The notes beneath the pieces were generated by a model. The model worked only from the letters and a program-made list of their open reading frames with translations. It was not told the DNA's origin and ran no database searches. A program made the position numbers and the translations under genes. DNA of 64,000 nt from an uncultured delta proteobacterium (GTDB lineage Bacteria > Desulfobacterota > Desulfuromonadia > Geobacterales > DSM-12255): NCBI GenBank assembly GCA_963787125.1, contig CAWBBV010000001.1, forward strand, positions 256,001 to 320,000. Direction: 5' to 3'. Below are positions 1 through 64,000 of the stretch, piece after piece (positions within the stretch are counted from its first letter, which is position 1; each line of letters begins with the position of its first letter).

Positions 1-1
1 G

Positions 2-934
2 CTTATAGGTGCCTGTCATATGCACTTTGATCGAGCTCTGATAGGACGCGCCGAAAGAGAACCGGTCAGTTGGCTCCCACATCAAGCCAAGGTTATAGGA
101 AGGAGAAAAGTCATCGCGCATTTTTATCTCTGCCGTGGCAATTCTGTCATAAGGGTTGATTCCGCCGCCGAACCATGGTGGGCGAAAAAACAGCTCCGAA
201 ATGAGCGGAATCTCCATATCCTTGGTCGCATCCCCAAGGACTCTGGTCATACTCACCATGTCGCTGGGGGAGCGCATCTCGAGATTGGCCCCCATGGCTG
301 TCTGCCCGAGTCCGACCGACATCCCGACAGAAAAAGTCTTGTTCACCTGATAACTGACTGCGGGTGCGGCATAGATCAGGTGCTGCTGATAAACACCCTG
401 ACCGCCGAACCGTGCCGGGTCATTATCTTTACCATGAACCAGTCCAACGGCAAACGGCGCGTAATTACCAATGGCGAAAGTCCATTTTGAGCACGGTTCA
501 CGGTGGGAAAGACCAAGCGATGGCGCCACCAGAAAATCAAGCTCGCCCAAAAACGGGATATACATCCGGCCACTGGTATTGGTCCCTTGAGTTCCTGCCA
601 CCGGATCCTTTTTATCTTCCCAGCCGGCAAAACCTTTGAAGTCCGGATCTGCTTCAAATTTGGAGGTCTTCTTGACAATCGGAATGGTGATCCCCTGGCT
701 GAAATAATCGCCATCGCCCAGAAGCGAAAGTCCGGCCGGGTTGTAATGAATCGACATGAGCCCGGGTGGTGAGGCGGTGACGTTGTTGGCTAAAGAGATG
801 GCTCTGGTGTCGATGGCCAACTGCTCGTGGAAAGCTGCCCGGGAGAGTGCCGGCAGGAGAAAAGTCAAGAAGATTGCCACAAAAATCGGGGTAAAGATCG
901 GCAGCACAGACTCTGCCTGCCGATCTGCCGCCAT
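2..934 (-). CDS. OmpP1/FadL-family outer-membrane beta-barrel, FilD-like (partial, runs off the window; absent from the ORF track)
   Basis: Hand translation from ATG at 934 stays open to the window edge: MAADRQAESVLPIFTPIFVAIFLTFLLPALSRA-AFHEQLAIDTRAISLANNVTASPPGLMSIHYNPAGL...FSPSYNLGLMWEPTDRFSFGASYQSSIKVHMTGTYK. It has a signal peptide, the FadL/OmpP1 'NPAGL' hatch motif and amphipathic strands. Confidence 0.85.
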   Translation of the reverse strand, partial: MAADRQAESVLPIFTPIFVAIFLTFLLPALSRAAFHEQLAIDTRAISLANNVTASPPGLMSIHYNPAGLSLLGDGDYFSQGITIPIVKKTSKFEADPDFKGFAGWEDKKDPVAGTQGTNTSGRMYIPFLGELDFLVAPSLGLSHREPCSKWTFAIGNYAPFAVGLVHGKDNDPARFGGQGVYQQHLIYAAPAVSYQVNKTFSVGMSVGLGQTAMGANLEMRSPSDMVSMTRVLGDATKDMEIPLISELFFRPPWFGGGINPYDRIATAEIKMRDDFSPSYNLGLMWEPTDRFSFGASYQSSIKVHMTGTYK

Positions 935-989
935 ACATAAAGGGGGCTTTGGTGAGTGTAAGGCGCTCGACCATAAAATTTTGAGCGCA

Positions 990-2120
990 CTAAAATTCAA
1001 ACGGCACCCTGATGGAGAAGGAGAAGTCCGGATCATTGCTGGTGAGGCCAATGCCGAGTTTGAGTGAAACTGTCCGGTTGGGAGTTACCCGCCAGCCGGT
1101 ACCGATGTAGAAGGTTGATGATAGTGAACTGCCGCTGCTGTAGGATGCAGCGTTACTGAAGCGGTACTCGTTGCTGAAGGCGTAGTTTGCCTGGACGCTC
1201 ATATTGAGCGATGCCTTGTAGGAAAGGGCATAGCCGAACCCCATGGCCAGGCCGATACTGCTGCCAGGCTCAACAGTCGTGAGGTTCCGGCCATCGCGCC
1301 AGTTCTGGTTCAGGTCGCGGGCCGCAAAGTTATAGTTATAGCTTAAATTGCCAAAGGCAATCAGCGGATCCATGGTTTTGCTGAGGGAAACGCCGGCGTT
1401 TACCCCGTAAAAGCCGGAACCGGTGGGAAGAGTTTCTTCAGTGTTAATCTCATAGGGGCTGGTGCCAAACGGCAGGGTCAGCCCGCCACTGAAGATCAGT
1501 GCCGGCATATCGCCACCGGCCTTGATCGGCTGCATCTGCATCCCTACAGAGACATCGCCGAAATCGCTGGCATCCTGAGCCCTGTCAGTCCCGACCCGGT
1601 TGTACTTGTAGGCAAACGGGATGCTGGCGTTGACCGAGAAATTATCCTTCAAGCCATATTCAACATAGAACTGGTTGGTAAGGTTGTGATTACTTCTTTT
1701 CTCCACAATAGCGGTATCTTTAATGACGTCGCCGGAAAAATAGGAATAGTTGAAACCGTACTCAATACTGGTTGATCCTTTCTTTAACAGGGTGTACTCC
1801 CGGCCGGCAGCGGAAAGAATCTCCTCCGCCTTCTTCCCTTTCTCCTCCTCGGACACCTCCAACCGCTTGCGCGCACCAGTCTCTTTGCGCAACTTGTCCA
1901 CCTGAAGTTTCAGCTCTTTCAGCTGCTCTTCTATGCCGATCTTGGCGTCGCCCGGCTTAGCTTCAGCCTCGTCGCCGTCAGTATCCTCTGCCGCAGCTGG
2001 CGGCGCTGCGGGAGCAACCGGCTTGGCAGCTTCAGCCTTCTTCTCCGCGCTATGACATTCAGAAAAAGTTACCGTCAGCAGCAGCAGTAATAAACTTGTC
2101 TTAAATACTAAATTCTTCAC
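990..2120 (-). CDS. Outer-membrane transporter, FilC/FapF-like (N-terminal coiled coil plus beta-barrel)
   Basis: Signal peptide, Ala/Pro linker, heptad segment IEEQLKELKLQVDKLRKE, barrel with GDVSVG and PTGSGFY motifs, terminal Phe (RVPFEF). Adjacent to a C39 peptidase. Confidence 0.8.
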   Translation of the reverse strand: MKNLVFKTSLLLLLLTVTFSECHSAEKKAEAAKPVAPAAPPAAAEDTDGDEAEAKPGDAKIGIEEQLKELKLQVDKLRKETGARKRLEVSEEEKGKKAEEILSAAGREYTLLKKGSTSIEYGFNYSYFSGDVIKDTAIVEKRSNHNLTNQFYVEYGLKDNFSVNASIPFAYKYNRVGTDRAQDASDFGDVSVGMQMQPIKAGGDMPALIFSGGLTLPFGTSPYEINTEETLPTGSGFYGVNAGVSLSKTMDPLIAFGNLSYNYNFAARDLNQNWRDGRNLTTVEPGSSIGLAMGFGYALSYKASLNMSVQANYAFSNEYRFSNAASYSSGSSLSSTFYIGTGWRVTPNRTVSLKLGIGLTSNDPDFSFSIRVPFEF

Positions 2121-2137
2121 CGGTGACTCCTCGCACG

Positions 2138-2884
2138 CTACTTGCCATAGTACTGATACTTGCCAGGGAAATCGTTAATCAGCCGCTCTTCCTTATTGGT
2201 CAGAGCCGGCTGATGATCGAAAATTATCTGCCGCGCCTGGTCTTCATCGATATAACGAAGATCCTCGTCCTTCAGTCTGAGGGCCTTCAGCACGTTGCCA
2301 TCAGCTGCCGGCGAGACCACAAAAATCACGTTCTCGTACCACATCGCCTTGAACTCATCCAGGGTGAAGCTGATATCACCCCGCCACGGATCGGTCAAAA
2401 AAACATGCCCTTTATGAATCCCCTTCAGGACGGCAAAGTGGCGGTAATCAAAGATCTTGATCGGGACGAGACACGGCTTGCCCAGAGTTGTCAGGTCTTC
2501 AATCTCGGCCTTGTAACCGACACCTTCATATCCGAGAGCATTGACGAATTTTTTCATATCAAGGAGCGAGAACGCGCGCAGTTTGTTGATCTGTTCACTA
2601 TCGCCATGTTCCAGCAGCCCCTGGATAACCTGCTTTTCCGTCAGTTTCTCTCCCAGATAAAAATTGAGAAGGGTCGCCAGAGCAGCCGAACCACAGCTGT
2701 AGTCAAACGCCTGCTTGATGAAATGATCCCCCTCGATATCGGAAAAGGGCCGCACATTAACGCGGATTCTCCCCTGCTGACCCGTGCCGACAGTCAGGTT
2801 CATCTCTGCCGGGGGTTGCGGCTTGAGCGGGTGAAACCCGGCAACTAGAGAAATGATTATTACAAAAGCGGCTATGACTACCAT
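2138..2884 (-). CDS. Stand-alone C39-family cysteine peptidase, FilB/FapD-like
   Basis: KQAFDYSCGSAALATLL (catalytic Cys), YRHFAVL (His), VFLTDPWRG (Asp). Hydrophobic N-terminus and no ABC domain. Confidence 0.9.
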   Translation of the reverse strand: MVVIAAFVIIISLVAGFHPLKPQPPAEMNLTVGTGQQGRIRVNVRPFSDIEGDHFIKQAFDYSCGSAALATLLNFYLGEKLTEKQVIQGLLEHGDSEQINKLRAFSLLDMKKFVNALGYEGVGYKAEIEDLTTLGKPCLVPIKIFDYRHFAVLKGIHKGHVFLTDPWRGDISFTLDEFKAMWYENVIFVVSPAADGNVLKALRLKDEDLRYIDEDQARQIIFDHQPALTNKEERLINDFPGKYQYYGK

Positions 2885-2908
2885 GAATAGACCTGCCTCC
2901 GAACGCTG

Positions 2909-3916
2909 TTAGTGGCCGGCGAGCCTGATCCAGCCGTTGACGCCGAGCATCAAATGAGAGACGGCGAGTGAGCCGCAAGTGCCGCCACCGGTCAACTGTT
3001 TGTTGTCGGCGATCTTTACATCAGCGTTAAACGAAGTCATCGAGACCCCCAGTGCGCCTTTAGCAAAAGTACTGCTGTCGTTTGTGTTTATCGTGTTGTT
3101 GCGGGAATCGTCGCTGCCAAGACCGATATGCACGTAAGAGACACCTGGACCGAATACTGAAAAGGGGACGGACTGCAGAGTGGTTGCGTCGGAAGCATTT
3201 GTAGCCACATTAATGGTAAGAGGGCCGACTATTTTGAGCGTTGTGATGCTCAATCCGGAGAGACCAAAGTAACCGGCCAGGTCACTCACTCCGTCTTTGT
3301 TTCCTTTTGAGTTGCCCCAGGAGAGAGCATCCAGTTTCAACGACTCGATATTAAGGTCTAAATCCGTGCCTATCCCTGAAGCTTTACTATCTTTTACGGT
3401 AAGGATGTCCACCCTGCTGGCTTTGTTGAAGAGCAACTTCAACCCACCCAGATAAACTGACCCCAGGTTCTGTTCGAGCCGCTTTGAACTGCCGAGTCCC
3501 ACATCAAACTGCAGCTGCTCCATATCTATCGCCAGAGAGCCCATGGAGATCCGCACATAGGTTGTGCCTTCGCCATGGCCGCTTGCATTGGCAGCCCCTT
3601 CAGTGACCACATCAATGGCCATTTTAGTTATTTCCTGGGTCAGCGGATCTTTTGCCGAATAGATTTTTGTATTTTTAGCCGAGAAATTTTTCAGCCCTAC
3701 CCAGCCTTCCGTTGTGCCGCTACCAACCCCCAAACCATCATCATCGCGCCAGTAGGCGGTTTCCAGGGTGATGTCAAAGGTCAAATCCACATCTATCGAC
3801 ATCCCGGCCTGGCCGGTAACCTTGTGTAGGCCGTTATCAGGGATGATATTTTTCGCAAATACTGAAAAAGGTATCAGTAAAATAACAGTGGCTATGGAAA
3901 ATGTTTTTTTCATCAT
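2909..3916 (-). CDS. DUF6160/FilA-like secreted beta-rich protein (paralogue of 6831-8309)
   Basis: Signal peptide, then IPDNGLHKVTGQAGMSIDVD. Shares TTYVRIxxGSL, LSWGN, SYVHIGLG and C-terminal GVNGWIRLAGH blocks with the 492-aa paralogue. Confidence 0.75.
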   Translation of the reverse strand: MMKKTFSIATVILLIPFSVFAKNIIPDNGLHKVTGQAGMSIDVDLTFDITLETAYWRDDDGLGVGSGTTEGWVGLKNFSAKNTKIYSAKDPLTQEITKMAIDVVTEGAANASGHGEGTTYVRISMGSLAIDMEQLQFDVGLGSSKRLEQNLGSVYLGGLKLLFNKASRVDILTVKDSKASGIGTDLDLNIESLKLDALSWGNSKGNKDGVSDLAGYFGLSGLSITTLKIVGPLTINVATNASDATTLQSVPFSVFGPGVSYVHIGLGSDDSRNNTINTNDSSTFAKGALGVSMTSFNADVKIADNKQLTGGGTCGSLAVSHLMLGVNGWIRLAGH

Positions 3917-3950
3917 TCAGCCCTCCTGCACTTCACTTACAGAAAACAGA

Positions 3951-5567
3951 TCACTCCTTCAGCTCAACGTCATAGCGGACAAAACCGTTCCCTTCAGCAC
4001 TGATCGCCAGAGTGTGCAGATGGGTGGCATCATCAAAAACAAGACTGGAACCTTTGACAACCGATACCAGCCGCTTGGTCATCTCTTTGCCGTCAACGAC
4101 TACCACCCACTGGCCACCGGCTAAGGCAACATAGGCAAAATGGTGTGAATCGGGAGAGAACGCCGGTGCAGCAACACCGTCGAATACCGGACCTTCCTTG
4201 CCGTTAATAACCACCCGCCACTTGCCGTCTTTTTGTGCCATGTAGGCTAAAGATTTAAAATCAGGGCTGTAGCGCGGTGGAGTCAGTGCATCGTAAAACG
4301 CCCCCTCTACACCGTCCGTGACTACCAGCCATTTGCCGTTTTTTTGCGCCGAGTATGTCAGGTGAGCCGAATCCATGGTAAACTGCGGAGTGGTCACCAT
4401 GTCGTAATTAACTCCATCCTTGCCGTCCAATACCACCAACCATTTCCCCTGCTTTTGGGCTGCGTAGGCCAGGTGTGCCGAGTCCATGCTGTAGATGGGA
4501 ATAGTAACAACGTCATAGCGTGCCCCTTCCTTGCCATCACTTACCATGAAACCCTTGTCGCCCAGTTTCGCTGAATAGGTCGTATGTTTCGAATCAGGGC
4601 TGTAGGAAAGGATGCCTACCTGGTCGTAAAGCGGGCCTTCTTTGCCATCCATAACCATCAGGTTTTTCGAGTCTTTAACAGCCAGGAAGGCGACATGATT
4701 GGAGTCAAGGCTGAAAGACGGAATAGCCACGTCATCGTAAAGCGCACTCTCTTTGCCATCAATAACCATTAGTGACTTGCCGCCTTTCTTGGCGGCATAA
4801 GCAAAATGCTGTGAATCAAGGCTGAAATTGCAGACACCGACGTTGTCATAGACTGGCTGCTCCTTGTCGTTTTCAACAAAAAACATTTTTCCTGCCTGCT
4901 TGACGCCATAGACGAGCCGCACAGAGTCCAGGCTGTAAACCGGCGCAGATATTGCGTCATAGGTTTTACCCTTTTTACCATCCACCACCAGCGCCATCTT
5001 TTTGTTGATTACAGCGACATACACCAGGTGCTTTGAATCGGGGCTGAACATCGGTGTTGACTGATCCTGGATAATCCCGTCATAAGATTTCCCTTTTTTG
5101 TTGTCCACTACCACAGAGCGTTTTTCACCCTTTTTGACCACATAGGCCAGGCGCTTTGAGTCCGGACTGAACAGCGGCGTAGAAACACCATCGAAGCCGT
5201 TACCATCTGCACCGTCAAGGCTTACCCGCCACTGATCACCTTTTTTTGAGCTATGGACAACATGCTTGCCATCGGGACTGAACAGCGGCGTCCCCTTACC
5301 GACGGCTTCAAGAGTCGGCGACACTTTCCCCTCGGTTATGACAACAACACCTTTTTCATTACGTGCCATGAAGGCGACCCGGCTCGAGTTCTGGTTGACT
5401 TGCAGGGACGGGATAAACATGTCCCACTCCTCGGAAAAAGGAATCAGTGGCGTGATCTTTTCGGCAAAGGTTTTTGCCTCCTTGGCACAAGCTAAAGAGC
5501 CCATAAACACCAACGCCGTTAAAGCAGTTACTATGAAAATGAAATGGCATTTATTTCTCGTTCTCAT
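3951..5567 (-). CDS. Secreted PD40/TolB-like beta-propeller repeat protein
   Basis: Signal peptide, then about 12 tandem ~37-aa repeats of the form FSPDSxHLAYxAxKxGKWxVVxDGKEGxxYDxVxxP. Confidence 0.85.
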   Translation of the reverse strand: MRTRNKCHFIFIVTALTALVFMGSLACAKEAKTFAEKITPLIPFSEEWDMFIPSLQVNQNSSRVAFMARNEKGVVVITEGKVSPTLEAVGKGTPLFSPDGKHVVHSSKKGDQWRVSLDGADGNGFDGVSTPLFSPDSKRLAYVVKKGEKRSVVVDNKKGKSYDGIIQDQSTPMFSPDSKHLVYVAVINKKMALVVDGKKGKTYDAISAPVYSLDSVRLVYGVKQAGKMFFVENDKEQPVYDNVGVCNFSLDSQHFAYAAKKGGKSLMVIDGKESALYDDVAIPSFSLDSNHVAFLAVKDSKNLMVMDGKEGPLYDQVGILSYSPDSKHTTYSAKLGDKGFMVSDGKEGARYDVVTIPIYSMDSAHLAYAAQKQGKWLVVLDGKDGVNYDMVTTPQFTMDSAHLTYSAQKNGKWLVVTDGVEGAFYDALTPPRYSPDFKSLAYMAQKDGKWRVVINGKEGPVFDGVAAPAFSPDSHHFAYVALAGGQWVVVVDGKEMTKRLVSVVKGSSLVFDDATHLHTLAISAEGNGFVRYDVELKE

Positions 5568-5654
5568 GGTCAGCCCCTTGATTCAATTGATATTTTTTAA
5601 CCGTGCCTGCAATAAATAAGTAACGATTCAAGCTTATTTAAAACATTGTATTAC

Positions 5655-5698
5655 ACAATAATGCATCCTAACATGCGCGTCAAGGTTAAATTCATTGC
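5655..5698 (-). promoter_or_regulatory. Putative sigma70 promoter with an upstream element shared with 9240-9286
   Basis: Minus strand TTGACG-N17-TATTGT, preceded by GCAATGAATTTAACC. Confidence 0.5.
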
Positions 5699-5840
5699 GG
5701 GAGTTTAATTTACACAGGGCTTGCAGCTGAAATTGTTTATGACGCGGCGGGCTATGTATCGGACGCTTGAATGATCGTCAACGCATTTAAACTGGCACTG
5801 GTTGCCACCATGGAACTGCCGGGGCTAAATAATGGTCGTT

Positions 5841-6689
5841 TTATGGCGTCAGGCGCAACTGGAGGCGATGAACATTGATGCCGTCAATGGCCATGGGGCC
5901 AAAACTCGTCGGACCGAAGGCTACATTCTCTACTCTTAGTGAGCCTTGCATCGGCAGGTTTATATATGTTGACGTCACATCGTTCAGTTCGGCGCCAACT
6001 ACAATTGAGGCAGGGTTCGGTTTGTCCGCCGGGTGTTCGCCGATGTGGAAGTTGCCGGTCATTGCCCAACTGGCCGGATCTTCCGGAGCGCCGCTGGCGC
6101 TGCCAAAGAGATGAACGCCACTTAGTGCCAGCGAGTTGGAGCTGTTATAGGCATATTTTAAAACGCCGATGTCCAGGCGCGTCGTGTAGTCAAATTCAAT
6201 TCCTGAACCAGCAATTGGTGCTGAGATTCGCAGGGTGGAAGGGCCTTCGGTCATCGGGCCGATATGGAGGCTGCCCAGCGACTGATCGGCAAATTTAAGC
6301 TCGCTGACGTTATAGTGACGGGGGTAGGTCTTGCTGGAGTCGACGATTGTCAGGGAAGTTCTGCCGGCGGCATCAGTGCTGACATCATAGGTGATTGGAC
6401 TGCTGGTAATAAAGCCATCAGATGTTTTCATGGAAAAAGGGTTGCCGGCGCCATCGTCAATTGTCACGCCGTTGAATTCGAGCCATTTTTTAGTGGGACT
6501 AGTGTCTGCAATTCTGAAACTGTCCATGGCTACCTGGACGGCAAGATCCATATCAATGCTGATTCCGGCCCGACCGGTAACAGTCGAGAGTTCGGTGTCG
6601 GCCAGGGTGCTCATGGCTGCCTCAATGTCGTTCGAAGCAACGAGACAGACGGCGACTATGATCGAGGCGACTGCACCAATACGTTTCAT
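5841..6689 (-). CDS. DUF6160/FilA-like secreted protein
   Basis: Signal peptide, then MSTLADTELSTVTGRAGISIDMD. Beta-rich G/S/T composition. Confidence 0.75.
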   Translation of the reverse strand: MKRIGAVASIIVAVCLVASNDIEAAMSTLADTELSTVTGRAGISIDMDLAVQVAMDSFRIADTSPTKKWLEFNGVTIDDGAGNPFSMKTSDGFITSSPITYDVSTDAAGRTSLTIVDSSKTYPRHYNVSELKFADQSLGSLHIGPMTEGPSTLRISAPIAGSGIEFDYTTRLDIGVLKYAYNSSNSLALSGVHLFGSASGAPEDPASWAMTGNFHIGEHPADKPNPASIVVGAELNDVTSTYINLPMQGSLRVENVAFGPTSFGPMAIDGINVHRLQLRLTP

Positions 6690-6752
6690 TGAACCCCCAC
6701 TCCGTGTATTTCTGTTACTGCAACGGCAAGTTTTTATCGATGGATCTAAGGG

Positions 6753-6782
6753 AAAAAGGGGGGAGGCGCCTGCCTCCTCCCC
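6753..6782 (-). terminator. Intrinsic terminator downstream of the 492-aa FilA-like gene
   Basis: Minus strand GGGAGGAGGC-AGGC-GCCTCCCCCC followed by TTTTT. Confidence 0.65.
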
Positions 6783-6830
6783 TTGATTGCATTAAAGAGG
6801 GCCGATAGTCAGACCCGGTTAAATTCCCGT

Positions 6831-8309
6831 TTAGTGGGCACCAATGTTAACCCAGCCGTTAATACCAACTTTCAGATTGGACATCGACATTGTGCCGTAA
6901 GTACCGGCTGAGTTCGTGTCACCCAAATAAGCGCTTTTGCCAAGCAGGTCTTTGTTGTTGGAAACAGCTATGTCAGCATACATCGAACCGATACCGAAAA
7001 CGAATCCACCAGGGCCGACCAGCGCCGAACCGGACTCGGATTTGCCGGTACCGATACCGATATGAACGAAGCTAGGGCCGACTGCGGTAGCAACTGAATT
7101 GTAGAGTGAGTAGTAGTAATTTGACAGGGCTGTTTCAGTAGCAGCCTTGGCAGGATTACCGAGATATGCACCAGCGGCGGCAGCATAAGTAGCTGCGTCT
7201 GCATCAGAAATTGCTTTAGCTGCGACATACGCAGGATCTAAAACGTTGCCACCTGCAGTGAATAGTGCATTATTTGTTGCCAGCAATGAAGCAGCGTAAG
7301 TTGCGCCTTTAGTCGAAGCATCAGCTGCAAAAGGGGCGATAGTAGCCATATTGGTGGTAAAAGCTGTCGCCGCGGTAGCTACTCCTAAAGCGCTGGTGTT
7401 TACTGTTCCGACCTGGATGGAGATCGGGCCGACCATGGTCATGTCCGTGATGGCCAGATTTTTATAGCCGACATAACCTGCTGTGGTAGTAGCCGCTGCG
7501 CTTGCTGCCGATCCGGACGGACCGGTTACTGTCCCGGCCTTATTGCCCCATGACATTGATGCGGCATTAAGCTTGTCAATCTTTACATCAAGATCAAAAA
7601 CTACGCCGGAACCAGCTGCGTTAACTGCTTTCTGGCTGAGCGAATAGATATCAACTTTGCTGTTACCGTTCACTTGAACATTAAGCCCGCCAATATGGAC
7701 ATCGCCCAGCTCCTGGGAAAGATTTGCCAGAGTTGGGGCGGCTTTACCGGCTGACTGACCAAGAGCAACGGTAAAGTCGATATTTTTTGCAGCGATTTCC
7801 AGAGAGCCGAGGCCGATACGGACGTAGGTAGTACCGGCTGCTTTATTGTCTACAGCTGCTGCGGCAGTTGCAACGTCAATGGTCAGCGGATGCACAGCCA
7901 GCTTATAAGTAGGGAGCAGAGCGGCTTGAGCTGCTAAATCTGCGACGGTGTATTTACCTTTTGATGCGACTACAAAGGCCATTGCAGCAGCTGGTTTGTC
8001 TGCAACAGCGGCGTCTACATACGCTTGTGCCAGGGTTGCGAGGACGACGTCAGCCAGCATTTCCGGGCGAAGTCTGACGGTCATGTTGTCGATGGTGAAG
8101 TTTTTCATGCCGATCCAGTTTGTGTTGGCACCGTCATAATTTCCCCAGGCCATGGTGTCGGCAGTAACATCAACACGCACGTCCATGTCGATGGAGACGC
8201 CGGACTGGCCGGTTACTTTGCCCATCTCACTGTCGGAGATGGTTGACTTGGCGTATGCTGCAAACGGGATCATGGTTGCCATTGCGGCGATTGCTAATAC
8301 TTTTTTCAT
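6831..8309 (-). CDS. DUF6160/FilA-like protein, probable major subunit, with two Ala-rich insertions
   Basis: Signal peptide ending AYA, then KSTISDSEMGKVTGQSGVSIDMD. Strong RBS (AAGGAG), its own terminator, C-terminal GINGWVNIGAH. Confidence 0.8.
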   Translation of the reverse strand: MKKVLAIAAMATMIPFAAYAKSTISDSEMGKVTGQSGVSIDMDVRVDVTADTMAWGNYDGANTNWIGMKNFTIDNMTVRLRPEMLADVVLATLAQAYVDAAVADKPAAAMAFVVASKGKYTVADLAAQAALLPTYKLAVHPLTIDVATAAAAVDNKAAGTTYVRIGLGSLEIAAKNIDFTVALGQSAGKAAPTLANLSQELGDVHIGGLNVQVNGNSKVDIYSLSQKAVNAAGSGVVFDLDVKIDKLNAASMSWGNKAGTVTGPSGSAASAAATTTAGYVGYKNLAITDMTMVGPISIQVGTVNTSALGVATAATAFTTNMATIAPFAADASTKGATYAASLLATNNALFTAGGNVLDPAYVAAKAISDADAATYAAAAGAYLGNPAKAATETALSNYYYSLYNSVATAVGPSFVHIGIGTGKSESGSALVGPGGFVFGIGSMYADIAVSNNKDLLGKSAYLGDTNSAGTYGTMSMSNLKVGINGWVNIGAH

Positions 8310-8535
8310 TGTGCGTTCACTCCTTGTGGTTGTTTTGCCTGCAGTCAGCTGACTATCCGTACAATACGAATTTTTAAGCTTGCCGCCCCCCCGGTTGCCC
8401 CGGGCTTGCTTGTTCTGCCGGCTTGTTAATTAGTTTTTTGCAATACTCTTTATGCGTCCCTGCTAAAACCTCGCTACCTTTTAACCCGCCTGCTGATTCT
8501 CCATCACCCCCCTTAAAGAATTTATCCATATTCGG

Positions 8536-9195
8536 CTAGATCGGAGTCGCTGTCCCCATGTTGACCCAGGCTCCCTTGCGTGACGCTGACAACTCCAGCG
8601 TAAATGACAACTCAGTGTGATTGAATTGATAATTTTTAGTGCCAAGAGCAGCGCGGGAAAGGTCACTGCCGCCGACAACACCGCTAAAACTCTGAAAATT
8701 CGCTGCTACCGTCCCGGTAACATCCTTGGAGCCGATGGTAAAGCTCTGCAGCTCGCGAGTAGCTGGATTGTCGATAGTTGCCGGATTAAACACGGCCTTA
8801 ATGAAGAAACCGTTCAAGACGAGATCGTTTGCCGCTGTACCGAGCTTTACTGTTGTCCAGTTCTGGTCCCACCCCTTGCTGCCCCCGCCGGTGTTGTCCC
8901 AGTAACCCATCTTCATGGAATCAATCTCTGTATATGTGGCGGCGCGGATACCGGTGAAATCAGCCAGGGCGACACCATTAACCATGGTGAAACTGGAAAA
9001 CCCCTGGGCGACAACTGCAGAGAGCTCGGCATCGTTCATGGCCGTCATTCCCGCCCAGCCGGAGACAGGTGCAAGGAGGCAAAGAACAGTCGCAACAGCA
9101 AGGAGCGCTTGCAGCAGTCGCGGTAAAAGCGCTTTCAACGACCTGCTCCTGCCATCCTTTTTTTGAGTTCCTTTTCTAATATTCATTGCCGTCAA
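8536..9195 (-). CDS. Secreted protein with a DUF6160-like leader (start uncertain)
   Basis: Signal peptide ending GWA, then GMTAMNDAELSAVVAQGFSSF. Beta-rich mature part. Confidence 0.65.
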   Translation of the reverse strand: MTAMNIRKGTQKKDGRSRSLKALLPRLLQALLAVATVLCLLAPVSGWAGMTAMNDAELSAVVAQGFSSFTMVNGVALADFTGIRAATYTEIDSMKMGYWDNTGGGSKGWDQNWTTVKLGTAANDLVLNGFFIKAVFNPATIDNPATRELQSFTIGSKDVTGTVAANFQSFSGVVGGSDLSRAALGTKNYQFNHTELSFTLELSASRKGAWVNMGTATPI

Positions 9196-9239
9196 CTCTC
9201 TTTATCGAATTACATTTTTGTAGAACATCGTTTAATCGA

Positions 9240-9286
9240 CTTATATTCGGTAATTCTCCTCAACGTCAAGGTGAAATTTGCATTGC
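9240..9286 (-). promoter_or_regulatory. Putative sigma70 promoter of the leftward Fil-like operon
   Basis: Minus strand TTGACG-N18-TATAAG, preceded by GCAATGCAAATTTCACC (near copy of 5678-5698). Confidence 0.45.
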
Positions 9287-9456
9287 TACAAAAAGTTTTT
9301 TATAGTAAACGAATAGTGGCGATTAAATCCCAAGTAAAAATATCAACAAAGCGTTATAAATGGCTGAAAAATAAGGTATTACATTTATATAACTATGTTT
9401 AATTTATTTTAATTTTAATATTAGCTGTTCATATTTAGCACAATATTTATATTTTC

Positions 9457-9566
9457 ACTGGTAAAACCTTGTTTGCTAAGGCCTCTGTTTTGTGTACCAG
9501 ATTCCATTTCTGGGTACCAGATTTTGAAATTTTGTTTTTTTTGTGTACCAGATTTTATTTTTGGGT
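9457..9566. promoter_or_regulatory. Repeated FadR/GntR-like operator elements
   Basis: TG(T/G)GTACCAGATT at 9491, 9511 and 9542, plus ACTGGTAAAACC at 9457, all just upstream of the FadR-like gene. Confidence 0.55.
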
Positions 9567-9648
9567 CGAAACAACGGAAGTTTTAAGCGGAGAACAGCAA
9601 CAATCCGGATATTGGGCTTTCCGGATTAGCCTTTCGCGGAGGGAGCAG

Positions 9649-10359
9649 ATGAAGAAAGCACACATCATTATTGAAAATCAGCTCGTTGACTCTATTTTGA
9701 CAGGAGCCTCTCTGCCCGGGGATCTCTTGCCTGGAGATCGGGAACTGGCCTTGAAGTACGGAGTAGCCAGACCGGTAGTCCGCGAAGCGTTGCAGAACAT
9801 GGCTCATTCCGGCTGGATCTCAATAAATACTCGCAAAGCAAGTTTGGTTAACAATTACTGGAGCGACGGCACCCTCGACATCCTTGCCTCTATTGCCAAG
9901 AGCAGCGAGAAATTCCCCATCGAATTGATCGCTGACCTCCTTGAAGTAAGGGCTGAACTGGCACCGGACTATGCGGCCAAAGCGATAGAAAAGGACAGCG
10001 CCCAGGTCATCGCCTGTCTGGCAAAAGCCCGCAAGCTGGGAACAAGCGGCGCAGCCTTTGCCAAGTTTGATTGGGAACTCCACCGGATGCTGTCAATTCT
10101 CTCAGGGAACAGAATCTACCCGCTGATTCTCAACAGTTTTGCCAATCTCTATTTCAAGATGCGCGGTCAGTTTTTCTCGGCAGAAGATTACCGGGAAATA
10201 TCAAGGGTCTATTATCAGAAGCTGTTAAAGGCGGCAATCGATGAAAATATCCAGGACGCGCGCCAGATAACCCGCACAGCCATGCTGCAAAGAGTTCACC
10301 TTTTCCGCCGCCAGATAGAGGCAAGGAAAAATGAGCCCCGGGAAGAAGACACTCCATGA
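9649..10359 (+). CDS. fadR: FadR-like GntR-family regulator (fatty-acid metabolism regulator type)
   Basis: ATG at 9649 after GGAGGGAG. wHTH LPGDRELALKYGVARPVVREAL followed by GWISI...VNNYWSDGTLDIL, matching the E. coli FadR VNNFW pattern. FadR-type C-terminus (FDWELH, GNRIYPLILNSF). Confidence 0.75.
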   Translation: MKKAHIIIENQLVDSILTGASLPGDLLPGDRELALKYGVARPVVREALQNMAHSGWISINTRKASLVNNYWSDGTLDILASIAKSSEKFPIELIADLLEVRAELAPDYAAKAIEKDSAQVIACLAKARKLGTSGAAFAKFDWELHRMLSILSGNRIYPLILNSFANLYFKMRGQFFSAEDYREISRVYYQKLLKAAIDENIQDARQITRTAMLQRVHLFRRQIEARKNEPREEDTP

Positions 10360-11726
10360 AAACCTTCTTAACAGCTGCCATAACTTTATTGCTCGTTACG
10401 CTTGCCATCTCTGCCCCGGTTTTGGCCGCATACGAGCCTGGGAGCATAACACTGCTGCCGACCGCCGGCTTCTCCAGTTTTGATAAAAGTTCCAAACTGA
10501 AAAACAGCCCGACCGTCAACCTGAAAGCAGATTACGGCCTCTCAAAACTGGATATTGGCAATCTCGGCATCGAAGGGGCAATCAGCGGCGGCAAGATTCG
10601 GTCAACAGACGGAGAGCAGAACGCCGATACCTATCTCTTCAGAGTCGGCCCGTTCCTATCCCTGGAATCTTTTGAGGGGATCACGCCGATTTTGGCCGCC
10701 GGTTTCGGCCTGTTTACTACCAGGCAAACGATAAATTCCGTTACCGGAACAAACCCCTACATCTCCTTCAGCGCGGGCGCCAGTTATCAGCTTGCCAAGA
10801 GCATCATGCTCAGAGGCGATGTCAGCCGCTTGATGTCGCTGGACACCAATGCTATCAAGGGGCTATCTTTTACCGTCAGCCTTGGTTATAGCTTTGACAC
10901 CCCGCCGCCGGTCTTTGTCCCTGTCCACCCGGAAAACTGCGCTGACAAAGCGGCTGCCGCAGCAGTGGCTAAACAGGCAAAGGCGCCTGCAGCAGTACCG
11001 GTAGAACTGCTGCAGGCGCCGCAGGCGGGTACGGTTGAGGTTACTTCAGCGGCCCGCGATAATAAAACTGAAGAATCCATAGAAACACCTGTTGCTGCAC
11101 CTGTTGCTGCACCTGTTGCTGCACCTGTTGCTGCACCTGTTGCTGCACCTGTTGCTGCACCTGTTGCTGCACCTGTTGCTGCACCTGTTGCTGCACCTGT
11201 TGCTGCACCTGTTGCTGCTCCTGTTGCTGCTCCTGTTGCTGCTCCTGTTGCTGCTCCTGTTGCTGCTCCTGTTGCTGCTCCTGCTCTACCTCTACCTCTA
11301 CCTTTATCCGCAGTCACGGCACCGCCGCCTTCATACCCGGCGGCTCCTGTTCCCCCCGTTATTATCAGCGGCTTTGCCTTCAACTCATACGACCTGCCTC
11401 CGGGCAGTTTCAAGAAGCTCAAAAAGGTAGGCAAGTTGGCACGCCGCTACCCCGGCATCACCATCCTGATTGATGCTGTGCCTGTGAGCAAAGTGCCAAA
11501 GCCGAAAACCAACCGGCGCTTTGCTGTGCTGCGGCTGCAGACAGTCAAAAATTACCTGGTGAAATATGAGCAGATCGCTCCGGAAAGGATTATCAGTACC
11601 GGTGAGGACATCTCCGTGTTGCAACCTGTTAACAGGGGCGATCCGCGCAGTGAGGATACCCGGCGGACCGTAGTGATCAGGTTTGCGCAGGAACAGCCGC
11701 CGGTGAGCACTGAGGAGGACGAATGA
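10356..11726 (+). CDS. OmpA-like protein: OM beta-barrel, Pro/Ala linker and degenerate OmpA C-terminal domain
   Basis: Signal peptide, amphipathic strands ending VSLGYSF, (PVAA)16 linker, then FAFNSYDL...VKNYLV...IAPERIISTG...RRTVVI. Confidence 0.75.
   Translation: MKTFLTAAITLLLVTLAISAPVLAAYEPGSITLLPTAGFSSFDKSSKLKNSPTVNLKADYGLSKLDIGNLGIEGAISGGKIRSTDGEQNADTYLFRVGPFLSLESFEGITPILAAGFGLFTTRQTINSVTGTNPYISFSAGASYQLAKSIMLRGDVSRLMSLDTNAIKGLSFTVSLGYSFDTPPPVFVPVHPENCADKAAAAAVAKQAKAPAAVPVELLQAPQAGTVEVTSAARDNKTEESIETPVAAPVAAPVAAPVAAPVAAPVAAPVAAPVAAPVAAPVAAPVAAPVAAPVAAPVAAPVAAPVAAPALPLPLPLSAVTAPPPSYPAAPVPPVIISGFAFNSYDLPPGSFKKLKKVGKLARRYPGITILIDAVPVSKVPKPKTNRRFAVLRLQTVKNYLVKYEQIAPERIISTGEDISVLQPVNRGDPRSEDTRRTVVIRFAQEQPPVSTEEDE
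11088..11279 (+). repeat. Coding 12-bp tandem repeat (VNTR), 16 units
   Basis: 10 x CCTGTTGCTGCA followed by 6 x CCTGTTGCTGCT. A short (CTACCT)3 run follows a few bases downstream. Confidence 0.97.
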
Positions 11727-12226
11727 AATTTCTCAGCAGACTCGATCGCTGGTTTGAAGTTGGTGAAGGGTGCGCCCTGATCATCATCCTTTTTGCCATG
11801 ATCTGCATCGCCTTTTTACAGGTGCTGCTGCGCAACTTCTTTCACACTGCTCTCCCCTGGGGTGATGGCCTCACCCGCGCCCTGGTGCTCTGGGCTGGCT
11901 TTGTCGGTGCTTCACTGGCTGTGCGTCAGGGACGCTTCCTCAGTATCGACGTGCTGAGCCGACGCCTCGGGGCGGCCTGGCAGCGGCGCACCAGGCTGCT
12001 GATCTACCTGTATGCAGCGCTCGTCAGCTTTTTCCTCGGCTGGGGCGGGGTTACCTTTGTCCGTAGCGAGCTGGCCGCCATGACCATGACCTCTATCGGC
12101 CTGCCGAACTGGATCATTACCAGCATTATCCCGGCGACGTTTTTCCTGCTCTGCTTCCGTTTTTCCATGAAAACCGCTGCCCTGCTCCTGGGGGGGGAAC
12201 TGGAGAAACATGAATGGGAACGCTGA
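11723..12226 (+). CDS. dctQ: TRAP transporter small permease
   Basis: Four TM segments with QVLLRNFF...LPWGD.LTR.LVLW.GFVGASLA motif. Confidence 0.9.
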   Translation: MKFLSRLDRWFEVGEGCALIIILFAMICIAFLQVLLRNFFHTALPWGDGLTRALVLWAGFVGASLAVRQGRFLSIDVLSRRLGAAWQRRTRLLIYLYAALVSFFLGWGGVTFVRSELAAMTMTSIGLPNWIITSIIPATFFLLCFRFSMKTAALLLGGELEKHEWER

Positions 12227-12229
12227 TCG
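12179..12229 (+). repeat. Degenerate 51-bp direct repeat, copy 1 (dctQ end/dctM start junction)
   Basis: 44/51 identical to 13860-13910 by manual alignment. Confidence 0.85.
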
Positions 12230-12299
12230 CCCTTTATTCAGAGCGTCTGTCAGTTCGGATAAACAAATTCCTATCTTTTCAATAAAGGAGTTCAACATC

Positions 12300-13100
12300 A
12301 TGAAACTTTTTACCAAAGGCTCTATCACTGTTTTTATTTCTGTACTGCTTAGTCTTGCATTTGCTCCCTTGTCCTATGCTGACTTTATTTTGAACGTCTG
12401 CTGTTCGTCGCAGGTATCCGAAGCTTTCGGCCGCGAAAGCCTTGAATCTTTCATGGCAGAAAACGGAATTCAGGTGAAAATCCATACATCGAACACTGAA
12501 GTCTGCCTCGATCGACTGAAAAACAGTTTTTCCAATCTGGCTGGTTCCGCGGTGCGAATTAGTCAGGCGGATAGAGAGGCCGGGCTGATTGAAATCCCCA
12601 TAGGTTCAGATGCCTTTTCAGTAATTACAAATGCCGGCAATAAAGTGAAAAACCTGTCTTTACAGCAACTTCGTGAAATTTTCAGGGCAAAGATAACCAA
12701 CTGGAAAGATGTGGGCGGTGATGACCAGCCCATTATCCTGATTATTCCTGCGAAAACAACCGATGCGTATAAAAACTTCCAACAACTGGTCATGGGACCA
12801 AATGAAATGCAGCATGACCTGATTGCCAGCATGGCAGTTACCGCTGTTACCAGCGTTAAATTCATCCCGGGTTCCATTTCCTTTATCACCAACAGTATTG
12901 CCCTTAAGCATAAGGAAGTTACTGTTCTCAGCCTTGACGGGCTCCATTCGGCGGATACCGGCTATCCTTATCATCAGACCTTCTCCATGATTCTCAAGGG
13001 GGAGCCCGACCCCATAATGAAGGGAGTTATTAATTATCTGCTGTCGGATAAGGCAAGGAAGCGGATGACGCTTCGCGGCATGAAACCCATTATTAACTAA
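12300..13100 (+). CDS. PstS/PBP2-like periplasmic substrate-binding protein
   Basis: AAGGAG RBS and ATG at 12300, signal peptide, motif LSLQQLREIFRAKITNWKDVGGDDQPI typical of PstS-like proteins. Confidence 0.8.
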   Translation: MKLFTKGSITVFISVLLSLAFAPLSYADFILNVCCSSQVSEAFGRESLESFMAENGIQVKIHTSNTEVCLDRLKNSFSNLAGSAVRISQADREAGLIEIPIGSDAFSVITNAGNKVKNLSLQQLREIFRAKITNWKDVGGDDQPIILIIPAKTTDAYKNFQQLVMGPNEMQHDLIASMAVTAVTSVKFIPGSISFITNSIALKHKEVTVLSLDGLHSADTGYPYHQTFSMILKGEPDPIMKGVINYLLSDKARKRMTLRGMKPIIN

Positions 13101-13123
13101 AATCTATAAAGAGGATTACCGCC

Positions 13124-13738
13124 GTGACTTTGAGAAATCTATCGATCTTCATACTCTGTTGTACGTCTCTTTTTTCAAGCGGCTGCGCCACAGTTGTCAC
13201 AAACTATTTCCCCATTAAGATTACGGAAACCAAACAGGGGGAGAAAGTCATTGATACGCGGGTGGGGTACAACTATTCCCTGAAGGAGACAAAAGACTCT
13301 CTTGTTCTGCTCCGGCAACCACTTTGCAGCCAGAAAATCAAACTTATAACAATGGAAAAGAACATGGTGCATGGCGATGTTTTTGCGCTGCTGGAAATTC
13401 CTATTCTGGGACTTGGGTTTCTTGATATGTCCATGGCAGAAGCTGCCTCCAAGGCAACAGAGAAAGAAAGCGACGGTGGAACTATCAAAAGCAGCGAAAT
13501 TATCGCCTGCGGCACTATAGACCCGGGAGCGAATATTGAATTGATCCTGGGATTCCCCGAAAGTATTTCCTTAAGTCGTGTCAAGACAGATGACCAGGGG
13601 AAAATTCCTTTTTCAGCCATCAATAATCTTTCCAAAAAGGATTCCCAATATATCGTTTTCGTCAAAGAGAAAGATGGGGTTTCTTATGTCCAAACCGTTG
13701 AGCGAAAAGATATCACCTCGATTCTCAATCAAAGATGA
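13124..13738 (+). CDS. Hypothetical lipoprotein
   Basis: GAGG RBS, GTG start, lipobox-like FSSGC. Confidence 0.65.
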   Translation: MTLRNLSIFILCCTSLFSSGCATVVTNYFPIKITETKQGEKVIDTRVGYNYSLKETKDSLVLLRQPLCSQKIKLITMEKNMVHGDVFALLEIPILGLGFLDMSMAEAASKATEKESDGGTIKSSEIIACGTIDPGANIELILGFPESISLSRVKTDDQGKIPFSAINNLSKKDSQYIVFVKEKDGVSYVQTVERKDITSILNQR

Positions 13739-13859
13739 CTCAAGGCGGCGAGGCGACGAAGGCTTCATAACTTGAAGGAAGATCGAACTTGGGAAATTGA
13801 GCGAACCTATGAAGTATTTACACACACTCGACAGGTGGAGAGCTGCTACTAAAGAGTGC

Positions 13860-13910
13860 GCCCTGCTGTTCGGGTGGCAACTGGAGAAACACGCATGGGA
13901 ACGCTGATCG
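13860..13910 (+). repeat. Degenerate 51-bp direct repeat, copy 2
   Basis: Encodes a relic ALLFGWQLEKHAWER* (dctQ ends ALLLGGELEKHEWER*) overlapping the dctM ATG. Confidence 0.85.
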
Positions 13911-15169
13911 GTCTATTCATAGTTGTTCTGGCGCTCCTGGGGGCACCGCTGTTCACCATTTTTGGCGGGGCCGGACTCTGGCTGTTCCATGATGCCGGCA
14001 TCGATATTTCCGCGGTTATTGTGGAGATGCACCGCATCACCACCCTGCCGATGCTGGTTGCCATCCCGCTCTTCATCTTTGCCGGCTACCTGCTGGCCGA
14101 AAGCAAAGCGCCCCAGCGGATCGTCAGATTCTCCCGGGCCCTGGTCGGCTGGCTCCCCGGCGGCCTGGCCATTGCGGCGCTGCTGGTCTCGGCCTTTTTC
14201 ACCGCCTTTACCGGCGCTTCCGGGGTGACGATCATTGCCGTCGGCGGCCTGCTGCTACCGGTGCTCATCGCCGAAGGCTACTCAGAGAAGTTCAGTATCG
14301 GCCTCCTCACCACCTCGGGGAGTATCGGCCTTCTCTTCCCCCCCAGTCTGCCGATCATCATCTATGGACTGGTGGCCAATACCAGCATCGACAAACTCTT
14401 CATTGCCGGCCTCCTCCCAGGCGTTTTCACTATCCTCCTTTTGGCTGGCTACTGCATTTACACCGCCTGGAGCAAAGGGATCGAGCGTACCCCCTTCTCG
14501 GCAAGCGAGCTTTGGGGGGCTACCAGGGAGTTTGCCTGGGAGTTACCGCTGCCGGTCGTTGTCATCGGCGGCATCTACAGCGGCATCATCACCGCCACGG
14601 AAGCCGCGGCAATCACCGCCTTCTACGCCTTTGTCGTCGAAGTCTTCATTCACCGCGACTTGAGCCTGCGCCGGGACATCCCCCGGGTCATGCGGGACAG
14701 CATGATCATGGACGGCGGTATTATCGTTATCCTCGGTACCGTGCTCGGCTTTACCAACTACGTAGTTGACGCCCAGCTGCCGTCCCAGCTCCTGGAGATG
14801 GTGCGCGGTTTTATGACCGACCGCATCGTGTTCCTGCTCCTTTTGAATCTGCTGCTCCTCATCGGCGGCTGCCTCCTGGATATGCTCTCGGCCATCATGC
14901 TGGTGCCGCTCCTCCTCCCCATTGCCGCCGAATTCGGAATTGAGCCGGTGCACCTGGGGATCATCTATCTGGCTAATCTGGAGATCGGCTACTCGACGCC
15001 GCCAGCCGGGCTTAACCTCTTTATTGCCAGCTTTCGCTTCAAAAAACCGATCGTCGCCCTGTACGGTTCAGCACTCCCTTTTCTCGCCTTCTACCTGGTC
15101 GCCCTGATTGTCATCACCTACTGGCCGGCGCTCAGCCTCATTCTGCTGCACATCTACGGGGGACCATAG
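13895..15169 (+). CDS. dctM: TRAP transporter large permease
   Basis: LVAIPLFIFAG, SGSIGLLFPPSLPIIIYG, TATEAAA and TPPAGLNLF motifs. Start at the ATG of MGTLIG. Confidence 0.93.
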   Translation: MGTLIGLFIVVLALLGAPLFTIFGGAGLWLFHDAGIDISAVIVEMHRITTLPMLVAIPLFIFAGYLLAESKAPQRIVRFSRALVGWLPGGLAIAALLVSAFFTAFTGASGVTIIAVGGLLLPVLIAEGYSEKFSIGLLTTSGSIGLLFPPSLPIIIYGLVANTSIDKLFIAGLLPGVFTILLLAGYCIYTAWSKGIERTPFSASELWGATREFAWELPLPVVVIGGIYSGIITATEAAAITAFYAFVVEVFIHRDLSLRRDIPRVMRDSMIMDGGIIVILGTVLGFTNYVVDAQLPSQLLEMVRGFMTDRIVFLLLLNLLLLIGGCLLDMLSAIMLVPLLLPIAAEFGIEPVHLGIIYLANLEIGYSTPPAGLNLFIASFRFKKPIVALYGSALPFLAFYLVALIVITYWPALSLILLHIYGGP

Positions 15170-15170
15170 C

Positions 15171-16052
15171 GTGAAGTTTTTCACCGGGCAGTGGCAGATT
15201 GCCATTCTCTGCATCCTGAGTATAAGCGGTTGCTCCCTGAACCGCCTGGCTGCCGACAAGGCCGCCGGACTGATGATTGAAGCCGGCCGCACCTTTAATG
15301 AAGAGTCCGATCTCCAACTGGCCCAAGAGACCATCCCCCCAAATCTGAAGCTCCTGGAAGGGCTGCTCAAACTGACTCCGGACAATGCGTCGCTGCTGAC
15401 TACCCTGGCTCAAGGGTGGTGCTCCTACAGCTACGGCTTTCTGGAGGAGTCTGCCACACCGGGTGACCGGGAACGAGCCTCGGCGTTCCATCTGCGCGGC
15501 TATGAATTCGCTCTCAGGGCACTGCCGGAGGCGGTGCGCACCAGTATCAGACGTGGGGATCAGGCTGAGCTTGAGGCGGCCATTGCCACTGTCGGCAAAG
15601 AAGATATCGCCCCGCTTTTCTGGTCAGCCTACTGTCTCGGCAACTGGGTCAACCTCAATCTGGCCGAGGTGGCCGGCGTGGCTGAACTCTCCAGAGCGGA
15701 GCTGCTGATGCGCCGGGCAGCGGCCCTTGACGACACCTTTTTCTATGGCGCCCCCCACATCTTTTACGGCTTTTACTACGGCGCCCGGCCGAAGCTTTTT
15801 GGCGGCGATCCCGCCAAAGCAAAAGAGCATCTCCTCAAAAGCATGGCCATCAGCGAAAACCGCTTTCTCCCGGCCAAGCTCTTTTTGGCCCAGGTTTATG
15901 CCGTTGCTGTCCAGGATGAGCAGCTCTTTGACGACACGCTCAAGGAGATCATCGCCGCCCCTGCCGACCTCTTCCCCCGGGAGCGGCTTGCCAACGAAAT
16001 TGCCCGTAAACGGGCAGAACAGCTACTTAAACGGAAAGCGGAGCTATTTTAA
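15171..16052 (+). CDS. tatT: TRAP-associated TatT (TPAT) lipoprotein
   Basis: Lipobox ISGC, EESDLQLAQETIPPNLKLLEGLL, RPKLFGGDPAKAKEH and TPR-like helices. Lies between dctM and dctP. Confidence 0.85.
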   Translation: MKFFTGQWQIAILCILSISGCSLNRLAADKAAGLMIEAGRTFNEESDLQLAQETIPPNLKLLEGLLKLTPDNASLLTTLAQGWCSYSYGFLEESATPGDRERASAFHLRGYEFALRALPEAVRTSIRRGDQAELEAAIATVGKEDIAPLFWSAYCLGNWVNLNLAEVAGVAELSRAELLMRRAAALDDTFFYGAPHIFYGFYYGARPKLFGGDPAKAKEHLLKSMAISENRFLPAKLFLAQVYAVAVQDEQLFDDTLKEIIAAPADLFPRERLANEIARKRAEQLLKRKAELF

Positions 16053-17077
16053 TGAATCAGCTGATTAAAAGCGTAACAATCCTCTTCACCACGCTGCTGC
16101 TTGCAACAGCAGCCGTCGCCGCGCCTGTCACCATCAAATTTGCCACCGTCGCCCCGGAGGGCTCCTCCTGGATGAACATCATGAAGGAGGCCGCGGCTGA
16201 CCTCAAAAAAACGACGGACGGGCGGGTTATTTTCAAGCTTTACGCCGGTGGAGTGGCCGGCGATGAGCCGGATGTCATCAAAAAAATCCGCATCGGCCAG
16301 TATCAAGGGGGGGGCTTTACCGGGGTCGGCCTGGGGGAGATCCTCCCTGAATCGCGGATTGTGGAGCTCCCGTTTCTGTTCCGCAATCTGCAGGAGTTCG
16401 ACCATGTCCAGAAAAAGCTGACTCCGCACTTCGAAGAGCGTTTCCGCGCCAAAGGCTACGAGTTTATCGCCTGGGCAGAGCCTGGGCTTGTTTACCTGAT
16501 GAGTCAGAAACCGATTCGCTCCGCCGCCGATCTCCAGGGGGTAAAAATGTGGGTCTGGGAAGGTGATCCCCTGGCTGACGCCCTTTTGAAGGCTTACAAG
16601 GTCGCCCCGGTGCCGATTGCCCTTCCCGATGTCCTCATGTCGCTCCAGACCGGCATGATCAATACAGTTTACGCCCCGCCGCTGGCAGCACTGGCGGTCC
16701 AGTGGCACACCCGGATCAAGTACCTGCTGGATGATCCCATCACCAACAGCACCGGTGCCGTTCTGGTCAGTAAAGCGGCCTGGGAGAAAATCGCCCCGGC
16801 CGATCAGAAAACCGCCAAAGAGGTGCTGCGCAAGCATTTTGCCAAACTCACCGCCGTTACCAGAAAGCAGAATCAGGAATCGATCGCCAAGTTCAAGCAG
16901 TTGGGGATAACCGTCCTCAAGGCCGACCCGAAGAGTCACGAAGAGATGGCGTCAATAGCTGTCGGCATCAGGAGTAGACTGGTGGGAAAACTCTATCCTG
17001 CCGAGCTGCTCAAAGAAGTGGAAGGGTATCTGGCTGAGCTGCGCAGCAGTGGAACAAAAGTAAAGGCCGGCAAGTAG
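16052..17077 (+). CDS. dctP: TRAP substrate-binding protein (TatP_T-type DctP)
   Basis: IKFATVAPEGSSW, YAGGVAGDE and LQTGMINTV motifs. Confidence 0.9.
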   Translation: MNQLIKSVTILFTTLLLATAAVAAPVTIKFATVAPEGSSWMNIMKEAAADLKKTTDGRVIFKLYAGGVAGDEPDVIKKIRIGQYQGGGFTGVGLGEILPESRIVELPFLFRNLQEFDHVQKKLTPHFEERFRAKGYEFIAWAEPGLVYLMSQKPIRSAADLQGVKMWVWEGDPLADALLKAYKVAPVPIALPDVLMSLQTGMINTVYAPPLAALAVQWHTRIKYLLDDPITNSTGAVLVSKAAWEKIAPADQKTAKEVLRKHFAKLTAVTRKQNQESIAKFKQLGITVLKADPKSHEEMASIAVGIRSRLVGKLYPAELLKEVEGYLAELRSSGTKVKAGK

Positions 17078-17101
17078 GACAATTCCCATAAGGAGAATCC
17101 C

Positions 17102-17554
17102 ATGAAAACCGTAATCATCGCCCTGGTAACATGTTTCACCCTGACTGCAGCAACAATCTGCTTTGCCGCACAGGACAGCCTGCTCGGGGTCTGGACAACC
17201 GAAGAGGCCAAATCAAAGGTAGAGATTTTTAACTGCGAGAAGAAGATCTGCGCCAAAATCATCTCTCTCAAGGAGCCGCTCTACGTCGATGCGAAGGACG
17301 GCCCGGTCGGCACGGCCAAGACCGACCGGAACAACGCTGACAGCGCCCGCCAGAAGACTCCGATCATCGGCCTGCAGATCATGGCCGGTTTCACCCCTAA
17401 TGGAGAGAGCAGCTGGGGCAACGGCACCATCTACGATCCGGAAAACGGCAAGACCTACCAGTGCAAGCTCAAGCTGGACGGCCCGAATCGCCTCAATGTC
17501 CGCGGCTTCATCGGCATCTCCCTCCTGGGGCGCACCACAGTCTGGACGCGGTAA
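17102..17554 (+). CDS. DUF2147 family secreted protein
   Basis: GVWTT, WGNGTIYDPENGKTY and LNVRGFIGISLLGRTTVWTR motifs. Confidence 0.9.
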   Translation: MKTVIIALVTCFTLTAATICFAAQDSLLGVWTTEEAKSKVEIFNCEKKICAKIISLKEPLYVDAKDGPVGTAKTDRNNADSARQKTPIIGLQIMAGFTPNGESSWGNGTIYDPENGKTYQCKLKLDGPNRLNVRGFIGISLLGRTTVWTR

Positions 17555-17664
17555 GTGTCAGCCATGCCAATAACAGCAGCGGCGACAATAGCTTGACTTT
17601 ACTGCGCTAAAGCTGTTAGTGTCACTTTAGTACAGTCAAAAAACAAACAGATATCGCTCATGGC

Positions 17665-17690
17665 AAGCCCCGGATTTCCCGGGGCTTTTT
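17665..17690 (+). terminator. Terminator-like hairpin just upstream of the DEAD-box helicase gene
   Basis: AAGCCCCGG-ATTTC-CCGGGGCTT followed by TTT. Confidence 0.7.
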
Positions 17691-17718
17691 GCGTTATTTC
17701 TGACAACGAAGGAGTTTC

Positions 17719-19059
17719 ATGGATTTCAAAAGTTTCGATTTTCACCCCTTGATCGCCGCCAGTGTGGACGCGGCAGGATACAGCACCCCCACACCTATTC
17801 AAGCACAGGCCATCCCGCCGGTCCTTCTGGGACAGGACGTCATGGGTCTGGCACAGACCGGCACCGGCAAGACCGCTGCCTTTGCCCTGCCGATCCTGCA
17901 GCGCCTCATGACCGGCCCCAAAGGGGTTGTCCGCGCCCTGATCGTCGCCCCGACCCGCGAGCTGGCCGAGCAGATTCATGAATCAATCAACTCTCTGGGC
18001 AAGAAAACCCACATCAGAAGCGTGACGATTTACGGCGGTGTCAACGTCAACCCCCAGATCAAGACGCTCAAGCAGGGGGTCGAAATAGTCGTCGCCTGCC
18101 CGGGGAGGCTCCTCGATCATATCGCCCAGGGGACCATCAACCTGTCCCGCCTGGAAGTGCTGGTATTGGACGAAGCTGACCAGATGTTCGACATGGGTTT
18201 TCTGCCAGACATCCGGCGGATACTCAAACAGATTCCGGCCAAACGGCAGACTCTCCTCTTCTCGGCCACCATGCCGCCCGATATCCGCTCCCTGGCCCAG
18301 GATATCCTCTCCAACCCGGTAACGGTGCAGGTGAGTAACCTGGCGCCGCCGGTAACGGTTGCCCACGCCCTCTATCCGGTAGCGCAGCATCTCAAGACCG
18401 GCCTGTTGCTGCAGCTGCTGCAGCACACCGATACCGATTCAGTCCTGATCTTTACCCGCACCAAACACCGCGCCAAAAGGCTCGGTGAGCAGCTGGAAAA
18501 AGCCGGCTACAAAGCGGCATCACTCCAGGGGAACCTGTCACAGAACCGCCGTCAGCAGGCGCTGGACGGCTTCCGCGACGGCACTTACCAGATTCTGGTG
18601 GCGACCGATATCGCCGCCCGCGGCATTGACGTCTCCCAGATTTCCCACGTGGTCAACTACGACATTCCGGACACACCGGAAGCTTATGTGCACCGGATCG
18701 GCCGGACCGGCCGGGCGGCAAAGAGCGGCGACGCCTTTACCCTGATAACCTCCGAAGATGCCCTCATGGTGCGCACCATCGAAAAGAAACTGGGAACGAC
18801 TCTGGAGCGGCGGACCCTGGCGGATTTTGATTACACCGTGCCGGCGCCCCACAAAGAGGTGGAATTCGCCCGCCCACCCCGCGAGCCCCATCACACCCGC
18901 CGGCCGGCTGCCGGTGCAAAGAGCGGCGGCGAGAAAAAACCCGCCAGGCCACAGCCGTCCGGCAATGCTCATCCTGTCCAGCCGAAAGCGGCCGCAGCCG
19001 CCAATAAAGCCGGCTTCACCCCGTCACGCCGTGGCCCGGTGCGACCGTCAGGCAGGTAA
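17719..19059 (+). CDS. rhlE: DEAD-box RNA helicase, RhlE-like
   Basis: AQTGTGKT, PTRELA, DEAD, SAT and HRIGRTGR motifs with a basic tail. Confidence 0.9.
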   Translation: MDFKSFDFHPLIAASVDAAGYSTPTPIQAQAIPPVLLGQDVMGLAQTGTGKTAAFALPILQRLMTGPKGVVRALIVAPTRELAEQIHESINSLGKKTHIRSVTIYGGVNVNPQIKTLKQGVEIVVACPGRLLDHIAQGTINLSRLEVLVLDEADQMFDMGFLPDIRRILKQIPAKRQTLLFSATMPPDIRSLAQDILSNPVTVQVSNLAPPVTVAHALYPVAQHLKTGLLLQLLQHTDTDSVLIFTRTKHRAKRLGEQLEKAGYKAASLQGNLSQNRRQQALDGFRDGTYQILVATDIAARGIDVSQISHVVNYDIPDTPEAYVHRIGRTGRAAKSGDAFTLITSEDALMVRTIEKKLGTTLERRTLADFDYTVPAPHKEVEFARPPREPHHTRRPAAGAKSGGEKKPARPQPSGNAHPVQPKAAAAANKAGFTPSRRGPVRPSGR

Positions 19060-19105
19060 GTTCGATCTTTTCACTGCCATAATCGGCTGACATTTCAGCA
19101 ACAGT

Positions 19106-19133
19106 AAAGGCGGCCGCAAGGTCGCCTTTTTTT
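19106..19133 (+). terminator. Intrinsic terminator
   Basis: AAAGGCGGCC-GCAA-GGTCGCCTTT followed by a T-run. Confidence 0.8.
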
Positions 19134-19216
19134 GTCTGCATTGGTCTCGGTTACGATTTTTGACAGCCTGCCAATGAACAAAGCCCCCGAAGGGGGCAGT
19201 AATACTAAAATGCGAT

Positions 19217-19288
19217 TTCCAACAAGACCGTCGGACGCCTACCGGGCTAAAAAGTCGCCCGGACGGGTCAACGGCCGAGCCGTTGGAC
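19217..19288 (+). mobile_element. Degenerate attC-like (integron cassette) site
   Basis: TTCCAAC...CCGGGC-N9-GCCCGG...GTTGGAC, a 72-bp imperfect palindrome with R''/R'-like ends. Confidence 0.4.
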
Positions 19289-19376
19289 GACAAAATCATG
19301 AATCTGAGTACTTGTATTGATCGTTTTATTGGTCTATATTTTGACTATAATAAGATCTATATAGGGAGCACTAAAA

Positions 19377-19667
19377 ATGAGAGCAATTTCAATCAGTAAT
19401 GACATTGTCCCAATTGCTGAATTTAAAACCAATATTTCCAAGTGGTTTAAAATACTTCAGACATCCAGACATCCGCTTATTATTACCCAAAACAGCAAAC
19501 CTGCAGGAGTTCTATTGTCCGCTGCAGATTATGACGAACTGGTGTACCGAAAATCATTTCTCGATTCCATTGAGAGGGGAATTTCAGACACAGAAAATGG
19601 GCAGACCCAAACGACTGACGAACTACGGAAATCTCTACAAGCACGAAGAAGTGTGGGAAACCCATGA
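19377..19667 (+). CDS. Phd/YefM-family antitoxin
   Basis: IVPIAEFKTN...PLIITQNSKPAGVLLS. Overlaps the downstream toxin (ATGA). Confidence 0.88.
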   Translation: MRAISISNDIVPIAEFKTNISKWFKILQTSRHPLIITQNSKPAGVLLSAADYDELVYRKSFLDSIERGISDTENGQTQTTDELRKSLQARRSVGNP

Positions 19668-19963
19668 GCGTAACGTGGTCGCGGGAAGCTGGCGAAAATC
19701 TGGTCGATATAGAGGAATTCATTGCACGTGACAGTGTGGAGCGTGCTGGCCGGTTTGTCGACACCCTGATTGATCATGCAGAGGCAATTTTATCTGATAA
19801 CCCGAGAAGCGGGAGGACAGTACCGGAAATAGGCAATTCTGACATTAGAGAGCTCATTTACCGAGGATATCGCATTGTCTACCGGTTGAATGGTGATCGG
19901 ATTGAAATACTTACCGTTTTTGAAGGGCATCGGCTATTGCGGCTCAATGAATCAGCCGATTAA
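19664..19963 (+). CDS. RelE/ParE-family toxin
   Basis: VTWSREA..NLVDIEEFIA...SGRTVPEIG..DIRELIYRGYRIVYR. Confidence 0.9.
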   Translation: MSVTWSREAGENLVDIEEFIARDSVERAGRFVDTLIDHAEAILSDNPRSGRTVPEIGNSDIRELIYRGYRIVYRLNGDRIEILTVFEGHRLLRLNESAD

Positions 19964-20163
19964 GAAATGATGAGTGCAGACACGAAAGATGAGGGGCTAT
20001 TTTTGAAAATATTCAGGAAACAGCCTTTCCTTTTATTTACACACAAAGGAAGTGTCCAACAGGTGGTGCGGTGAAGCCCGCACACCCTCAGCCACGTTCA
20101 GCGCCAAGAATGTCATGTCTCCTTTTAGAATTTTATCAACCAGGTCGTTAAATGGAGGACGAG

Positions 20164-20691
20164 ATGAAGATCAGTGTCTTTGTAGTCATATTGTTGGCCT
20201 TGAGCATTTCGGCCTTGGCCGACGACAGCAATTTCAGCAAGCACTTGTTTCCTAAATTCCAGGCCAAGGGGTGTACAACTTGCCATGACTTCTTCGAAAA
20301 GGACCGCGGGGGACTCGCCTTCAACAGCCATAAGGGACGTTCTGCGGATATGTGTGTGCATTGCCATACGCAGGGAATAACCGGTTTCAAGCATGCAGAT
20401 GATTGGTTCGCTCAACCGGATCTTTACACTTCGGGGATGGATTCACAACAAACGTGCGAGACCACAAAAACAGCACTTCATGCAAAGTTCAAAAACAATG
20501 AAATGGTGGCAAGACAGTTGGAACTTCATCTCTTTGAAGACCCTCGTGTACTGTGGGGTATCGAAGGCGCCACTCCCAAAAGCGGCACGCTGCCCGGCGG
20601 CGGGAAAGAAAAAGATTTGGTGAAAGAAGGCCTGCCGAAATGGAAGGATCAAGTCAGGGCCTGGATACAGGGGGGGATGAAGTGCGAATAG
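20164..20691 (+). CDS. Periplasmic diheme c-type cytochrome
   Basis: Signal peptide and two CxxCH motifs (CTTCH, CVHCH). Confidence 0.8.
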   Translation: MKISVFVVILLALSISALADDSNFSKHLFPKFQAKGCTTCHDFFEKDRGGLAFNSHKGRSADMCVHCHTQGITGFKHADDWFAQPDLYTSGMDSQQTCETTKTALHAKFKNNEMVARQLELHLFEDPRVLWGIEGATPKSGTLPGGGKEKDLVKEGLPKWKDQVRAWIQGGMKCE

Positions 20692-20862
20692 AGGACATCA
20701 AAAGCAGATGTTTTGGTTTAGGCATGGACCTATTACAGAGAATGGCCGAACACCCGGTTCCACTGGAGCGCGGAGTAAGGTAAAGAAGTCGCGTCGACAT
20801 TCTTCATTTATGCAATATGCAGGTGAGATCCATTGGGCCATTACGGATTGAAGAAGGCGTGA

Positions 20863-21327
20863 GTGACAACCATAAAGCTTAAAGTAACCACAGCTGTTAT
20901 CGGGACGTTACTCCTTACCGGCTGCGCCGGCAAGCATCTGTCCGTGGCTGATGGCGGCAAATTGTCGTTGGAAGGTTGTACTCCGCTACCGAACTGCGTT
21001 TCCAGCTCGACCTGGATTTTTTATAACGCCACCGAGCCGTTTGAGCTGATAATGCCGGCGAAAGACGCCTGGCCGCTAATCAAAGCAGTTGTGGCAAACA
21101 TGCCGCGCACTGAAATAGTCGAGCAAGACGACGTTTACCTTCATGCCAAATGCACCAGTCTGGTATTCAGATTTGTCGACAACCTGGAGCTGTTGCTGCA
21201 TCCGGAGCAAAAGAGCATTTCTGTTCGCTCATCTTCAACGTTTGCAATCTTTGATTTCGGTGCCAATCACTGGCGAATTCATAAGTTGCGGTCAGAGCTG
21301 GAGGGAATGAAGCTCATCAAGCAATGA
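20863..21327 (+). CDS. DUF1499 family lipoprotein
   Basis: Lipobox LTGC, CTPLPNCVSS, FRFVDNLE and DFGANHWRI. Confidence 0.85.
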   Translation: MTTIKLKVTTAVIGTLLLTGCAGKHLSVADGGKLSLEGCTPLPNCVSSSTWIFYNATEPFELIMPAKDAWPLIKAVVANMPRTEIVEQDDVYLHAKCTSLVFRFVDNLELLLHPEQKSISVRSSSTFAIFDFGANHWRIHKLRSELEGMKLIKQ

Positions 21328-21367
21328 AGAACTAAGGCTGAGTTATCATTTTTTCTCAAACCATGGT

Positions 21368-22996
21368 TCAGGCGATTTCCCCGTGAACCTTCTGCATGTA
21401 GTAACTATAGTCACCCTGATAGACCCGCATCTCGCCATGATCTATCTCTATAACGCGATCCACGAGAGAACGGAGAAAGTGGCGGTCGTGACTGACAAGC
21501 ACGACGGTGCCGGTGAAGTTTTTCAGGGTCTCCAGCAGGATCTCCCGCGACTTGATGTCCAGGTGGTTGGTCGGTTCATCAAGGATCAGAAAATTGACCG
21601 GTCTGGCCAGGAGCGTTGCCAGCACCACCCGGCTCTTCTCGCCACCGGAAAGATTCTCGATCCGCTTCTCCACATCGTCTCCGGAAAAGAGGAACGCACC
21701 GAGAAGATTTCTGATGACGCCGATATTAGCCCGCGGGATTACATCCTGAACGGTTTCGAAGACGGTCTTTTTGGGATCCAGCACCTCCATGGCGTGCTGA
21801 CTGAAATAGCCCAGCTCCACGTTTGCCCCGAGAGAAACTGTGCCACCGGTCGGCTCGGTCTGCGCCGCCATAACTTTCAGAAAGGTCGACTTGCCGGCGC
21901 CATTCACCCCGACAACAGCAATCTTCTCCTCACGGCGGATAATACCGGAAATGCCGCTGAAAACCTGCTTTTCAAGGCCGTCCGGTGTCTGCCAGCTCTT
22001 TGCCAGCTCCTCCATAATGACCACATTGTCACCGCTGCGGGGCGGCTCGCTGAAGCAGAAGCGAACGGTACGCTCTTCGGCCGGAATTTCGATCCGGTCG
22101 ATCTTTTCCAGCTTCTTCACCCGTGACTGTACCTGGGCCGCATGGGAGGCCCGGGCTGCAAAACGGGCAATGAACTCCTCTTCCTTGGCGAGCATATCCT
22201 GCTGGCGCTTATGACTGGCGATGAGCTGCTCGAAACGGATATCCCGCTCCTTTTCATAAAAGTCGTAATTGCCGCCGTAGGTCGTAACAGTCCGGTTGCT
22301 CACCTCGACAATACGGGTAACGATCCGGTTCATGAAGTCCCGGTCGTGACTGGTCATCAGCAGCGCCCCGCCGAATTCTGTTGCCAGCCACTCCTCCAGC
22401 CAGATGATCGACTCAACATCCAGGTGGTTGGTCGGCTCGTCCAAAAGGAGCACGTCGGGGTGGAGGGTGAGAATCTTGGCCAGGCCGATACGCATCTTCC
22501 AGCCGCCGCTGAACGATTCTACCGGGTGATTGAAGCGGTCCGGGCCGATGCCGAGGCCGGTGAGGACCGTCTGGGCACGGGTGTCAAGATCATAGCCGCC
22601 GCGATGCTCGAACTCTTCCTGGGCACTGCCGTAGCGCTCCAGGAGGGCCGCCATAGCATCGTCCTCCATCGGCTCGCACATGGCGCTCTCCATGCTTTTC
22701 AGCTCTTCTGCCAGCTGCATCGTCATGGCTGAACCGGCCATGACCTCTTCCAGGGCGGTCCTGCCTGCCATGTCGCCGATATCCTGGGAAAAGTAGCCGA
22801 TGGTGGTCTTTTTGGCAGAGGTTATTTCGCCGCTGTCAACCTCCTCCTCACCGGTAATGATCCTGAAGATGGTTGTCTTGCCTGCCCCGTTCGGGCCGAC
22901 CAGACCGGTTCTGGAGCCGGGAAGGATCTGAAAACTGGCGTCTTTGAAAAGTATCTGGGAACCGTGCTGCTTGTTGATGTTGGAAAGATGAATCAT
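21368..22996 (-). CDS. ABC-F family ATPase (ribosome-associated)
   Basis: Two ABC domains (GPNGAGKT, FSGGW, LDEPTNHLD; GVNGAGKS, LSGGE) with a linker and no TM segments. Confidence 0.93.
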   Translation of the reverse strand: MIHLSNINKQHGSQILFKDASFQILPGSRTGLVGPNGAGKTTIFRIITGEEEVDSGEITSAKKTTIGYFSQDIGDMAGRTALEEVMAGSAMTMQLAEELKSMESAMCEPMEDDAMAALLERYGSAQEEFEHRGGYDLDTRAQTVLTGLGIGPDRFNHPVESFSGGWKMRIGLAKILTLHPDVLLLDEPTNHLDVESIIWLEEWLATEFGGALLMTSHDRDFMNRIVTRIVEVSNRTVTTYGGNYDFYEKERDIRFEQLIASHKRQQDMLAKEEEFIARFAARASHAAQVQSRVKKLEKIDRIEIPAEERTVRFCFSEPPRSGDNVVIMEELAKSWQTPDGLEKQVFSGISGIIRREEKIAVVGVNGAGKSTFLKVMAAQTEPTGGTVSLGANVELGYFSQHAMEVLDPKKTVFETVQDVIPRANIGVIRNLLGAFLFSGDDVEKRIENLSGGEKSRVVLATLLARPVNFLILDEPTNHLDIKSREILLETLKNFTGTVVLVSHDRHFLRSLVDRVIEIDHGEMRVYQGDYSYYMQKVHGEIA

Positions 22997-23020
22997 GGCT
23001 ACTCCGTTAAAAATGCAAAT

Positions 23021-23048
23021 AAAAAACCACAGAGGCTGGCTCTGTGGT
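23021..23048 (-). terminator. Terminator-like hairpin between cvfB and the ABC-F gene
   Basis: Minus strand ACCACAGAG-N5-CTCTGTGGT followed by TTTTT. Confidence 0.65.
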
Positions 23049-23159
23049 CTGGTAGGTACAAAAAATATCACTTTTTGATTAATTGTGGCAAGTCCTAAAT
23101 CAGACAGTCCTAAATCAGAAAAGTTGTCCGCACTCCGGCGGCAAAGAACGTATCAGGAA

Positions 23160-24008
23160 TCAGTCCTTAGCGGACGCAAGCCGGATCTCTTCCTCGCTCA
23201 GCTTGATCAGACCATCCTTATACAGCCCCCCCACCGCCTTTTTAAAGGTCTTCTTGCTCATCCCCAGGATCCGCTGGATGACCGCCGGAGAGCTTTTGTC
23301 ATGGAGCGGCAGCAGACCGCCATTGGCCGCCAGCACCTTGAGAAGAACCTCCCGCGCATCCGACACCCCTTCTGCCCCTACCCTGCGGAGGGTGACGTCA
23401 AGCTTGCCGTCTTCGCGCAGACGCTTTACGTAGCCGGGAATTTCCATGCCGGTGAAACTGCCGACCGGCAGTTCGTCCTGATAGAGGAGGGCGGGGTAAC
23501 GGTTATTGACGATAACCTTGGCACCGAGATCGGTGAGCTGCCAGATGATCAGCTCTACCGGGTCACCCTCATCGAGATCGGGGCGGCCGTGGTCAAGACA
23601 GTCATCGATACGGCCATTGGCAAACGGCCGGCCCTGCTCATCGACGGATATTTTGACCAGATAACTCCAGTTAAGCTGCATCCGCTCCGGCTGGAGACTG
23701 AGCGGCACCAGCAGATCTTTTGCCAGGCCCCAGTCCAGGTAGGCGCCATGGGCCGTGATCGACTTTACCTTCAGGGTCGCAAATTCTCCGGACTGAGCCA
23801 GAGGCGGACGGCGTGTGGCTTGCAGTTCACCCGGAATAACCTGATAGAGAAACACTTCCAGTTGCTCGCCGGGGGCGGCATGAGGCGCTTCCCGCAGGGG
23901 CAGGTGCGCCAGAAGCTCGCCGGCATCAAGCCAGACCCCTTTCTTGTCAATCCTGGCAACTGTCAGGGTGTGCAGGCGACAAAGTTCCAGCTGTTCACTA
24001 TTCTCCAT
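23160..24008 (-). CDS. cvfB: CvfB-family S1 RNA-binding protein
   Basis: GAYLDWGLAKDLLVP, REDGKLD and C-terminal MSKKTFKKAVGGLYK. Confidence 0.88.
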   Translation of the reverse strand: MENSEQLELCRLHTLTVARIDKKGVWLDAGELLAHLPLREAPHAAPGEQLEVFLYQVIPGELQATRRPPLAQSGEFATLKVKSITAHGAYLDWGLAKDLLVPLSLQPERMQLNWSYLVKISVDEQGRPFANGRIDDCLDHGRPDLDEGDPVELIIWQLTDLGAKVIVNNRYPALLYQDELPVGSFTGMEIPGYVKRLREDGKLDVTLRRVGAEGVSDAREVLLKVLAANGGLLPLHDKSSPAVIQRILGMSKKTFKKAVGGLYKDGLIKLSEEEIRLASAKD

Positions 24009-24177
24009 GTGCTACTCCCTTATATAAATTACGCTTTTTTTCGAAAAACAGCTCTGCACTGCCGGTACGCTATTAACTTCACGCACTCACTCCGGATATT
24101 TCAGCACTGATCACGCATAGTAAGACCAATCGCGTTTCATGTCTACTTATCTGGTGTTAATGTCAGCAAGCAGAAAC

Positions 24178-24209
24178 AAAAAAAATGCGCAACCACGGAT
24201 AGTTGCGCA
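24178..24209 (-). terminator. Intrinsic terminator
   Basis: Minus strand TGCGCAAC-N8-GTTGCGCA followed by a long T-run. Confidence 0.7.
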
Positions 24210-24543
24210 CCAAGTTTATACTTTACTGCCAGGTTCGACTAGAACGGGAAAGTTCCATAACGAGTGTAAAGACAACTAAAACAATTATTATTACAGGAAG
24301 ATAGCTTTAAAAACCTGTAAAACTCGCTGTTTTGTAAATTCAACACTGCCTTATCCTCGAACTTTTCCCTTGTCTTTACAGAAGTTAGTTGTACTTTCTG
24401 GTATGTTTTGCCTAACTTATTAACGTAAAAGTGCTTTTTCGTACAAAAACCAAATGCGGGATGACTATTGAAGCACTGGCAGCTTGTCAATTACTCCTGC
24501 ACAAAACAACTATCAATTACCAGCAAGATGTTCTCCAGAGAAT

Positions 24544-25968
24544 TTACATAGCTTTCTTGTTATCGCCTGATATCACCGGCATGGCACCGCCAATCGCCTG
24601 GTACAGATTCATACAATTCTTGAGCCTGCTCAGCTTAATTACAGCAAGTGCCCTTTCGGCATCACGACGGCTCTCCTGGGCATCGAGCCACGACTGCAAG
24701 GCAGTTGAGCCTGCACGATAGCGAACCTCAACCAACTCCTCGGCCTTCTTTGCCAATGCCAATGATTCTTCCAGTTGTTTATGCTCCTCTTCGTAGTGAA
24801 TACGAGCGGATAAGGCATTTTCTACATCGCTGAGCGCAGAGTAAAGTGTCTGCCGGAAATTGACAACCGCTTCCTCGTACTCAGTCTTGGAAATCTCCAC
24901 ATTCAGCTTCATGGTATTCCACTGGATGAATGGTAGCGTCAAACCTGCTCCAAGGATGGCATACGGGTTTTTAAGCACTTCTGTCAGACTGGTGCTACTC
25001 GTTCCCAGAGTACCGGTAAGTGAGAAAGATGGATAGTAACTGGCACGAGTGCTATCGACGTTCGCCAGATATTTCTTAAGCCTCTGTTCCGCTGCCTGCA
25101 AATCGGGCCGCTGTCCTAGAATACTTGCTGGTACACCCGCATCAACTGTCGGGAGTGGTCCGTCTGGTAACGTTTTAAGGTCTGGCACATTGTTTTCCGG
25201 TGCCTGATTAAACAGTATCGCCAAAGCGTTGTGTGCTTCTGTAAGCTGTTGCAAAAGCTGCGTCAGCTGTGCTCGCTGGGTAGCAAGCGTTTGTTGCGCC
25301 TGAATCTTATCTATAGCTGAAACTGAACCGGCAGTGTATTTCACTTCAACCAGTTCCAGAATCTTCTCCGCATAAGCAATACTTGCCTCAACAGTCGAAA
25401 TCCGTTCATTCAAATAAGCAATCTGCCAGTAATTTGTGGCGGTAGTACCAATCAACGCAAGTGCAGTGCTTTGTCTATCCGATTCAGTTGCCTCTGCTTC
25501 CCAGTAACTGACATCTCGTGCGCTGGCAAGCTTTCCCCAGAGGTCCAGTTCATAACTCACCGTACCGGTAGCACCACTTGACTTTGTGTCGGAATGCCTC
25601 TTCAAGTCGCGGTTGATACTGCTATTAGCGCCAACACTTACCGAAGGAGTCAAGTTAGTATCGGTCAAACTTGCACTAAGTTGGGCACGGCGCACCCTGA
25701 TAGTAGCGGCTGCCAGATTATTGTTGGTCTTGAGTGCTCGTTCAATCAGTTCATTCAGGGTTGAATCGTTAAAATCTCGCCACCACTGCTCTCCGCTTGC
25801 AACAGTTTTGCCGGTGACACGTTCTTCTTGCCACTGTTGCGGCAATGCCACCTCCGGTCGCGTGTACTGACTACGAGGGAGTAAGCCGCTACATCCGCTG
25901 AGCAAGAATATTGCTGTGAGCAAAAGGACAATCTGATTCAATTGGTAATGGATGAAATATCTTTTCAT
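24544..25968 (-). CDS. Outer-membrane efflux lipoprotein (NodT/TolC family)
   Basis: Lipobox LSGC, WWRDFND, SYELDLWG, RPDL and LYQAIGG. Confidence 0.92.
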   Translation of the reverse strand: MKRYFIHYQLNQIVLLLTAIFLLSGCSGLLPRSQYTRPEVALPQQWQEERVTGKTVASGEQWWRDFNDSTLNELIERALKTNNNLAAATIRVRRAQLSASLTDTNLTPSVSVGANSSINRDLKRHSDTKSSGATGTVSYELDLWGKLASARDVSYWEAEATESDRQSTALALIGTTATNYWQIAYLNERISTVEASIAYAEKILELVEVKYTAGSVSAIDKIQAQQTLATQRAQLTQLLQQLTEAHNALAILFNQAPENNVPDLKTLPDGPLPTVDAGVPASILGQRPDLQAAEQRLKKYLANVDSTRASYYPSFSLTGTLGTSSTSLTEVLKNPYAILGAGLTLPFIQWNTMKLNVEISKTEYEEAVVNFRQTLYSALSDVENALSARIHYEEEHKQLEESLALAKKAEELVEVRYRAGSTALQSWLDAQESRRDAERALAVIKLSRLKNCMNLYQAIGGAMPVISGDNKKAM

Positions 25969-25975
25969 AGCTTTA

Positions 25976-27937
25976 TTACTCCCTTGCCAGCGCTTCGATA
26001 GGGTCAAGCTGTGCCGCATTACGAGCTGGCAAGAATCCGAATACAACCCCGATTACTGTCGAACAAAAGAAAGCGGAGACGATTGATACAATGGAAAACT
26101 TCATGGCGAAGCTTTTAACTAACAGTGAGAAGATTAGCCCAACTCCGTAGGAGAGAACGATACCAATCATTCCGCCAATCAGGCATACCATCACCGATTC
26201 AATCAGAAACTGCTGCATGATATCATCCTGCCGCGCTCCGACAGCCATCCTGATACCAATCTCGTGCGTCCGCTCGGTGACTGAAACCAGCATAATATTC
26301 ATAACACCTATACCACCGACCACCAGTGAAATTACCGCGATAGCCGAAATCATCAAAGTCAGAGTCGCGGTAGTTTTATTCACGGTTTTCATGATGCTGT
26401 CGCTGCTATTGGTGAAGAAGTCCTTGCGACCGTGCCGCTGTTTAAGCAGATTGATGATGCTTTGCTCCGCGACCTGATTCGATGTGCCTTCAGTGACTCT
26501 GACCGTTATGGAGTTAAAATACTGCTGCCCTAATAGTCTGCTCATGGCAGCGCTATACGGAATCCATACTTGCAGGTTCTGACTGTTACCGAAAGGGCCT
26601 TCCTTTTCCTTGGTTACCCCGATGATGCGACAGGGTAGCTCCCCAAGAAAGATGACCTTGCCTATCGGGTCTTCCTTGGCAAAAAACTTAGTGCTGGTGT
26701 TCTTATCTATTACCACTACTTGAGATTGCTGATTTACATCTCCCGCGTTGAATGCAGCACCTTGAGCAATTTCGTACCCCTTGACACGGAAGTATTGCTC
26801 ACCAACACCGCTGAGCGAAGCATTAGCCGTGACGTTACGGTAGCGGAGTAACTGACTGCCACCGACTGTCGGGGTAGCGCTATCAACGTAGACCTGACCT
26901 TTCAAAACCTCAAGGTCAGAGGGAATCAACGTCTGAATACTGGCAGCATCCTCATCGCCCCAATCCTTACCCGGATTGATATCAATGACATTTGTTCCCA
27001 TGGAACTGATATCGTTAATGACTTTCTGTCGTGCTCCTTGTCCCAGTGCTACCACCGAAACCACCGAAGTAATGCCGATGATTATTCCAAGCATGGTCAG
27101 CAGTGTCCGCATCCGATGAGAAGTCAAGGCTATCAGGGCTATCTTGAATGCCTCGGCAAAACGCCCCCAGTTAGCCTCAATAAAGGTGCCAGGCTTTTCT
27201 ACCGACCTCTTGTCCGGCAGACTCTGCACTCCCAAAGCCTGAACATCAGGGTTCGGTTGGTCCCTGAGAATCTTGCCATCGCTGATTTCAATAATCCGTT
27301 CGGCGTGGTTGGCTACCTGCATGTCATGGGTAACCAGAATGATGGTATGTCCACGAGCATGCAGTTCATGGAGAACACTCATCATCTCCTGACCACTTTT
27401 GCTGTCCAGTGCGCCGGTCGGCTCGTCCGCCAGGATTACGTCGCCACCGTTCATCAACGCACGGGCTATACTCACGCGCTGTTGCTGTCCGCCAGAAAGC
27501 TGGTTGGGGCGGTGAGCGAACTTATCTCCAAGACCAAGTCGGGTTAGTATCTCTTCTGCTCGTATTCGCCGCCTACTTTTATTCACCCCTGAATAGATTG
27601 CCGGTATTTCGGTATTCTGAGTGGCGGTCAAGTGCGGCATCAAATGATAGCGCTGAAAGATGAACCCGAAGTACTCACGCCGCAACCTAGCCAGTTCATC
27701 GCCTGATAGCTTACCGGTTTCCTGACCATCAACCCGGTAGCTTCCCGCACTAGGGCGGTCAAGACAACCAAGGATATTCATCAGGGTTGATTTTCCTGAA
27801 CCGGAAGCGCCAACAATCGCCACCATCTCGCCACGACCTATGGATAGGTCGATTCCTTTCAGTACAGGCATATCCTGTCCGCCTGTGACGAAACTACGAC
27901 CTATTCCTACAAGTTCAAGTAATGGTTTCTTCATCAT
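25976..27937 (-). CDS. macB: MacB-type ABC exporter (ATPase-permease fusion)
   Basis: [34 protein letters not shown] and [17 protein letters not shown]. Confidence 0.95.
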
Positions 27938-29127
27938 TAACGTTTTCCCGAAGGAGGATGCATGGTACTTGATTCAGTTTTTGGCAGCGTCGTGCTATCG
28001 CCAACCACCACTTTCTCACCTTCACGCAATCCTTCTACTACCTGCACCTGCACGTTATTGGAAATCCCGGTACGGATTGTCCGGGCTTCGGTTACATCAC
28101 CGACCAATACCTTTACCGTGTAACGCCCATCCTTCTGCTTGTCCCCCAGAGCCGATACAGGGATACAGAGCGCCTGTTTCGCCTGATTCAGAATAATGGC
28201 TACTTGAGTAGTCATGGATACTTTCAGTTTGTTGTCAGCATTGGGCACCTCAAACAGCCCATAGTAATAAACTGCCGCACTGGTGCTCGTACTGCTGCTG
28301 GTGCCGTTTGTCCCGCTCGTAACCGGTCCAGGCTCAATTGCTCGCAGCTTGCTGTAATAGCGAGTATCGCTATCGCCCAGCAGAGTGAAATAGGTCGGCA
28401 AACCGGGCTTAACGCGGGCAACATCTGCTTCGGAGATTTTAGCCTTAACGGTCATGGTGTCCAAATTAGCCAAGGTAATAATCGTTGTGGCAGATTGGGT
28501 GGATACCACGGTCTGACCTTCTTCTGTGTCAATTGATATGACAACACCATCAATCGGTGCATTAATTCGGGTATAGCCAAGATTTGCCCTAGAGGTGTCC
28601 ACAGCAATAACCGCCTTCTTTACCTGAGCTTCAAGGGCGGCTATGTCATGGCGCGTACTATCAAGTTGAGCCTGTGCGCTCTCCAGGTCCGCTTTGGAGG
28701 TCGCATCCTTAGCGTTCATCTGCTTTTGACGCTGCCAGGCCAATTCATACTGTTTCAACAGCGACTGCCTGGAAAGTTTCTGAGCACGCAAGTTTTCCAC
28801 CTGAGCTTCGGAATCCTTGAGTGCGTTCTGCTGGATTACCGGGTCTATCTCCGCCAGGAGCTGGCCTTTTTTAACCTTGTCCCCCAAGGCGACGTGCAGA
28901 GTCTTTAACTGCCCGGAAACCTGTGCTCCGACTGCAACCGTCTTGAACGCTTTCAATGTTCCGCTCGCCAGAACGCTCTCATCCAAATCCATCTTAATGA
29001 CATCGGCAGTAATGAAAGTGGCTTTGGGTTTACTGAAGAAGAACTTTTTCACTGACATTCCCGCCCCCAGCACGATTACGAGGAGAGTCGTCCCGATAAT
29101 TATCTTTCTTCTTGATAGAGTAATCAT
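27937..29127 (-). CDS. macA: MacA-type membrane fusion protein
   Basis: VAVGAQVSGQLK and NLGYTRINAPIDGVV. Confidence 0.92.
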   Translation of the reverse strand: MITLSRRKIIIGTTLLVIVLGAGMSVKKFFFSKPKATFITADVIKMDLDESVLASGTLKAFKTVAVGAQVSGQLKTLHVALGDKVKKGQLLAEIDPVIQQNALKDSEAQVENLRAQKLSRQSLLKQYELAWQRQKQMNAKDATSKADLESAQAQLDSTRHDIAALEAQVKKAVIAVDTSRANLGYTRINAPIDGVVISIDTEEGQTVVSTQSATTIITLANLDTMTVKAKISEADVARVKPGLPTYFTLLGDSDTRYYSKLRAIEPGPVTSGTNGTSSSTSTSAAVYYYGLFEVPNADNKLKVSMTTQVAIILNQAKQALCIPVSALGDKQKDGRYTVKVLVGDVTEARTIRTGISNNVQVQVVEGLREGEKVVVGDSTTLPKTESSTMHPPSGKR

Positions 29128-29765
29128 GATTCCAGTCCATTGCTGCGAATGGCACTAAGTCCAGCCAAGGCAAATTTTATTACATGGTCGGCATAGACAT
29201 CGAGGTCATCAATCAAGAATGGGACTTTGTCGCTTGTTTCTCTCTGATGGACTCTTTGCAGCAGAAGTGGGTGGACACACATACTCATGATGCAGGTTTC
29301 ACATAAGGCAATTTGCTGATTGGTGGCACCGGCCCCCAAAAGTTCCCGTACAATTGCGAGAGTTTTTTCGCGTAGCGGGTTAATCTCCGACAGCATGACT
29401 TCTTCCAAAAGCCCGGTTGGGTTAACGAGTTCCATCTGAGTGATGAGAAAATCCCTGTTGTTTTCGTCGGCAATCCGTTCAATTAGTGCCTTTAGCTGAC
29501 CTCGCAAACGTTCTTCAGCCGGTGCACTCTCGCTTACACCCCCATCCTGCGGGTGTTTTTTTATTGAACCAGCAAAGGAGTAACGCCATGCATCCTGATA
29601 AAGAGCTTCTTTACTGCCAAAGTAATAATTCACTGCGGCAATATTGGCACTGGCACTTGTGCATATCTCCGCCACTGTGGCATCACGGAACCCCTTCTTT
29701 GCAAATACTTCGCTTGCCGCGACCAGTAATTTTTCCTTGGTTATATCTGATTTTTTCCTGGACAT
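29124..29765 (-). CDS. TetR-family regulator (CecR/YbiH-like)
   Basis: HTH GFRDATVAEIC..A.ANIAAVNYYFGSKEALY. GGAGG RBS before MSRKK. Confidence 0.9.
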   Translation of the reverse strand: MSRKKSDITKEKLLVAASEVFAKKGFRDATVAEICTSASANIAAVNYYFGSKEALYQDAWRYSFAGSIKKHPQDGGVSESAPAEERLRGQLKALIERIADENNRDFLITQMELVNPTGLLEEVMLSEINPLREKTLAIVRELLGAGATNQQIALCETCIMSMCVHPLLLQRVHQRETSDKVPFLIDDLDVYADHVIKFALAGLSAIRSNGLES

Positions 29766-29781
29766 AGAGCCTCCCATGAAA

Positions 29782-29832
29782 TAAAACGTTCGTTTCAAAT
29801 GTTAATTTGAAATTTATATTTTATTTTGTCAA
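29782..29832 (-). promoter_or_regulatory. Promoter and palindromic TetR operator candidate
   Basis: AAACG-TT-CGTTT palindrome at 29784-29795 just upstream of the RBS. TTGACA on the minus strand at 29832-29827. Confidence 0.55.
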
Positions 29833-29942
29833 GCGAATTTGTCACAAAAAAGCCCCCGTTTCCGGAGGCTCGTTTCTCATACAAAATTGAGTTGGGTACT
29901 TTAGTTGCGCTGGTGACTTTCTTCTGAAAACTTTTGTAAACT

Positions 29943-29975
29943 AAAAAAGCCCATAACAACGTAGTGTTATGGGCT
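29943..29975 (-). terminator. ssb terminator
   Basis: AGCCCATAAC-N8-GTTATGGGCT followed by a T-run on the minus strand. A second hairpin plus T-run lies at about 29845-29870. Confidence 0.75.
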
Positions 29976-30003
29976 AAGTTTACACTTTTGATTTAGGGGT
30001 ACT

Positions 30004-30423
30004 CTAGAAGGGAATATCGTCATCCTGGTTGTAACTGACCGGATCATCATAAGATGCGGACGGCTCGCCGCCCTGTCTGCCACCGCCGCCACCTTTAGGG
30101 CTGAGCATCTGCATCCGCTCGCCGACAATCTCGGTCGTATAGCGGTCGCGCCCATCTTTATCCTGCCATTTGCGGGTCTGAAGGCGACCTTCAATAAAAA
30201 CGGTCTTCCCTTTGGAAAGATATTCCTTGGCAATCTCTGCCTGCCGTCCCCAGAGGACAATATTGTGCCACTCTGTCCGCTCCTCCATGTCACCGCTCTT
30301 GTTTTTGAATTTTTCCGTTGTTGCTATGGAAAAACTTGCCACGCCCTGACCTGAAGTTGTGTAACGGACTTCCGGATCTTTGCCGAGATTGCCTATCAGC
30401 ATGACCTTATTGAGACTTGCCAT
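30004..30423 (-). CDS. ssb: Single-stranded DNA-binding protein
   Basis: [19 protein letters not shown] and C-terminal DDDIPF. Confidence 0.98.
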
Positions 30424-30701
30424 TTGTAAAAACTCCTTATTGTGGATTGCCTAAAGTTAGTGTCATTTGCCAAAAAATAATGTCACTTGAAAGGTTTGGA
30501 TGCGGGCTCTGATGCTACATCAAATTTGTTTTCTCACAAAGCAAATTTTATTGCAGATTTTTCCGGACAAGAAGCTAAGATACTGGCATGGAATCACCTG
30601 AAGGTTTAGATACAAGCACGCTGGATTACAATGCTACTATTCTGCATCGCTAGAGCTGACACACACTGACCGGTCAAAACCCACCATTCGGAGGGCTCGC
30701 T

Positions 30702-30830
30702 ATGGAACCTGCATTTACCGGCTTTTCACCCCACTCCCTGGCTTTTTTTGAAGGCCTGGCTGCCAACAACACCAAGGCCTGGTTCGAGGCTCACCGGAGT
30801 GACTACGAAGAGTACCTCTCGACACTCTGA
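30702..30830 (+). pseudogene. Truncated DUF2461 (TIGR02453-like) gene, 42-aa N-terminal stub
   Basis: GGAGG RBS, then MEPAFTGFSPHSLAFFEGLAANNTKAWFEAHRSDYEEYLSTL*, the typical DUF2461 N-terminus. Confidence 0.7.
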
Positions 30831-30846
30831 TATCAGGGAGGATTTC

Positions 30847-31458
30847 ATGACAAAACTGGACTTTAAGAAAACCTTGAAACAGCTGTATCAGCCTTCAGTT
30901 AAGGAAATTGTCAGCGTCGATGTCCCCAAAATGAACTTTCTCATGGTTGACGGTGCAGGAGATCCCAACACCTCGCAATCATTCAGTGACGCAATCGAAG
31001 CGCTCTATCCGGTTGCCTATACCCTGAAGTTCATGGTCAAAAAGGGGCCATTGGCGATTGACTACGGGGTGATGCCGCTTGAAGCCCTCTGGTGGGCCGA
31101 TGACCCGTCCGCCTTCACTTTGGGAAAAAAGGACGACTGGCAATGGACCGTCATGATCATGCAACCGGAGTTCATTACGAGTGAAATGGTTAAAGAAGCA
31201 GTGGCAGAAGTGGCAAATAAGAAAAAGCCCGTTTCCTTGCCGCTCTTAAGGTTTGAACCATTCAGTGAGGGAAAGTCCGCCCAAACGCTTCATATTGGCC
31301 ACTTTTCCGAGGAAGGGCCGACGATTGAGAAGGTGCACAAATTCATAGCAGACAGTGGCAGTCAGCTGGTCGGTAAACATCACGAAATTTACTTAAGTGA
31401 TTTGCGGCGGACGGCACCGGAAAAATGGAAAATTATTATCAGGCAACCGATGTCGTAA
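30847..31458 (+). CDS. GyrI-like small-molecule-binding protein
   Basis: GGAGG RBS, VDGAGDPN, PLEALWW and HHEIYLSD.RRTAPEKW. Confidence 0.85.
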   Translation: MTKLDFKKTLKQLYQPSVKEIVSVDVPKMNFLMVDGAGDPNTSQSFSDAIEALYPVAYTLKFMVKKGPLAIDYGVMPLEALWWADDPSAFTLGKKDDWQWTVMIMQPEFITSEMVKEAVAEVANKKKPVSLPLLRFEPFSEGKSAQTLHIGHFSEEGPTIEKVHKFIADSGSQLVGKHHEIYLSDLRRTAPEKWKIIIRQPMS

Positions 31459-31603
31459 TAATGGGTGCTTTTTGTGCTGCTTGGCTCAACCGCTCAAACC
31501 TGATTTTTACCAGGAGGCGAATTCATGCCGCTCTTGATCCGCAACGGTGTCAGGTTTGTCCTGCTCTCAGCTGATTACCTGTAACTCCAGTCACGGTGGA
31601 TTG

Positions 31604-32473
31604 ATGCCATTACCCACACTGCAAAAACAAAGAAACAGTGCCATTCCAGCCCTTACCGGGTGCGGTGTCGGCCTGCTGCTCTACGCCATATACGGCTGGT
31701 GGGGATTCTTTATCGTCTTTCCCGGCATCGGTCTGGCCATTTCCATCGGTATCCGAATCGACCGGGGGGTGCCCCGCACAACCAGGGGTCTTGGCCGACG
31801 AACAGCGCTGCTGTTGATTCTGCCGATCCTGCTGCTGTTTGTGCCGCTGGCAAACAACGAAAACCTGCAACTTGAAGGGATTGTCCTGCTCCTTTCCATC
31901 GGGTTTTTCAGTAAGGGCGTAGTTCATTACGCCGTTGCCAAGGTATTTGGCCCGCTGCTCTGGGGGCGTGGATTCTGCTCATGGGGGTGCTGGACTGCGG
32001 CGGTTCTGGAGTGGTTGCCGCTCAAGGACACAGGCAGGACACCGGAACACTTGCGACCGCTCCGATATGTAGCGCTTTTTTTATCAGTCATGGTGCCGCT
32101 GGCACTGATATTCAGTTTTGGTTTTGATGTCCGTCAGCAGTATCTCCGCAAACAGGAAATGATCTGGATGTTCGCAGGCAACGGCATCTATTACCTGTTG
32201 GCAATTCCGGTGGCGTTCTGGTTTCAGGATCGCCGCGCCTTCTGCAAGATCCTCTGCCCTGTGGCACTGGTCATGAAAATCCCGGCCGCCTTTAGCCGGT
32301 TGCGCATACGCCCTACCGGCTCCGCATGTACACAGTGCGCTGTCTGTGACAGAGTGTGTCCAATGGAGGTGCCGGTGATGGCCGCAATTGCAGCCGGCGA
32401 CTCGGTACGGGATACGGAATGCATCTACTGCGGAACTTGCCGCGACCACTGCCCGAACGAGGCGATCGGATAA
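31604..32473 (+). CDS. Membrane 4Fe-4S binding protein (NapH/YccM-like)
   Basis: TM helices, GRGFCSWGC, FCKILCP and two CxxCxxCxxxCP motifs. Confidence 0.85.
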   Translation: MPLPTLQKQRNSAIPALTGCGVGLLLYAIYGWWGFFIVFPGIGLAISIGIRIDRGVPRTTRGLGRRTALLLILPILLLFVPLANNENLQLEGIVLLLSIGFFSKGVVHYAVAKVFGPLLWGRGFCSWGCWTAAVLEWLPLKDTGRTPEHLRPLRYVALFLSVMVPLALIFSFGFDVRQQYLRKQEMIWMFAGNGIYYLLAIPVAFWFQDRRAFCKILCPVALVMKIPAAFSRLRIRPTGSACTQCAVCDRVCPMEVPVMAAIAAGDSVRDTECIYCGTCRDHCPNEAIG

Positions 32474-32495
32474 GACTTGCGGTTGGGATAAAGAA

Positions 32496-33113
32496 ATGAG
32501 TTATGGGGGGACCGTGAACCTTGAATCTGAAAACCTGGATGATTATCTGGCTTGTGATCAAATAGTAGACTGGCAGTCGCCGAATGTCTTGCAGACAGCT
32601 CGCGACCTTACCCGCTTGATACCGGACAACATTGACAAAGCCCGCTGTTTGTACGAATGGGTCAGAGATATAATCCTGCACAGCAATGATGCTGTTCTGG
32701 ACATAGTAACCTGCTCGGCGAGTGACGTATTGAGCCATGGTACGGGAATCTGTTTTGCCAAAAGCCACCTGCTGGCCGCCTTGCTGAGGGGAGTCGGCAT
32801 TCCGGCCGGGTTCTGTTATCAGGTGCTGCGGCTGGATCCTCCGGTTGACAACACCCTTATTCTCCATGGCTTTAACGCAGTTTACCTTGCTTCAATCGGC
32901 AAATGGATTCGCCTCGATGCTCGCGGCAACAGCGAGGAAATCGATGCCCGCTTCAGCATCGAGCAGGAGCAGCTTGCCTTTGCCATGGACGCAACGGCTG
33001 GTGAATTTATCTATGAGACGATCTTTGCTGCACCGGTAAGTATTGTTGTTGAGAAACTGAGAAAGCATAGCAGCAGAAAAGAGCTGTGGCAGGATCTGCC
33101 GAAACCGTTTTAA
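32496..33113 (+). CDS. Transglutaminase-like protein (start uncertain)
   Basis: GICFAKSHLLAALLRGVGIP, HGFNAV and WIRLDARG (Cys-His-Asp triad). Confidence 0.85.
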   Translation: MSYGGTVNLESENLDDYLACDQIVDWQSPNVLQTARDLTRLIPDNIDKARCLYEWVRDIILHSNDAVLDIVTCSASDVLSHGTGICFAKSHLLAALLRGVGIPAGFCYQVLRLDPPVDNTLILHGFNAVYLASIGKWIRLDARGNSEEIDARFSIEQEQLAFAMDATAGEFIYETIFAAPVSIVVEKLRKHSSRKELWQDLPKPF

Positions 33114-33198
33114 ATCTGGAGTTATAACTTGTCCGTTGAGAAAATCGGCCGGTCTGAAGGATTATATACGCACCACCACATTCCCGGAGGGTAACAAG

Positions 33199-34098
33199 AT
33201 GAAAAGATCATTTCTGCTGTCGTTTGCCGTTGTCACACTGCTGTTCACCCGGAGCGCCTTTGCTGAATTGACGAAGATTGCGGACAATGTCTACTCCTAT
33301 GTCGGCGAAAAAGACGCTTCCCCTGCCCACAGTTTTGCTGCCAATGCCGGGATTATCATCGGCACGGACGCCGTGCTGGTGGTGGATACCCTCATTTCTG
33401 CCAAAGAGGGGGAACGCTTCCTGGCCGATATTCGTAAGGTGACCAGTAAACCGATAAAGTACGTGGTCAACACCCATACCCACCTTGACCACGCTTTCGG
33501 TAACTGTGTCTTTGCCAAGATCGGCGCTACCGTCATTTCCCATACTGCTGACCGGGCGATGCTGGAGCGGATCGGTACGGCCACCCTGCAGAACAGTGGC
33601 AATTACGGCCTTAAAGCCGAGGATGTGATCGGCACCACGATTGTACTGCCGCAACTTGCCTTCAGCGAGCGGCTGCAGATCGATCTTGGCGGCGAGAGCG
33701 TAGAGCTGATCCGCGTCGCCCCCTCCCACACCGAGGGGAGCGTGATCGTTTCCGTACCGGCCAGAAAACTGCTCTTTGCCGGTGACATCCTCTTCACCGA
33801 CTTTCACCCCTACATGGTGGACGGCGACATTGTCGGCTGGGCCAAATCGCTGGATGCGCTCCTGGCCATGGATCTGGAGCAGATCATTCCAGGCCACGGC
33901 CCGCTTTCAACGAAAAAGGACCTAAAGGAGATGAAGGAATATCTGCTCATTTTCGACAGTAAGGCGCGGGAACTGGCTGCCGGGTCGCAGGACGCCGATG
34001 CAATCACCGCTGCGATGATAAAAGTCCTGCCGAAACGGTCGCTGGCCGAGTGGATGATTGCTTTCAATCTGAAGAGTCGCTATCTGAACAAGCAATGA
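33199..34098 (+). CDS. Secreted MBL-fold metallo-hydrolase
   Basis: Signal peptide, THTHLDH, SHTEG, AGD and PGHG. Confidence 0.88.
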   Translation: MKRSFLLSFAVVTLLFTRSAFAELTKIADNVYSYVGEKDASPAHSFAANAGIIIGTDAVLVVDTLISAKEGERFLADIRKVTSKPIKYVVNTHTHLDHAFGNCVFAKIGATVISHTADRAMLERIGTATLQNSGNYGLKAEDVIGTTIVLPQLAFSERLQIDLGGESVELIRVAPSHTEGSVIVSVPARKLLFAGDILFTDFHPYMVDGDIVGWAKSLDALLAMDLEQIIPGHGPLSTKKDLKEMKEYLLIFDSKARELAAGSQDADAITAAMIKVLPKRSLAEWMIAFNLKSRYLNKQ

Positions 34099-34271
34099 GG
34101 CCAGTTTCTACCTTTGACTACTTGCGGGAGGCTGTCGAACAAAGCGGCGCACCGTCAGGGGTACATGGTGAGAAGCACGTTATGCGGAAAAAGTTCCGGC
34201 TATTTTTGACCGCTTATCCCGCAGAATCACTCCTTGTCAAAACGGCACCATAAACAAAAAGGTTATTGTTC

Positions 34272-35747
34272 ATGAAAATTGTCATTGCTCCCGACTCTTA
34301 TAAAGAAAGCCTGTCGGCGCTTGAAGTAGCAACCGCGATTGAAGCCGGTTTTCGGGAGATTTTTCCCGATGCCGATTACCACAAACTGCCGCTGGCCGAT
34401 GGCGGTGAAGGGACCGTTGCCGCAATGATCGCCGCCACCGGCGGTTCATTCGTCAAGGTGGCGGTAACCGGGCCGTTAGGTGAAACGGTAACCGCTGCTT
34501 ATGGCCTGACCGGGGATGGGAAAACCGCTGTCGTTGAAATGGCGGCAGCCAGCGGTCTGGCACTGGTTGACCCCCAGCAGCGCAATCCTTTGCTGACGAC
34601 GACCTTCGGCACGGGAGAAGTGATCAAGGCCGCTCTGGATGCGGGTGCCTGCCACCTGATCATCGCCATCGGCGGCAGCGCGACCAACGATGGCGGCGCC
34701 GGTATGCTGCAAGCTCTGGGGGTAAAACTGCTGGATCAAAAAGGGCGGGAAATCGGATTTGGCGGCGGTGAACTGAGGCGGCTGGAGCGGATCGACATAA
34801 GCGGCATGGACCCGCGCCTGCAAGCATGCCGGATCGAGGCAGCCTGCGATGTGAACAATCCGCTGACCGGTCCACAAGGGGCCAGTTCCGTTTTCGGCCC
34901 GCAAAAAGGGGCCACGCCGGAGATGGTAGCGCAGCTGGATGCCAATCTTGTCCGCTATGCCGCTCTGCTCAGGCGGGATCTGGGTGCAGAGGTGGAATTT
35001 GTTCCGGGTGCAGGCGCTGCCGGGGGGATGGGAGCGGCGCTGCTGGCTTTCTTTGGGGCAGAGCTCAGGCCGGGTATCGACATCGTTATGGAGGCGGTCG
35101 GGCTGGAAGCTGCCATCAGGGCTGCTGATCTGGTAATTACCGGCGAAGGTCGCATCGACATCCAGACCATCCATGGCAAAGCACCGCTCGGTGTGGCACA
35201 GCTGGCTAAACGCTATAACAAGCCGGTTATCGGCATTGCCGGCTGCCTTGCTCCCGATGCCGGCATAGTTCATGATTATGGCATTGATGCTGTCTTCAGT
35301 GTCCTCAGTCAAACCTGCACGGTTGAGGAAGCCTTGACCAATGCCGCAGTCAATGTCCGCACCGCTTCACGCAATATTGCCGCCACACTGAAGCTGTCGT
35401 TTGCGATTCAGGGGAGGGAACCCATGTTTACAAAACTGAGCGATAACGACTTCAAGCCGGTATTAACGGGGATTGAACAGAAAACTCTGGTACATGGCGA
35501 CAAGACGCTTATGGTGGAATTCCGCCTGCGACAAGGAGCGCTTCTGCCGCGGCACTCCCATCCCCACGAACAGACCGGCTATCTGGTGAGCGGCCGGATC
35601 CGGCTGACAATTGGCACTGCGGTTCATGAAGTTTCGCCGGGTGACAGCTGGTGCATTCCTGGAGACGTGCTTCATTGTGCCGAGGTCGTCGAGGACTCGG
35701 TAGCCATCGAAGTCTTCTCGCCAGTCCGCCAGGATTACCTGCCATGA
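34272..35747 (+). CDS. Glycerate kinase (GarK/GlxK) fused in frame to a cupin domain
   Basis: MKIVIAPDSYKESL, ADGGEGT, GGSATNDGG and GAGAAGG. Cupin HSHPHEQ...HCAE starts at an internal ATG (35424) with its own RBS. Confidence 0.88.
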   Translation: MKIVIAPDSYKESLSALEVATAIEAGFREIFPDADYHKLPLADGGEGTVAAMIAATGGSFVKVAVTGPLGETVTAAYGLTGDGKTAVVEMAAASGLALVDPQQRNPLLTTTFGTGEVIKAALDAGACHLIIAIGGSATNDGGAGMLQALGVKLLDQKGREIGFGGGELRRLERIDISGMDPRLQACRIEAACDVNNPLTGPQGASSVFGPQKGATPEMVAQLDANLVRYAALLRRDLGAEVEFVPGAGAAGGMGAALLAFFGAELRPGIDIVMEAVGLEAAIRAADLVITGEGRIDIQTIHGKAPLGVAQLAKRYNKPVIGIAGCLAPDAGIVHDYGIDAVFSVLSQTCTVEEALTNAAVNVRTASRNIAATLKLSFAIQGREPMFTKLSDNDFKPVLTGIEQKTLVHGDKTLMVEFRLRQGALLPRHSHPHEQTGYLVSGRIRLTIGTAVHEVSPGDSWCIPGDVLHCAEVVEDSVAIEVFSPVRQDYLP

Positions 35748-35844
35748 TCACCGAGTACAGTGATGCCACTGGCAAGCGCTATTTAATTGACTATCATGGC
35801 AAAAAACAGTAATTTCACAGGGATTATTGGACGGGATACTTTAC

Positions 35845-36549
35845 ATGTTGCGAGCCTGCCTCTATCTTCTGTTTTTGATTCCATGGACGCTGTTCTGCAC
35901 TTTTACCGCGATGCTCTCCACTTTCACTGATCGAAGCGGTCGCAGCTATCACCGGATTGCAATTCTCTGGAGCAGATGGACACTTCTGGGAGCCGGCGTC
36001 AAGGTAGTTACCGAAGGGACAGAATTTATCCCGCGCAACAGACCGATAATTTTCATGGGGAACCACCAGAGCTACTTTGACGTTCCGTTGCTGTTCAGCG
36101 CTTCACCGGTTACGTTTAACTGGCTGGCAAAGGAAGAGCTCTTCCGGATTCCGCTTATTGGTCATTCGATGCGAGCCGCGGGCCACATCCCGATAAACAG
36201 GGGCAATGGCCGTGATGCCATAAGAAGCCTGAACAGGGCCGCCAAGCTGGTTCAAAACGGTACCAGCATAGCTATTTTCCCTGAAGGTACTTTTTCCGAG
36301 GATGGCGGGCTGCTCCCTTTCAAGCGGGGCGGCTTCATTCTGGCAGCACACGCAGGCGTGCCGATAGTCCCTTTCACCATTTCCGGTGCACTCGCAATCA
36401 ATCCACCCGGCAAGCTGCTGAGCATTATGCCCGGGGTTATTAAAATAAAGTTCAGCCCGGCCATAGAAGTTGACACCAATCAGGCCGGACATCCGACACT
36501 ACTGCTGGAAAAGGTTCGCACGGCAATTGCCGCCGGACTGGAGAGGTAA
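35845..36549 (+). CDS. plsC: 1-acyl-sn-glycerol-3-phosphate acyltransferase
   Basis: NHQSYFD and FPEGT motifs. Confidence 0.92.
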   Translation: MLRACLYLLFLIPWTLFCTFTAMLSTFTDRSGRSYHRIAILWSRWTLLGAGVKVVTEGTEFIPRNRPIIFMGNHQSYFDVPLLFSASPVTFNWLAKEELFRIPLIGHSMRAAGHIPINRGNGRDAIRSLNRAAKLVQNGTSIAIFPEGTFSEDGGLLPFKRGGFILAAHAGVPIVPFTISGALAINPPGKLLSIMPGVIKIKFSPAIEVDTNQAGHPTLLLEKVRTAIAAGLER

Positions 36550-36550
36550 C

Positions 36551-36733
36551 ATGGGTTTCAAGTTCATCCCTTTAATTGTAATAGGAATCGGTATGACAGC
36601 GTGGGGCCTCCCTGCTGCATACCGGCTACGTTCCCCCTGGCGGATTATTGCCGCCCTGGCAGCGCTTGCCGGAGTGATTGCCTCTCTGGCCGGAGTCCTT
36701 TTGTTTGCAGTACCGAACTTTTTATCAAGGTGA
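36551..36733 (+). CDS. Small hypothetical membrane protein
   Basis: GAGG RBS, 60 aa, two hydrophobic segments, fills the operon gap. Confidence 0.6.
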   Translation: MGFKFIPLIVIGIGMTAWGLPAAYRLRSPWRIIAALAALAGVIASLAGVLLFAVPNFLSR

Positions 36734-36737
36734 CCTG

Positions 36738-37142
36738 ATGCTGGAGCGGACAAAAAATATAGTCGCTAATGCTGTCTTTATTGCTGTCGTAGCAATTTTT
36801 CTCTTTGCTGCAGCCACTCAGTTCCGCCAGTGGTCACAGTTCAATCGCGGCGAAAAGGCGCTTGTTGCCCGTGACCAGATCAATGCGATTGCCGGTTTTG
36901 AGTCTGCAATCCATATGTATACCCCTTTCAGCCCGCTTGTGGAGCGGAGCGCGGCCAGACTCTGGATAATCGGCAGAGACCTGGAAACCAGAGGCGAAAC
37001 TGAAAAAGCTCTCATTGCCTACAGGGCTCTGCGCAGCGCCTTTTACTCGACCCATGGACTGACCAAACCGGGAATGAACTGGATCACCATCTGCGATGAA
37101 AAGATCCGGCTCCTTGCCAAACCTGTAGAGCCGGCACGCTAG
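36738..37142 (+). CDS. Hypothetical membrane-anchored helical protein
   Basis: N-terminal TM segment. Tightly packed between its neighbours. Confidence 0.65.
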   Translation: MLERTKNIVANAVFIAVVAIFLFAAATQFRQWSQFNRGEKALVARDQINAIAGFESAIHMYTPFSPLVERSAARLWIIGRDLETRGETEKALIAYRALRSAFYSTHGLTKPGMNWITICDEKIRLLAKPVEPAR

Positions 37143-37147
37143 ACTCC

Positions 37148-38824
37148 ATGACAACCCCTGCTACTGACAACACCGGCCTCAAAATCATCCCTCTCGGCGG
37201 ACTGGGAGAGATTGGCCTGAATATGATGCTCTTCGAGTACGGCAACGATATCATCATTGTCGACTGTGGACTCATGTTCCCTGAACCGTATATGCTCGGC
37301 ATAGATATCGTTATTCCCGATATCACCTACCTTTTGGAGCGCAAAGAGTCGATCCGCGGCATTTTCCTGACCCATGGCCATGAAGATCATATCGGCGCCC
37401 TCCCCTACATCCTGCGTGACATCAAGCCCCCTCTTTACGGAACGGCACTGACCCTCGGCTTTGTCAGTGAGAAACTCAAGGAGTTCGAGCTTGATCACAG
37501 TGTCGAAATGATCCGGGTCAAGCCGAGAGAAAGCGTTGTGGCAGGTTGCTTTTCGGTTGAGTTCATCCGGGTCGCCCATTCGATCGTCGACGGCTGCGCT
37601 TTTGCCATCACCACACCCGAAGGGGTGGTCATTCATACCGGCGACTTCAAGATTGATCAGACGCCGGTCGATGGCGAGCTGACCGATCTGGCAACCTTCT
37701 CCAGATACGGTGAAGAGGGGGTACTGGCCCTTCTTGCCGACTCGACCAATGTGGAACGAGAAGGATACACTCTCTCTGAACGCCTGGTCGGCGAAGCGTT
37801 TGACGACATTTTCCCTAAATGCAGCGGCAGAATCATCGTTGCCGCCTTTTCCAGCAACATCCACAGAGTCCAGCAGGTCATGGTCTCGGCAGCCAAATGC
37901 GGACGTAAAGTGTTGTTAAACGGTCGCTCAATGATTGCCAACGTGCAGATTGCCCGTGACCTTGGCTATCTGAGCGTCCCCGACGGACTCCTGATCGATC
38001 TGAAAGAGTTGCCGCGCACCCCTAAAGAGCAGATCTGCATGATAACCACCGGCTCTCAAGGCGAGCCGATGAGCGCCCTCACCCGCATTGCCATGGATGA
38101 CCACAAGCAGATCAAGCTGGAAGTTGGCGACACGGTTATCCTCTCCTCCAGGTTTATTCCGGGTAACGAAAAGACCATATCAGACCTGATAAACCACCTG
38201 TACCGCCGCGGCGCAGAGGTGTTTCACGAAAATGTCTCCGAGGTTCATGTTTCCGGTCACGCCAGCCAGGAAGAGCTGAAACTTATTATGAATCTGGTTA
38301 AACCAAAATGGTTTCTCCCGGTTCATGGCGAATACCGCCATCTTGTCAAACACGCCAAACTTGCCCAGCGCGTCGGTATCCCGAAAGAGCGCTGTATCAT
38401 CATGACCAACGGCGACGTGACAGCCTTTTCCGACGGCGAAGCCTGCATTATCGACAAGGTCGAACATGGCCGGGTCTTTGTCGACGGCAAAGGGGTGGGC
38501 GATGTGGGCGCAATTGTCCTCAAGGACCGTAAGCATCTTTCTGAGGACGGTATGGTGGTGGTAATTATCGGCATCGACCAGTCATCCGGACGGATAATCT
38601 ACGGCCCTGACATTGTTTCCCGCGGTTTTGTCTTTGAAGACGAAAGCCGCGAGTATCTGGAGCAGGCCAAAGCTCTTGTCCTTGACTGCCTTGCCGTGCT
38701 GAACATTGAAGTGCTCGGCGACTGGGCCGAGGTAAAGCAGGAAGTCAGAGCGGTCATGAAACGCTTTTTCAAGAAGAGTATCGCCAGAAGGCCGGTAATC
38801 CTCCCTGTAATCCTGGAAATGTAG
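37148..38824 (+). CDS. rnj: Ribonuclease J
   Basis: PLGGLGEIG.N, THGHEDHIG and HVSGHA. Confidence 0.96.
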   Translation: MTTPATDNTGLKIIPLGGLGEIGLNMMLFEYGNDIIIVDCGLMFPEPYMLGIDIVIPDITYLLERKESIRGIFLTHGHEDHIGALPYILRDIKPPLYGTALTLGFVSEKLKEFELDHSVEMIRVKPRESVVAGCFSVEFIRVAHSIVDGCAFAITTPEGVVIHTGDFKIDQTPVDGELTDLATFSRYGEEGVLALLADSTNVEREGYTLSERLVGEAFDDIFPKCSGRIIVAAFSSNIHRVQQVMVSAAKCGRKVLLNGRSMIANVQIARDLGYLSVPDGLLIDLKELPRTPKEQICMITTGSQGEPMSALTRIAMDDHKQIKLEVGDTVILSSRFIPGNEKTISDLINHLYRRGAEVFHENVSEVHVSGHASQEELKLIMNLVKPKWFLPVHGEYRHLVKHAKLAQRVGIPKERCIIMTNGDVTAFSDGEACIIDKVEHGRVFVDGKGVGDVGAIVLKDRKHLSEDGMVVVIIGIDQSSGRIIYGPDIVSRGFVFEDESREYLEQAKALVLDCLAVLNIEVLGDWAEVKQEVRAVMKRFFKKSIARRPVILPVILEM

Positions 38825-38872
38825 CCTTCTTTAATTTCCAATCAACAAAAAATGATGCTATTCTTACTGCCT

Positions 38873-41155
38873 ATGGACGATCAAACAGTTAAAAAAGAAA
38901 AGCTGACAGTCGAGATAAAGGGGATGCTCCTGGCAGCAGCCGGGCTTTTCCTCCTGATTTCCATTTTATCATTCAAAACTGATGACTTTTCCTTCAACAC
39001 TTTCTCTTCCGATCACCTGGTCAGGAACTTTGGCGGCAGGTTCGGCGCCCAAATCTCCGACCTTCTTTTGCAGCTCTTTGGTATGGCCGCTTACAGCATC
39101 CCGATTTTTCTCCTCTATCTCTCCTACCGCTCACTCCGCTTTAAGGAGTTTCGCTGGCGCGCTTACAAGATAGCCGCCTTTACCGGGTTTCTGGTAACCC
39201 TCTCTGCAATTTTTGCTTTTAATCTGGAGTTCACCCAGATATTCGGCCAGCGCGTTCCCACTGGTGGCGGCATCGGCTTCAAAACCGCCGAAATTCTGAA
39301 GCGCTATCTCGGCGTACCCGGAGCACTGCTGCTGCTCCTGCCGATGCTGGCGACTTCAGTCATGGTGCTCTCCAGATTCTCATTCATCCTTTATGCCGAT
39401 TGGTGGATCAATGCCCTGGGTGACCGTTGGAACAGACGCCAGGAGAAGAAAACCTTCAACAGAGCCCTGGAGGGTAAGAGCAGCAAGAACAGCGAGCCAG
39501 GAACTCCAGTTATCAAGCCCCTGCAGGTGAGTTTACCGACTTTGCCCCCCCTGCCGACGAAAAAGGAAAAAAAGAAGGACGGCGATAAGCTTAAACCGGT
39601 GCAAGAAACGTTTGATTTCATCAGGAGCGATGGGGGATTTATGACCCCGCCCCAGTCATTGCTGGAAAATCCTCCAACCACTGAACGCCGCATCGACAAG
39701 GAAGCTCTCGCCATGAACGCCAAACTCCTTGAGAAGAAACTCAAGGACTTCGGTATCGACGGCGAAGTTAGCGAAATCTGTCCTGGTCCTGTTGTTACCA
39801 TGTACGAGTTCTCTCCCGGTCCAGGAATCAAGGTGAGCCGGATCGCCGGGCTGTCAGATGATCTTTCCATGGCTCTCCAGGCGCTGGCAATCAGGATTGT
39901 TGCGCCGATCCCCGGTAAAGGGGTAGTGGGGATAGAACTGCCGAACCGTGATCGGGAAATGGTTTTTTTGAAAGAGATCTTCGCCAGCGACTCTTTCCAC
40001 AAAGGAAAGATGAAGCTGCCGCTGGCGCTCGGCAAAGATGTCAGCGGTCAACCGCTGGTAACTGATCTGGCACGGGCTCCCCATCTTCTGGTCGCCGGCG
40101 CTACCGGCTCAGGTAAATCCGTGGCGATCAACACCATGATCCTCTCCCTCCTGTATACATCCACACCCAAGGATGTCCGCCTCATCATGGTAGATCCAAA
40201 AATGTTGGAACTCTCAATTTATGAAGGGATTCCTCATCTCCTTCTCCCGGTTGTTACAAATCCCAAAAAGGCGTCGTTGGCGCTCAAGTGGGCGGTCGAG
40301 GAGATGGTGCGGCGCTACAAGCTGATGGCAGATAAAGGCGTGCGTAATATAGACTCTTACAATCGGGAACTGCTCCGCGAAGAAAAAGAGGTTGCAGATC
40401 TGCAGGCACACGCGACTGTCACTGTCGAAGAGGTCGAAGATCTTATCGATTCTGAAGATGCGGCGATTCAGGAGTATCTTGCCAAAGATGAGCAACTCGA
40501 ACATGGCCACCTCCCCTACATCGTCGTTATCGTCGATGAGCTTGCCGACCTGATGATGGTGGCCGGCAAGGAGATCGAGGAGTCCATCGCCAGACTCGCC
40601 CAGATGGCGCGGGCATCGGGAATTCACCTGATTCTGGCGACCCAGCGGCCTTCGGTCGACGTCATCACCGGCCTCATTAAAGCCAACTTCCCGGCGCGCA
40701 TCTCCTTTCAGGTATCTTCCAAGATCGATTCAAGGACGATCCTCGACTGTAATGGGGCAGAGTCGCTGCTGGGAATGGGAGATATGCTCTTTCTCCCCCC
40801 GGGAACAGCCAAAATGATTCGCTCCCACGGTGCTTTTGTCTCGGACGGCGAGGTGCTGCGTGTGGTTGAATTCCTCAAAAAGCAGGGGAAACCGGTTTAC
40901 GAAAAATCGATCCTTGAAATGAAGGAGTCGGATAGTAAGAGCGGCCAGGTCGACGAGGACGATGACCCCCAGTACGATGCAGCTCTGGCTCTGGTGGCAG
41001 AAGCAAAGCAGGCATCGATCTCGATGATTCAGAGACGCCTGAGAATCGGTTACAACCGGGCTGCCCGGATAGTTGAGAGAATGGAAAGGGAAGGGGTAGT
41101 CGGCCCTTCAGACGGCACCAGTAAGCCACGGGAAGTATTCATCAACCGGCTGTAA
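38873..41155 (+). CDS. ftsK: DNA translocase FtsK
   Basis: TM N-domain, HLLVAGATGSGKS, DELADLMM and gamma domain QRRLRIGYNRAAR. Confidence 0.96.
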   Translation: MDDQTVKKEKLTVEIKGMLLAAAGLFLLISILSFKTDDFSFNTFSSDHLVRNFGGRFGAQISDLLLQLFGMAAYSIPIFLLYLSYRSLRFKEFRWRAYKIAAFTGFLVTLSAIFAFNLEFTQIFGQRVPTGGGIGFKTAEILKRYLGVPGALLLLLPMLATSVMVLSRFSFILYADWWINALGDRWNRRQEKKTFNRALEGKSSKNSEPGTPVIKPLQVSLPTLPPLPTKKEKKKDGDKLKPVQETFDFIRSDGGFMTPPQSLLENPPTTERRIDKEALAMNAKLLEKKLKDFGIDGEVSEICPGPVVTMYEFSPGPGIKVSRIAGLSDDLSMALQALAIRIVAPIPGKGVVGIELPNRDREMVFLKEIFASDSFHKGKMKLPLALGKDVSGQPLVTDLARAPHLLVAGATGSGKSVAINTMILSLLYTSTPKDVRLIMVDPKMLELSIYEGIPHLLLPVVTNPKKASLALKWAVEEMVRRYKLMADKGVRNIDSYNRELLREEKEVADLQAHATVTVEEVEDLIDSEDAAIQEYLAKDEQLEHGHLPYIVVIVDELADLMMVAGKEIEESIARLAQMARASGIHLILATQRPSVDVITGLIKANFPARISFQVSSKIDSRTILDCNGAESLLGMGDMLFLPPGTAKMIRSHGAFVSDGEVLRVVEFLKKQGKPVYEKSILEMKESDSKSGQVDEDDDPQYDAALALVAEAKQASISMIQRRLRIGYNRAARIVERMEREGVVGPSDGTSKPREVFINRL

Positions 41156-41184
41156 GCGATATAGATCCTGCTTAGGGAGAAACA

Positions 41185-41751
41185 ATGACCTACGAAAGAA
41201 CGAAGCATCTTGCTCACTTTGCTCTGACGATAATCAGCAAAGATCGACCGGGAATTGTTGCGGATACCACTGAAGTTCTTTTCCGGCTCGGCTGCAATAT
41301 CGAAGACTCAAGCTGCACCATGCTTGGTGGCGATTTCGCCATGATCCTGATCGTCACCCACGAAAAGCCTTTCTCTAAGTCCAGGCTTAGCGACGAATTC
41401 AGAATTCTGCATGAACGCACCGGTCTTGTCGTCCACCTGCGAACACTCCATGAAGATGAAATCGCTCCTGTCCCGGACGCAGGGGAGCTCTGCCTTATCT
41501 CCGTCTACGGCTCGGACCAGCCCGGCATTGTTTACAGAGTAACCAGAACTCTGGCAGAGCACAAAATCAACATCACCGACTTGAACACCCGCTTGATCGG
41601 TACCAAGGAAGAGCCGGTCTACGTACTGATGCTGGAGGCAATCCTGCCGGTCGCGCTGACTGTCGATTCTACCTCGCAGCTACTGGAATCACTCCGCAAA
41701 GAGCTGAACGTCGAAATCGGTGTGCGCGCCATCACAGCTGTATCGCTGTAA
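41185..41751 (+). CDS. Double ACT-domain protein (GcvR-like)
   Basis: KDRPGIV and GSDQPGIV ACT motifs. Confidence 0.85.
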   Translation: MTYERTKHLAHFALTIISKDRPGIVADTTEVLFRLGCNIEDSSCTMLGGDFAMILIVTHEKPFSKSRLSDEFRILHERTGLVVHLRTLHEDEIAPVPDAGELCLISVYGSDQPGIVYRVTRTLAEHKINITDLNTRLIGTKEEPVYVLMLEAILPVALTVDSTSQLLESLRKELNVEIGVRAITAVSL

Positions 41752-41775
41752 TCAAATTAATCCCCGGAAAACTCG

Positions 41776-42282
41776 ATGCCTGCGCAGAAAATACTTACAT
41801 TCCCGCACCCTCTCCTGAAAAAACGTGCTAACAGGATAGCGAGAGTCGATGTAGCAATCAATGGACTCATTGAAGATCTTATCGACACCATGAACGCCGG
41901 GCCCGGCTCCGTCGGCGTTGCAGCGCCGCAGATTGGTGTCTCGCTGTCGGCCTGTGTTATTGATGTTTCAAGCAACCGCAATGGCAAGGATAACAACCAT
42001 GGCCTCCTTATCATGCTCAATCCCGAGATAATCGCTGCCAGTGGCAGTTCAGTCATGCGGGAAGGGTGCATGAGTGTCCCTGATTACACCGGCGACGTGG
42101 AGAGAGCCACGGCTGTCACGGTGAACTACATGAACCTTGAAGGGGAAAGTCGGACTGTTGACGCAAGCGGGTTTGAAGCTGTCGCCATCCAGCACGAAAT
42201 GGACCATCTTGACGGCATTCTTTTTCTTGACCGGATCGTCTCCCTCAAAACCGGACTGTTCCGGCGAAAAAGTTTCAAGTAA
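41776..42282 (+). CDS. def: Peptide deformylase
   Basis: GVAAPQIG, EGCMS and QHEMDHL. Confidence 0.95.
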   Translation: MPAQKILTFPHPLLKKRANRIARVDVAINGLIEDLIDTMNAGPGSVGVAAPQIGVSLSACVIDVSSNRNGKDNNHGLLIMLNPEIIAASGSSVMREGCMSVPDYTGDVERATAVTVNYMNLEGESRTVDASGFEAVAIQHEMDHLDGILFLDRIVSLKTGLFRRKSFK

Positions 42283-42366
42283 TTCGGGGGCATCAGCAGT
42301 ATCCGGAAAATCGGAGCGGGGAAGGGTGCCGCCTTTAGCAGCGTTTTGCAGTGGAATCGATAAAAT

Positions 42367-42401
42367 AAAAAGACCCGCCGATACAACCGGCGGGTCTTTT
42401 T
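42367..42401. terminator. Bidirectional terminator between convergent def and slyX
   Basis: AAAAAGACCCGCCG-N7-CGGCGGGTCTTTTT. Confidence 0.88.
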
Positions 42402-42414
42402 ATTTTATGACTGG

Positions 42415-42618
42415 TTAATAGTGCGGCGGAGGGGCCTCTTCCTCTGCCGTATTATTGAGCGAAGGGAGCGCTGTCTGCAACTGTTCCTTTATCTGCCGCA
42501 GCTCAAAAGTCATTGCATCCAGCTGTTGCTGCTGACGGTAAACAAGCTCGTTAAGCTCTTCCAGCTGATACTGCTGATGAGTCAGCTGAATTTCCAGGTC
42601 TGTGATCTGAGTGCTCAT
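42415..42618 (-). CDS. slyX: SlyX family protein
   Basis: Coiled coil ending EEAPPPHY. Confidence 0.9.
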   Translation of the reverse strand: MSTQITDLEIQLTHQQYQLEELNELVYRQQQQLDAMTFELRQIKEQLQTALPSLNNTAEEEAPPPHY

Positions 42619-42621
42619 AAG

Positions 42622-43644
42622 CTATTTTTGCGAAAGTCTGTGGACACACTCCACCATATATTTTGCATTTTCCGGCGGTACTGTCGGCAGTATTCCATGG
42701 CCAAGGTTAAAGATGTGGCCAGGCCGGCCGGCATTTTCATCCAGAACCCGCTTGACCTCACGCTCAATCACCTCTTTGGGCGCATAAAGAACAGTCGGGT
42801 CGAGATTACCCTGAACAGCAAACTCTGGGCCGAGAATATCCCTTGCCTCACCTAGGTTGATATGCCAATCAAGGCCCATGACATCGCCACCGGCTTTCTT
42901 GACGATAGGGAACATGGCGTTGGCACCCTTAACAAAGTGAATAATCGGGACATTCTGCCGGTTGAGCCCGTTAATCAGTTTTGTTGTGTAGGGGAGAACA
43001 TATTTTTCATAATCGGTCGGTGAGAGGACCCCGCCCCAGGTGTCGAAGATCTGAATAGCCTGAGCACCCGCTTTAATCTGGGCATTCAGGTACTCCATAT
43101 CCATCATGGTGATCTTTTCCATCAGCGCGGCATAGATATCTGGTGCAGCGTACATCATCCGCTTGATGGTCGCCCAGTCTTTCGAGCCTTTCCCTTCGAC
43201 CATGTAACAGGCAAGAGTGAACGGAGCGCCACCGAAACCGATAACCGGGACCTTGTTTGCCAATTCGCGGCGGAGAATCTTCAAGGTTTCGAGCACATAA
43301 GGGACATCTTCTTCCGGATTCGGAATCCGCAGAGCCTCGACATCAGCCATTGTCCTTATGGGGTGCTCGAAAACAGGCCCCGGAACAAAGTCGAGCTTCA
43401 TCCCCATCGGCTCTACCGGGGTAAGAATATCAGAAAACATGATCGCAGCATCAACACCGAGAAAATCAACCGGCTGAATACTCACCTCTGCAGCAAGCTC
43501 GGGAGTTTTGCAGAGCTCCAGAAAAGTACATTTCGAGCGGACACGCATGTATTCGGGTAGATAACGGCCTGCCTGCCGCATAAGCCATACGGGTGTACGA
43601 TCAACCGGCTTGCCCCAACAGGCATCAAGAAAACGTGTATTCAT
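42622..43644 (-). CDS. hemE: Uroporphyrinogen decarboxylase
   Basis: PVWLMRQAGRYLPEY and HIFNLGHG. Confidence 0.97.
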   Translation of the reverse strand: MNTRFLDACWGKPVDRTPVWLMRQAGRYLPEYMRVRSKCTFLELCKTPELAAEVSIQPVDFLGVDAAIMFSDILTPVEPMGMKLDFVPGPVFEHPIRTMADVEALRIPNPEEDVPYVLETLKILRRELANKVPVIGFGGAPFTLACYMVEGKGSKDWATIKRMMYAAPDIYAALMEKITMMDMEYLNAQIKAGAQAIQIFDTWGGVLSPTDYEKYVLPYTTKLINGLNRQNVPIIHFVKGANAMFPIVKKAGGDVMGLDWHINLGEARDILGPEFAVQGNLDPTVLYAPKEVIEREVKRVLDENAGRPGHIFNLGHGILPTVPPENAKYMVECVHRLSQK

Positions 43645-43664
43645 TTAAAGCTCCTCCTCGAAGT

Positions 43665-44735
43665 TTATGATTTTTTTTGAGTTCTTATGGGAACATAGTT
43701 ACAGAAAGGCTCTTCCGCCATATAGTCACCATAAATCGCATCAGCTCTGGCACGGCAGCCGCCGCAGACGTTAATGTATTCACATTCGCCGCACTTGCCC
43801 TTGTACGCCTTGAAATTCCGCAGGTCCTTGAATATCTCCGAATTTTCCCATATTTCCTTGAACGGGGTCGTCTTCACATTACCAGCAGTCCGGTGGAAAT
43901 AGGAACAAGGCTTGACATTACCAAAGCAGTCAATGAGACAAATGGTCTGTGCTGCGATGCACCCTTTGCCGCCACCGGTAGAGAAGGTCAGTGAACGGCG
44001 CTCGAACTTGACACCTTCAGCCTTGGCCTTCTGGGGAACTATCCGGTAATAGTGCGGAGCACAGGTCGGCCGCATCAGGATATCCTCTTCAAGCTTCTCC
44101 TGCTGGTAGTGCCAGTCAAGAATCTCTTCGTAATCCTCTTTGGTGATCAACTCTTTCATGATCTCCTCACCGCGACCGGTCGGAACAATCATGAACATGT
44201 ACCAGGCAGTCGCGCCGAGAGATTTGGCCACCTTGAAAGTATTGGCAATGTCAGACTGATTTCTCTTGGTAAAGGAGGAGTTGATCAGGAATTTCAGACC
44301 ATGCTTGCGAAAATATGCTGCTGCATTCACAACCCCCTGAAATGCGCCCGGAGATTGCCTGAAGTCATCATGAATCTCAGCGGTAGAGCCGTCAAGGGAG
44401 AGCGAGACCATCTTTATGTCCGCTTTTTTCATCTTCTCGCAGACTTCGTCATTCACCAGGGCACCGTTAGTGGCCATGCAGATCCGCAGACCGAGCGACG
44501 TACCGTACTCGGCAAGTTCAAAAATGTCAGGGCGCAGGAGCGGCTCGCCACCGGAAAGCACAACAACCGGCTTGGAGAACTCGGAAATTTCCCGCAGAAG
44601 CTTTTTCCCCTCTGCAGTGGTGAAATCCCCCTCTGATGAGGTCATATCTGATGAACAGCGGCAGTGAACACACTTGAGATTGCACTTCTGGGTAGTTTCC
44701 CAGGCAATCCATTTGGGGATGAACTCTTCGCTCAT
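43665..44735 (-). CDS. Radical SAM/SPASM protein, AhbD/NirJ-like heme biosynthesis enzyme
   Basis: [21 protein letters not shown] and [21 protein letters not shown]. Adjacent to hemE. Confidence 0.8.
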
Positions 44736-44832
44736 ACACTCTCCGTAAAATTTACGTTTAATCTTTTGATAATAGTATGAAGTTGACTTTCAACTCAAGC
44801 AGAATCGGGCTGAGAGGGGTTGAGGCCTGGAT

Positions 44833-46068
44833 TCAATCAGGATAAAGTGTTGAAATATGATATATCGTATCGATATTTTCCAGAAAAATCTCCACCAGTT
44901 CAGGATCGAACATCTTTCCGGATTCGTTGCGCAGCTCTTCAACCACAGCTGAGGCGTCCCACGCATCCTTGTAACATCTTTTATTGGAGAGTGCGTCATA
45001 GACATCTGCTATCGCGACGATGCGGCCAAAAAGGGGGATCTCTTCCCCTTTTTTACCTCTGACTTTACCGTTTGCATCAGTATACCCTGCTAAAGGCTCG
45101 CCGCTTTGCAGGTCAATATAGCCAGGATAACCGTTGCCGTCCCACCTTTCATGATGGTTAAGAGTCACCGCCATTGCCGCATCATCGATGTCGGAATAAA
45201 GCTCCCCGAACAGCCGTGCACCGAAAACCGTGTGCTGCTTCATAATCTCATACTCTTCCGGCGTGAACCTGCCCGGCTTTTTGAGAATCAGATCAGAAAT
45301 AGCAACTTTGCCGACGTCATGCAGCATGGCAGCAAGACGAAGGGTATCGCGATTTCGCTCCATCTCTACCTGCGACAGACCTCTGGAATTCGCCCAGGCT
45401 TCATAGAGTGCAACAGAGCATGAGGCAACTCTGTTAACATGGGCTCCGGTCTCTTTAGGGTCACGTAGTTCTGCCATTTTGTTCATTCTGAGAATAATGC
45501 CCCTGGTGAGTTTTGCCCGCTCAACTGCGTTTGCGGCCACGTTCGCCAAGTGGGCAAGCACCGGCATCCCTGCTTCAGGGAAAGAAATGACCTCTCCCTT
45601 TCCATTCTTTGCGTTGATAAGCTGCAAAACCCCGGCAATATCGCCGCGCTGTGCAATCAGCGGCAAGGTCAGCATTGAACGGGTTCGATAACCGGAAATC
45701 TGATCATAACTTCTATTGAAAGCGTAAGGGGTTCCATCCGGTATATTCCAGGCGTCGGCAATATTGAGAGGTGCGCCTGTTACCGCCACATGACCGGAGA
45801 TTGAATTGCTGTTTATCGGCGTTCTGAAGGTCGAATAAATAAGTTTTTTACCTTGGGGGAGCTGCGCCTGAAGGGTATCGTTCTGGGTATATCTGAAGAT
45901 TAAGAAGTCACCCTCACGGATGTAGATCGATCCTGCATCAGAGCCGGTAAAAGAGCGAGCTTCAGCCAATATCTTTTCGAGAAGCAGATCTATATCCCTG
46001 ATTTTAGAGATCTCACTCTCGAAGTCCAAAACTCTCTTGAAGTTTATTTCCTCAGTCATGACAGTCAT
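44833..46068 (-). CDS. GAF + HD-GYP cyclic-dinucleotide phosphodiesterase
   Basis: GAF (SGYRTRSML), LHDVGK, HHERWDGNGYP and ADVYDAL. Confidence 0.92.
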   Translation of the reverse strand: MTVMTEEINFKRVLDFESEISKIRDIDLLLEKILAEARSFTGSDAGSIYIREGDFLIFRYTQNDTLQAQLPQGKKLIYSTFRTPINSNSISGHVAVTGAPLNIADAWNIPDGTPYAFNRSYDQISGYRTRSMLTLPLIAQRGDIAGVLQLINAKNGKGEVISFPEAGMPVLAHLANVAANAVERAKLTRGIILRMNKMAELRDPKETGAHVNRVASCSVALYEAWANSRGLSQVEMERNRDTLRLAAMLHDVGKVAISDLILKKPGRFTPEEYEIMKQHTVFGARLFGELYSDIDDAAMAVTLNHHERWDGNGYPGYIDLQSGEPLAGYTDANGKVRGKKGEEIPLFGRIVAIADVYDALSNKRCYKDAWDASAVVEELRNESGKMFDPELVEIFLENIDTIYHISTLYPD

Positions 46069-46082
46069 TCCTTAAAACTTCA

Positions 46083-47606
46083 TTAAAGCGGAAAAATTAT
46101 TGTAAAAGTGCTCCCTCTCCCCTCTTCACTCTCGACCCAGATCAATCCTTTATGGGCGTCCATAACCTTTCGGCAGAAAGCAAGACCAAGTCCGGTTCCC
46201 CTTGTTTTACCTTCCCGGCGATTTTGTGCCTGCACAAAGCGATCAAAGATCGATCCCAGAGACTCGGCAGGGATGCCGACACCGCTGTCCTTGACGGCAA
46301 TGCGCAGATAATGCCCAGCAGAAGGAATCATGGTTGCCGGATAAAGCCCCTTGGGGATGACATCCGCTAGGGCTGAAAACTCTTCCAGCAGATCCGTGGA
46401 AACTGTAATCGACCCTTTCTCCGGGGTAAATTTCAGGGCATTCGTCAAAAGATTGCCAATCAAACGGGTAAAGGTCACTCTATCCAGATTACATTCGGGC
46501 AGATCAGGGTTTGTTTTGAACAGGAGCATTATCCCGGCTCTTTCAGCGGCAGTATAATACTGATTCACCAGCTTCTCCAAAAGATGTTGCGCCTTTTCAG
46601 GCGTGAACTTCATCACCATCCTGCCGGCCTCAAACTTATGAATATCGAGCAACGAGTTGATCATCTCGACCATCTCGGAACAGCTCTCTTCAGCTGCCTC
46701 GATGAATTCGCGCTGATCCTTGTTGATCGGGCCAAGACGGCCTTCACGGACCAGATCCAGTGAGCCTACTATAGAGGTGATTGGATTTTTAAGATCGTGA
46801 GAAAGCATGCTGACAAAATCCTCTCGCTCTCTCTCCAGCGCTTTCAGGCTGGAAATATCCCTGATAATCTCAACTGCTCCGATAAGATGACCGGAGTTAT
46901 CATAGAGCGGTGCAGCGCTTGACAGCACCGGGATATTCCCGGTCGGTCCGACAATGGAGTAACTTACATCGATCTCAGGCGATCCAGTTGCCAGAACTTT
47001 TCTCAGGGGCAACTCCACGTCTTCCGGAAGATCCGTTTCCAGGAGCTCATCAAGACTCTTGCCGATTAATGTTTCACGATCCTTACCAAGAATATATTCC
47101 GCCATTCTGTTGACAGAAATGATAACTCCCCTGGTATCAACAGCTATAAGCAGCTCAGCCATTCCTTGCAGTATCGCCTCTGTTTTTATCTGTTCTGCGG
47201 CAAGCTCTTGCTGCAAGCGTTCATTTTCCTGGAGCGTCCGGTTGTAGGCTATGGCTCTTTCGACCCGCTTAAGCATGTCATCATTGGAAAACGGTTTGGC
47301 AATATAATCAAGCGCCCCGTCTTTCATAGCCGCGACTGCAATCCCTTCGTTTCCATGAGCCGTCATCATCACAACGACCATGGCCGGATAGGCTTCTCTT
47401 GCCCGCTTCAACACTTGCAGACCGTCCATTTTCGGCATTTTTATATCTAGGAGCAGCAGCTCAAACTCTTCTTTTGCCAACATTTCCAGAGCTTCGACGC
47501 CATCTTTTACCCGAACGGTCTTGTAGCCTGCATCCTCAAGCTGCAGTTTGAGAATCAGCGCAATATCCATTTCATCATCCGCAATCAGTATCCTATCCCT
47601 TACCAT
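46083..47606 (-). CDS. Hybrid REC-PAS-histidine kinase
   Basis: LIADDE...LLDIKMP receiver, PAS, SHDLKNP, NALKF and GTGLGL. Confidence 0.92.
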   Translation of the reverse strand: MVRDRILIADDEMDIALILKLQLEDAGYKTVRVKDGVEALEMLAKEEFELLLLDIKMPKMDGLQVLKRAREAYPAMVVVMMTAHGNEGIAVAAMKDGALDYIAKPFSNDDMLKRVERAIAYNRTLQENERLQQELAAEQIKTEAILQGMAELLIAVDTRGVIISVNRMAEYILGKDRETLIGKSLDELLETDLPEDVELPLRKVLATGSPEIDVSYSIVGPTGNIPVLSSAAPLYDNSGHLIGAVEIIRDISSLKALEREREDFVSMLSHDLKNPITSIVGSLDLVREGRLGPINKDQREFIEAAEESCSEMVEMINSLLDIHKFEAGRMVMKFTPEKAQHLLEKLVNQYYTAAERAGIMLLFKTNPDLPECNLDRVTFTRLIGNLLTNALKFTPEKGSITVSTDLLEEFSALADVIPKGLYPATMIPSAGHYLRIAVKDSGVGIPAESLGSIFDRFVQAQNRREGKTRGTGLGLAFCRKVMDAHKGLIWVESEEGRGSTFTIIFPL

Positions 47607-49869
47607 TAAACTCTCCATATAGCGGTACAGAGAAGGTGAAGACATTACCTCCAACTGCCCCCGTGGTGTGACAGATGCTGCCGCCATGTCTTTCGATTAT
47701 CTCTCTGCTTATTGCCAGGCCAAGTCCATTGCCGCTAAATTCGCCATTTTCTGCCTCCCCCATCTGCTGAAATCTGCTAAAGAGCGAATCTCGCTCTTCT
47801 TCGGGAATAGCTTTGCCGTCATCAGAAACTGAAAGCGCCAGAAAAGACCGTTCAACAGCCGCGCTCAGGGTAACAACAGAATCTTCAGGAGCGAATTTAA
47901 TCGCGTTAGAAAGCAAGTTAACGAGTACTTGGGTTAAACGTTCATGATCTCCATAAACTTGCGGCAGATCCATCGGGACATCATTGACAAGCGAGATGTT
48001 CCTGTAAAGCGCTGAGCTCTTTACCTCCTCGATGGCATACAGAACTGTTTCGCCAATCTGCAGAGATTTCATTGAGAAAAATATCTGCCCTGCCTCGATT
48101 CTCGAAAGTTCAATAATACTTGCCACAAGAGTTATCAGCCGTTCGGTATTTCTCAAGCAGACGCCGAGCATCTCCCGCTCCACCCCGGTAAGCCATTTTC
48201 CCTTTTTAAGGATGAACTGCAGAGACCCCTTCATTGAAGTCAGCGGGGTTTTCAGCTCGTGCGAAACTTTGGCAATAAAGCCGCTCTTTAGCCTGTCAAC
48301 CTCACCGTCTGTGGTTACATCGCGAATCCCGAGTAAGAGTCCTCTGCCAAGACCTCTTTCGTCTGTCAACTCCGTAATCGCAAACTTTAAAATCTTGCGG
48401 TTATATTTTAAGGTGAGATTCGATTGACCTTCGGCTGATACGGCTGCTGCCCCCCTTTCGAGTAGTGCAGCCAAATCATTGAGACTCAGCTGATCGCAAA
48501 ATCGTGGCAATGCTTCTCCGACTATATCTGCAGCTCTCACGCCGAACAGTTTTTCAGCAGCCGGATTCAGCTCGATAATCCTGGAATCATTGTCTGCTAC
48601 TACCAAACCGTCCATAAGACTTTTTATAATGGACTTCTGGATTGCCGTTTCATCTTCAAGTTGCTGGGCTCTCTCGCTGACTCTTTTTTCAAGATCTTCG
48701 TTAAGTACCGTAAGTTCAGTATGTTGTTTTTGAATAATAGAATCCCTGACGCTTAATGCCTCTGACATTCTATTAAATGTTTCTGCAAGGGTCTTAAACT
48801 CTTGGCTGCCGCTTTCCGGGATTTTTATAGAGTAGTCTCCGGCTTCGATAGACTTTACCGCGTTTGAAAATTTTCGGATCGGCGAGGTAAATTGCCAGGC
48901 AGTAAAGTATGCAAGGATAAATATAAGCGCAAAGCTCATTAATCCACAGATAATAAGATTTCTAAAGTTGTCACTGCGGACACTCGCAAACTGGCTTTTT
49001 CCCAGGGCAACGGCAATCGAACCGATAAACTCCCCCTTATGGTTGTGAATCGGCTCGGCTATCATCTCGTATTCGCGACTGTTCAAGACGGTAGAGCCAT
49101 TAAAAGAGAAGCCGCTTTTCATTGCCTGGAGAACCTTGGGCTCAAGGGCTGAGTTAACCCATCCCGGTTCTGTTACTGTGCTGGCTATCCGTTCCCCTAA
49201 CTGGGTCACAAACATGTCCACCGTCTTGCCAAATACCTTCTGTTGCTGATACGGCAAGTGCGGATCCTTGTTGACATCGTCTCCTGTCGCAATAACCCCG
49301 AGCAGAGCGCCGCTATTATCCAGCACCGGCACTAATACCAGCTGCACCATTACATCCTTGTTCTCGGGGAGAGCGTTACAAGCCTCAGCACTCACTTCAA
49401 GGCAGTATTTTTCATGAGTTATCAGTTCCGTAGTTATAAACGGCTGCTTTCTGTCAGCGAGACTTTTAAACAGCTCTCCACGTAGAAACGAGCCCGGGTT
49501 TTTTTGGCCATTGTTCCTGGTGATAACATTTTGACGAGCGTCTAAAATAGTCAGCATCTCAATGAAATCGAGCGACTTTAGCCAGCGATTTGCGGAATCC
49601 TGCAGTGATGAATTTTCATTCGCCAGGAATGCTTTTTGTAATGCGATTGATGCGGCGGGCAGTTTTAGCGCTTCAAGAACCAATTCAGGCCGAGCATTGA
49701 ACTGGCTTTTGGCAAACTTGAGCGCATATTCCAGGTCTTTTGAGGTTTCATCTTCAATAAAGCGCTGAATTGTGGTAATTGAGGAAAAAAAGAGAAAGGC
49801 GTATGAACACGCAAGAATGGCAGCAATGGCAAAAAAGAGTCTGCTTTTAATGGTCAGGCTACTCTTCAT
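47593..49869 (-). CDS. Membrane sensor histidine kinase (Cache-HAMP-PAS-HK)
   Basis: Two TM segments, HAMP, SHELKTPL, NAIKF and GNGLGL. Confidence 0.92.
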   Translation of the reverse strand: MKSSLTIKSRLFFAIAAILACSYAFLFFSSITTIQRFIEDETSKDLEYALKFAKSQFNARPELVLEALKLPAASIALQKAFLANENSSLQDSANRWLKSLDFIEMLTILDARQNVITRNNGQKNPGSFLRGELFKSLADRKQPFITTELITHEKYCLEVSAEACNALPENKDVMVQLVLVPVLDNSGALLGVIATGDDVNKDPHLPYQQQKVFGKTVDMFVTQLGERIASTVTEPGWVNSALEPKVLQAMKSGFSFNGSTVLNSREYEMIAEPIHNHKGEFIGSIAVALGKSQFASVRSDNFRNLIICGLMSFALIFILAYFTAWQFTSPIRKFSNAVKSIEAGDYSIKIPESGSQEFKTLAETFNRMSEALSVRDSIIQKQHTELTVLNEDLEKRVSERAQQLEDETAIQKSIIKSLMDGLVVADNDSRIIELNPAAEKLFGVRAADIVGEALPRFCDQLSLNDLAALLERGAAAVSAEGQSNLTLKYNRKILKFAITELTDERGLGRGLLLGIRDVTTDGEVDRLKSGFIAKVSHELKTPLTSMKGSLQFILKKGKWLTGVEREMLGVCLRNTERLITLVASIIELSRIEAGQIFFSMKSLQIGETVLYAIEEVKSSALYRNISLVNDVPMDLPQVYGDHERLTQVLVNLLSNAIKFAPEDSVVTLSAAVERSFLALSVSDDGKAIPEEERDSLFSRFQQMGEAENGEFSGNGLGLAISREIIERHGGSICHTTGAVGGNVFTFSVPLYGEFNGKG

Positions 49870-49894
49870 TTAGTACCCGTGAAGAAATGGCAGG

Positions 49895-50902
49895 CTAAAA
49901 TCCTTCGGCTTTAAGATCTCTCGACATTAGTTCAATAACAGCATCTCTTGCCGGTCTGTCGTTGTAGAGAATCTCGTTAACCTTGAATGCTATCGGCATC
50001 TCAATACCTAGTTTCCATGCCAACAGGCAGGTCGATTCGGTTGTTTTTACCCCTTCCGCTACCATTCGCATCTCGGCGAGAATGGCCGCAAGCGTTCGTC
50101 CCTGGCCAAGCTGAATACCGACGCTCCGGTTTCGTGAGAGATCACCCGTACAGGTGAGCACCAGATCTCCCATGCCGGCAAGTCCGGCAAAAGTCTCGCC
50201 GCGAGCACCCAAAGCCTGGCCGAGCCTGGATATTTCTGCAAGCCCCCGTGTTATGAGAGCTGCCCTGGTGTTACAGCCAAATCCGAGTCCGTCGGCAATA
50301 CCGGCAGCAATAGCTATAACATTTTTAACAGCTCCGCCCAGTTCTACGCCGGTTACGTCACTATTGGTGTATACCCTGAAAAAAGGGCAGTTGAATATAT
50401 CCTGAACCCCTTTGGCTATCAATGGATCTGCGGCGGCGGCGACAACAGCGGTCGGCATCTCCATGGCAACCTCTCTGGCAAAGCTTGGGCCGGAAAGAAC
50501 TGCAAATCTTCTGTACATCGCCTCGGGCAAGCTCTCTTCATAAACCTGGGAGACTAGTTTGAGGGTCTCAACTTCGATCCCTTTGGAGGCGCTGACTATG
50601 ATAGCATCTGGTGGAATGTGCGGCACCGCCTCGACCAGCACTCTTCTTAAGACTTGGGAAGGGACAACAAAAAGCAGCAGGTCTTTGCCGCTGACTGCCT
50701 CTTCGAGGGAAGCAGTAACGTTCAGATTGTCGGCCAGTTTGATGCCGGGAAGATAAACTGTATTCTCGCGGCTGATCTCCATCTCGCTGACCAACTCTTT
50801 TTCATACGCCCAGAGAGTAACCCTGTGGCGCTTCTTTGCCAGCAGATCCGCCAGAGTCGTGCCCCAGCTTCCTGCCCCTATTACCCCGATTGATTTATAC
50901 AT
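49895..50902 (-). CDS. gpsA: NAD(P)H-dependent glycerol-3-phosphate dehydrogenase
   Basis: GAGSWGT, SGPSFA and GDLVLTC...SRN. Confidence 0.97.
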   Translation of the reverse strand: MYKSIGVIGAGSWGTTLADLLAKKRHRVTLWAYEKELVSEMEISRENTVYLPGIKLADNLNVTASLEEAVSGKDLLLFVVPSQVLRRVLVEAVPHIPPDAIIVSASKGIEVETLKLVSQVYEESLPEAMYRRFAVLSGPSFAREVAMEMPTAVVAAAADPLIAKGVQDIFNCPFFRVYTNSDVTGVELGGAVKNVIAIAAGIADGLGFGCNTRAALITRGLAEISRLGQALGARGETFAGLAGMGDLVLTCTGDLSRNRSVGIQLGQGRTLAAILAEMRMVAEGVKTTESTCLLAWKLGIEMPIAFKVNEILYNDRPARDAVIELMSRDLKAEGF

Positions 50903-50916
50903 AAATTATCGTTTCC

Positions 50917-52473
50917 TTAATCGTCCCAGTCTTCCTGATAATCCCTGAAATCATACCCCTCTTCCAGAGCCTCCCTGGCAACTATCATGCTCTCCATGGC
51001 AAAGCGCCGCAAAAAAGGGTGCAGATGGCAGGGGAGAGAGAACTCTTTTATGCTCTCTGCCGCTGCAAGTGCCGCTTTTACAAGTTCACCGTCTACTCCG
51101 GTTCTGGCAAGATAATCGGCGTTAAGAACAAGGCGGCGCGAAATATCCCCCAGCCTTGGTTGAATCTCGTCCCGGCAAAGCTTCTCAATAAGCCTCTCAA
51201 GGGCTTTGCTCAGGTCTTCTTTTGAGGAGTTCTTCTCAAGTCGCAACCATTCTGCTGCTATGTCATATACCAGACAGCTCTCAATAGCCCAACCTGCGAA
51301 AAACTCATCTTCAAAAAGCTGGGTTGAAACTGCCAGTAGCGTTGGCGTCACTTTCACTTCCCAGCCATCCATAGGCGGAGTGTAGCGAGCCGGTCTTATC
51401 TCTTCCGGAGTAAAAATCCTGCGCCGCAGCATAAACTCGGGCGGCAGAGGATATTCTCCTTCACGGTTTTTTAGCAGTGCATCACAAAGAAGCTCAATGA
51501 CAAACTCCGGGGCTACCGGCTCAACAATCTCCTGCCCAGCCCTCTCCGTTGTTCGTTCTACGTAACGCTCCGGCAACTCTGCAGTCTCGCCAGAGACATC
51601 TTCCAGACCATTAATATCGCTTAGTTGCAGGTCGATTGAATCGATTTTGCCATCTTCACGCCACCTGGCAATCAGCACGTTTCTGAAACCGTTGCCGTCA
51701 ACCGGTCCGGCATATGCTGAGTGAAAGGGTTGAAGAGACTGTGGAGATTTCTGGATATTGCCCTGGATACCTAGAAAGGCAAGCCTTTTAAGACTCTGAT
51801 CTATTGCGCTGTACTGAATCGGATCGGCACATTCGCGAAAAAACAGCAGCGCATTTGCAGCGGTGTGTCGTTTGACTCGTCCAAGAGCAGCTATAGCCGC
51901 CTTGACAACAGCCTCATTGTCGTAGCTAAGAAGTAGCTCGAGGAACTCCGGAACGCGTTCATCGGGCAGCCGTGACAGTTCCAGTAAAAAAGAGTGTTTC
52001 ACTTCAATAGTCTTTACGGCGAATTCTTCAAGGAGAGAAACCATCCCCTCCTCGCCTCTATTCATAAAGCGCGTGAAAAGCTCCGCTATGGGCGGAGAAG
52101 AAGCTGTAAGCAGGGTAGAAAAGGGTGGGGCGGTTACATCAATACCGCAATCTTCGAGAGTGGCCAGGAGGGCAGATTGCCCTTCAAACTCAAGATCGCG
52201 CCGCTTTAAAGCGATCTGGATTATCTGGTCAAGCCAGTATCTATCGTCGAGGAAATCAAGCAGATAGGTATATTTTGAAACGAGAGGCCCGCTCTTTTCA
52301 CGGGAGATGTTGCGCAGAAGCGGCTGAACGGCCGAACGCCCCGCTTTATGGATAAGCGTTCCGATCTCATCCATTTCAGCGTAGGTTATATTCTCCTTTT
52401 TCAGTTTTTCAAGAAGGTGGAGAACTCCCTGACGCTCATTGAAACTTCTGTCAATCTTCCGAGGATTTTCCAT
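50917..52473 (-). CDS. Hypothetical protein with a HEAT-like segment
   Basis: Long acidic helical ORF co-oriented between gyrA and gpsA. Contains VVKAAIAALGRV. Confidence 0.75.
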   Translation of the reverse strand: MENPRKIDRSFNERQGVLHLLEKLKKENITYAEMDEIGTLIHKAGRSAVQPLLRNISREKSGPLVSKYTYLLDFLDDRYWLDQIIQIALKRRDLEFEGQSALLATLEDCGIDVTAPPFSTLLTASSPPIAELFTRFMNRGEEGMVSLLEEFAVKTIEVKHSFLLELSRLPDERVPEFLELLLSYDNEAVVKAAIAALGRVKRHTAANALLFFRECADPIQYSAIDQSLKRLAFLGIQGNIQKSPQSLQPFHSAYAGPVDGNGFRNVLIARWREDGKIDSIDLQLSDINGLEDVSGETAELPERYVERTTERAGQEIVEPVAPEFVIELLCDALLKNREGEYPLPPEFMLRRRIFTPEEIRPARYTPPMDGWEVKVTPTLLAVSTQLFEDEFFAGWAIESCLVYDIAAEWLRLEKNSSKEDLSKALERLIEKLCRDEIQPRLGDISRRLVLNADYLARTGVDGELVKAALAAAESIKEFSLPCHLHPFLRRFAMESMIVAREALEEGYDFRDYQEDWDD

Positions 52474-52479
52474 TTGAGC

Positions 52480-55056
52480 CTACTCTTCACTATCATCCGT
52501 TACAAGCCCAGCTTCCTGAATCTCATCGACAAGCTCGTCATCAGCACCCTCTTCCGTCTCGTCTTTTTCAGCAAGCTTGGCAACAGCAACTATCCGTTCA
52601 TCCGTCTCTGTTACCATTAGCCGTACTCCCTGAGTATTTCTGCCAATGATTGAGAAGCCGGAAACCGGGACACGGAGAATTTTACCCTGATCGCTGATCA
52701 GCATCATATCGTTCTCATCTGTTACCTGCTTGATGTCAACGACACAGCCGTTTCTGTCAGTTGTCTTGATGGTAATAACGCCTTTACCACCACGGCTCTG
52801 GGCACGATACTCCCCAAGCTCGGTTCGCTTGCCGAAACCATTTTCCGTGACCGTAAAGATTGTCGAGCCGGTCATGTCATTGACTATCTCCATGCCGATA
52901 ACAAAATCGTCATCCTCCAGTGTCATGCCACGAACGCCACGGGTAACACGTCCCTGTGGTCGCGCATCCTCTTCACGGAAACGGATGGACTTGCCATTTT
53001 TAGACGCCAGGAGCACATCCTGCTTGCCGTCAGTAAGCGCTACCTCTATCAACTTGTCGCCATCATCCAGATTTACAGCTAGGATTCCGCCTGCGCGCGG
53101 ATGAGAGTACTCCAGGAGCGGTGTCTTCTTGACGACACCCTGCCTGGTTGCCATCATGATATACCTGTCGTTAGTGAACTCCCGCACAGGCAGGATCGCT
53201 GTTACCTTCTCATCCGCTGACAGATTCAGCAGGTTAACAATCGCCTTGCCGCGCGTTGCCCGGCCACCTTCAGGCAGCTCATAAACTTTTAACCAGAAAA
53301 CTTTACCGGCATCAGTGAAAAAGAGGAGATAATCTTTGGTTGAGGCAATAAAGAGATGCTCGACAAAATCTTCATCCTTGGTCTTTATCCCCGTTTTGCC
53401 CTTGCCTCCGCGCCGCTGGGCGCGATACAGGGAGACGGCACTCCGCTTGATGTAGCCTGTATGGGTGATGTTAACGACCATGTCCTCTTCGACAATGGTA
53501 TCTTCAAGAGTAATTTCAGCTGTTTGGGCGATAATCTCGGTACGTCTTGGATCACCGAACTTCTCTTTGACTTCCAGCAGTTCATTCTTGACGATAGCAA
53601 GAATCTCCGTTTCCGAACCGAGAATTTCTTTCAATCTGGCAATAAGGCGCAGTACTTCCAGATATTCATCGATGATTTTTTCCCGCTCAAGGCCGGTAAG
53701 GCGGTGCAGACGCATGTCCAGAATTGCCTGTGCCTGAATGTCTGAAAGCCTGGTAGCGCTGCTGTAGCCTGCCGGAGCAGACAGGCCGAACTTCTCCAAC
53801 CAGGCAGTATTGGCAAATTTACCTTCAATCAAACCTTCTTTTGCCTCTGCCGGAGTCTTGGAGGCCCGGATAAGCTCAATGACCGCATCGAGCCAATCAA
53901 GAGCAATCTTCAGACCTTCGAGAATATGGGCGCGGGCTTCGGCTTTCTTCAGTTCAAAAACGATCCGCCTGGTGACAATCTCGCGGCGGTGGTCGATGAA
54001 GTGGCGTATAACCTCTTTTAGTGTCAGAACCTTGGGTCGGTTACTGACAATAGCCAGCATGATTATGCCGAACGAGGACTGCATCGTGGTCTGCTTGTAG
54101 AGCTGGTTCAGAAGAACCTGAGGATTCTCGTCTTTTTTGAGTTCAATAACGATCCGCATCCCGTCACGGTCCGACTCATCACGCAGGTCGGAGATCCCTT
54201 CGATCTTTTTCTCCCTTACCAGTTCAGCGATCTTTTCGATCAGGCGCGCCTTGTTCACCTGATAAGGGATCTCGGTAACGATAATCGACTCACGTTCGCT
54301 CTTCTTCTGCTTCTCTACCCTGGCGCGGGCGCGCATCTGAATGATGCCACGGCCGGTTCGATACGCTGAAACGATTCCATCACAACCATAAATAAAGCCG
54401 GCAGTCGGAAAATCTGGGCCAGGGATATGTGTCATCAACTCTTCGATGGTAATGGCTGGGTTATCAATAGTGGCAATAACGCCGTCAACCACTTCCCCCA
54501 GATTGTGTGGCGGGATATTGGTCGCCATACCGACAGCAATGCCGGAAGAGCCGTTGACAAGCAGATTAGGTATTTTGGCTGGAAGTACCAACGGCTCAGT
54601 CAGCGAGTCGTCATAGTTAGCCCCCATTTCGACGGTCTCTTTATCCAGATCGACGAGCATTTCGTGAGCAACTTTTGACATCCTGATTTCGGTGTAACGC
54701 ATTGCTGCGGGAGAATCACCGTCAACGGAACCGAAGTTGCCCTGGCCGTCAACCATCGGATAACGCAGGGAAAACTCCTGCGCCATCCTGACAATGGTAT
54801 CATAAGCCGCTGTATCACCATGGGGGTGGTACTTACCGATAACGTCACCGACTACACGGGCAGACTTTTTGTACGGTTTGTTATAATCGTTTCCCATGTC
54901 ATACATGGCATAGAGACAGCGCCGGTGAACCGGCTTGAAGCCGTCGCGCACATCAGGCAACGCTCGACCGATGATGACCGACATTGCATAATCCATATAG
55001 GATTTTTTCATCTCATCTTCAATATTTACCGAAATCTTGTTTGTCTGGTTGAGCAT
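52480..55056 (-). CDS. gyrA: DNA gyrase subunit A
   Basis: [25 protein letters not shown] and GyrA-box QRRGGKG. Confidence 0.99.
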
Positions 55057-55114
55057 TGGTCCCTCTATATGCACCATCTAAATTAAAGAGCTGTTAATTT
55101 TTAGTAGTAGATAC

Positions 55115-57505
<2,391 letters not shown>

Positions 57506-58597
57506 CTAAACGATGCGACCATTTTCAACAAAAAAAACCGAATGTCCACTCCCAGAAGGAAGTGGCACTGAAGCCGGATCTGTTGTTGTTATAAATACCT
57601 GCATTTTCCTGTTAACCAAAAAATCAATAAGATGTTCGATTCTGCTGCTGTCTAATTCAGCAGTCATATCATCAAGGAGCAATAGAGGGACTCTTTCTGA
57701 TTTTCTGCTTAAATATTCAATTTCCGACATTTTGAGAGCCATAACAAAGCTTTTCTGTTGACCCTGTGATCCATGTTCTTTAATAAGTCTGCCATCTAAA
57801 AAAAACTCGAGATCGTCTCGATGCGGTCCAACTAAAGTTGTACCTCTTTCCCTCTCTAGTCGGCTTGTCCGATTCAGTTCAGTTGAAAATTTACTGCTGA
57901 GACCTTCCAGAGTGGATTCTCCGGTACAAGAGGAGTTACAATAGCATAACCTGACCTCTTCGTCACTACCAGAGATGTTTTTATAAAAGGACGAAAAAGC
58001 CGTTGCTAACTCCGTGATATAAACTGCCCGCTCAAATGCCAGTTTGGCACCAGTAGTGACTAATTGAGCAGTCCATGCTTCTATTCCCACATACTTTCGT
58101 TGTTTAAGTAGCTGATTTCGTTGTTTAAGTACTCTGAAATAATCGTGATATACCTTTAAATAACCTGCATCGCTGCTGAAAACTGCTCTATCAAGATAAC
58201 GTCTTCTCTGGTCAGGAGAACCGTTGATCATTGTTATCTCTTCAGGTGAAAAAGCTACAACTGAAAGTGTTTTACAGTAATCTAATATTCGTCCTGCGGT
58301 CTTACCATCTATTTTAAGAGCTCTAGAGCTGTTTTCAAATGAGACGGAAAGCTCATGTCCAAGCTTGTTGTCGACAATAGTACAGCCAAGATGTGATATC
58401 TGCTCATTCCAGCTGATCATATCTCTTTGCTTGGCATTTCTGAATGACTTCAGAGTTCCGAGGAAAAATATAGCTTCAAGATAATTCGTTTTACCTTGTC
58501 CATTTCTACCGTGAAATATATTAAAACTATTATCGAACTCAATAGTAGATTGCCGTATATTTCTGAACATATTTATATGTAATTTATTTAGAATCAT
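57506..58597 (-). CDS. recF: DNA replication/repair protein RecF
   Basis: GRNGQGKTN, GPHRDD, GSQGQQK and LLLDD. Confidence 0.97.
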   Translation of the reverse strand: MILNKLHINMFRNIRQSTIEFDNSFNIFHGRNGQGKTNYLEAIFFLGTLKSFRNAKQRDMISWNEQISHLGCTIVDNKLGHELSVSFENSSRALKIDGKTAGRILDYCKTLSVVAFSPEEITMINGSPDQRRRYLDRAVFSSDAGYLKVYHDYFRVLKQRNQLLKQRKYVGIEAWTAQLVTTGAKLAFERAVYITELATAFSSFYKNISGSDEEVRLCYCNSSCTGESTLEGLSSKFSTELNRTSRLERERGTTLVGPHRDDLEFFLDGRLIKEHGSQGQQKSFVMALKMSEIEYLSRKSERVPLLLLDDMTAELDSSRIEHLIDFLVNRKMQVFITTTDPASVPLPSGSGHSVFFVENGRIV

Positions 58598-58707
58598 ATC
58601 TGAACACTGATAAAAATAATGAACGACTTGCCGATAATACGAAAGGTCTCTCTGACATGAGTAACTGGCTGAGAGACCTTTTCGTGTAATTCTTATATGA
58701 AGTTTTA

Positions 58708-59826
58708 CTACAGACGCATCGGCATTATTACTGCCATTAGTTCGTCAGAACCTGCCTCTTTAAGTATTGCAGGAGACATTTCATCTCTAAGAAGAAGCAC
58801 TACTTCATCTGAAGTGACTATGTTAAGAACATCTATTAGATAACGGGCATTGAATCTTGTTACTATTTTTTCACCGCTATATTGAACCTCAAACTCTTCA
58901 CGAGCTTCACCCAGTTCCGGGTTACTTGATGATATTTCCATAGAATTATCTGTTATTTCAAATTTTATCCCTTTAAATTTATCACTGGAAAGTATTGACA
59001 TTCTTTTTAGAGAATGAAGAAATATCTCTTTTTTTATTTTTATTTCTCTATTGTTTCCAACGGGCACAACCCTTGTGTAATCAGGAAATTCTCCATCTAC
59101 CAGTCTCATAACGACTGTGGTATTCCCTTTTACAAGTGCTACACTATTATCAATAAAACCTAGTCTGATACCACCATCTTCTTCATCACTCAGCCTTTTA
59201 AGTTCGACTATCCCTTTTTTTGGAAATATTACCCCTTTTTCCTGTATCTCAAAATCAGTCCCTTCAATTTTATGTTCCGAGACTGACAGTCTGTGCCCAT
59301 CGGTAGCTACCATAATCAGACTCTTAACATCTTCGTTATTGTTAATTTTAAATAGAATGCCGTTAAGATTATATTTTGTTTCATCATGACATATAGCATA
59401 AGAAGTCTGCTCAATCATTCTTGCAAGTGTTAAAGAATCAAGTGTTATAAAACCTGTTTCATTAATCTTGGGGAAAAATGGAAATTCATTTGGCGAAAGA
59501 CCAACTATATTGAATTTGGCTTTTCCGCAAACAATATCTACCCAGTCATTACTTTTTGTTGACAGTCTGATCTGCTCTTCTGGTAACTCTCTGATTATTT
59601 CATATAGTTTTTTTGCTGAGAGAGTTATGCGGCCCTCATCAATTATTTTAGCTGGGTAACTACTTTTCATGCCAACTTCAAGATCAGTTGCAGTTAACGT
59701 TAATAAATTGTTGGATGCTTCTATTAGCACATTTGAAAGTATCGGCATTGTATTGCGCCGTTCAACTATACCTTGTATTTTCTGCAGCGCTTTTACAAAA
59801 ACTTCCTTTTCTATTGTAAATTCCAT
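58708..59826 (-). CDS. dnaN: DNA polymerase III beta clamp
   Basis: PILSNVL, ATDLE, ATDGHRL and C-terminal IMPMRL. Confidence 0.98.
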   Translation of the reverse strand: MEFTIEKEVFVKALQKIQGIVERRNTMPILSNVLIEASNNLLTLTATDLEVGMKSSYPAKIIDEGRITLSAKKLYEIIRELPEEQIRLSTKSNDWVDIVCGKAKFNIVGLSPNEFPFFPKINETGFITLDSLTLARMIEQTSYAICHDETKYNLNGILFKINNNEDVKSLIMVATDGHRLSVSEHKIEGTDFEIQEKGVIFPKKGIVELKRLSDEEDGGIRLGFIDNSVALVKGNTTVVMRLVDGEFPDYTRVVPVGNNREIKIKKEIFLHSLKRMSILSSDKFKGIKFEITDNSMEISSSNPELGEAREEFEVQYSGEKIVTRFNARYLIDVLNIVTSDEVVLLLRDEMSPAILKEAGSDELMAVIMPMRL

Positions 59827-59839
59827 TATGCCTCCTGCC

Positions 59840-60038
59840 TTATTACTATTTAAATATAAGCTTATTTAGTAGCAGTAGTAATAGGTCCTGTTGATAAGAA
59901 TTAAATGCATGTAACTATCTGATTATATTGCAATTACTCTGTTGATAAAATTGTTATATATTTTCTTGATAACTTTACTTATTAACATTCGTCTTTTTTC
60001 TTCAACAGAATATACAAGTTATTAACACTGTTTTAGTA
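59840..60038. other. oriC: oriC: AT-rich region, DnaA-trios and DnaA boxes between dnaA and dnaN
   Basis: TAG TAG CAG TAG TAA TAG (59867-59884), then GTCC and box TGTTGATAA (59889). Further boxes at 59940, 59964, 59979 and 60019. Confidence 0.85.
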
Positions 60039-61385
60039 TCAGTTCAACAGTTTACGCTTGATAACTTCATAACTATTCAATATTTCGGGTTTATCTGCCA
60101 TTATTGCGCTTATTTTCTTCACAGCGTAAATAACTGTAGAGTGGTCTTTACCACCAAATTTCTCACCTATTTCCGGATAAGATGCCTTTGTCAGCTCTCT
60201 AGAAAGATATATCGCTATCTGCCTGGGTAAAACAAATGTTTTGTATCTTTTCTCTGATTTAAGATCAGCTACCTTTAGTTTAAAATGATCTGCAACATGT
60301 TTCTGAATAGATTCAATGCTGATTTCCCTGTTTTTATCAACTATTATATCTTTCAGGATGTCTTTGGCCATGGCAAGATTAATCTTATTTTTGGTCAGAC
60401 TAGCGTATGCTCCTATACGAATCAGCATACCTTCTATTTCTCTGATGTTACTGGCACTACTTGACCCTATTAACATCGCAACATCATCTGGAAGATCTAT
60501 TCCGTTCAATTCAGCTTTTTTCTTCAGAATTGCTACTTTAGTTTCTACATCAGGAGGTTGAATATCTGCGATCAACCCCCATTCAAACCTTGATCTTAGT
60601 CTTTCTTCCAATCCTGGAATATCTTTAGGAAACTTGTCTGATGTTATTACAATCTGTTTATGTGATTCGTAAAGAGCATTGAATGTATGAAAGAATTCAA
60701 CTTCCGTGGCTTCTCGACCGGCCATGAACTGGATGTCATCTATGAGAAGCAGATCCGCTTTTCTGAATTTAGAACGAAATTCCTCCATTTTCTTATGACG
60801 AATGCAATTTATCATTTCATTCATGAAGGTTTCAGAAGTGTAGTAACAAATCTTGGCATCCGGATTCTCGCTTAAAATTTGATTGCCGATTGCCACCATA
60901 AGATGAGTTTTACCAAGACCCGTTCCACCATAAATAAATAGCGGGTTGTATCTGTTAGCAGGTGTTTCCGCGACTGCCTGGGAGGCTGCATGGGCGAATT
61001 CATTACTTGTACCGCAGACAAAGGAATCGAACGTGTATCTTGCATTCAATGATGTAGAAAAACCCGGGCTTTTAGCTTGTTCTTTTTGAATTGGTTCTAA
61101 TGGCGTTTGTTCAGATATTATCCTGGTATTGATATCATCTATAATTACACTACCAATTCTGAGTTCAATTTCAAAACTATCGTTGGTAAGACCCGCAACA
61201 ACTTCTCTTATCAGGGCAATATATCTGTTTTTTACCTCATTTTTATGAAATTCATTCGGTACCTCAAGTATGAAAGATGAACCATAGGAATCTATGAATC
61301 TTATCGGTTTTATCCAGCTCTTGAATGCTTGAGGGGAAAGTACATGTTCTATTTTTAATTGAGCATCGTCCCAAATTTGTTTCAT
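60039..61385 (-). CDS. dnaA: Chromosomal replication initiator DnaA
   Basis: YNPLFIYGGTGLGKTHL, LIDDIQF, RLRSRFEWGL and GGKDHSTV. Confidence 0.99.
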   Translation of the reverse strand: MKQIWDDAQLKIEHVLSPQAFKSWIKPIRFIDSYGSSFILEVPNEFHKNEVKNRYIALIREVVAGLTNDSFEIELRIGSVIIDDINTRIISEQTPLEPIQKEQAKSPGFSTSLNARYTFDSFVCGTSNEFAHAASQAVAETPANRYNPLFIYGGTGLGKTHLMVAIGNQILSENPDAKICYYTSETFMNEMINCIRHKKMEEFRSKFRKADLLLIDDIQFMAGREATEVEFFHTFNALYESHKQIVITSDKFPKDIPGLEERLRSRFEWGLIADIQPPDVETKVAILKKKAELNGIDLPDDVAMLIGSSSASNIREIEGMLIRIGAYASLTKNKINLAMAKDILKDIIVDKNREISIESIQKHVADHFKLKVADLKSEKRYKTFVLPRQIAIYLSRELTKASYPEIGEKFGGKDHSTVIYAVKKISAIMADKPEILNSYEVIKRKLLN

Positions 61386-61420
61386 TGAATTAGCTCCACA
61401 GGTAAGACTGACTAATAATG

Positions 61421-61497
61421 TTATTAACAGGCTTATCAACACTTGTTGATAAGCCATTGTAGTTAAATAGCCTTGATAAAACAGCTAATTACGCACA
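61421..61497. promoter_or_regulatory. DnaA-box cluster upstream of dnaA (autoregulation or bipartite origin)
   Basis: TTATTAACA at 61421, TTATCAACA at 61433, TGTTGATAA at 61444 (inverted pair) and CCTTGATAA at 61471. Confidence 0.75.
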
Positions 61498-61654
61498 TTT
61501 TATCTATTTATAGAGGGTAGAGACTAGCAGAGAGGTTACTTATTTGCAAGGGCATTTATCTTTGCCAAATTTAAAAAAAACATTGACAAAACAACGCTCA
61601 TATGAGTAAAAATATTAATTCGAGTACAAATTTTAGTTGAACAAGAGGATATAT

Positions 61655-61804
61655 ATGAAACGTACTTTTCAGCCAAGTAACATATCACGTAAACGTACCC
61701 ACGGTTTTCTTGTAAGAATGTCCACAAAAAATGGTCGTCTTGTCATAAAGCGTCGTCGTGCAAAGGGAAGAAAGCGGCTTTCAGTTTCTATTGCATCAAA
61801 ATAA
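61655..61804 (+). CDS. rpmH: 50S ribosomal protein L34 (below the ORF-track cutoff)
   Basis: [49 protein letters not shown]. Confidence 0.98.
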
Positions 61805-61822
61805 GAGTTATTGCAGTAGATA

Positions 61823-62170
61823 ATGCTCACATTTGATAAGTCAGTGCGACTCAGGAAAAGAATTGAGTTCACAACATTGGCCAAAAGCTGCAAAAAGCTG
61901 GTTTTATCGAATTTTATAATTCTGAGAGCAGATACGGAACTTTCTTATCCACGTTTAGGTATAACAGTTAGCCGTAAAGTCGGAAACTCGGTTTGTCGCA
62001 ATCGGTTAAAACGTCTTGTAAGAGAGTTTTTCAGGTCTAACAAAGAGCTATTTCATCCAGCCGACTACAATGTTATTGCTCGCAGTGGGGCAGTTAATAA
62101 CGGTTATGCTGTTTTATCTCAGGAACTTGCCAATGGAATTCGCCGAATTGGCCAGCAGAACAATCATTAA
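61823..62170 (+). CDS. rnpA: RNase P protein component
   Basis: [25 protein letters not shown]. Confidence 0.96.
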
Positions 62171-62372
62171 CTCTCTGATAGCAGTAGTTCGCTTCTATCA
62201 GAGAGTTTTATCGCCTTTCACAGGTGCCTCCTGTAGATTCTACCCATCCTGTTCTGATTATTCAATCCAAGCCCTGCAAAAATATGGTTTTTTTCGCGGT
62301 ATCCTAAAAACAGCAGTTAGACTGCTCAAGTGTCACCCATATCATCCTGGCGGTTATGATCCCGTTACTTGA
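62133..62372 (+). CDS. yidD: Membrane protein insertion efficiency factor
   Basis: [18 protein letters not shown] and [12 protein letters not shown]. Confidence 0.95.
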
Positions 62373-62387
62373 TACTCTGGAGATTTC

Positions 62388-63986
62388 ATGGAAAAAAGAG
62401 TTCTTATTGCAGTCGTTCTTTCTATTGCCGTTATGTATGGCTACTCATTTCTCTTTCCACCACCCAAGCATCAACAAACAGAGAATGTCACCACTCCAGT
62501 AGCTCAAACTGCTGTTGCTGGAGCCGTAAAGAGTTTGCCCGCCATTGAGCAGACTTCTTCTCTAACCGTCGGCATTCCTGTAGTTGATGCAAAAGAGGTA
62601 ACTGTAGATACGGATGTTTTCAAGGCTGTATTTAGTACTCAGGGCGCCGCTCTTAAGAAACTAGTTCTGAAAAAATATAAGGATCATGTCGGCTCAGTTG
62701 GCAAAGAGATTGTGCTAACCAATGAAACAAACTTTAATCAATCCACTCTGGTTACTGATTACCCTGGTTTTATTGGTACAACCGGCAACCAGTTTTCTGT
62801 AAACTCCGTCAATCTTTCTTTGACCGGCGCTGAATCAAAATCAATAGATTTTACCCTGATGACATCTGCTGGAGTACAAATTGTAAAAAGGTTTACATTT
62901 ACCGGTTCGGGCTACGGCATTGCTCTTGACAATATTTTACAGAACAAATCCTCTTCTCTTCAGGAAGGGAGTTTACAGACTCTGCTGCGCAACCGCTCAA
63001 TTAAGCCAAAGGAGGAGACTGGACGTTTTGAGGTTTTCGGTCCGGCAACACTTTCCGATACTGGCGTAACTTTTGATACAATTGCAGATCTTGCGAAAGC
63101 AGAAAAAAGTCATTCCAAAGCTGTCAAGTGGACAGGTTTTGCCGACAAGTATTTTCTGGATGCTGTAATTGCAAAAGATAACAGCATTAATTCTGTTACG
63201 CTTAAAGATACTAATGGTGTTCTGGAGCAGTGTATTGCCTCTTCAAAGATATCTATTGATTCGGGCAAGGAAGCCACTATTTCATATTCACTCTATTTTG
63301 GTCCTAAGGACCTTGACATCCTGAAGGCTCAAGGTAGTCGACTAGAGGAGAGTATTGATTTAGGGTGGTTTGCAATTATTGCCAAGCCACTACTTCATTC
63401 GCTCAAGCTGCTATACGGCTATCTCCATAACTACGGTCTGGCAATAATTGTTATAACGGTAATATTGAAGATTTTTTTCTTCCCGCTTACGCACAAGAGT
63501 TATAAGTCTATGAAGGAGATGCAGAAGCTTCAGCCAAAAATGCAGGAGCTTAAAGAGAAGCACAAGGATGATCGAGATGGTCTAAATCGCTCTGTAATGG
63601 AGCTTTACAAGACCCATAAGGTTAATCCGCTCGGTGGTTGCCTCCCGATGGTGGTACAAATACCCGTTTTCTTCGGTCTTTATAAAGCATTGATGTTCTC
63701 TATTGAACTGCGCCACGCCCCATTTTATTTCTGGCTTCAGGATCTCTCCGCAAAGGATCCTTATTACGTAACCCCTATTATCATGGGGGCGACAATGTTT
63801 ATTCAGCAGAAGATGACCCCTACTAATATGGATCCTGTTCAGGCCAAGATGATGCTTGCCCTGCCGGTTGTTTTCACTGCAATGTTTCTTAACTTCCCGT
63901 CAGGACTTGTTCTTTACTGGCTTGTTAATAATATTTTGACCATTGCTCAGCAGATGTATATAAACAAGACTCTCAAGGAGGCTTAA
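62388..63986 (+). CDS. yidC: Membrane protein insertase YidC
   Basis: NYGLAII, NPLGGCLPM, QIPVF and PSGLVLYW. Confidence 0.98.
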   Translation: MEKRVLIAVVLSIAVMYGYSFLFPPPKHQQTENVTTPVAQTAVAGAVKSLPAIEQTSSLTVGIPVVDAKEVTVDTDVFKAVFSTQGAALKKLVLKKYKDHVGSVGKEIVLTNETNFNQSTLVTDYPGFIGTTGNQFSVNSVNLSLTGAESKSIDFTLMTSAGVQIVKRFTFTGSGYGIALDNILQNKSSSLQEGSLQTLLRNRSIKPKEETGRFEVFGPATLSDTGVTFDTIADLAKAEKSHSKAVKWTGFADKYFLDAVIAKDNSINSVTLKDTNGVLEQCIASSKISIDSGKEATISYSLYFGPKDLDILKAQGSRLEESIDLGWFAIIAKPLLHSLKLLYGYLHNYGLAIIVITVILKIFFFPLTHKSYKSMKEMQKLQPKMQELKEKHKDDRDGLNRSVMELYKTHKVNPLGGCLPMVVQIPVFFGLYKALMFSIELRHAPFYFWLQDLSAKDPYYVTPIIMGATMFIQQKMTPTNMDPVQAKMMLALPVVFTAMFLNFPSGLVLYWLVNNILTIAQQMYINKTLKEA

Positions 63987-64000
63987 TCGGTTATGTATCT

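Follow-up and report, generated by a model that had tools for sequence, protein, structure and literature searches.

The window, a stretch of 64,000 nucleotides from a bacterium of soil or sediment whose order includes Geomonas and the Geobacteraceae, carries near its left edge two gene arms that diverge from a shared control region. The minus strand has a Fil-type operon for a surface filament that has been little studied; its products are FilB, FilC, FilD, a TolB-like propeller and four subunits of DUF6160 type, all four secreted. The plus strand encodes, in this order, a FadR-like regulator, an 8-stranded outer-membrane barrel, DctQ, a periplasmic binding protein, a lipoprotein, DctM, TatT, DctP and a DUF2147 protein. 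At the DNA level, positions 1-17600 are not matched over their full length by any of the seven genomes of the same genus, and this part thus belongs to an accessory region, possibly a mobile one. The genes were called by Pfam and NCBIfam profile searches, with the following result.

2..1051, minus strand: FilD-like outer-membrane barrel of the OmpP1/FadL/TodX family, N-terminal 350 aa (PF03349, 74.9 bits for the part in the window)
990..2120, minus strand: FilC, FapF-like secretion barrel (NF050079, E 1.3e-63; PF13557)
2138..2884, minus strand: FilB, C39 cysteine peptidase (PF03412, 58.1 bits)
2909..3916, minus strand: DUF6160 subunit, 335 aa (PF19657, 32.1 bits; NF050077 FilA, E 1.3e-6)
3951..5567, minus strand: TolB-like PD40 beta-propeller, 538 aa, with signal peptide (PF07676, TIGR02800)
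5841..6689, minus strand: DUF6160 subunit, 282 aa (PF19657, 54.5 bits)
6831..8309, minus strand: DUF6160 subunit, 492 aa (PF19657, 37.5 bits)
8536..9186, minus strand: 216-aa secreted protein that opens the Fil arm, its N-terminal motif a variant of the DUF6160 one, NDAELSAVVAQG
9187..9648, no strand: shared divergent control region, 462 bp, GC 0.329 against 0.508 for the genome
9212-9237 and 9260-9276, no strand: two non-coding blocks a short way upstream from where the Fil genes begin, kept in locus L086 (pairwise alignment)
9491..9554, plus strand: three direct TGKGTACCAGATT repeats, candidate operators of the FadR-like protein
9649..10359, plus strand: FadR-like GntR-family regulator, 236 aa, heading the plus operon (PF07840, 131 bits; PF00392)
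10356..11726, plus strand: outer-membrane 8-stranded barrel with linker and weak OmpA-like C-terminal domain (PF13505, 50.3 bits)
11723..12226, plus strand: DctQ, small membrane subunit of a TRAP system (PF04290, 90.5 bits)
12210..13100, plus strand: inserted PstS-like periplasmic binding protein, PBP_like_2 (PF12849, 87.1 bits)
13124..13738, plus strand: inserted 204-aa lipoprotein, lipobox-like FSSGC
13856..15169, plus strand: DctM, large TRAP membrane subunit (PF06808, 272 bits)
15171..16052, plus strand: TatT, TPR-like T component, predicted lipoprotein, LSISGC (PF16811, 237 bits)
16052..17077, plus strand: TatT-linked binding protein of DctP type (PF03480, 134.6 bits)
17102..17554, plus strand: DUF2147, secreted lipocalin-like beta-barrel (PF09917, 126.8 bits)

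A first-pass annotation of this DNA had described the gene content and the divergent two-arm layout, and the Pfam and NCBIfam searches place every gene that it named where it had put it. Its plus-arm list overlooked the PstS-like and lipoprotein ORFs between dctQ and dctM, and the gene that it called ompA, although present, encodes an 8-stranded barrel with a repeat linker and a weak OmpA domain.

In the minus arm, the FilD gene is cut by the left edge of the window; its full 626-aa ORF (L057:15171-17051) scores 160.2 bits with PF03349. FilD also matches NF050080 at E 4.3e-53, below the cut-off of that model, and PDB 3DWO at E 1e-8, and its true start is probably a little inside position 1051. 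FilC matches the FapF model NF058560 (E 2.1e-25) and the solved FapF structures 5O65 and 5O67 (E 3e-16), and its charged N-terminal stretch looks like a coiled coil. The named relatives of FilC come largely from Smithella, Syntrophaceae, a hydrocarbon metagenome and Desulfosudis oleivorans, organisms of the kind that degrade fatty acids or alkanes. FilB matches NF050078 (E 8.7e-57) and the FapD model (E 2.6e-31) and carries SCGSAA and HFAVL stretches, which presumably hold the catalytic Cys and His; since it has an N-terminal hydrophobic segment, it is probably periplasmic, like FapD. The propeller is kept in loci L003 and L086 (65% identity) and in L031 and L033 (39%). Lipid-related genes, for an SCP2-domain protein and a Hydrolase_4 protein, flank the Fil arm, and a gene for a GGDEF protein lies just downstream of FilD.

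The four subunits have the motif D-x-E-L-x-x-V-T-G-Q-(A/S)-G-(I/V)-S-I in common, and this N-terminal motif is found in 10 of the 12 DUF6160 proteins of Fil loci. The 335-aa subunit, which has KVTGQAGMSID as its N-terminal motif and GWIRLAGH at its C-terminal end, is missing from the L086 version of the locus. The 492-aa subunit is rich in Ala, Gly and Thr, has no Cys and is 46% identical to its L086 counterpart. The 216-aa protein has no Pfam or NCBIfam match; its homologues are in L086 (62%), L031 and L033 (41%) and L028 and L029 (25-28%), and its atlas neighbours include a cluster with 46% DUF6160 members, which is a lead only. The 282-aa subunit is predicted to be all-beta (pLDDT 91.8). 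Its family profile aligns with the filament subunit 9XFV over the whole chain (E 1.7e-5), and the 9XFV chain begins with GVSIA, directly after the DUF6160 motif. The structural likeness is modest, with a best Foldseek E-value of 0.06 and a VIA-align Z of 4.1 (rmsd 2.3 A over 91 residues). As judged from profile and motif, the subunit family of the Fil arm matches this solved environmental filament.

The annotation had also pointed to an AT-rich divergent region of about 450 bp with FadR-like sites, and the 462-bp region, with 33% GC, does contain three TGKGTACCAGATT repeats. They start at 9491, 9511 and 9542, with start-to-start spacings of 20 and 31 nt; three matches were reached in none of 100 shuffles, and the 4.2-Mb genome holds no match beyond these three. 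In L086, TCTGTACC... and ...GACCAGATT lie 21 bp apart and ~60 bp upstream of the fadR-like start; by sequence, this pair is a two-site remnant of the repeats in the same place. All the FadR-type repeats are on the side of fadR, ~300 bp away from where the Fil genes begin, and neither the Fil-proximal portion of the control region nor the intergenic gaps of the Fil arm gave a repeat-like site. This placement argues against the earlier proposal that acyl-CoA and FadR control both arms. The two non-coding blocks by the Fil start have 21 of 24 and 15 of 17 bases identical to L086, as counted by hand on the alignment.

The FadR-like gene has an in-frame ATG at 9649 with a GGAGGG motif upstream, and its stop overlaps the start of the barrel gene. 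Its product matches E. coli FadR (1HW1) at E 3e-30 and scores under both NCBIfam FadR equivalog cut-offs. R35, R45 and R49 are conserved, and the protein differs at T46, T47, H65 and G66, which we take to be DNA contacts in E. coli FadR. Lipid genes lie close to relatives of the regulator: the genome encodes a second FadR-like paralogue, beside genes for glycerol-3-phosphate dehydrogenase and glycerol kinase, and a relative in L070 is found near FadE- and FadB-like genes. As the repeats occur only here, the protein looks like a local regulator, unlike E. coli FadR. In the phylogenetic analysis, six FadR-like sequences are known to be linked to Fil or TatT, and every one of them belongs to one of three lineages at the base of a single clade (support 100/99).

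In the plus arm, start and stop codons overlap at fadR/barrel, barrel/dctQ and tatT/dctP, while dctM and tatT abut. The barrel protein matches the OmpA-like PF00691 at 22.8 bits, under its cut-off, and its linker consists of ~20 tandem 4-residue Ala/Pro/Val repeats; the L086 counterpart, in the same position, is a barrel-only protein of 199 aa. PF13505 is a broad family, and the role of the barrel is guessed from its position alone. The inserted ORFs between dctQ and dctM have a GC content of 0.444, and neither has a counterpart in L086. The PstS-like protein matches PDB PstS proteins at E about 1e-14 and likely starts at the MKLF... Met ~90 nt inside its ORF, and the 204-aa lipoprotein has no Pfam or NCBIfam match.

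DctP has a Trp where the canonical solved proteins 4XFE, 4P47, 4X04 and 4NG7 have an Arg, which we take to clamp the carboxylate of the ligand; the Trp is present in 55 of 55 TatT-linked DctPs. Cys21 of TatT is invariant in the family alignment. The best solved relative of TatT is 8G52 (E 1.8e-23), and Tp0956 matches at E 9e-11. The available portion of the published account gives 8G52 as palmitate-bound Es_TatT and reports that Es_TatT and Tp0956 both bind long-chain fatty acids (PMC11713862). This binding and the Trp-for-Arg exchange both favour the hydrophobic ligand that had been suggested for the TatT system. The DUF2147 model (pLDDT 88.6) resembles the lipocalin HP1028 (4INN; Foldseek E 1.5e-8, TM 0.69-0.71). 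In the class sample of 150 genomes, 19 have DUF2147 and all of these lack TatT, so that DUF2147 may be a chance neighbour of the importer genes.

Among what would refute its reading, the annotation had named a lack of co-conservation of the arms in relatives, and such a lack is not what is seen. L086, a 102-kb metagenome contig, repeats the whole two-arm layout at 51-77% protein identity, with the FadR-like, barrel, dctQ, dctM, tatT, dctP and DUF2147 genes collinear. Its operon additionally includes genes for a GMC oxidoreductase and for an aldehyde:ferredoxin oxidoreductase (AFOR), so that, with the 335-aa subunit, the PBP-lipoprotein pair and the OmpA tail, at least four gene gains or losses separate the arms of the two loci. 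Contigs of equal size across the FilC, FadR-like and TatT match tables suggest the pairing on three to five further contigs, L086 alone being confirmed on DNA: 19619 has all three proteins, 49327 has FilC and TatT, 8698 has FadR-like and TatT, and 14718 and 64515 have FilC and FadR-like. In Geomonas sp. Red276 the FadR-like and FilC locus tags (GMSM_34030 and GMSM_34090) are six genes apart. The proposed synteny of DUF6160/FilD with tatT and fadR therefore holds in L086 and probably in a few relatives, but it fails at the other FilC loci, where plus-arm genes were found at 0 of 34, and at the other TatT loci, where a FadR-like gene, a barrel gene or a close Fil gene was found at 0 of 20 in genomes, and a close match to any of them at 0 of 53 in metagenomes. 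One of the 20 genome loci has a FadL-like match of 22% identity. The pairing is real but narrow, being confined to one small clade, and each system occurs alone elsewhere. Its presence in a few relatives could reflect descent of one mobile block and not selection.

The overall interpretation first offered, a single envelope-spanning pathway in which the filament captures lipid or hydrocarbon, FilD serves as the pore, TatT and DctP pass the ligand to DctQM, and the FadR-like protein with acyl-CoA controls both arms, is only partly supported, and as a whole we consider it improbable. It gains from the co-location of the arms in L086 and probably in the three to five further contigs, from FilD being a true FadL-family barrel, from fatty-acid binding by TatTs, from the lipid-related genes that flank the Fil arm, and from the fatty-acid- or alkane-degrading company of the FilC relatives. 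FilD is its weak point. It adjoins FilC in 31 of 34 FilC loci, all of them lacking TatT, DctP, DctQ, DctM and FadR-like, and a close FilD is absent from all 20 genome and 53 other metagenome TatT loci. FilD thus appears to belong to the pilus system, whereas the plus arm has its own outer-membrane barrel, kept in L086, and FilD feeding TatT is unsupported. Moreover, the nearest characterised FilC relative exports protein and does not import lipid, and the Fil side of the control region and the Fil gaps have no repeat-like site.

The opposite reading, that unrelated operons were inherited or transferred as one variable block and that the FadR-like protein controls the importer operon alone, is rather unlikely but deserves more weight. 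It agrees with the repeats being on the fadR side, with the accessory nature of positions 1-17600, and with the lack of co-occurrence outside the small clade: one of 400 sampled genomes has both TatT and FilC-like matches, on different contigs, and G192 (96% complete) has FilC and FilD without TatT or a close FadR-like gene. Yet the layout is kept at 51-77% identity despite the gene gains and losses, the non-coding blocks by the Fil start are conserved with L086, and FadR-like and FilC occur together on two contigs without TatT evidence, including Geomonas sp. Red276, implying that the regulator is tied to the pilus arm as well. That tie could be taken further, to a FadR-like protein that is mainly a pilus regulator, with a lipid signal switching the filament and the importer as sensory input supplying the effector precursor. 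Beyond the window, FadR-like and FilC are found on one contig up to five times (102420, 19619, 14718, 64515 and possibly 8698 with 9877), and in three or four of these cases TatT is there as well; the Fil- and TatT-linked regulators are basal in their clade, and the GGDEF gene is nearby. However, in both verified loci translational coupling ties the regulator to the importer operon, the candidate operators are ~300 bp from the Fil start, and the absence of TatT on two contigs comes from cluster tables, which can miss TatT. We regard this reading, too, as improbable.

The reading that we prefer, and to which we give about an even chance, is that two mechanistically separate envelope machines stand back to back, a FadR-autoregulated fatty-acid importer and a Fap-like pilus, serving one lifestyle but not forming one conduit. 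Points against it are the sub-cut-off score of the FadR-like protein and its changes at the four DNA-contact positions, the direct layout of the repeats, the breadth of PF13505, the presence of DUF2147 in genomes without TatT, and the modest structural likeness to 9XFV. The plus arm would be a TatT-associated TRAP (TPAT) importer, with long-chain fatty acids or similar amphiphilic lipids as its ligands. The 8-stranded barrel would give the lipid access to the outer membrane or a way across it, the outer-membrane-anchored lipoprotein TatT would take it up and hand it to the Trp-type DctP, and DctQM would move it across the inner membrane, while the lipocalin-like DUF2147 may serve as a periplasmic buffer or shuttle for the ligand. 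By binding the TGKGTACCAGATT repeats that precede its own gene, the FadR-like protein would repress the plus operon until acyl-CoA from imported fatty acid releases it. The minus arm would work like Pseudomonas Fap: the four subunits would be exported by Sec, the periplasmic peptidase FilB would trim a short propeptide at a presumed cleavage site, and the subunits would leave via FilC with FilD to build an extracellular helical filament of the 9XFV kind. The two operons probably serve one way of life, in which the cell would attach to material that is hydrophobic or rich in lipid and take up fatty acids from it, and may belong to a common lipid-foraging programme, any co-regulation being conjectural.

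Among known systems, E. coli FadR binds a palindromic operator and controls fadL and fadD. The regulator described here has the same GntR winged helix-turn-helix and FadR_C domains and is likewise tied to fatty-acid uptake genes, here by position; its repeats, however, are direct, and only an ACCAGAT-like half-site is common with the E. coli operator. The TPAT systems of Treponema pallidum (TatT/TatP(T)/TatQM) and Enhygromyxa salina (TatT; structures 3U64, 4DI3 and 8G52) also combine a TatT-family gene with DctP, DctQ and DctM and have a lipoprotein TatT, as predicted here, and the TatT of the window has sequence matches to both solved TatTs. Elsewhere the order is tatT-dctP-dctQ-dctM (20 of 20 genome loci and every other metagenome locus showing all four) and the FadR-like regulator, outer-membrane barrel and DUF2147 are absent, whereas here it is dctQ-(insert)-dctM-tatT-dctP, with Q and M as separate genes.

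The pilus arm recalls Pseudomonas Fap in that its secreted substrates are encoded alongside a C39 peptidase and a barrel that resembles FapF and has a charged N-terminal region; FapD is described, in the part of the source available, as a periplasmic protease required for secretion (PMC5557850). It differs in that no Fap subunit family was matched, the substrates being DUF6160 proteins, and in adding a FadL-like barrel and a TolB-like propeller without FapA or FapE. NCBIfam labels FilA-FilD a 'putative pilus system', and no description of Fil pilus assembly was found in the literature that could be searched; FilF has been linked to 'type III pili' (PMC3203104). Four window genes have FilA, FilB, FilC and FilD of Acinetobacter as best NCBIfam names, with FilB, FilC and FilD in the same order, but they score far under the model cut-offs and are thus distant relatives; the window subunits are more numerous and larger, and FilE and FilF were not recognised. 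With 9XFV (pilus-like-alpha, PNAS 2026), which the accessible part of the report terms an unnamed 'bacterial pilus' and presents there without mention of genes (PMC12956863), the family of the 282-aa subunit has in common the G-V-S-I start and a W-x-x-A-H-like C-terminal end, the solved chain having 173 residues as against precursors of 216-492 aa here.

The two arms diverge from a control region of 462 bp (9187-9648, GC 0.329). An ORF listing and family scans of both strands bear out the genes named in the first-pass annotation, which had overlooked two ORFs between dctQ and dctM.

Features of the two arms
9649-10359, plus strand, FadR-like regulator
10356-11726, plus strand, OMP_b-brl barrel with a repeat linker and a weak OmpA tail
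after the barrel gene, plus strand, DctQ, DctM, TatT, DctP and DUF2147 genes
between dctQ and dctM, plus strand, PstS-like binding protein and 204-aa lipoprotein (GC 0.444)
8536-9186, minus strand, secreted protein of 216 aa, first gene transcribed in the Fil arm
6831-8309, minus strand, DUF6160 protein of 492 aa
5841-6689, minus strand, DUF6160 protein of 282 aa
3951-5567, minus strand, TolB-like PD40 propeller
2909-3916, minus strand, third DUF6160 protein, 335 aa
2138-2884, minus strand, FilB, C39 peptidase
990-2120, minus strand, FilC, FapF-like barrel
2-1051, minus strand, FilD, FadL-family barrel, continuing beyond the window edge (full ORF in L057, the leftward extension)

Within the plus arm, the fadR/barrel, barrel/dctQ and tatT/dctP junctions have overlapping start and stop codons, and dctM and tatT abut; the arm therefore reads as one operon with the FadR-like regulator at its head. 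The OmpA-like protein carries about 20 tandem four-residue Ala/Pro/Val repeats (about 11090-11345), the DNA of which gives short matches on several contigs of related genomes. The insert of binding protein and lipoprotein (12227-13855) is absent from L086, a 102,420-bp metagenome contig that repeats both arms, and sediment contigs with about 95% identity to the window span parts of it (12143-12568 and 12934-13165).

The plus arm encodes the gene set of a TPAT importer, with TatT at 237.2 bits (PF16811) alongside DctP (134.6), DctQ (90.5) and DctM (272). By the lipobox rule used for calling lipoproteins, TatT is a predicted lipoprotein, with the lipobox LSISGC and a Cys21 that is invariant in 15/15 sequences of the TatT alignment. 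DctP is of the TatT-linked type: Trp occupies the canonical Arg column in all 55 TatT-linked DctPs collected, and four solved canonical DctPs (4XFE, 4P47, 4X04 and 4NG7) have at that column the Arg of the K-I-R motif, which clamps the substrate carboxylate. Tp0957 matches the TatT-linked DctP profile with an E of 5e-32, a match at the level of the profile. The closest solved relative of TatT is 8G52 (E 1.8e-23), followed by Treponema pallidum Tp0956 (E 9e-11). 8G52 is Es_TatT with bound palmitate, and the same report gives TatT as present in about 2% of TRAP systems and long-chain fatty-acid binding for both TatTs tested, Es_TatT and Tp0956, the only two for which it is known (PMC11713862). 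A hydrophobic-ligand model for TatT systems had been proposed earlier (PMC5812351). The DUF2147 model (pLDDT 88.6) matches the Helicobacter pylori lipocalin HP1028 (E 1.5e-8, TM 0.7), a PDB sequence search with DUF2147 returned a spurious match only, and DUF2147 is common in relatives without TatT. L086 retains the barrel gene between the fadR-like gene and dctQ, and the related locus L126 has a porin gene ahead of dctQ; the operon therefore seems to supply its own outer-membrane component.

Two related loci bear on possible substrates. In L086 (12002-16078) DUF2147 is flanked in the plus arm by two inserted genes, for a GMC oxidoreductase and an aldehyde:ferredoxin oxidoreductase, a hint of alcohol or aldehyde substrates. 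In L087, of the neighbouring TatT clade, the TPAT operon is flanked (4382-7092 and 13843-15585) by a phospholipase-D-like protein, an EEP phosphatase and glycerol-3-P dehydrogenase, which is, by its predicted genes, a setting of phospholipid breakdown.

The minus arm resembles a Fil-type pilus operon. The three DUF6160 (FilA-like) subunits score 54.5, 37.5 and 32.1 bits against PF19657 (cut-off 27), and full-length FilD belongs to the FadL/OmpP1/TodX family (PF03349, 160.2 bits, model positions 25-398 of 421). FilB (192.6 vs 475), FilC (215.6 vs 630) and the partial FilD (180.4 vs 970) fall short of their NCBIfam cut-offs; these models are classed as 'exception' and have high cut-offs, which makes the three proteins distant homologues. 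FilC and FilD lie side by side here and in 31 of 34 FilC loci, the remaining three stopping at a contig edge. Directly after the signal peptide, 10 of 12 DUF6160 proteins from Fil loci have the motif D-x-E-L-x-x-V-T-G-Q-(A/S)-G-(I/V)-S-I, a variant of which is found in the 216-aa protein and its L086 homologue. The motif presumably resembles a double-glycine leader, and FilB is predicted to cut the subunits next to G-(I/V)-S-I. The 282-aa subunit matches no more than 166 representatives (E <= 0.001) in a set of 1.84 billion clusters, and its model (pLDDT 91.8) is all-beta with a first strand of G-I-S-I-D. The family profile matches the whole chain of 9XFV (E 1.7e-5), a solved helical filament from cave water, described as 'pilus-like' (PMC12956863). 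The 9XFV chain starts with GVSIA and ends in ...FWMWAH, compared with the ends ...GWVNIGAH and ...GWIRLAGH here, and VIA-align superposes the DUF6160 model on it with Z 4.1 and an rmsd of 2.3 A over 91 residues. Thus the profile match, the shared chain ends and the alignment support the proposal, made at first reading, that the arm encodes a filament, as far as homology and a predicted model can. The top VIA-align rows (Z 6-8), generic curved beta-sheets out of barrels, were set aside. Foldseek with the DUF6160 model gave nothing at E <= 0.001, a PDB sequence search with the 183-aa DUF6160 protein encoded left of the window gave no match, and Atlas look-ups gave leads only.

In two Smithella-type loci, L007 and L013, a calcineurin-like phosphoesterase precedes the FilC-FilD pair, and no FilB or DUF6160 gene lies around it in the roughly 12 kb scanned (2/2 loci). 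The barrel pair may therefore also function without a pilus.

Whether the two arms travel together was addressed at two depths. In the broad survey they do not. TatT was found in none of 40 relatives; among 400 class-sampled genomes PF16811 occurs in 57, and in none of 200 from the window's own order. FilC-like matches (E <= 1e-10) occur in 26 of the 400, with only G192 near the window's 216 bits, and a single genome, G324, has both, on different contigs. None of the 34 FilC loci from genome_contigs, 9 of which have a detectable FilB, contains a plus-arm gene, even at E <= 1e-3. The TatT loci of the class sample have the order tatT-dctP-dctQ-dctM in 20/20 and a FadR-like, barrel, DUF2147 or close Fil gene in 0/20, one having a 22%-identical FadL-like match 4 kb away. 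Across the whole order FilC occurs in 2 of 238 other genomes, both without TatT and without a close FadR-like gene, one of them being 96% complete. Queried alone against genome_contigs, the FadR-like protein gave no relative.

In the narrow comparison, with the nearest database relatives, the arms do travel together. These relatives were paired from clusters with equal longest-contig sizes.

Nearest relatives of FilC, the FadR-like protein and TatT, by contig (percent identity; -, no entry)
102420-bp contig (L086): FilC 77%, FadR-like 51%, TatT 64%
19619-bp contig: FilC 63%, FadR-like 54%, TatT 60%
49327-bp contig: FilC 70%, FadR-like -, TatT 62%
8698-bp contig: FilC -, FadR-like 78%, TatT 77%
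14718-bp contig: FilC 60%, FadR-like 62%, TatT -
64515-bp contig, Geomonas sp. Red276 (GMSM_34090, FilC; GMSM_34030, FadR-like): FilC 66%, FadR-like 50%, TatT -

On its minus strand L086 has FilB, the propeller, two DUF6160 genes and a homologue of the 216-aa protein, and on its plus strand the FadR-like gene, a 199-aa barrel, DctQ, DctM, TatT, DctP, the GMC oxidoreductase, DUF2147 and the aldehyde:ferredoxin oxidoreductase; it lacks the 335-aa subunit, as it does the binding protein-lipoprotein pair. In the next TatT clade (47-52% identity; L087-L090 and L126) the order is Q-M-T-P wherever all four genes are visible, and no FadR-like, small-barrel or Fil homologue was found there. In the tree of FadR-like proteins the six sequences known to be linked to Fil or TatT genes all belong to one clade (100/99 support), where they occupy three basal lineages, and 19 sequences from loci verified to be without both arms form a nested clade; the second copy of the host genome lies outside. 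Co-conservation of the arms thus fails in the broad survey and holds for the shared layout of L086. The Fil-TPAT link is real, has survived several gene gains and losses and is restricted to a small group, resting, besides L086, on coincident contig sizes.

The FadR-like protein has a GntR winged helix (PF00392, 47.2 bits) and a FadR C-terminal domain (PF07840, 131.1 bits) and lies under both NCBIfam FadR equivalog cut-offs (NF003444, 152.6 vs 189; TIGR02812, 148.4 vs 249.2). It aligns with E. coli FadR (phmmer E 3e-30) as far as E. coli residue 206. Among the residues that we take to contact DNA in E. coli FadR, R35, R45 and R49 are conserved and T46, T47, H65 and G66 are replaced. In L070 a relative of the regulator sits near FadE- and FadB-like genes. 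The control region contains three TGKGTACCAGATT repeats, at 9491, 9511 and 9542, a count reached in 0/100 shuffles; they are the sole matches across the 4.2-Mb genome, and eight of nine shorter (9-mer and 11-mer) matches examined elsewhere fall within long ORFs. These candidate operators are direct copies, each with an ACCAGAT half-site, presumably the one found in the E. coli FadR operator. They lie 95-160 bp upstream of the fadR-like gene, the first Fil gene being about 300 bp away. The 9-mer GTACCAGAT, with one mismatch allowed, is not enriched in the window and has no further site in the intergenic gaps of the Fil arm. Sigma-54 consensus matches (34 against 37 expected) give no signal, and a sigma-70 and terminator scan of 8250-9700 did not rise above its shuffles.

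Other FadR-like genes and repeat-like sequences were seen outside the locus. A second FadR-like gene of the host genome, 44% identical (C3:27674-28354, L077), has in its operon a FAD-linked oxidase, glycerol-3-P dehydrogenase and glycerol kinase. Two other host contigs (C4:153122-154636 and C5:25522-27036) carry the same 504-aa ORF, with an 11-mer identical to the repeat core, and so a repeated, possibly mobile gene. In L120 and L121 (about 15700-16345), of another TPAT clade, dctM is followed 2 kb downstream by a distant GntR/FadR-like gene (22% identity).

Against the DNA of seven same-genus genomes, 1-20000 has full-length matches only at rhlE (17663-18937) and, in one genome, at 19234-20000. 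Within 1-17600 the matches are short and repeat-like, and to the left of the window only a sigma-54 response-regulator gene is matched in full (4/7); the locus therefore lies within a variable region. GC content (0.514 in the Fil arm, 0.57-0.60 in the TPAT genes) was rejected as a divider of the arms from the host, since the core rhlE gene itself stands at 0.619. Left of FilD (L057 8371-15174, genome C1:248371-255174) are genes for an LCM-type carboxyl methyltransferase, a GGDEF cyclase, a Hydrolase_4 lipase-like alpha/beta hydrolase, an unknown 262-aa protein, an SCP2-domain protein and a radical-SAM-like protein, as well as the 183-aa DUF6160 gene adjoining the sigma-54 response regulator. 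Contigs from four sediment runs cover both arms in short, low-depth fragments only and are uninformative on expression, and no RNA run was listed as containing the locus.

The first-pass annotation had suggested an envelope-spanning lipid-import pathway with FilD as the entry pore and FadR over both arms. Its gene content and layout stand; nothing speaks positively for the single conduit, and against it stands the distribution of FilD, which is paired with FilC in 31/34 loci that have no plus-arm gene. The locus is better read as two putative machines, a TPAT importer for fatty acids under FadR control and a Fil pilus resembling the Fap system, kept together in a small clade and possibly sharing a foraging programme. 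It is unlikely that filaments and importer work as a single apparatus for lipid foraging, switched by acyl-CoA. The DUF6160 pilus would then anchor the cell on particles of lipid or hydrocarbon, or itself bind lipid, FilD or the small barrel would let fatty acid in, TatT, DctP and DctQM would import it, and the FadR-like protein would adjust both operons to supply. Such an apparatus, if true, would give the Fil pilus class its first assigned function and TPAT systems their first linked regulator. The recent claim that long-chain fatty acids are imported by TatT systems gains independent support at the genomic level from a FadR-like regulator inside a TatT-TRAP operon, a finding that also offers a testable regulator and a candidate operator. 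The recurring pairing in a few relatives among iron reducers points to possible coordination of attachment with lipid uptake.

The Fil/DUF6160 pilus class is named in annotation, and in the literature searched no account of its assembly was found, FilF being merely named as a rare pilus type (PMC3203104). FilC resembles FapF (E 2.1e-25) and FilB resembles FapD (E 2.6e-31), although far under the equivalog cut-offs of 700 and 330, and none of the four subunits matches FapB, FapC or FapE in Pfam or NCBIfam. In Pseudomonas, FapD is described as a periplasmic protease needed for secretion and FapF as a trimeric secretion barrel (PMC5557850). Once the subunit family is tied to 9XFV and to a FapD/FapF-like peptidase and barrel, together with a FadL-like barrel, a concrete model of assembly follows, with a predicted cleavage site. 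On the plus arm, the sterol system BstB/BstC likewise combines a relative of TatT with a binding protein of the phosphonate type (PMC10942540), but BstB and the inserted PstS-like protein belong to different Pfam families. The usual TPAT order is tatT-dctP-dctQ-dctM, whereas here it is Q-(insert)-M-T-P; Q-M-T-P recurs in L086, L087, L089, L090 and L126, and is a variant TPAT order that gives no ground for exclusion from the TPAT class.

Follow-up and report, generated by a model that had tools for sequence, protein, structure and literature searches.

A probable two-step outer-membrane secretion cluster of the Fil/Fap type, with a leader common to its secreted subunits, in a Geobacterales genome

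The gene cluster

The window (the whole stretch of DNA analysed, 64,000 nucleotides) opens with eight genes that all lie on the minus strand, in the order A1-A2-A3-propeller-A4-FilB-FilC-FilD. An ORF check found them where an earlier reading, made from the sequence alone, had placed them, and Pfam and NCBIfam searches agree with the contents it described. A1 (8536..9195) encodes 219 aa, about 155 aa of them mature, with a Sec signal followed by the leader MNDAELSAVVAQ-GF. A2 (6831..8309; 492 aa) scores 37.5 bits against DUF6160 and carries the leader ISDSEMGKVTGQ-SG; A3 (5841..6689; 282 aa; leader LADTELSTVTGR-AG) is the best family match of the subunits at 54.5 bits, and A4 (2909..3916; 335 aa; leader IPDNGLHKVTGQ-AG) reaches 32.1 bits. 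A propeller protein (3951..5567; 538 aa; PD40, 45.5 bits in Pfam) is encoded between A3 and A4. Beyond A4 come a stand-alone C39 peptidase of the FilB/FapD-like kind (2138..2884; 248 aa; Peptidase_C39, 58.1 bits), a FilC/FapF-like coiled-coil barrel (990..2120; 376 aa; Phenol_MetA_deg, 34.5 bits) and the 5' part of FilD, a barrel of the FadL/OmpP1/TodX family (1..1051), whose partial protein scores 74.9 bits against Toluene_X. The filD gene extends 829 bases past the left edge of the window, and its complete ORF has up to 626 codons (G000:C1:255171-257051, the same as L002:11171-13051). The beginning of filD and the end of filC overlap, and the operon structure is tight.

Between A2 and A3, a consensus scan and folding picked out a GC-rich hairpin followed by a U-run (6752..6784, minus strand), which looks like a possible intrinsic terminator or attenuator. 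Terminator-like hairpins are no more numerous in the region than shuffled sequence would lead one to expect, so that for this hairpin it is the position alone that is suggestive. Divergent from the cluster lies the gene for a FadR-like GntR regulator (9469..10359, plus strand), which has a FadR_C domain and matches the FadR model at 152.6 bits, below the cut-off of 189 bits. It is a neighbour of the cluster, and any control of the cluster by it is putative. The gene is co-oriented with a separate downstream operon. A single weak FadR-like match occurs near a Desulfoluna locus (L034).

The sequence-only reading had also suggested looking to the left of the window for FilE/FilF-like genes. There, a fifth DUF6160 gene (43.6 bits) lies 7 kb from the edge, preceded by a sigma-54 promoter and its activator, and no match to FilF was found with NCBIfam among the flanking proteins. 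The FilF model (NF050081) has zero matches in the organism's own genome and likewise zero in 14 control genomes. FilF of A. baumannii is described, in the available text of PMC12802150, as a T2SS-dependent surface lipoprotein, and may thus stand outside the core machinery. The left flank also encodes a methyltransferase and a diguanylate cyclase.

Relationship to Fil and Fap families

How closely does the cluster resemble the Fil and Fap systems? FilB, FilC and FilD are the top-scoring NCBIfam families for their respective window proteins, with E-values of 8.7e-57, 1.3e-63 and 8.6e-101, and the peptidase and coiled-coil barrel also match FapD (2.6e-31) and FapF (2.1e-25). The bit scores are far below the curated cut-offs, at 192.6 against 475 for FilB, 215.6 against 630 for FilC and 337.8 against 970 for FilD; the FapF score is 89.4 bits against an equivalog cut-off of 700, and that of FapD 108.7 against 330. 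The FilA model (NF050077) finds A4 (1.3e-6, 28.1 bits) and A3 (2.8e-4, 20.4 bits), in both cases within profile positions 9-129, the N-terminal part; it finds no match in A1 or A2, and no subunit reaches its cut-off of 220 bits. With Fil scores at 9-41% of the curated NCBIfam cut-offs, the cluster is a distant relative of these systems and not a strict family member. The proposed gene order, FilA...FilB-FilC-FilD, nevertheless stands, with proteins that match the corresponding Fil models far below cut-off.

Pfam gathering cut-offs are 27 bits for DUF6160 (PF19657), 22 for Peptidase_C39 and 29.7 for Toluene_X (PF03349). The complete FilD protein exceeds the last of these at 160.2 bits, and A2, A3, A4 and the fifth gene all pass that for DUF6160. 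A1 scores 15.1 bits (E 0.028); of the four secreted DUF6160/FilA-like proteins originally described, A2, A3 and A4 are therefore sustained by score, whereas A1 is sub-threshold and shares the leader region alone. To judge from its sequence, the cluster is a real and uncharacterised variant of Fil/Fap-type systems. The nearest named homologues are in Geomonas and Geobacteraceae records.

Peptidase, barrels and propeller

The C39 protein has no ABC transporter domain, and its N-terminal hydrophobic segment suggests a periplasmic location. It matches the double-glycine protease domain of 6mpz at 1.3e-8, and its Q58, C64, H149 and D165 align with conserved residues of solved double-glycine peptidase domains (6mpz, 7n87). 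The Q, C, H and D positions of C39 domains have catalytic roles. FilC is built, in order, of a signal peptide, an acidic Pro/Ala-rich linker, a coiled coil, a conserved pre-barrel segment and the barrel itself; residues 186-376 match the FapF structures 5o65, 5o67 and 5o68 (E 3e-16), and every one of its 346 homologues is annotated as hypothetical or as a 'transporter'. The early recognition of a C39 peptidase paired with a FapF-type barrel was correct, given the match to 5o65 and the C39 residues that are kept.

The propeller protein is secreted, consists of about 13 repeats, each some 37 aa long, and has a signal peptide that ends in SLAC, so that it is possibly a lipoprotein. Its AF2 model (pLDDT 83) retrieved 2ymu first in Foldseek (5e-16), followed by double seven-bladed propellers. 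The protein is present in 7/7 fully captured loci and in nine of the 17 other FilC-positive genomes, which points to a recurrent accessory component.

The shared leader

What do such different subunits have in common? The sole feature found in all of them is a Sec signal with a near-canonical double-glycine-type leader behind it, of the form L(-12)xxxE(-8)L(-7)xxV(-4)TG(-2)Q and then A-G. Aligned over 38 A3-type sequences, position -12 is L/M/I/V, -7 is L/M/I, -4 is hydrophobic, -2 is G/A and +2 is G in 38/38; E/D/Q occupies -8 in 32/38, and Q/R occupies -1 in 32/38 (Q 21, R 11, with T in 3). The family comprises 1,481 clusters at 50% identity, of which the best 149 representatives were scored: 144 carry the motif at the N-terminus, with a median start at residue 24, and in 142 of these 144 position -1 is Q. 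A strict regular expression for the leader has eight matches among 26,459 six-frame ORFs of the whole genome (3.5 million aa), four of which are A1-A4.

The register was set by the published double-glycine leader consensus (PMC6363468). Leu(-12)-X3-Glu(-8)-Leu(-7) is present, -4 is hydrophobic and -2 is Gly, whereas -1 is Q/R instead of Gly/Ala/Ser. This makes the cut site uncertain, and the invariant [A/S/G]-G pair at +1/+2 suggests that cleavage may be shifted. The motif could also stay uncut and serve as a signal for export or for a chaperone. The leader is nonetheless an explicit candidate substrate for the periplasmic C39 peptidase; the target of FapD was still described as unclear in 2017, in the available text of a structural paper (PMC5557850).

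The mature part of A1 has no sequence relation to A2-A4. Compared with the A3-type profile by hhalign, A1 aligns in the leader region only (34 columns, probability 89.6, E 1.9e-6); since this is all that A1 has in common with the other subunits, the leader would act as their common address. A1 homologues were found in the same kind of system at loci L032-L035 and L038.

The secreted subunits

The five cargo proteins have mature domains of 125-457 aa that are very unlike in length and sequence. All are acidic (pI 4.9-5.7), with 0-2.6% Q and 1.6-7.1% N, and four have zero Cys and A4 has one. They are without CXXCH and are not type IV pilins, in keeping with the earlier description of the system as non-type-IV and non-cytochrome. 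The mature part of A2 is 19% Ala, and its C-terminal motif NGWVNIGAH is common to A4; more generally, G-W-[VI]-x-[MIL]-G is found at the C-terminus of A1, A2 and A4, which have the N-terminal strand in common as well. A3 has 47 homologues besides the window's own protein, and the nearest Atlas clusters of A4 (scores 0.95-0.96) are labelled DUF6160 and 'putative pilus system protein FilA'.

The AF2 model of A3 (pLDDT 86.4) is a predicted all-beta meander, in which the leader forms a short, low-confidence helix (residues 31-36) and the confident beta fold starts at I43, right after the invariant G42. Foldseek found no solved homologue of this model at E <= 0.001, and the top VIA hit (Z 8.7) was to outer-membrane barrels, at background level. 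The subunit fold itself thus gives no sign of a pilin.

Conservation and distribution

HMM searches and a synteny comparison, both suggested by the earlier reading, found the matching Fil families and placed FilC and FilD side by side in 36/36 related loci, with FilD directly downstream of FilC. DUF6160, FilB, FilC, FilD and the propeller occur together at seven loci, from Geomonas, Desulfoluna, Syntrophaceae and one record labelled Bacteriovoracaceae. Among 18 FilC-positive genomes, 17 have FilB and 16 have DUF6160. A sample of 401 genomes from the phylum contained 15 with both DUF6160 and FilC, three with the one alone, three with the other alone and 380 with neither. Relatives have 1-7 DUF6160 matches per genome, with family members of 76-770 aa, and in other genomes tandem arrays of small paralogues lie upstream of FilB. 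The description of the locus as 'expanded' consequently holds against Acinetobacter, with its single FilA, but not against these relatives.

Upstream sequence of more than 5 kb is available for 15 Smithella-type loci; in these, FilC-FilD adjoin genes for B12-radical-SAM, metallophosphoesterase and PilZ proteins, and no FilB or DUF6160 gene adjoins them; two of the Smithella-type genomes have FilB and DUF6160 elsewhere. The system was found in 0/22 genomes of the same family, and with so patchy a distribution any role would be strain-specific.

A proposed export and assembly pathway

The reading that we prefer, at a probability of roughly 60%, is that the cluster specifies a Fil/Fap-type machinery for two-step outer-membrane secretion and assembly, perhaps of a surface fibre. 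A processing-and-export pathway is likely; a true filament as its product is somewhat short of an even bet. The five paralogous cargo proteins (A1-A4 and the small fifth, 7 kb to the left) would leave the cytoplasm by the Sec route, and signal peptidase I would cleave them at AxA-type sites, exposing an amphipathic leader of 15-17 residues in double-glycine register (hydrophobic at -15, -12, -7 and -4, acidic at -8, G/A at -2 and Q/R at -1). After this leader come [A/S/G]-G and then the first beta-strand. The periplasmic FilB-like C39 peptidase would then bind the leader helix and cleave it off, either exactly at the TGQ-AG junction or beside it. For the processed proteins, still export-competent, the way across the outer membrane would be FilC, the FapF-like barrel, presumably a trimer with a periplasmic coiled coil by analogy with FapF; FilD, its obligate FadL-like neighbour, would share the work in some way. 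Once outside, the subunits, which are acidic, Cys-poor and all-beta, would most likely associate through their edges to form a fibre or matrix layer on the surface. The secreted propeller may be a periplasmic or outer-membrane accessory, either a chaperone or a docking factor. The sequence-only reading had hedged its conclusion as a filament or surface-protein export system with an extra propeller, which is within what the evidence allows, the filament part being putative.

Is a fibre needed to explain the cluster? The same machinery and leader processing could serve products that are not filaments, with the leader as a sorting label of general use, routing a variety of beta-rich proteins, be they adhesins, enzymes or components of a matrix or surface layer, through FilC/FilD. 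A1 and the other subunits have only the leader and first strand in common, no solved structure resembling a pilin matches the subunit fold, and the wide ranges of mature size here, and of length and copy number in the family, would fit a mixture of cargoes no less well than a single fibre. Even so, we consider this explanation unlikely, if deserving of serious weight. The G-W-[VI]-x-[MIL]-G ending of A1, A2 and A4, together with their N-terminal strand, argues against it; polymerising subunits typically have conserved ends and a variable middle. The tandem small paralogues upstream of FilB in other genomes also speak for a fibre, as does FilA of Acinetobacter sp. Tol 5, which the available text of PMC11784438 cites as the Fil pilus subunit.

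Pseudomonas Fap (FapA-F) likewise combines a periplasmic C39 peptidase with a FapF-like barrel preceded by a coiled coil, and its two-step export, by Sec and then through an outer-membrane barrel, resembles that predicted here. In Pseudomonas, FapD and its catalytic Cys are needed for secretion by way of FapF, according to the available text of PMC5557850. This shared core of Fap export, and the beta-rich AF2 model, might suggest that the subunits are a Fap-like functional amyloid, which passes the FapF-like channel unfolded and afterwards forms a cross-beta fibril. That is very improbable: no window protein matches FapA, FapB, FapC or FapE in NCBIfam, the mature proteins have 0-2.6% Q and 1.6-7.1% N with no imperfect N/Q-rich repeats seen, and AF2 predicts with confidence a globular beta-meander and no repeat solenoid. 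The cluster further differs from Fap by its propeller and additional obligate FadL-like barrel, and by cargo with a clear double-glycine-type leader; in the available text of PMC5557850, Fap has no FadL-like partner and its proteins are devoid of canonical C39 sequences. Also very improbable is a role for FilC and FilD as channels that take up hydrophobic substrates, beside unrelated secreted proteins, as the Pfam names Toluene_X and Phenol_MetA_deg, the Smithella-type loci with FilC-FilD apart from FilB and DUF6160, and a divergent FadR-like regulator hinting at fatty-acid metabolism might suggest, since FilC is nearer to the protein exporter FapF, with coiled coil and pre-barrel segment conserved, FilB and DUF6160 accompany FilC in nearly all FilC-positive genomes and DUF6160 does so across the phylum sample, filC and filD overlap in a tight operon, and the FadR-like gene is oriented with another operon.

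Comparison with other systems

Returning to the proposed pathway, a close counterpart is Acinetobacter Fil (FilA, FilB, FilC, FilD, FilF; NCBIfam NF050077-NF050081), which has the same four core types: a DUF6160 subunit, a stand-alone C39 peptidase, a coiled-coil FapF-like barrel and a FadL-like barrel. The order is presumably the same too, the Acinetobacter reference of subunit(s)-FilB-FilC-FilD being taken from the model names. The present system differs in having five subunit paralogues and a conserved propeller, which has no Fil counterpart among the NCBIfam matches, and in its host, an anaerobe of another phylum.

The peptidases of AMS/PCAT ABC transporters (ComA, LahT, PCAT1) share the C39 fold and equivalents of Q58, C64, H149 and D165, and their substrates share the L(-12), E(-8), L(-7), V(-4), G(-2) register of the leader. 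In the window, however, the C39 protein is free-standing and predicted to be periplasmic, not fused to an ABC exporter on the cytoplasmic face, and the predicted substrates are proteins of 125-457 aa that would first be exported by Sec, not small peptides; position -1 is Q/R in place of G/A/S, with the invariant small-Gly pair two residues on. Type V pili of Bacteroidota are made from lipoprotein subunits cut by gingipain-type proteases. As a hypothetical analogy only, a subunit exported in a blocked form would there be trimmed at its N-terminus by a protease and then polymerise by strand exchange or pairing; no sequence or fold relation between type V pili and the window subunits was found.

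A broader proposal, tentative and on balance doubtful, is that DUF6160 is not a fold family but a nested dual export signal, made up of a Sec signal and, immediately after it, a double-glycine-type leader that ends in T-G-Q-[A/S]-G. Such a signal would mark out a two-step route of wide occurrence, with at least 1,481 protein clusters at 50% identity, in which a periplasmic C39 peptidase licenses diverse beta-rich cargo for passage through a FapF-like and FadL-like pair. In the present organism, related to metal-reducing bacteria, the product would be a fibre outside the cell, distinct from both type IV pili and cytochrome polymers. Sigma-54 would control its smallest subunit, and the operon would have a tie to a diguanylate cyclase. 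If the dual-signal reading is true, the leader would be the first explicit substrate motif for the FapD/FilB class of peptidases.

Fil/Fap secretion is a poorly understood hybrid route, and the leader opens the way to testing, by peptides and point mutants, both what the peptidase recognises and what it does in export. The invariable FilC-FilD pair and the recurrent propeller give a fuller parts list than that of either model system. In Geobacter-type organisms, where the identity of filaments is disputed, an extra fibre of a third kind, not pilin and not cytochrome, could confound preparations of filaments or else enrich them.

An eight-gene Fil-like cluster

Positions 2-9195 of the window (G000:C1:256001-320000) carry eight ORFs, all on the minus strand. 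Four encode the secreted cargo proteins A1 (8536-9195, 219 aa), A2 (6831-8309, 492 aa), A3 (5841-6689, 282 aa) and A4 (2909-3916, 335 aa). The others encode a repetitive propeller protein (3951-5567, 538 aa), a stand-alone, FilB-like C39 peptidase (2138-2884, 248 aa), a FilC-like coiled-coil barrel (990-2120, 376 aa) and a FilD-like FadL-type barrel, which runs from 1051 past the left window edge (up to 626 codons) and is complete at L002:11171-13051, L002 being the 12 kb flank left of the window.

In Pfam, A3, A2 and A4 score above the 27-bit cut-off of DUF6160 (54.5, 37.5 and 32.1 bits) and A1 under it (15.1 bits); the propeller matches PD40, the peptidase Peptidase_C39 (58.1 bits), the coiled-coil barrel Phenol_MetA_deg, and the complete FadL-like protein Toluene_X (160.2 bits). 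The best NCBIfam models for the peptidase and the two barrels are FilB (8.7e-57), FilC (1.3e-63) and FilD (8.6e-101), with FapD (2.6e-31) second for the peptidase and FapF (2.1e-25) second for the coiled-coil barrel, and FilA is matched by A4 (1.3e-6) and A3 (2.8e-4). All of these Fil and Fap scores are far under the curated cut-offs, and the window proteins are best described as homologues of the Fil families, not as members in NCBI's strict sense. Residues 186-376 of FilC align to the solved FapF barrel (5o65, 5o67, 5o68; E 3e-16). Solved structures of double-glycine protease domains (6mpz, 1.3e-8, and also PCAT1) align with the peptidase, in which Q58, C64, H149 and D165 are kept; a hydrophobic segment lies at its N-terminus, and it lacks a transporter domain. 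The ORFs, the Pfam and NCBIfam matches and the structure alignments therefore confirm the gene content that the sequence-only reading had described as an eight-gene Fil-like locus.

The Fil system is of a known kind, with models of its own at NCBI, and its four core protein types are all present in the window locus. The latter is a distant variant, with a recurrent propeller and several cargo paralogues in addition, in which FilF was not found: there is no FilF-like protein among those of the left flank, and the FilF model matched nothing in the window's own genome, in a search whose control was silent as well. (NF050082, guessed to be a FilE/FilF model, is an unrelated ATPase family.) The Fap system has been studied; its subunit and chaperone families are missing from the window locus.

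A shared leader behind the signal peptide

Good alignment among A1-A4 is confined to the N-terminus, where each protein has a short leader segment behind an AxA-type signal-peptidase site: IPDNGLHKVTGQ-AG in A4, LADTELSTVTGR-AG in A3, ISDSEMGKVTGQ-SG in A2 and MNDAELSAVVAQ-GF in A1. Counting from the conserved Q/R as -1, 38 A3-type homologues have L/M/I/V at -12 (38/38), D/E at -10 (36/38), E/D/Q at -8 (32/38), L/M/I at -7 (38/38), a hydrophobic residue at -4 (38/38), G/A at -2 (38/38), Q/R at -1 (32/38), A/S/G at +1 (38/38) and G at +2 (38/38). There is one departure from the double-glycine consensus, Q/R instead of G/A/S at -1. Since an invariant small-Gly pair ends two residues past -1, the scissile bond could lie either after the Q or after that Gly. 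AF2 gave a model of A3 (pLDDT 86.4) in which the leader is a short low-confidence helix (residues 31-36) and confident beta structure begins at I43, directly past the invariant G42.

How specific is this leader? A strict regular expression finds it eight times in the genome (26,459 six-frame ORFs, 3.5 million residues); four of these matches are A1-A4 and the other four lie deep within unrelated ORFs. A profile built from 15 aligned leader regions and run against 1.84 billion representatives returned 1,481 clusters at E <= 0.001 (316 at E <= 1e-10), and in nearly all of the best 150 of these 1,481 the match lies no more than about 20 residues from the N-terminus. Of the 149 new top representatives, 144 carry the motif (142 have Q at -1, and 143 have G at +2), a sample that is biased because the search profile itself contains the motif. 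None of 67 representatives of 200-360 aa, picked from the 149, reached the FilA cut-off. When the A1-type and A3-type profiles are compared, the leader region is all that aligns (34 columns, probability 89.6, E 1.9e-6). By these comparisons, DUF6160 appears to be essentially a Sec signal, a double-glycine-type leader and a first strand, joined to differing mature domains. Many of the representatives P0177-P0325, with lengths up to 770 aa, show 2-4 distinct matches to the leader profile, which suggests internal repeats of the region past the leader (D-x-D-G ... W motif).

The mature cargo proteins

Mature A1-A4 and a fifth cargo protein encoded left of the window are acidic (pI 4.9-5.7) and rich in G, S, T and A (A2 is 19% Ala), not Q- or N-rich; four have no cysteine and A4 has one. 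Read by sequence, the subunits have neither a CXXCH motif nor a type IV pilin N-terminus, which bears out the earlier proposal of a non-type-IV, non-cytochrome system. Only seven distant homologues of A4 were found, none of them named. A3 is modelled by AF2 as an all-beta meander, for which Foldseek gave no PDB match at E <= 0.001. A wide VIA-align search gave a best Z of 8.7 (rmsd 7.5 over 170 residues) to outer-membrane barrels, CymA and TamA among them; this was taken as background level, the stated background being Z = 7-8, and so an outer-membrane-protein fold is not claimed for A3.

Related loci and distribution

A search of species-representative genomes with an alignment of FilC sequences gave 36 loci, and in all of them FilD follows FilC on the same strand. 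Seven also have DUF6160 genes, FilB and a propeller homologue: L005 (a Geomonas MAG), L032-L035 (Desulfoluna, including two cultured species), L037 (Syntrophaceae) and L038 (labelled Bacteriovoracaceae). At 15 loci with more than 5 kb upstream of FilC, neither FilB nor DUF6160 lies beside it; these loci (L008, L011 and 13 similar ones) are all labelled Smithella, Syntrophaceae or Deltaproteobacteria. Two of them were inspected and have B12-radical-SAM and metallophosphoesterase genes upstream of FilC and, in one, a PilZ gene. The FilC-FilD pair of this Smithella type lies in a neighbourhood with a conservation of its own: the stretch from about 4 to 9.5 kb upstream of FilC has two to four genes for B12-binding radical-SAM proteins, one for a metallophosphoesterase and, in some cases, one for PilZ. 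The upstream sequence of the other 14 loci is too short to judge. In two genomes of the Smithella type (G120 and G355), FilB and DUF6160 lie about 29 kb off or on another contig; here the system is split, not absent. The records of L038 and L039 are titled "Bacteriovoracaceae" and "Pseudomonadota". A FilC search centred on the L039 genome gave the hit places of the phylum sample, the L038 genome among them; both thus seem to fall within the phylum grouping of the window genome, and their public labels may lack precision.

In an even sample of the phylum (401 genomes including the window genome, 255 genera), FilC was found at E <= 1e-30 in 18 genomes, the window genome counted, and 13 genera. 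FilB is present in 17 of these 18 and DUF6160 (E <= 0.001) in 16. An independent DUF6160 search of the same 401 genomes gave 18 positives, 15 of which overlap with FilC (15 with both, 3 and 3 with one, 380 with neither); a statistic on this table is withheld because related genomes are not independent. Positive genomes have one to seven DUF6160 matches, often as ORFs of 150-200 residues lined up in tandem just upstream of FilB, and four or five paralogues are therefore normal in the phylum. Among close relatives, the system was found in none of 7 genomes of the same genus and none of 15 others of the same family (a set that includes incomplete genomes), and 18 same-order genomes gave one weak match (2.5e-11). 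Base composition is not anomalous in a test for horizontal transfer (GC 0.513 for the locus vs 0.508 for the genome).

The propeller protein consists of about 13 repeats of about 37 residues and may be a lipoprotein, since its signal peptide ends in SLAC. The Foldseek matches of its AF2 model (pLDDT 83) are generic, the "highly repetitive propeller" 2ymu (5e-16) being followed by two-seven-bladed-propeller proteins, and the fold as modelled carries no specific functional information. It is recurrence in related loci that places the propeller in the Fil-like system: of the 17 other FilC-positive genomes, 9 have a homologue (E <= 1e-20), which in several cases shares a contig with FilB and FilC. 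The Desulfoluna loci (L032:15728-17998, L034:15307-17640) also encode, just downstream of the propeller, a large protein with LVIVD repeats and a small beta-barrel OMP; in Desulfoluna these may act as additional accessory components.

Flanking genes and regulation

At its downstream end, filD overlaps with the start of a gene for a SAM-dependent methyltransferase of the LCM type. Behind this gene come those for a membrane-bound diguanylate cyclase, with GGEEF motif and RxxD site, and for an alpha/beta hydrolase (together L002:8238-11174, minus strand, co-oriented with filD), and then three further co-oriented genes. The methyltransferase, cyclase and hydrolase genes recur in none of the 36 related loci.

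The fifth DUF6160 gene (43.6 bits) lies on the plus strand at L002:4371-4922 (G000:C1:248371-248922), 7 kb left of the window, and encodes a mature part of about 125 residues behind the leader ISDEALGSVTGQ-AG. The ORF directly ahead of it (L002:2494-3939) resembles, as read from its sequence, an NtrC-type sigma-54 activator, an enhancer-binding response regulator. Upstream of the fifth gene, TGGCACTTTAGTTGCG at L002:4316-4331 is the only match in L002 with one mismatch to the sigma-54 -24/-12 consensus. The same pattern was not found upstream of A1-A4 when the minus strand of the intergenic regions was scanned, and its overall count is not above that in shuffled sequence. At L002:1-1576 (+), two ORFs without obvious housekeeping character may belong to a mobile or phage-like region.

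Scans for sigma-70 promoters and terminators gave counts equal to the shuffled expectation. A GC-rich hairpin with a U-run behind A2 (window ~6752-6784), of a type not above chance in number, might raise the ratio of A1 and A2 over the downstream genes; the other intergenic folds of the cluster are unremarkable. In Rfam (E <= 1; window 1-12000 and L002), neither a riboswitch nor a known RNA was found at the cluster, and the sole matches are spurious ones in a coding repeat (10949-11219). A tandem repeat of 12 bases in 16.5 copies with 99% identity (window 11086-11283, plus strand) lies inside an OmpA-like gene (10356-11726), where it encodes a (PVAA)n linker between the N-terminal beta-barrel domain and the C-terminal OmpA domain and causes spurious isrG matches.

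Proposed export, processing and assembly

What might such a locus do? Sec export and signal-peptidase cleavage would expose the leader, the periplasmic FilB-like C39 peptidase would bind the leader helix and remove it, the cargo would cross the outer membrane via the FapF-like FilC together with FilD, and the subunits would assemble outside the cell. The proposed roles of FilB and FilC are supported by the Pseudomonas Fap precedent (PMC5557850): FapD works in the periplasm, FapC secretion depends on the catalytic Cys of FapD, and FapF, a trimer of 12-stranded barrels, has a coiled coil on the periplasmic side. That paper gives canonical C39 sequences as absent from the Fap proteins and the FapD target as unclear, and a 2026 preprint (10.64898/2026.10.01.755530) still says of FapD only that it is "involved in precursor processing". 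A processing-and-export pathway of this kind is probable, at roughly 0.7.

Whether the product is a true filament is a more tentative matter, with the odds slightly against it. The link of Fil-like cargo to fibres rests on FilA of Acinetobacter sp. Tol 5, which PMC11784438 cites as the subunit of the Fil pilus. A1, A2 and A4 also resemble one another at the C-terminus, in a G-W-[VI]-x-[MIL]-G motif; a protein whose first and last strands are conserved while its middle varies would be suited to polymerising edge to edge. As the chief alternative, this pathway would export a mix of surface proteins that do not polymerise. A homotrimer prediction for mature A3 (residues 43-282, three copies) scored 0.00 vs a mark of 0.42 and counts neither way. 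A bacteriocin or RiPP reading is rejected in view of the Sec signals of the cargo, its large mature domains and the absence of an ABC exporter.

No publication was found on the system in Desulfobacterota, in keeping with the earlier reading, which was not aware of a characterisation in this lineage, nor on DUF6160 (the one paper listed is unrelated) or the Fil mechanism; subscription-only papers were outside the search, among them Hori 2011, the primary paper behind the citation of FilA as a pilus subunit. The papers listed for FilA and FilF are on vaccines and T2SS, none of the papers found on FilA/FilB pili is mechanistic, those listed for Fil pili or thick pili are cyanobacterial or otherwise unrelated, and nothing relevant was listed on a periplasmic C39 peptidase combined with FadL and a pilus. 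The most useful new point is that a conserved leader of the double-glycine type directly follows the Sec signal, which leads to a simple, testable hypothesis for the role of FilB/FapD-type peptidases.
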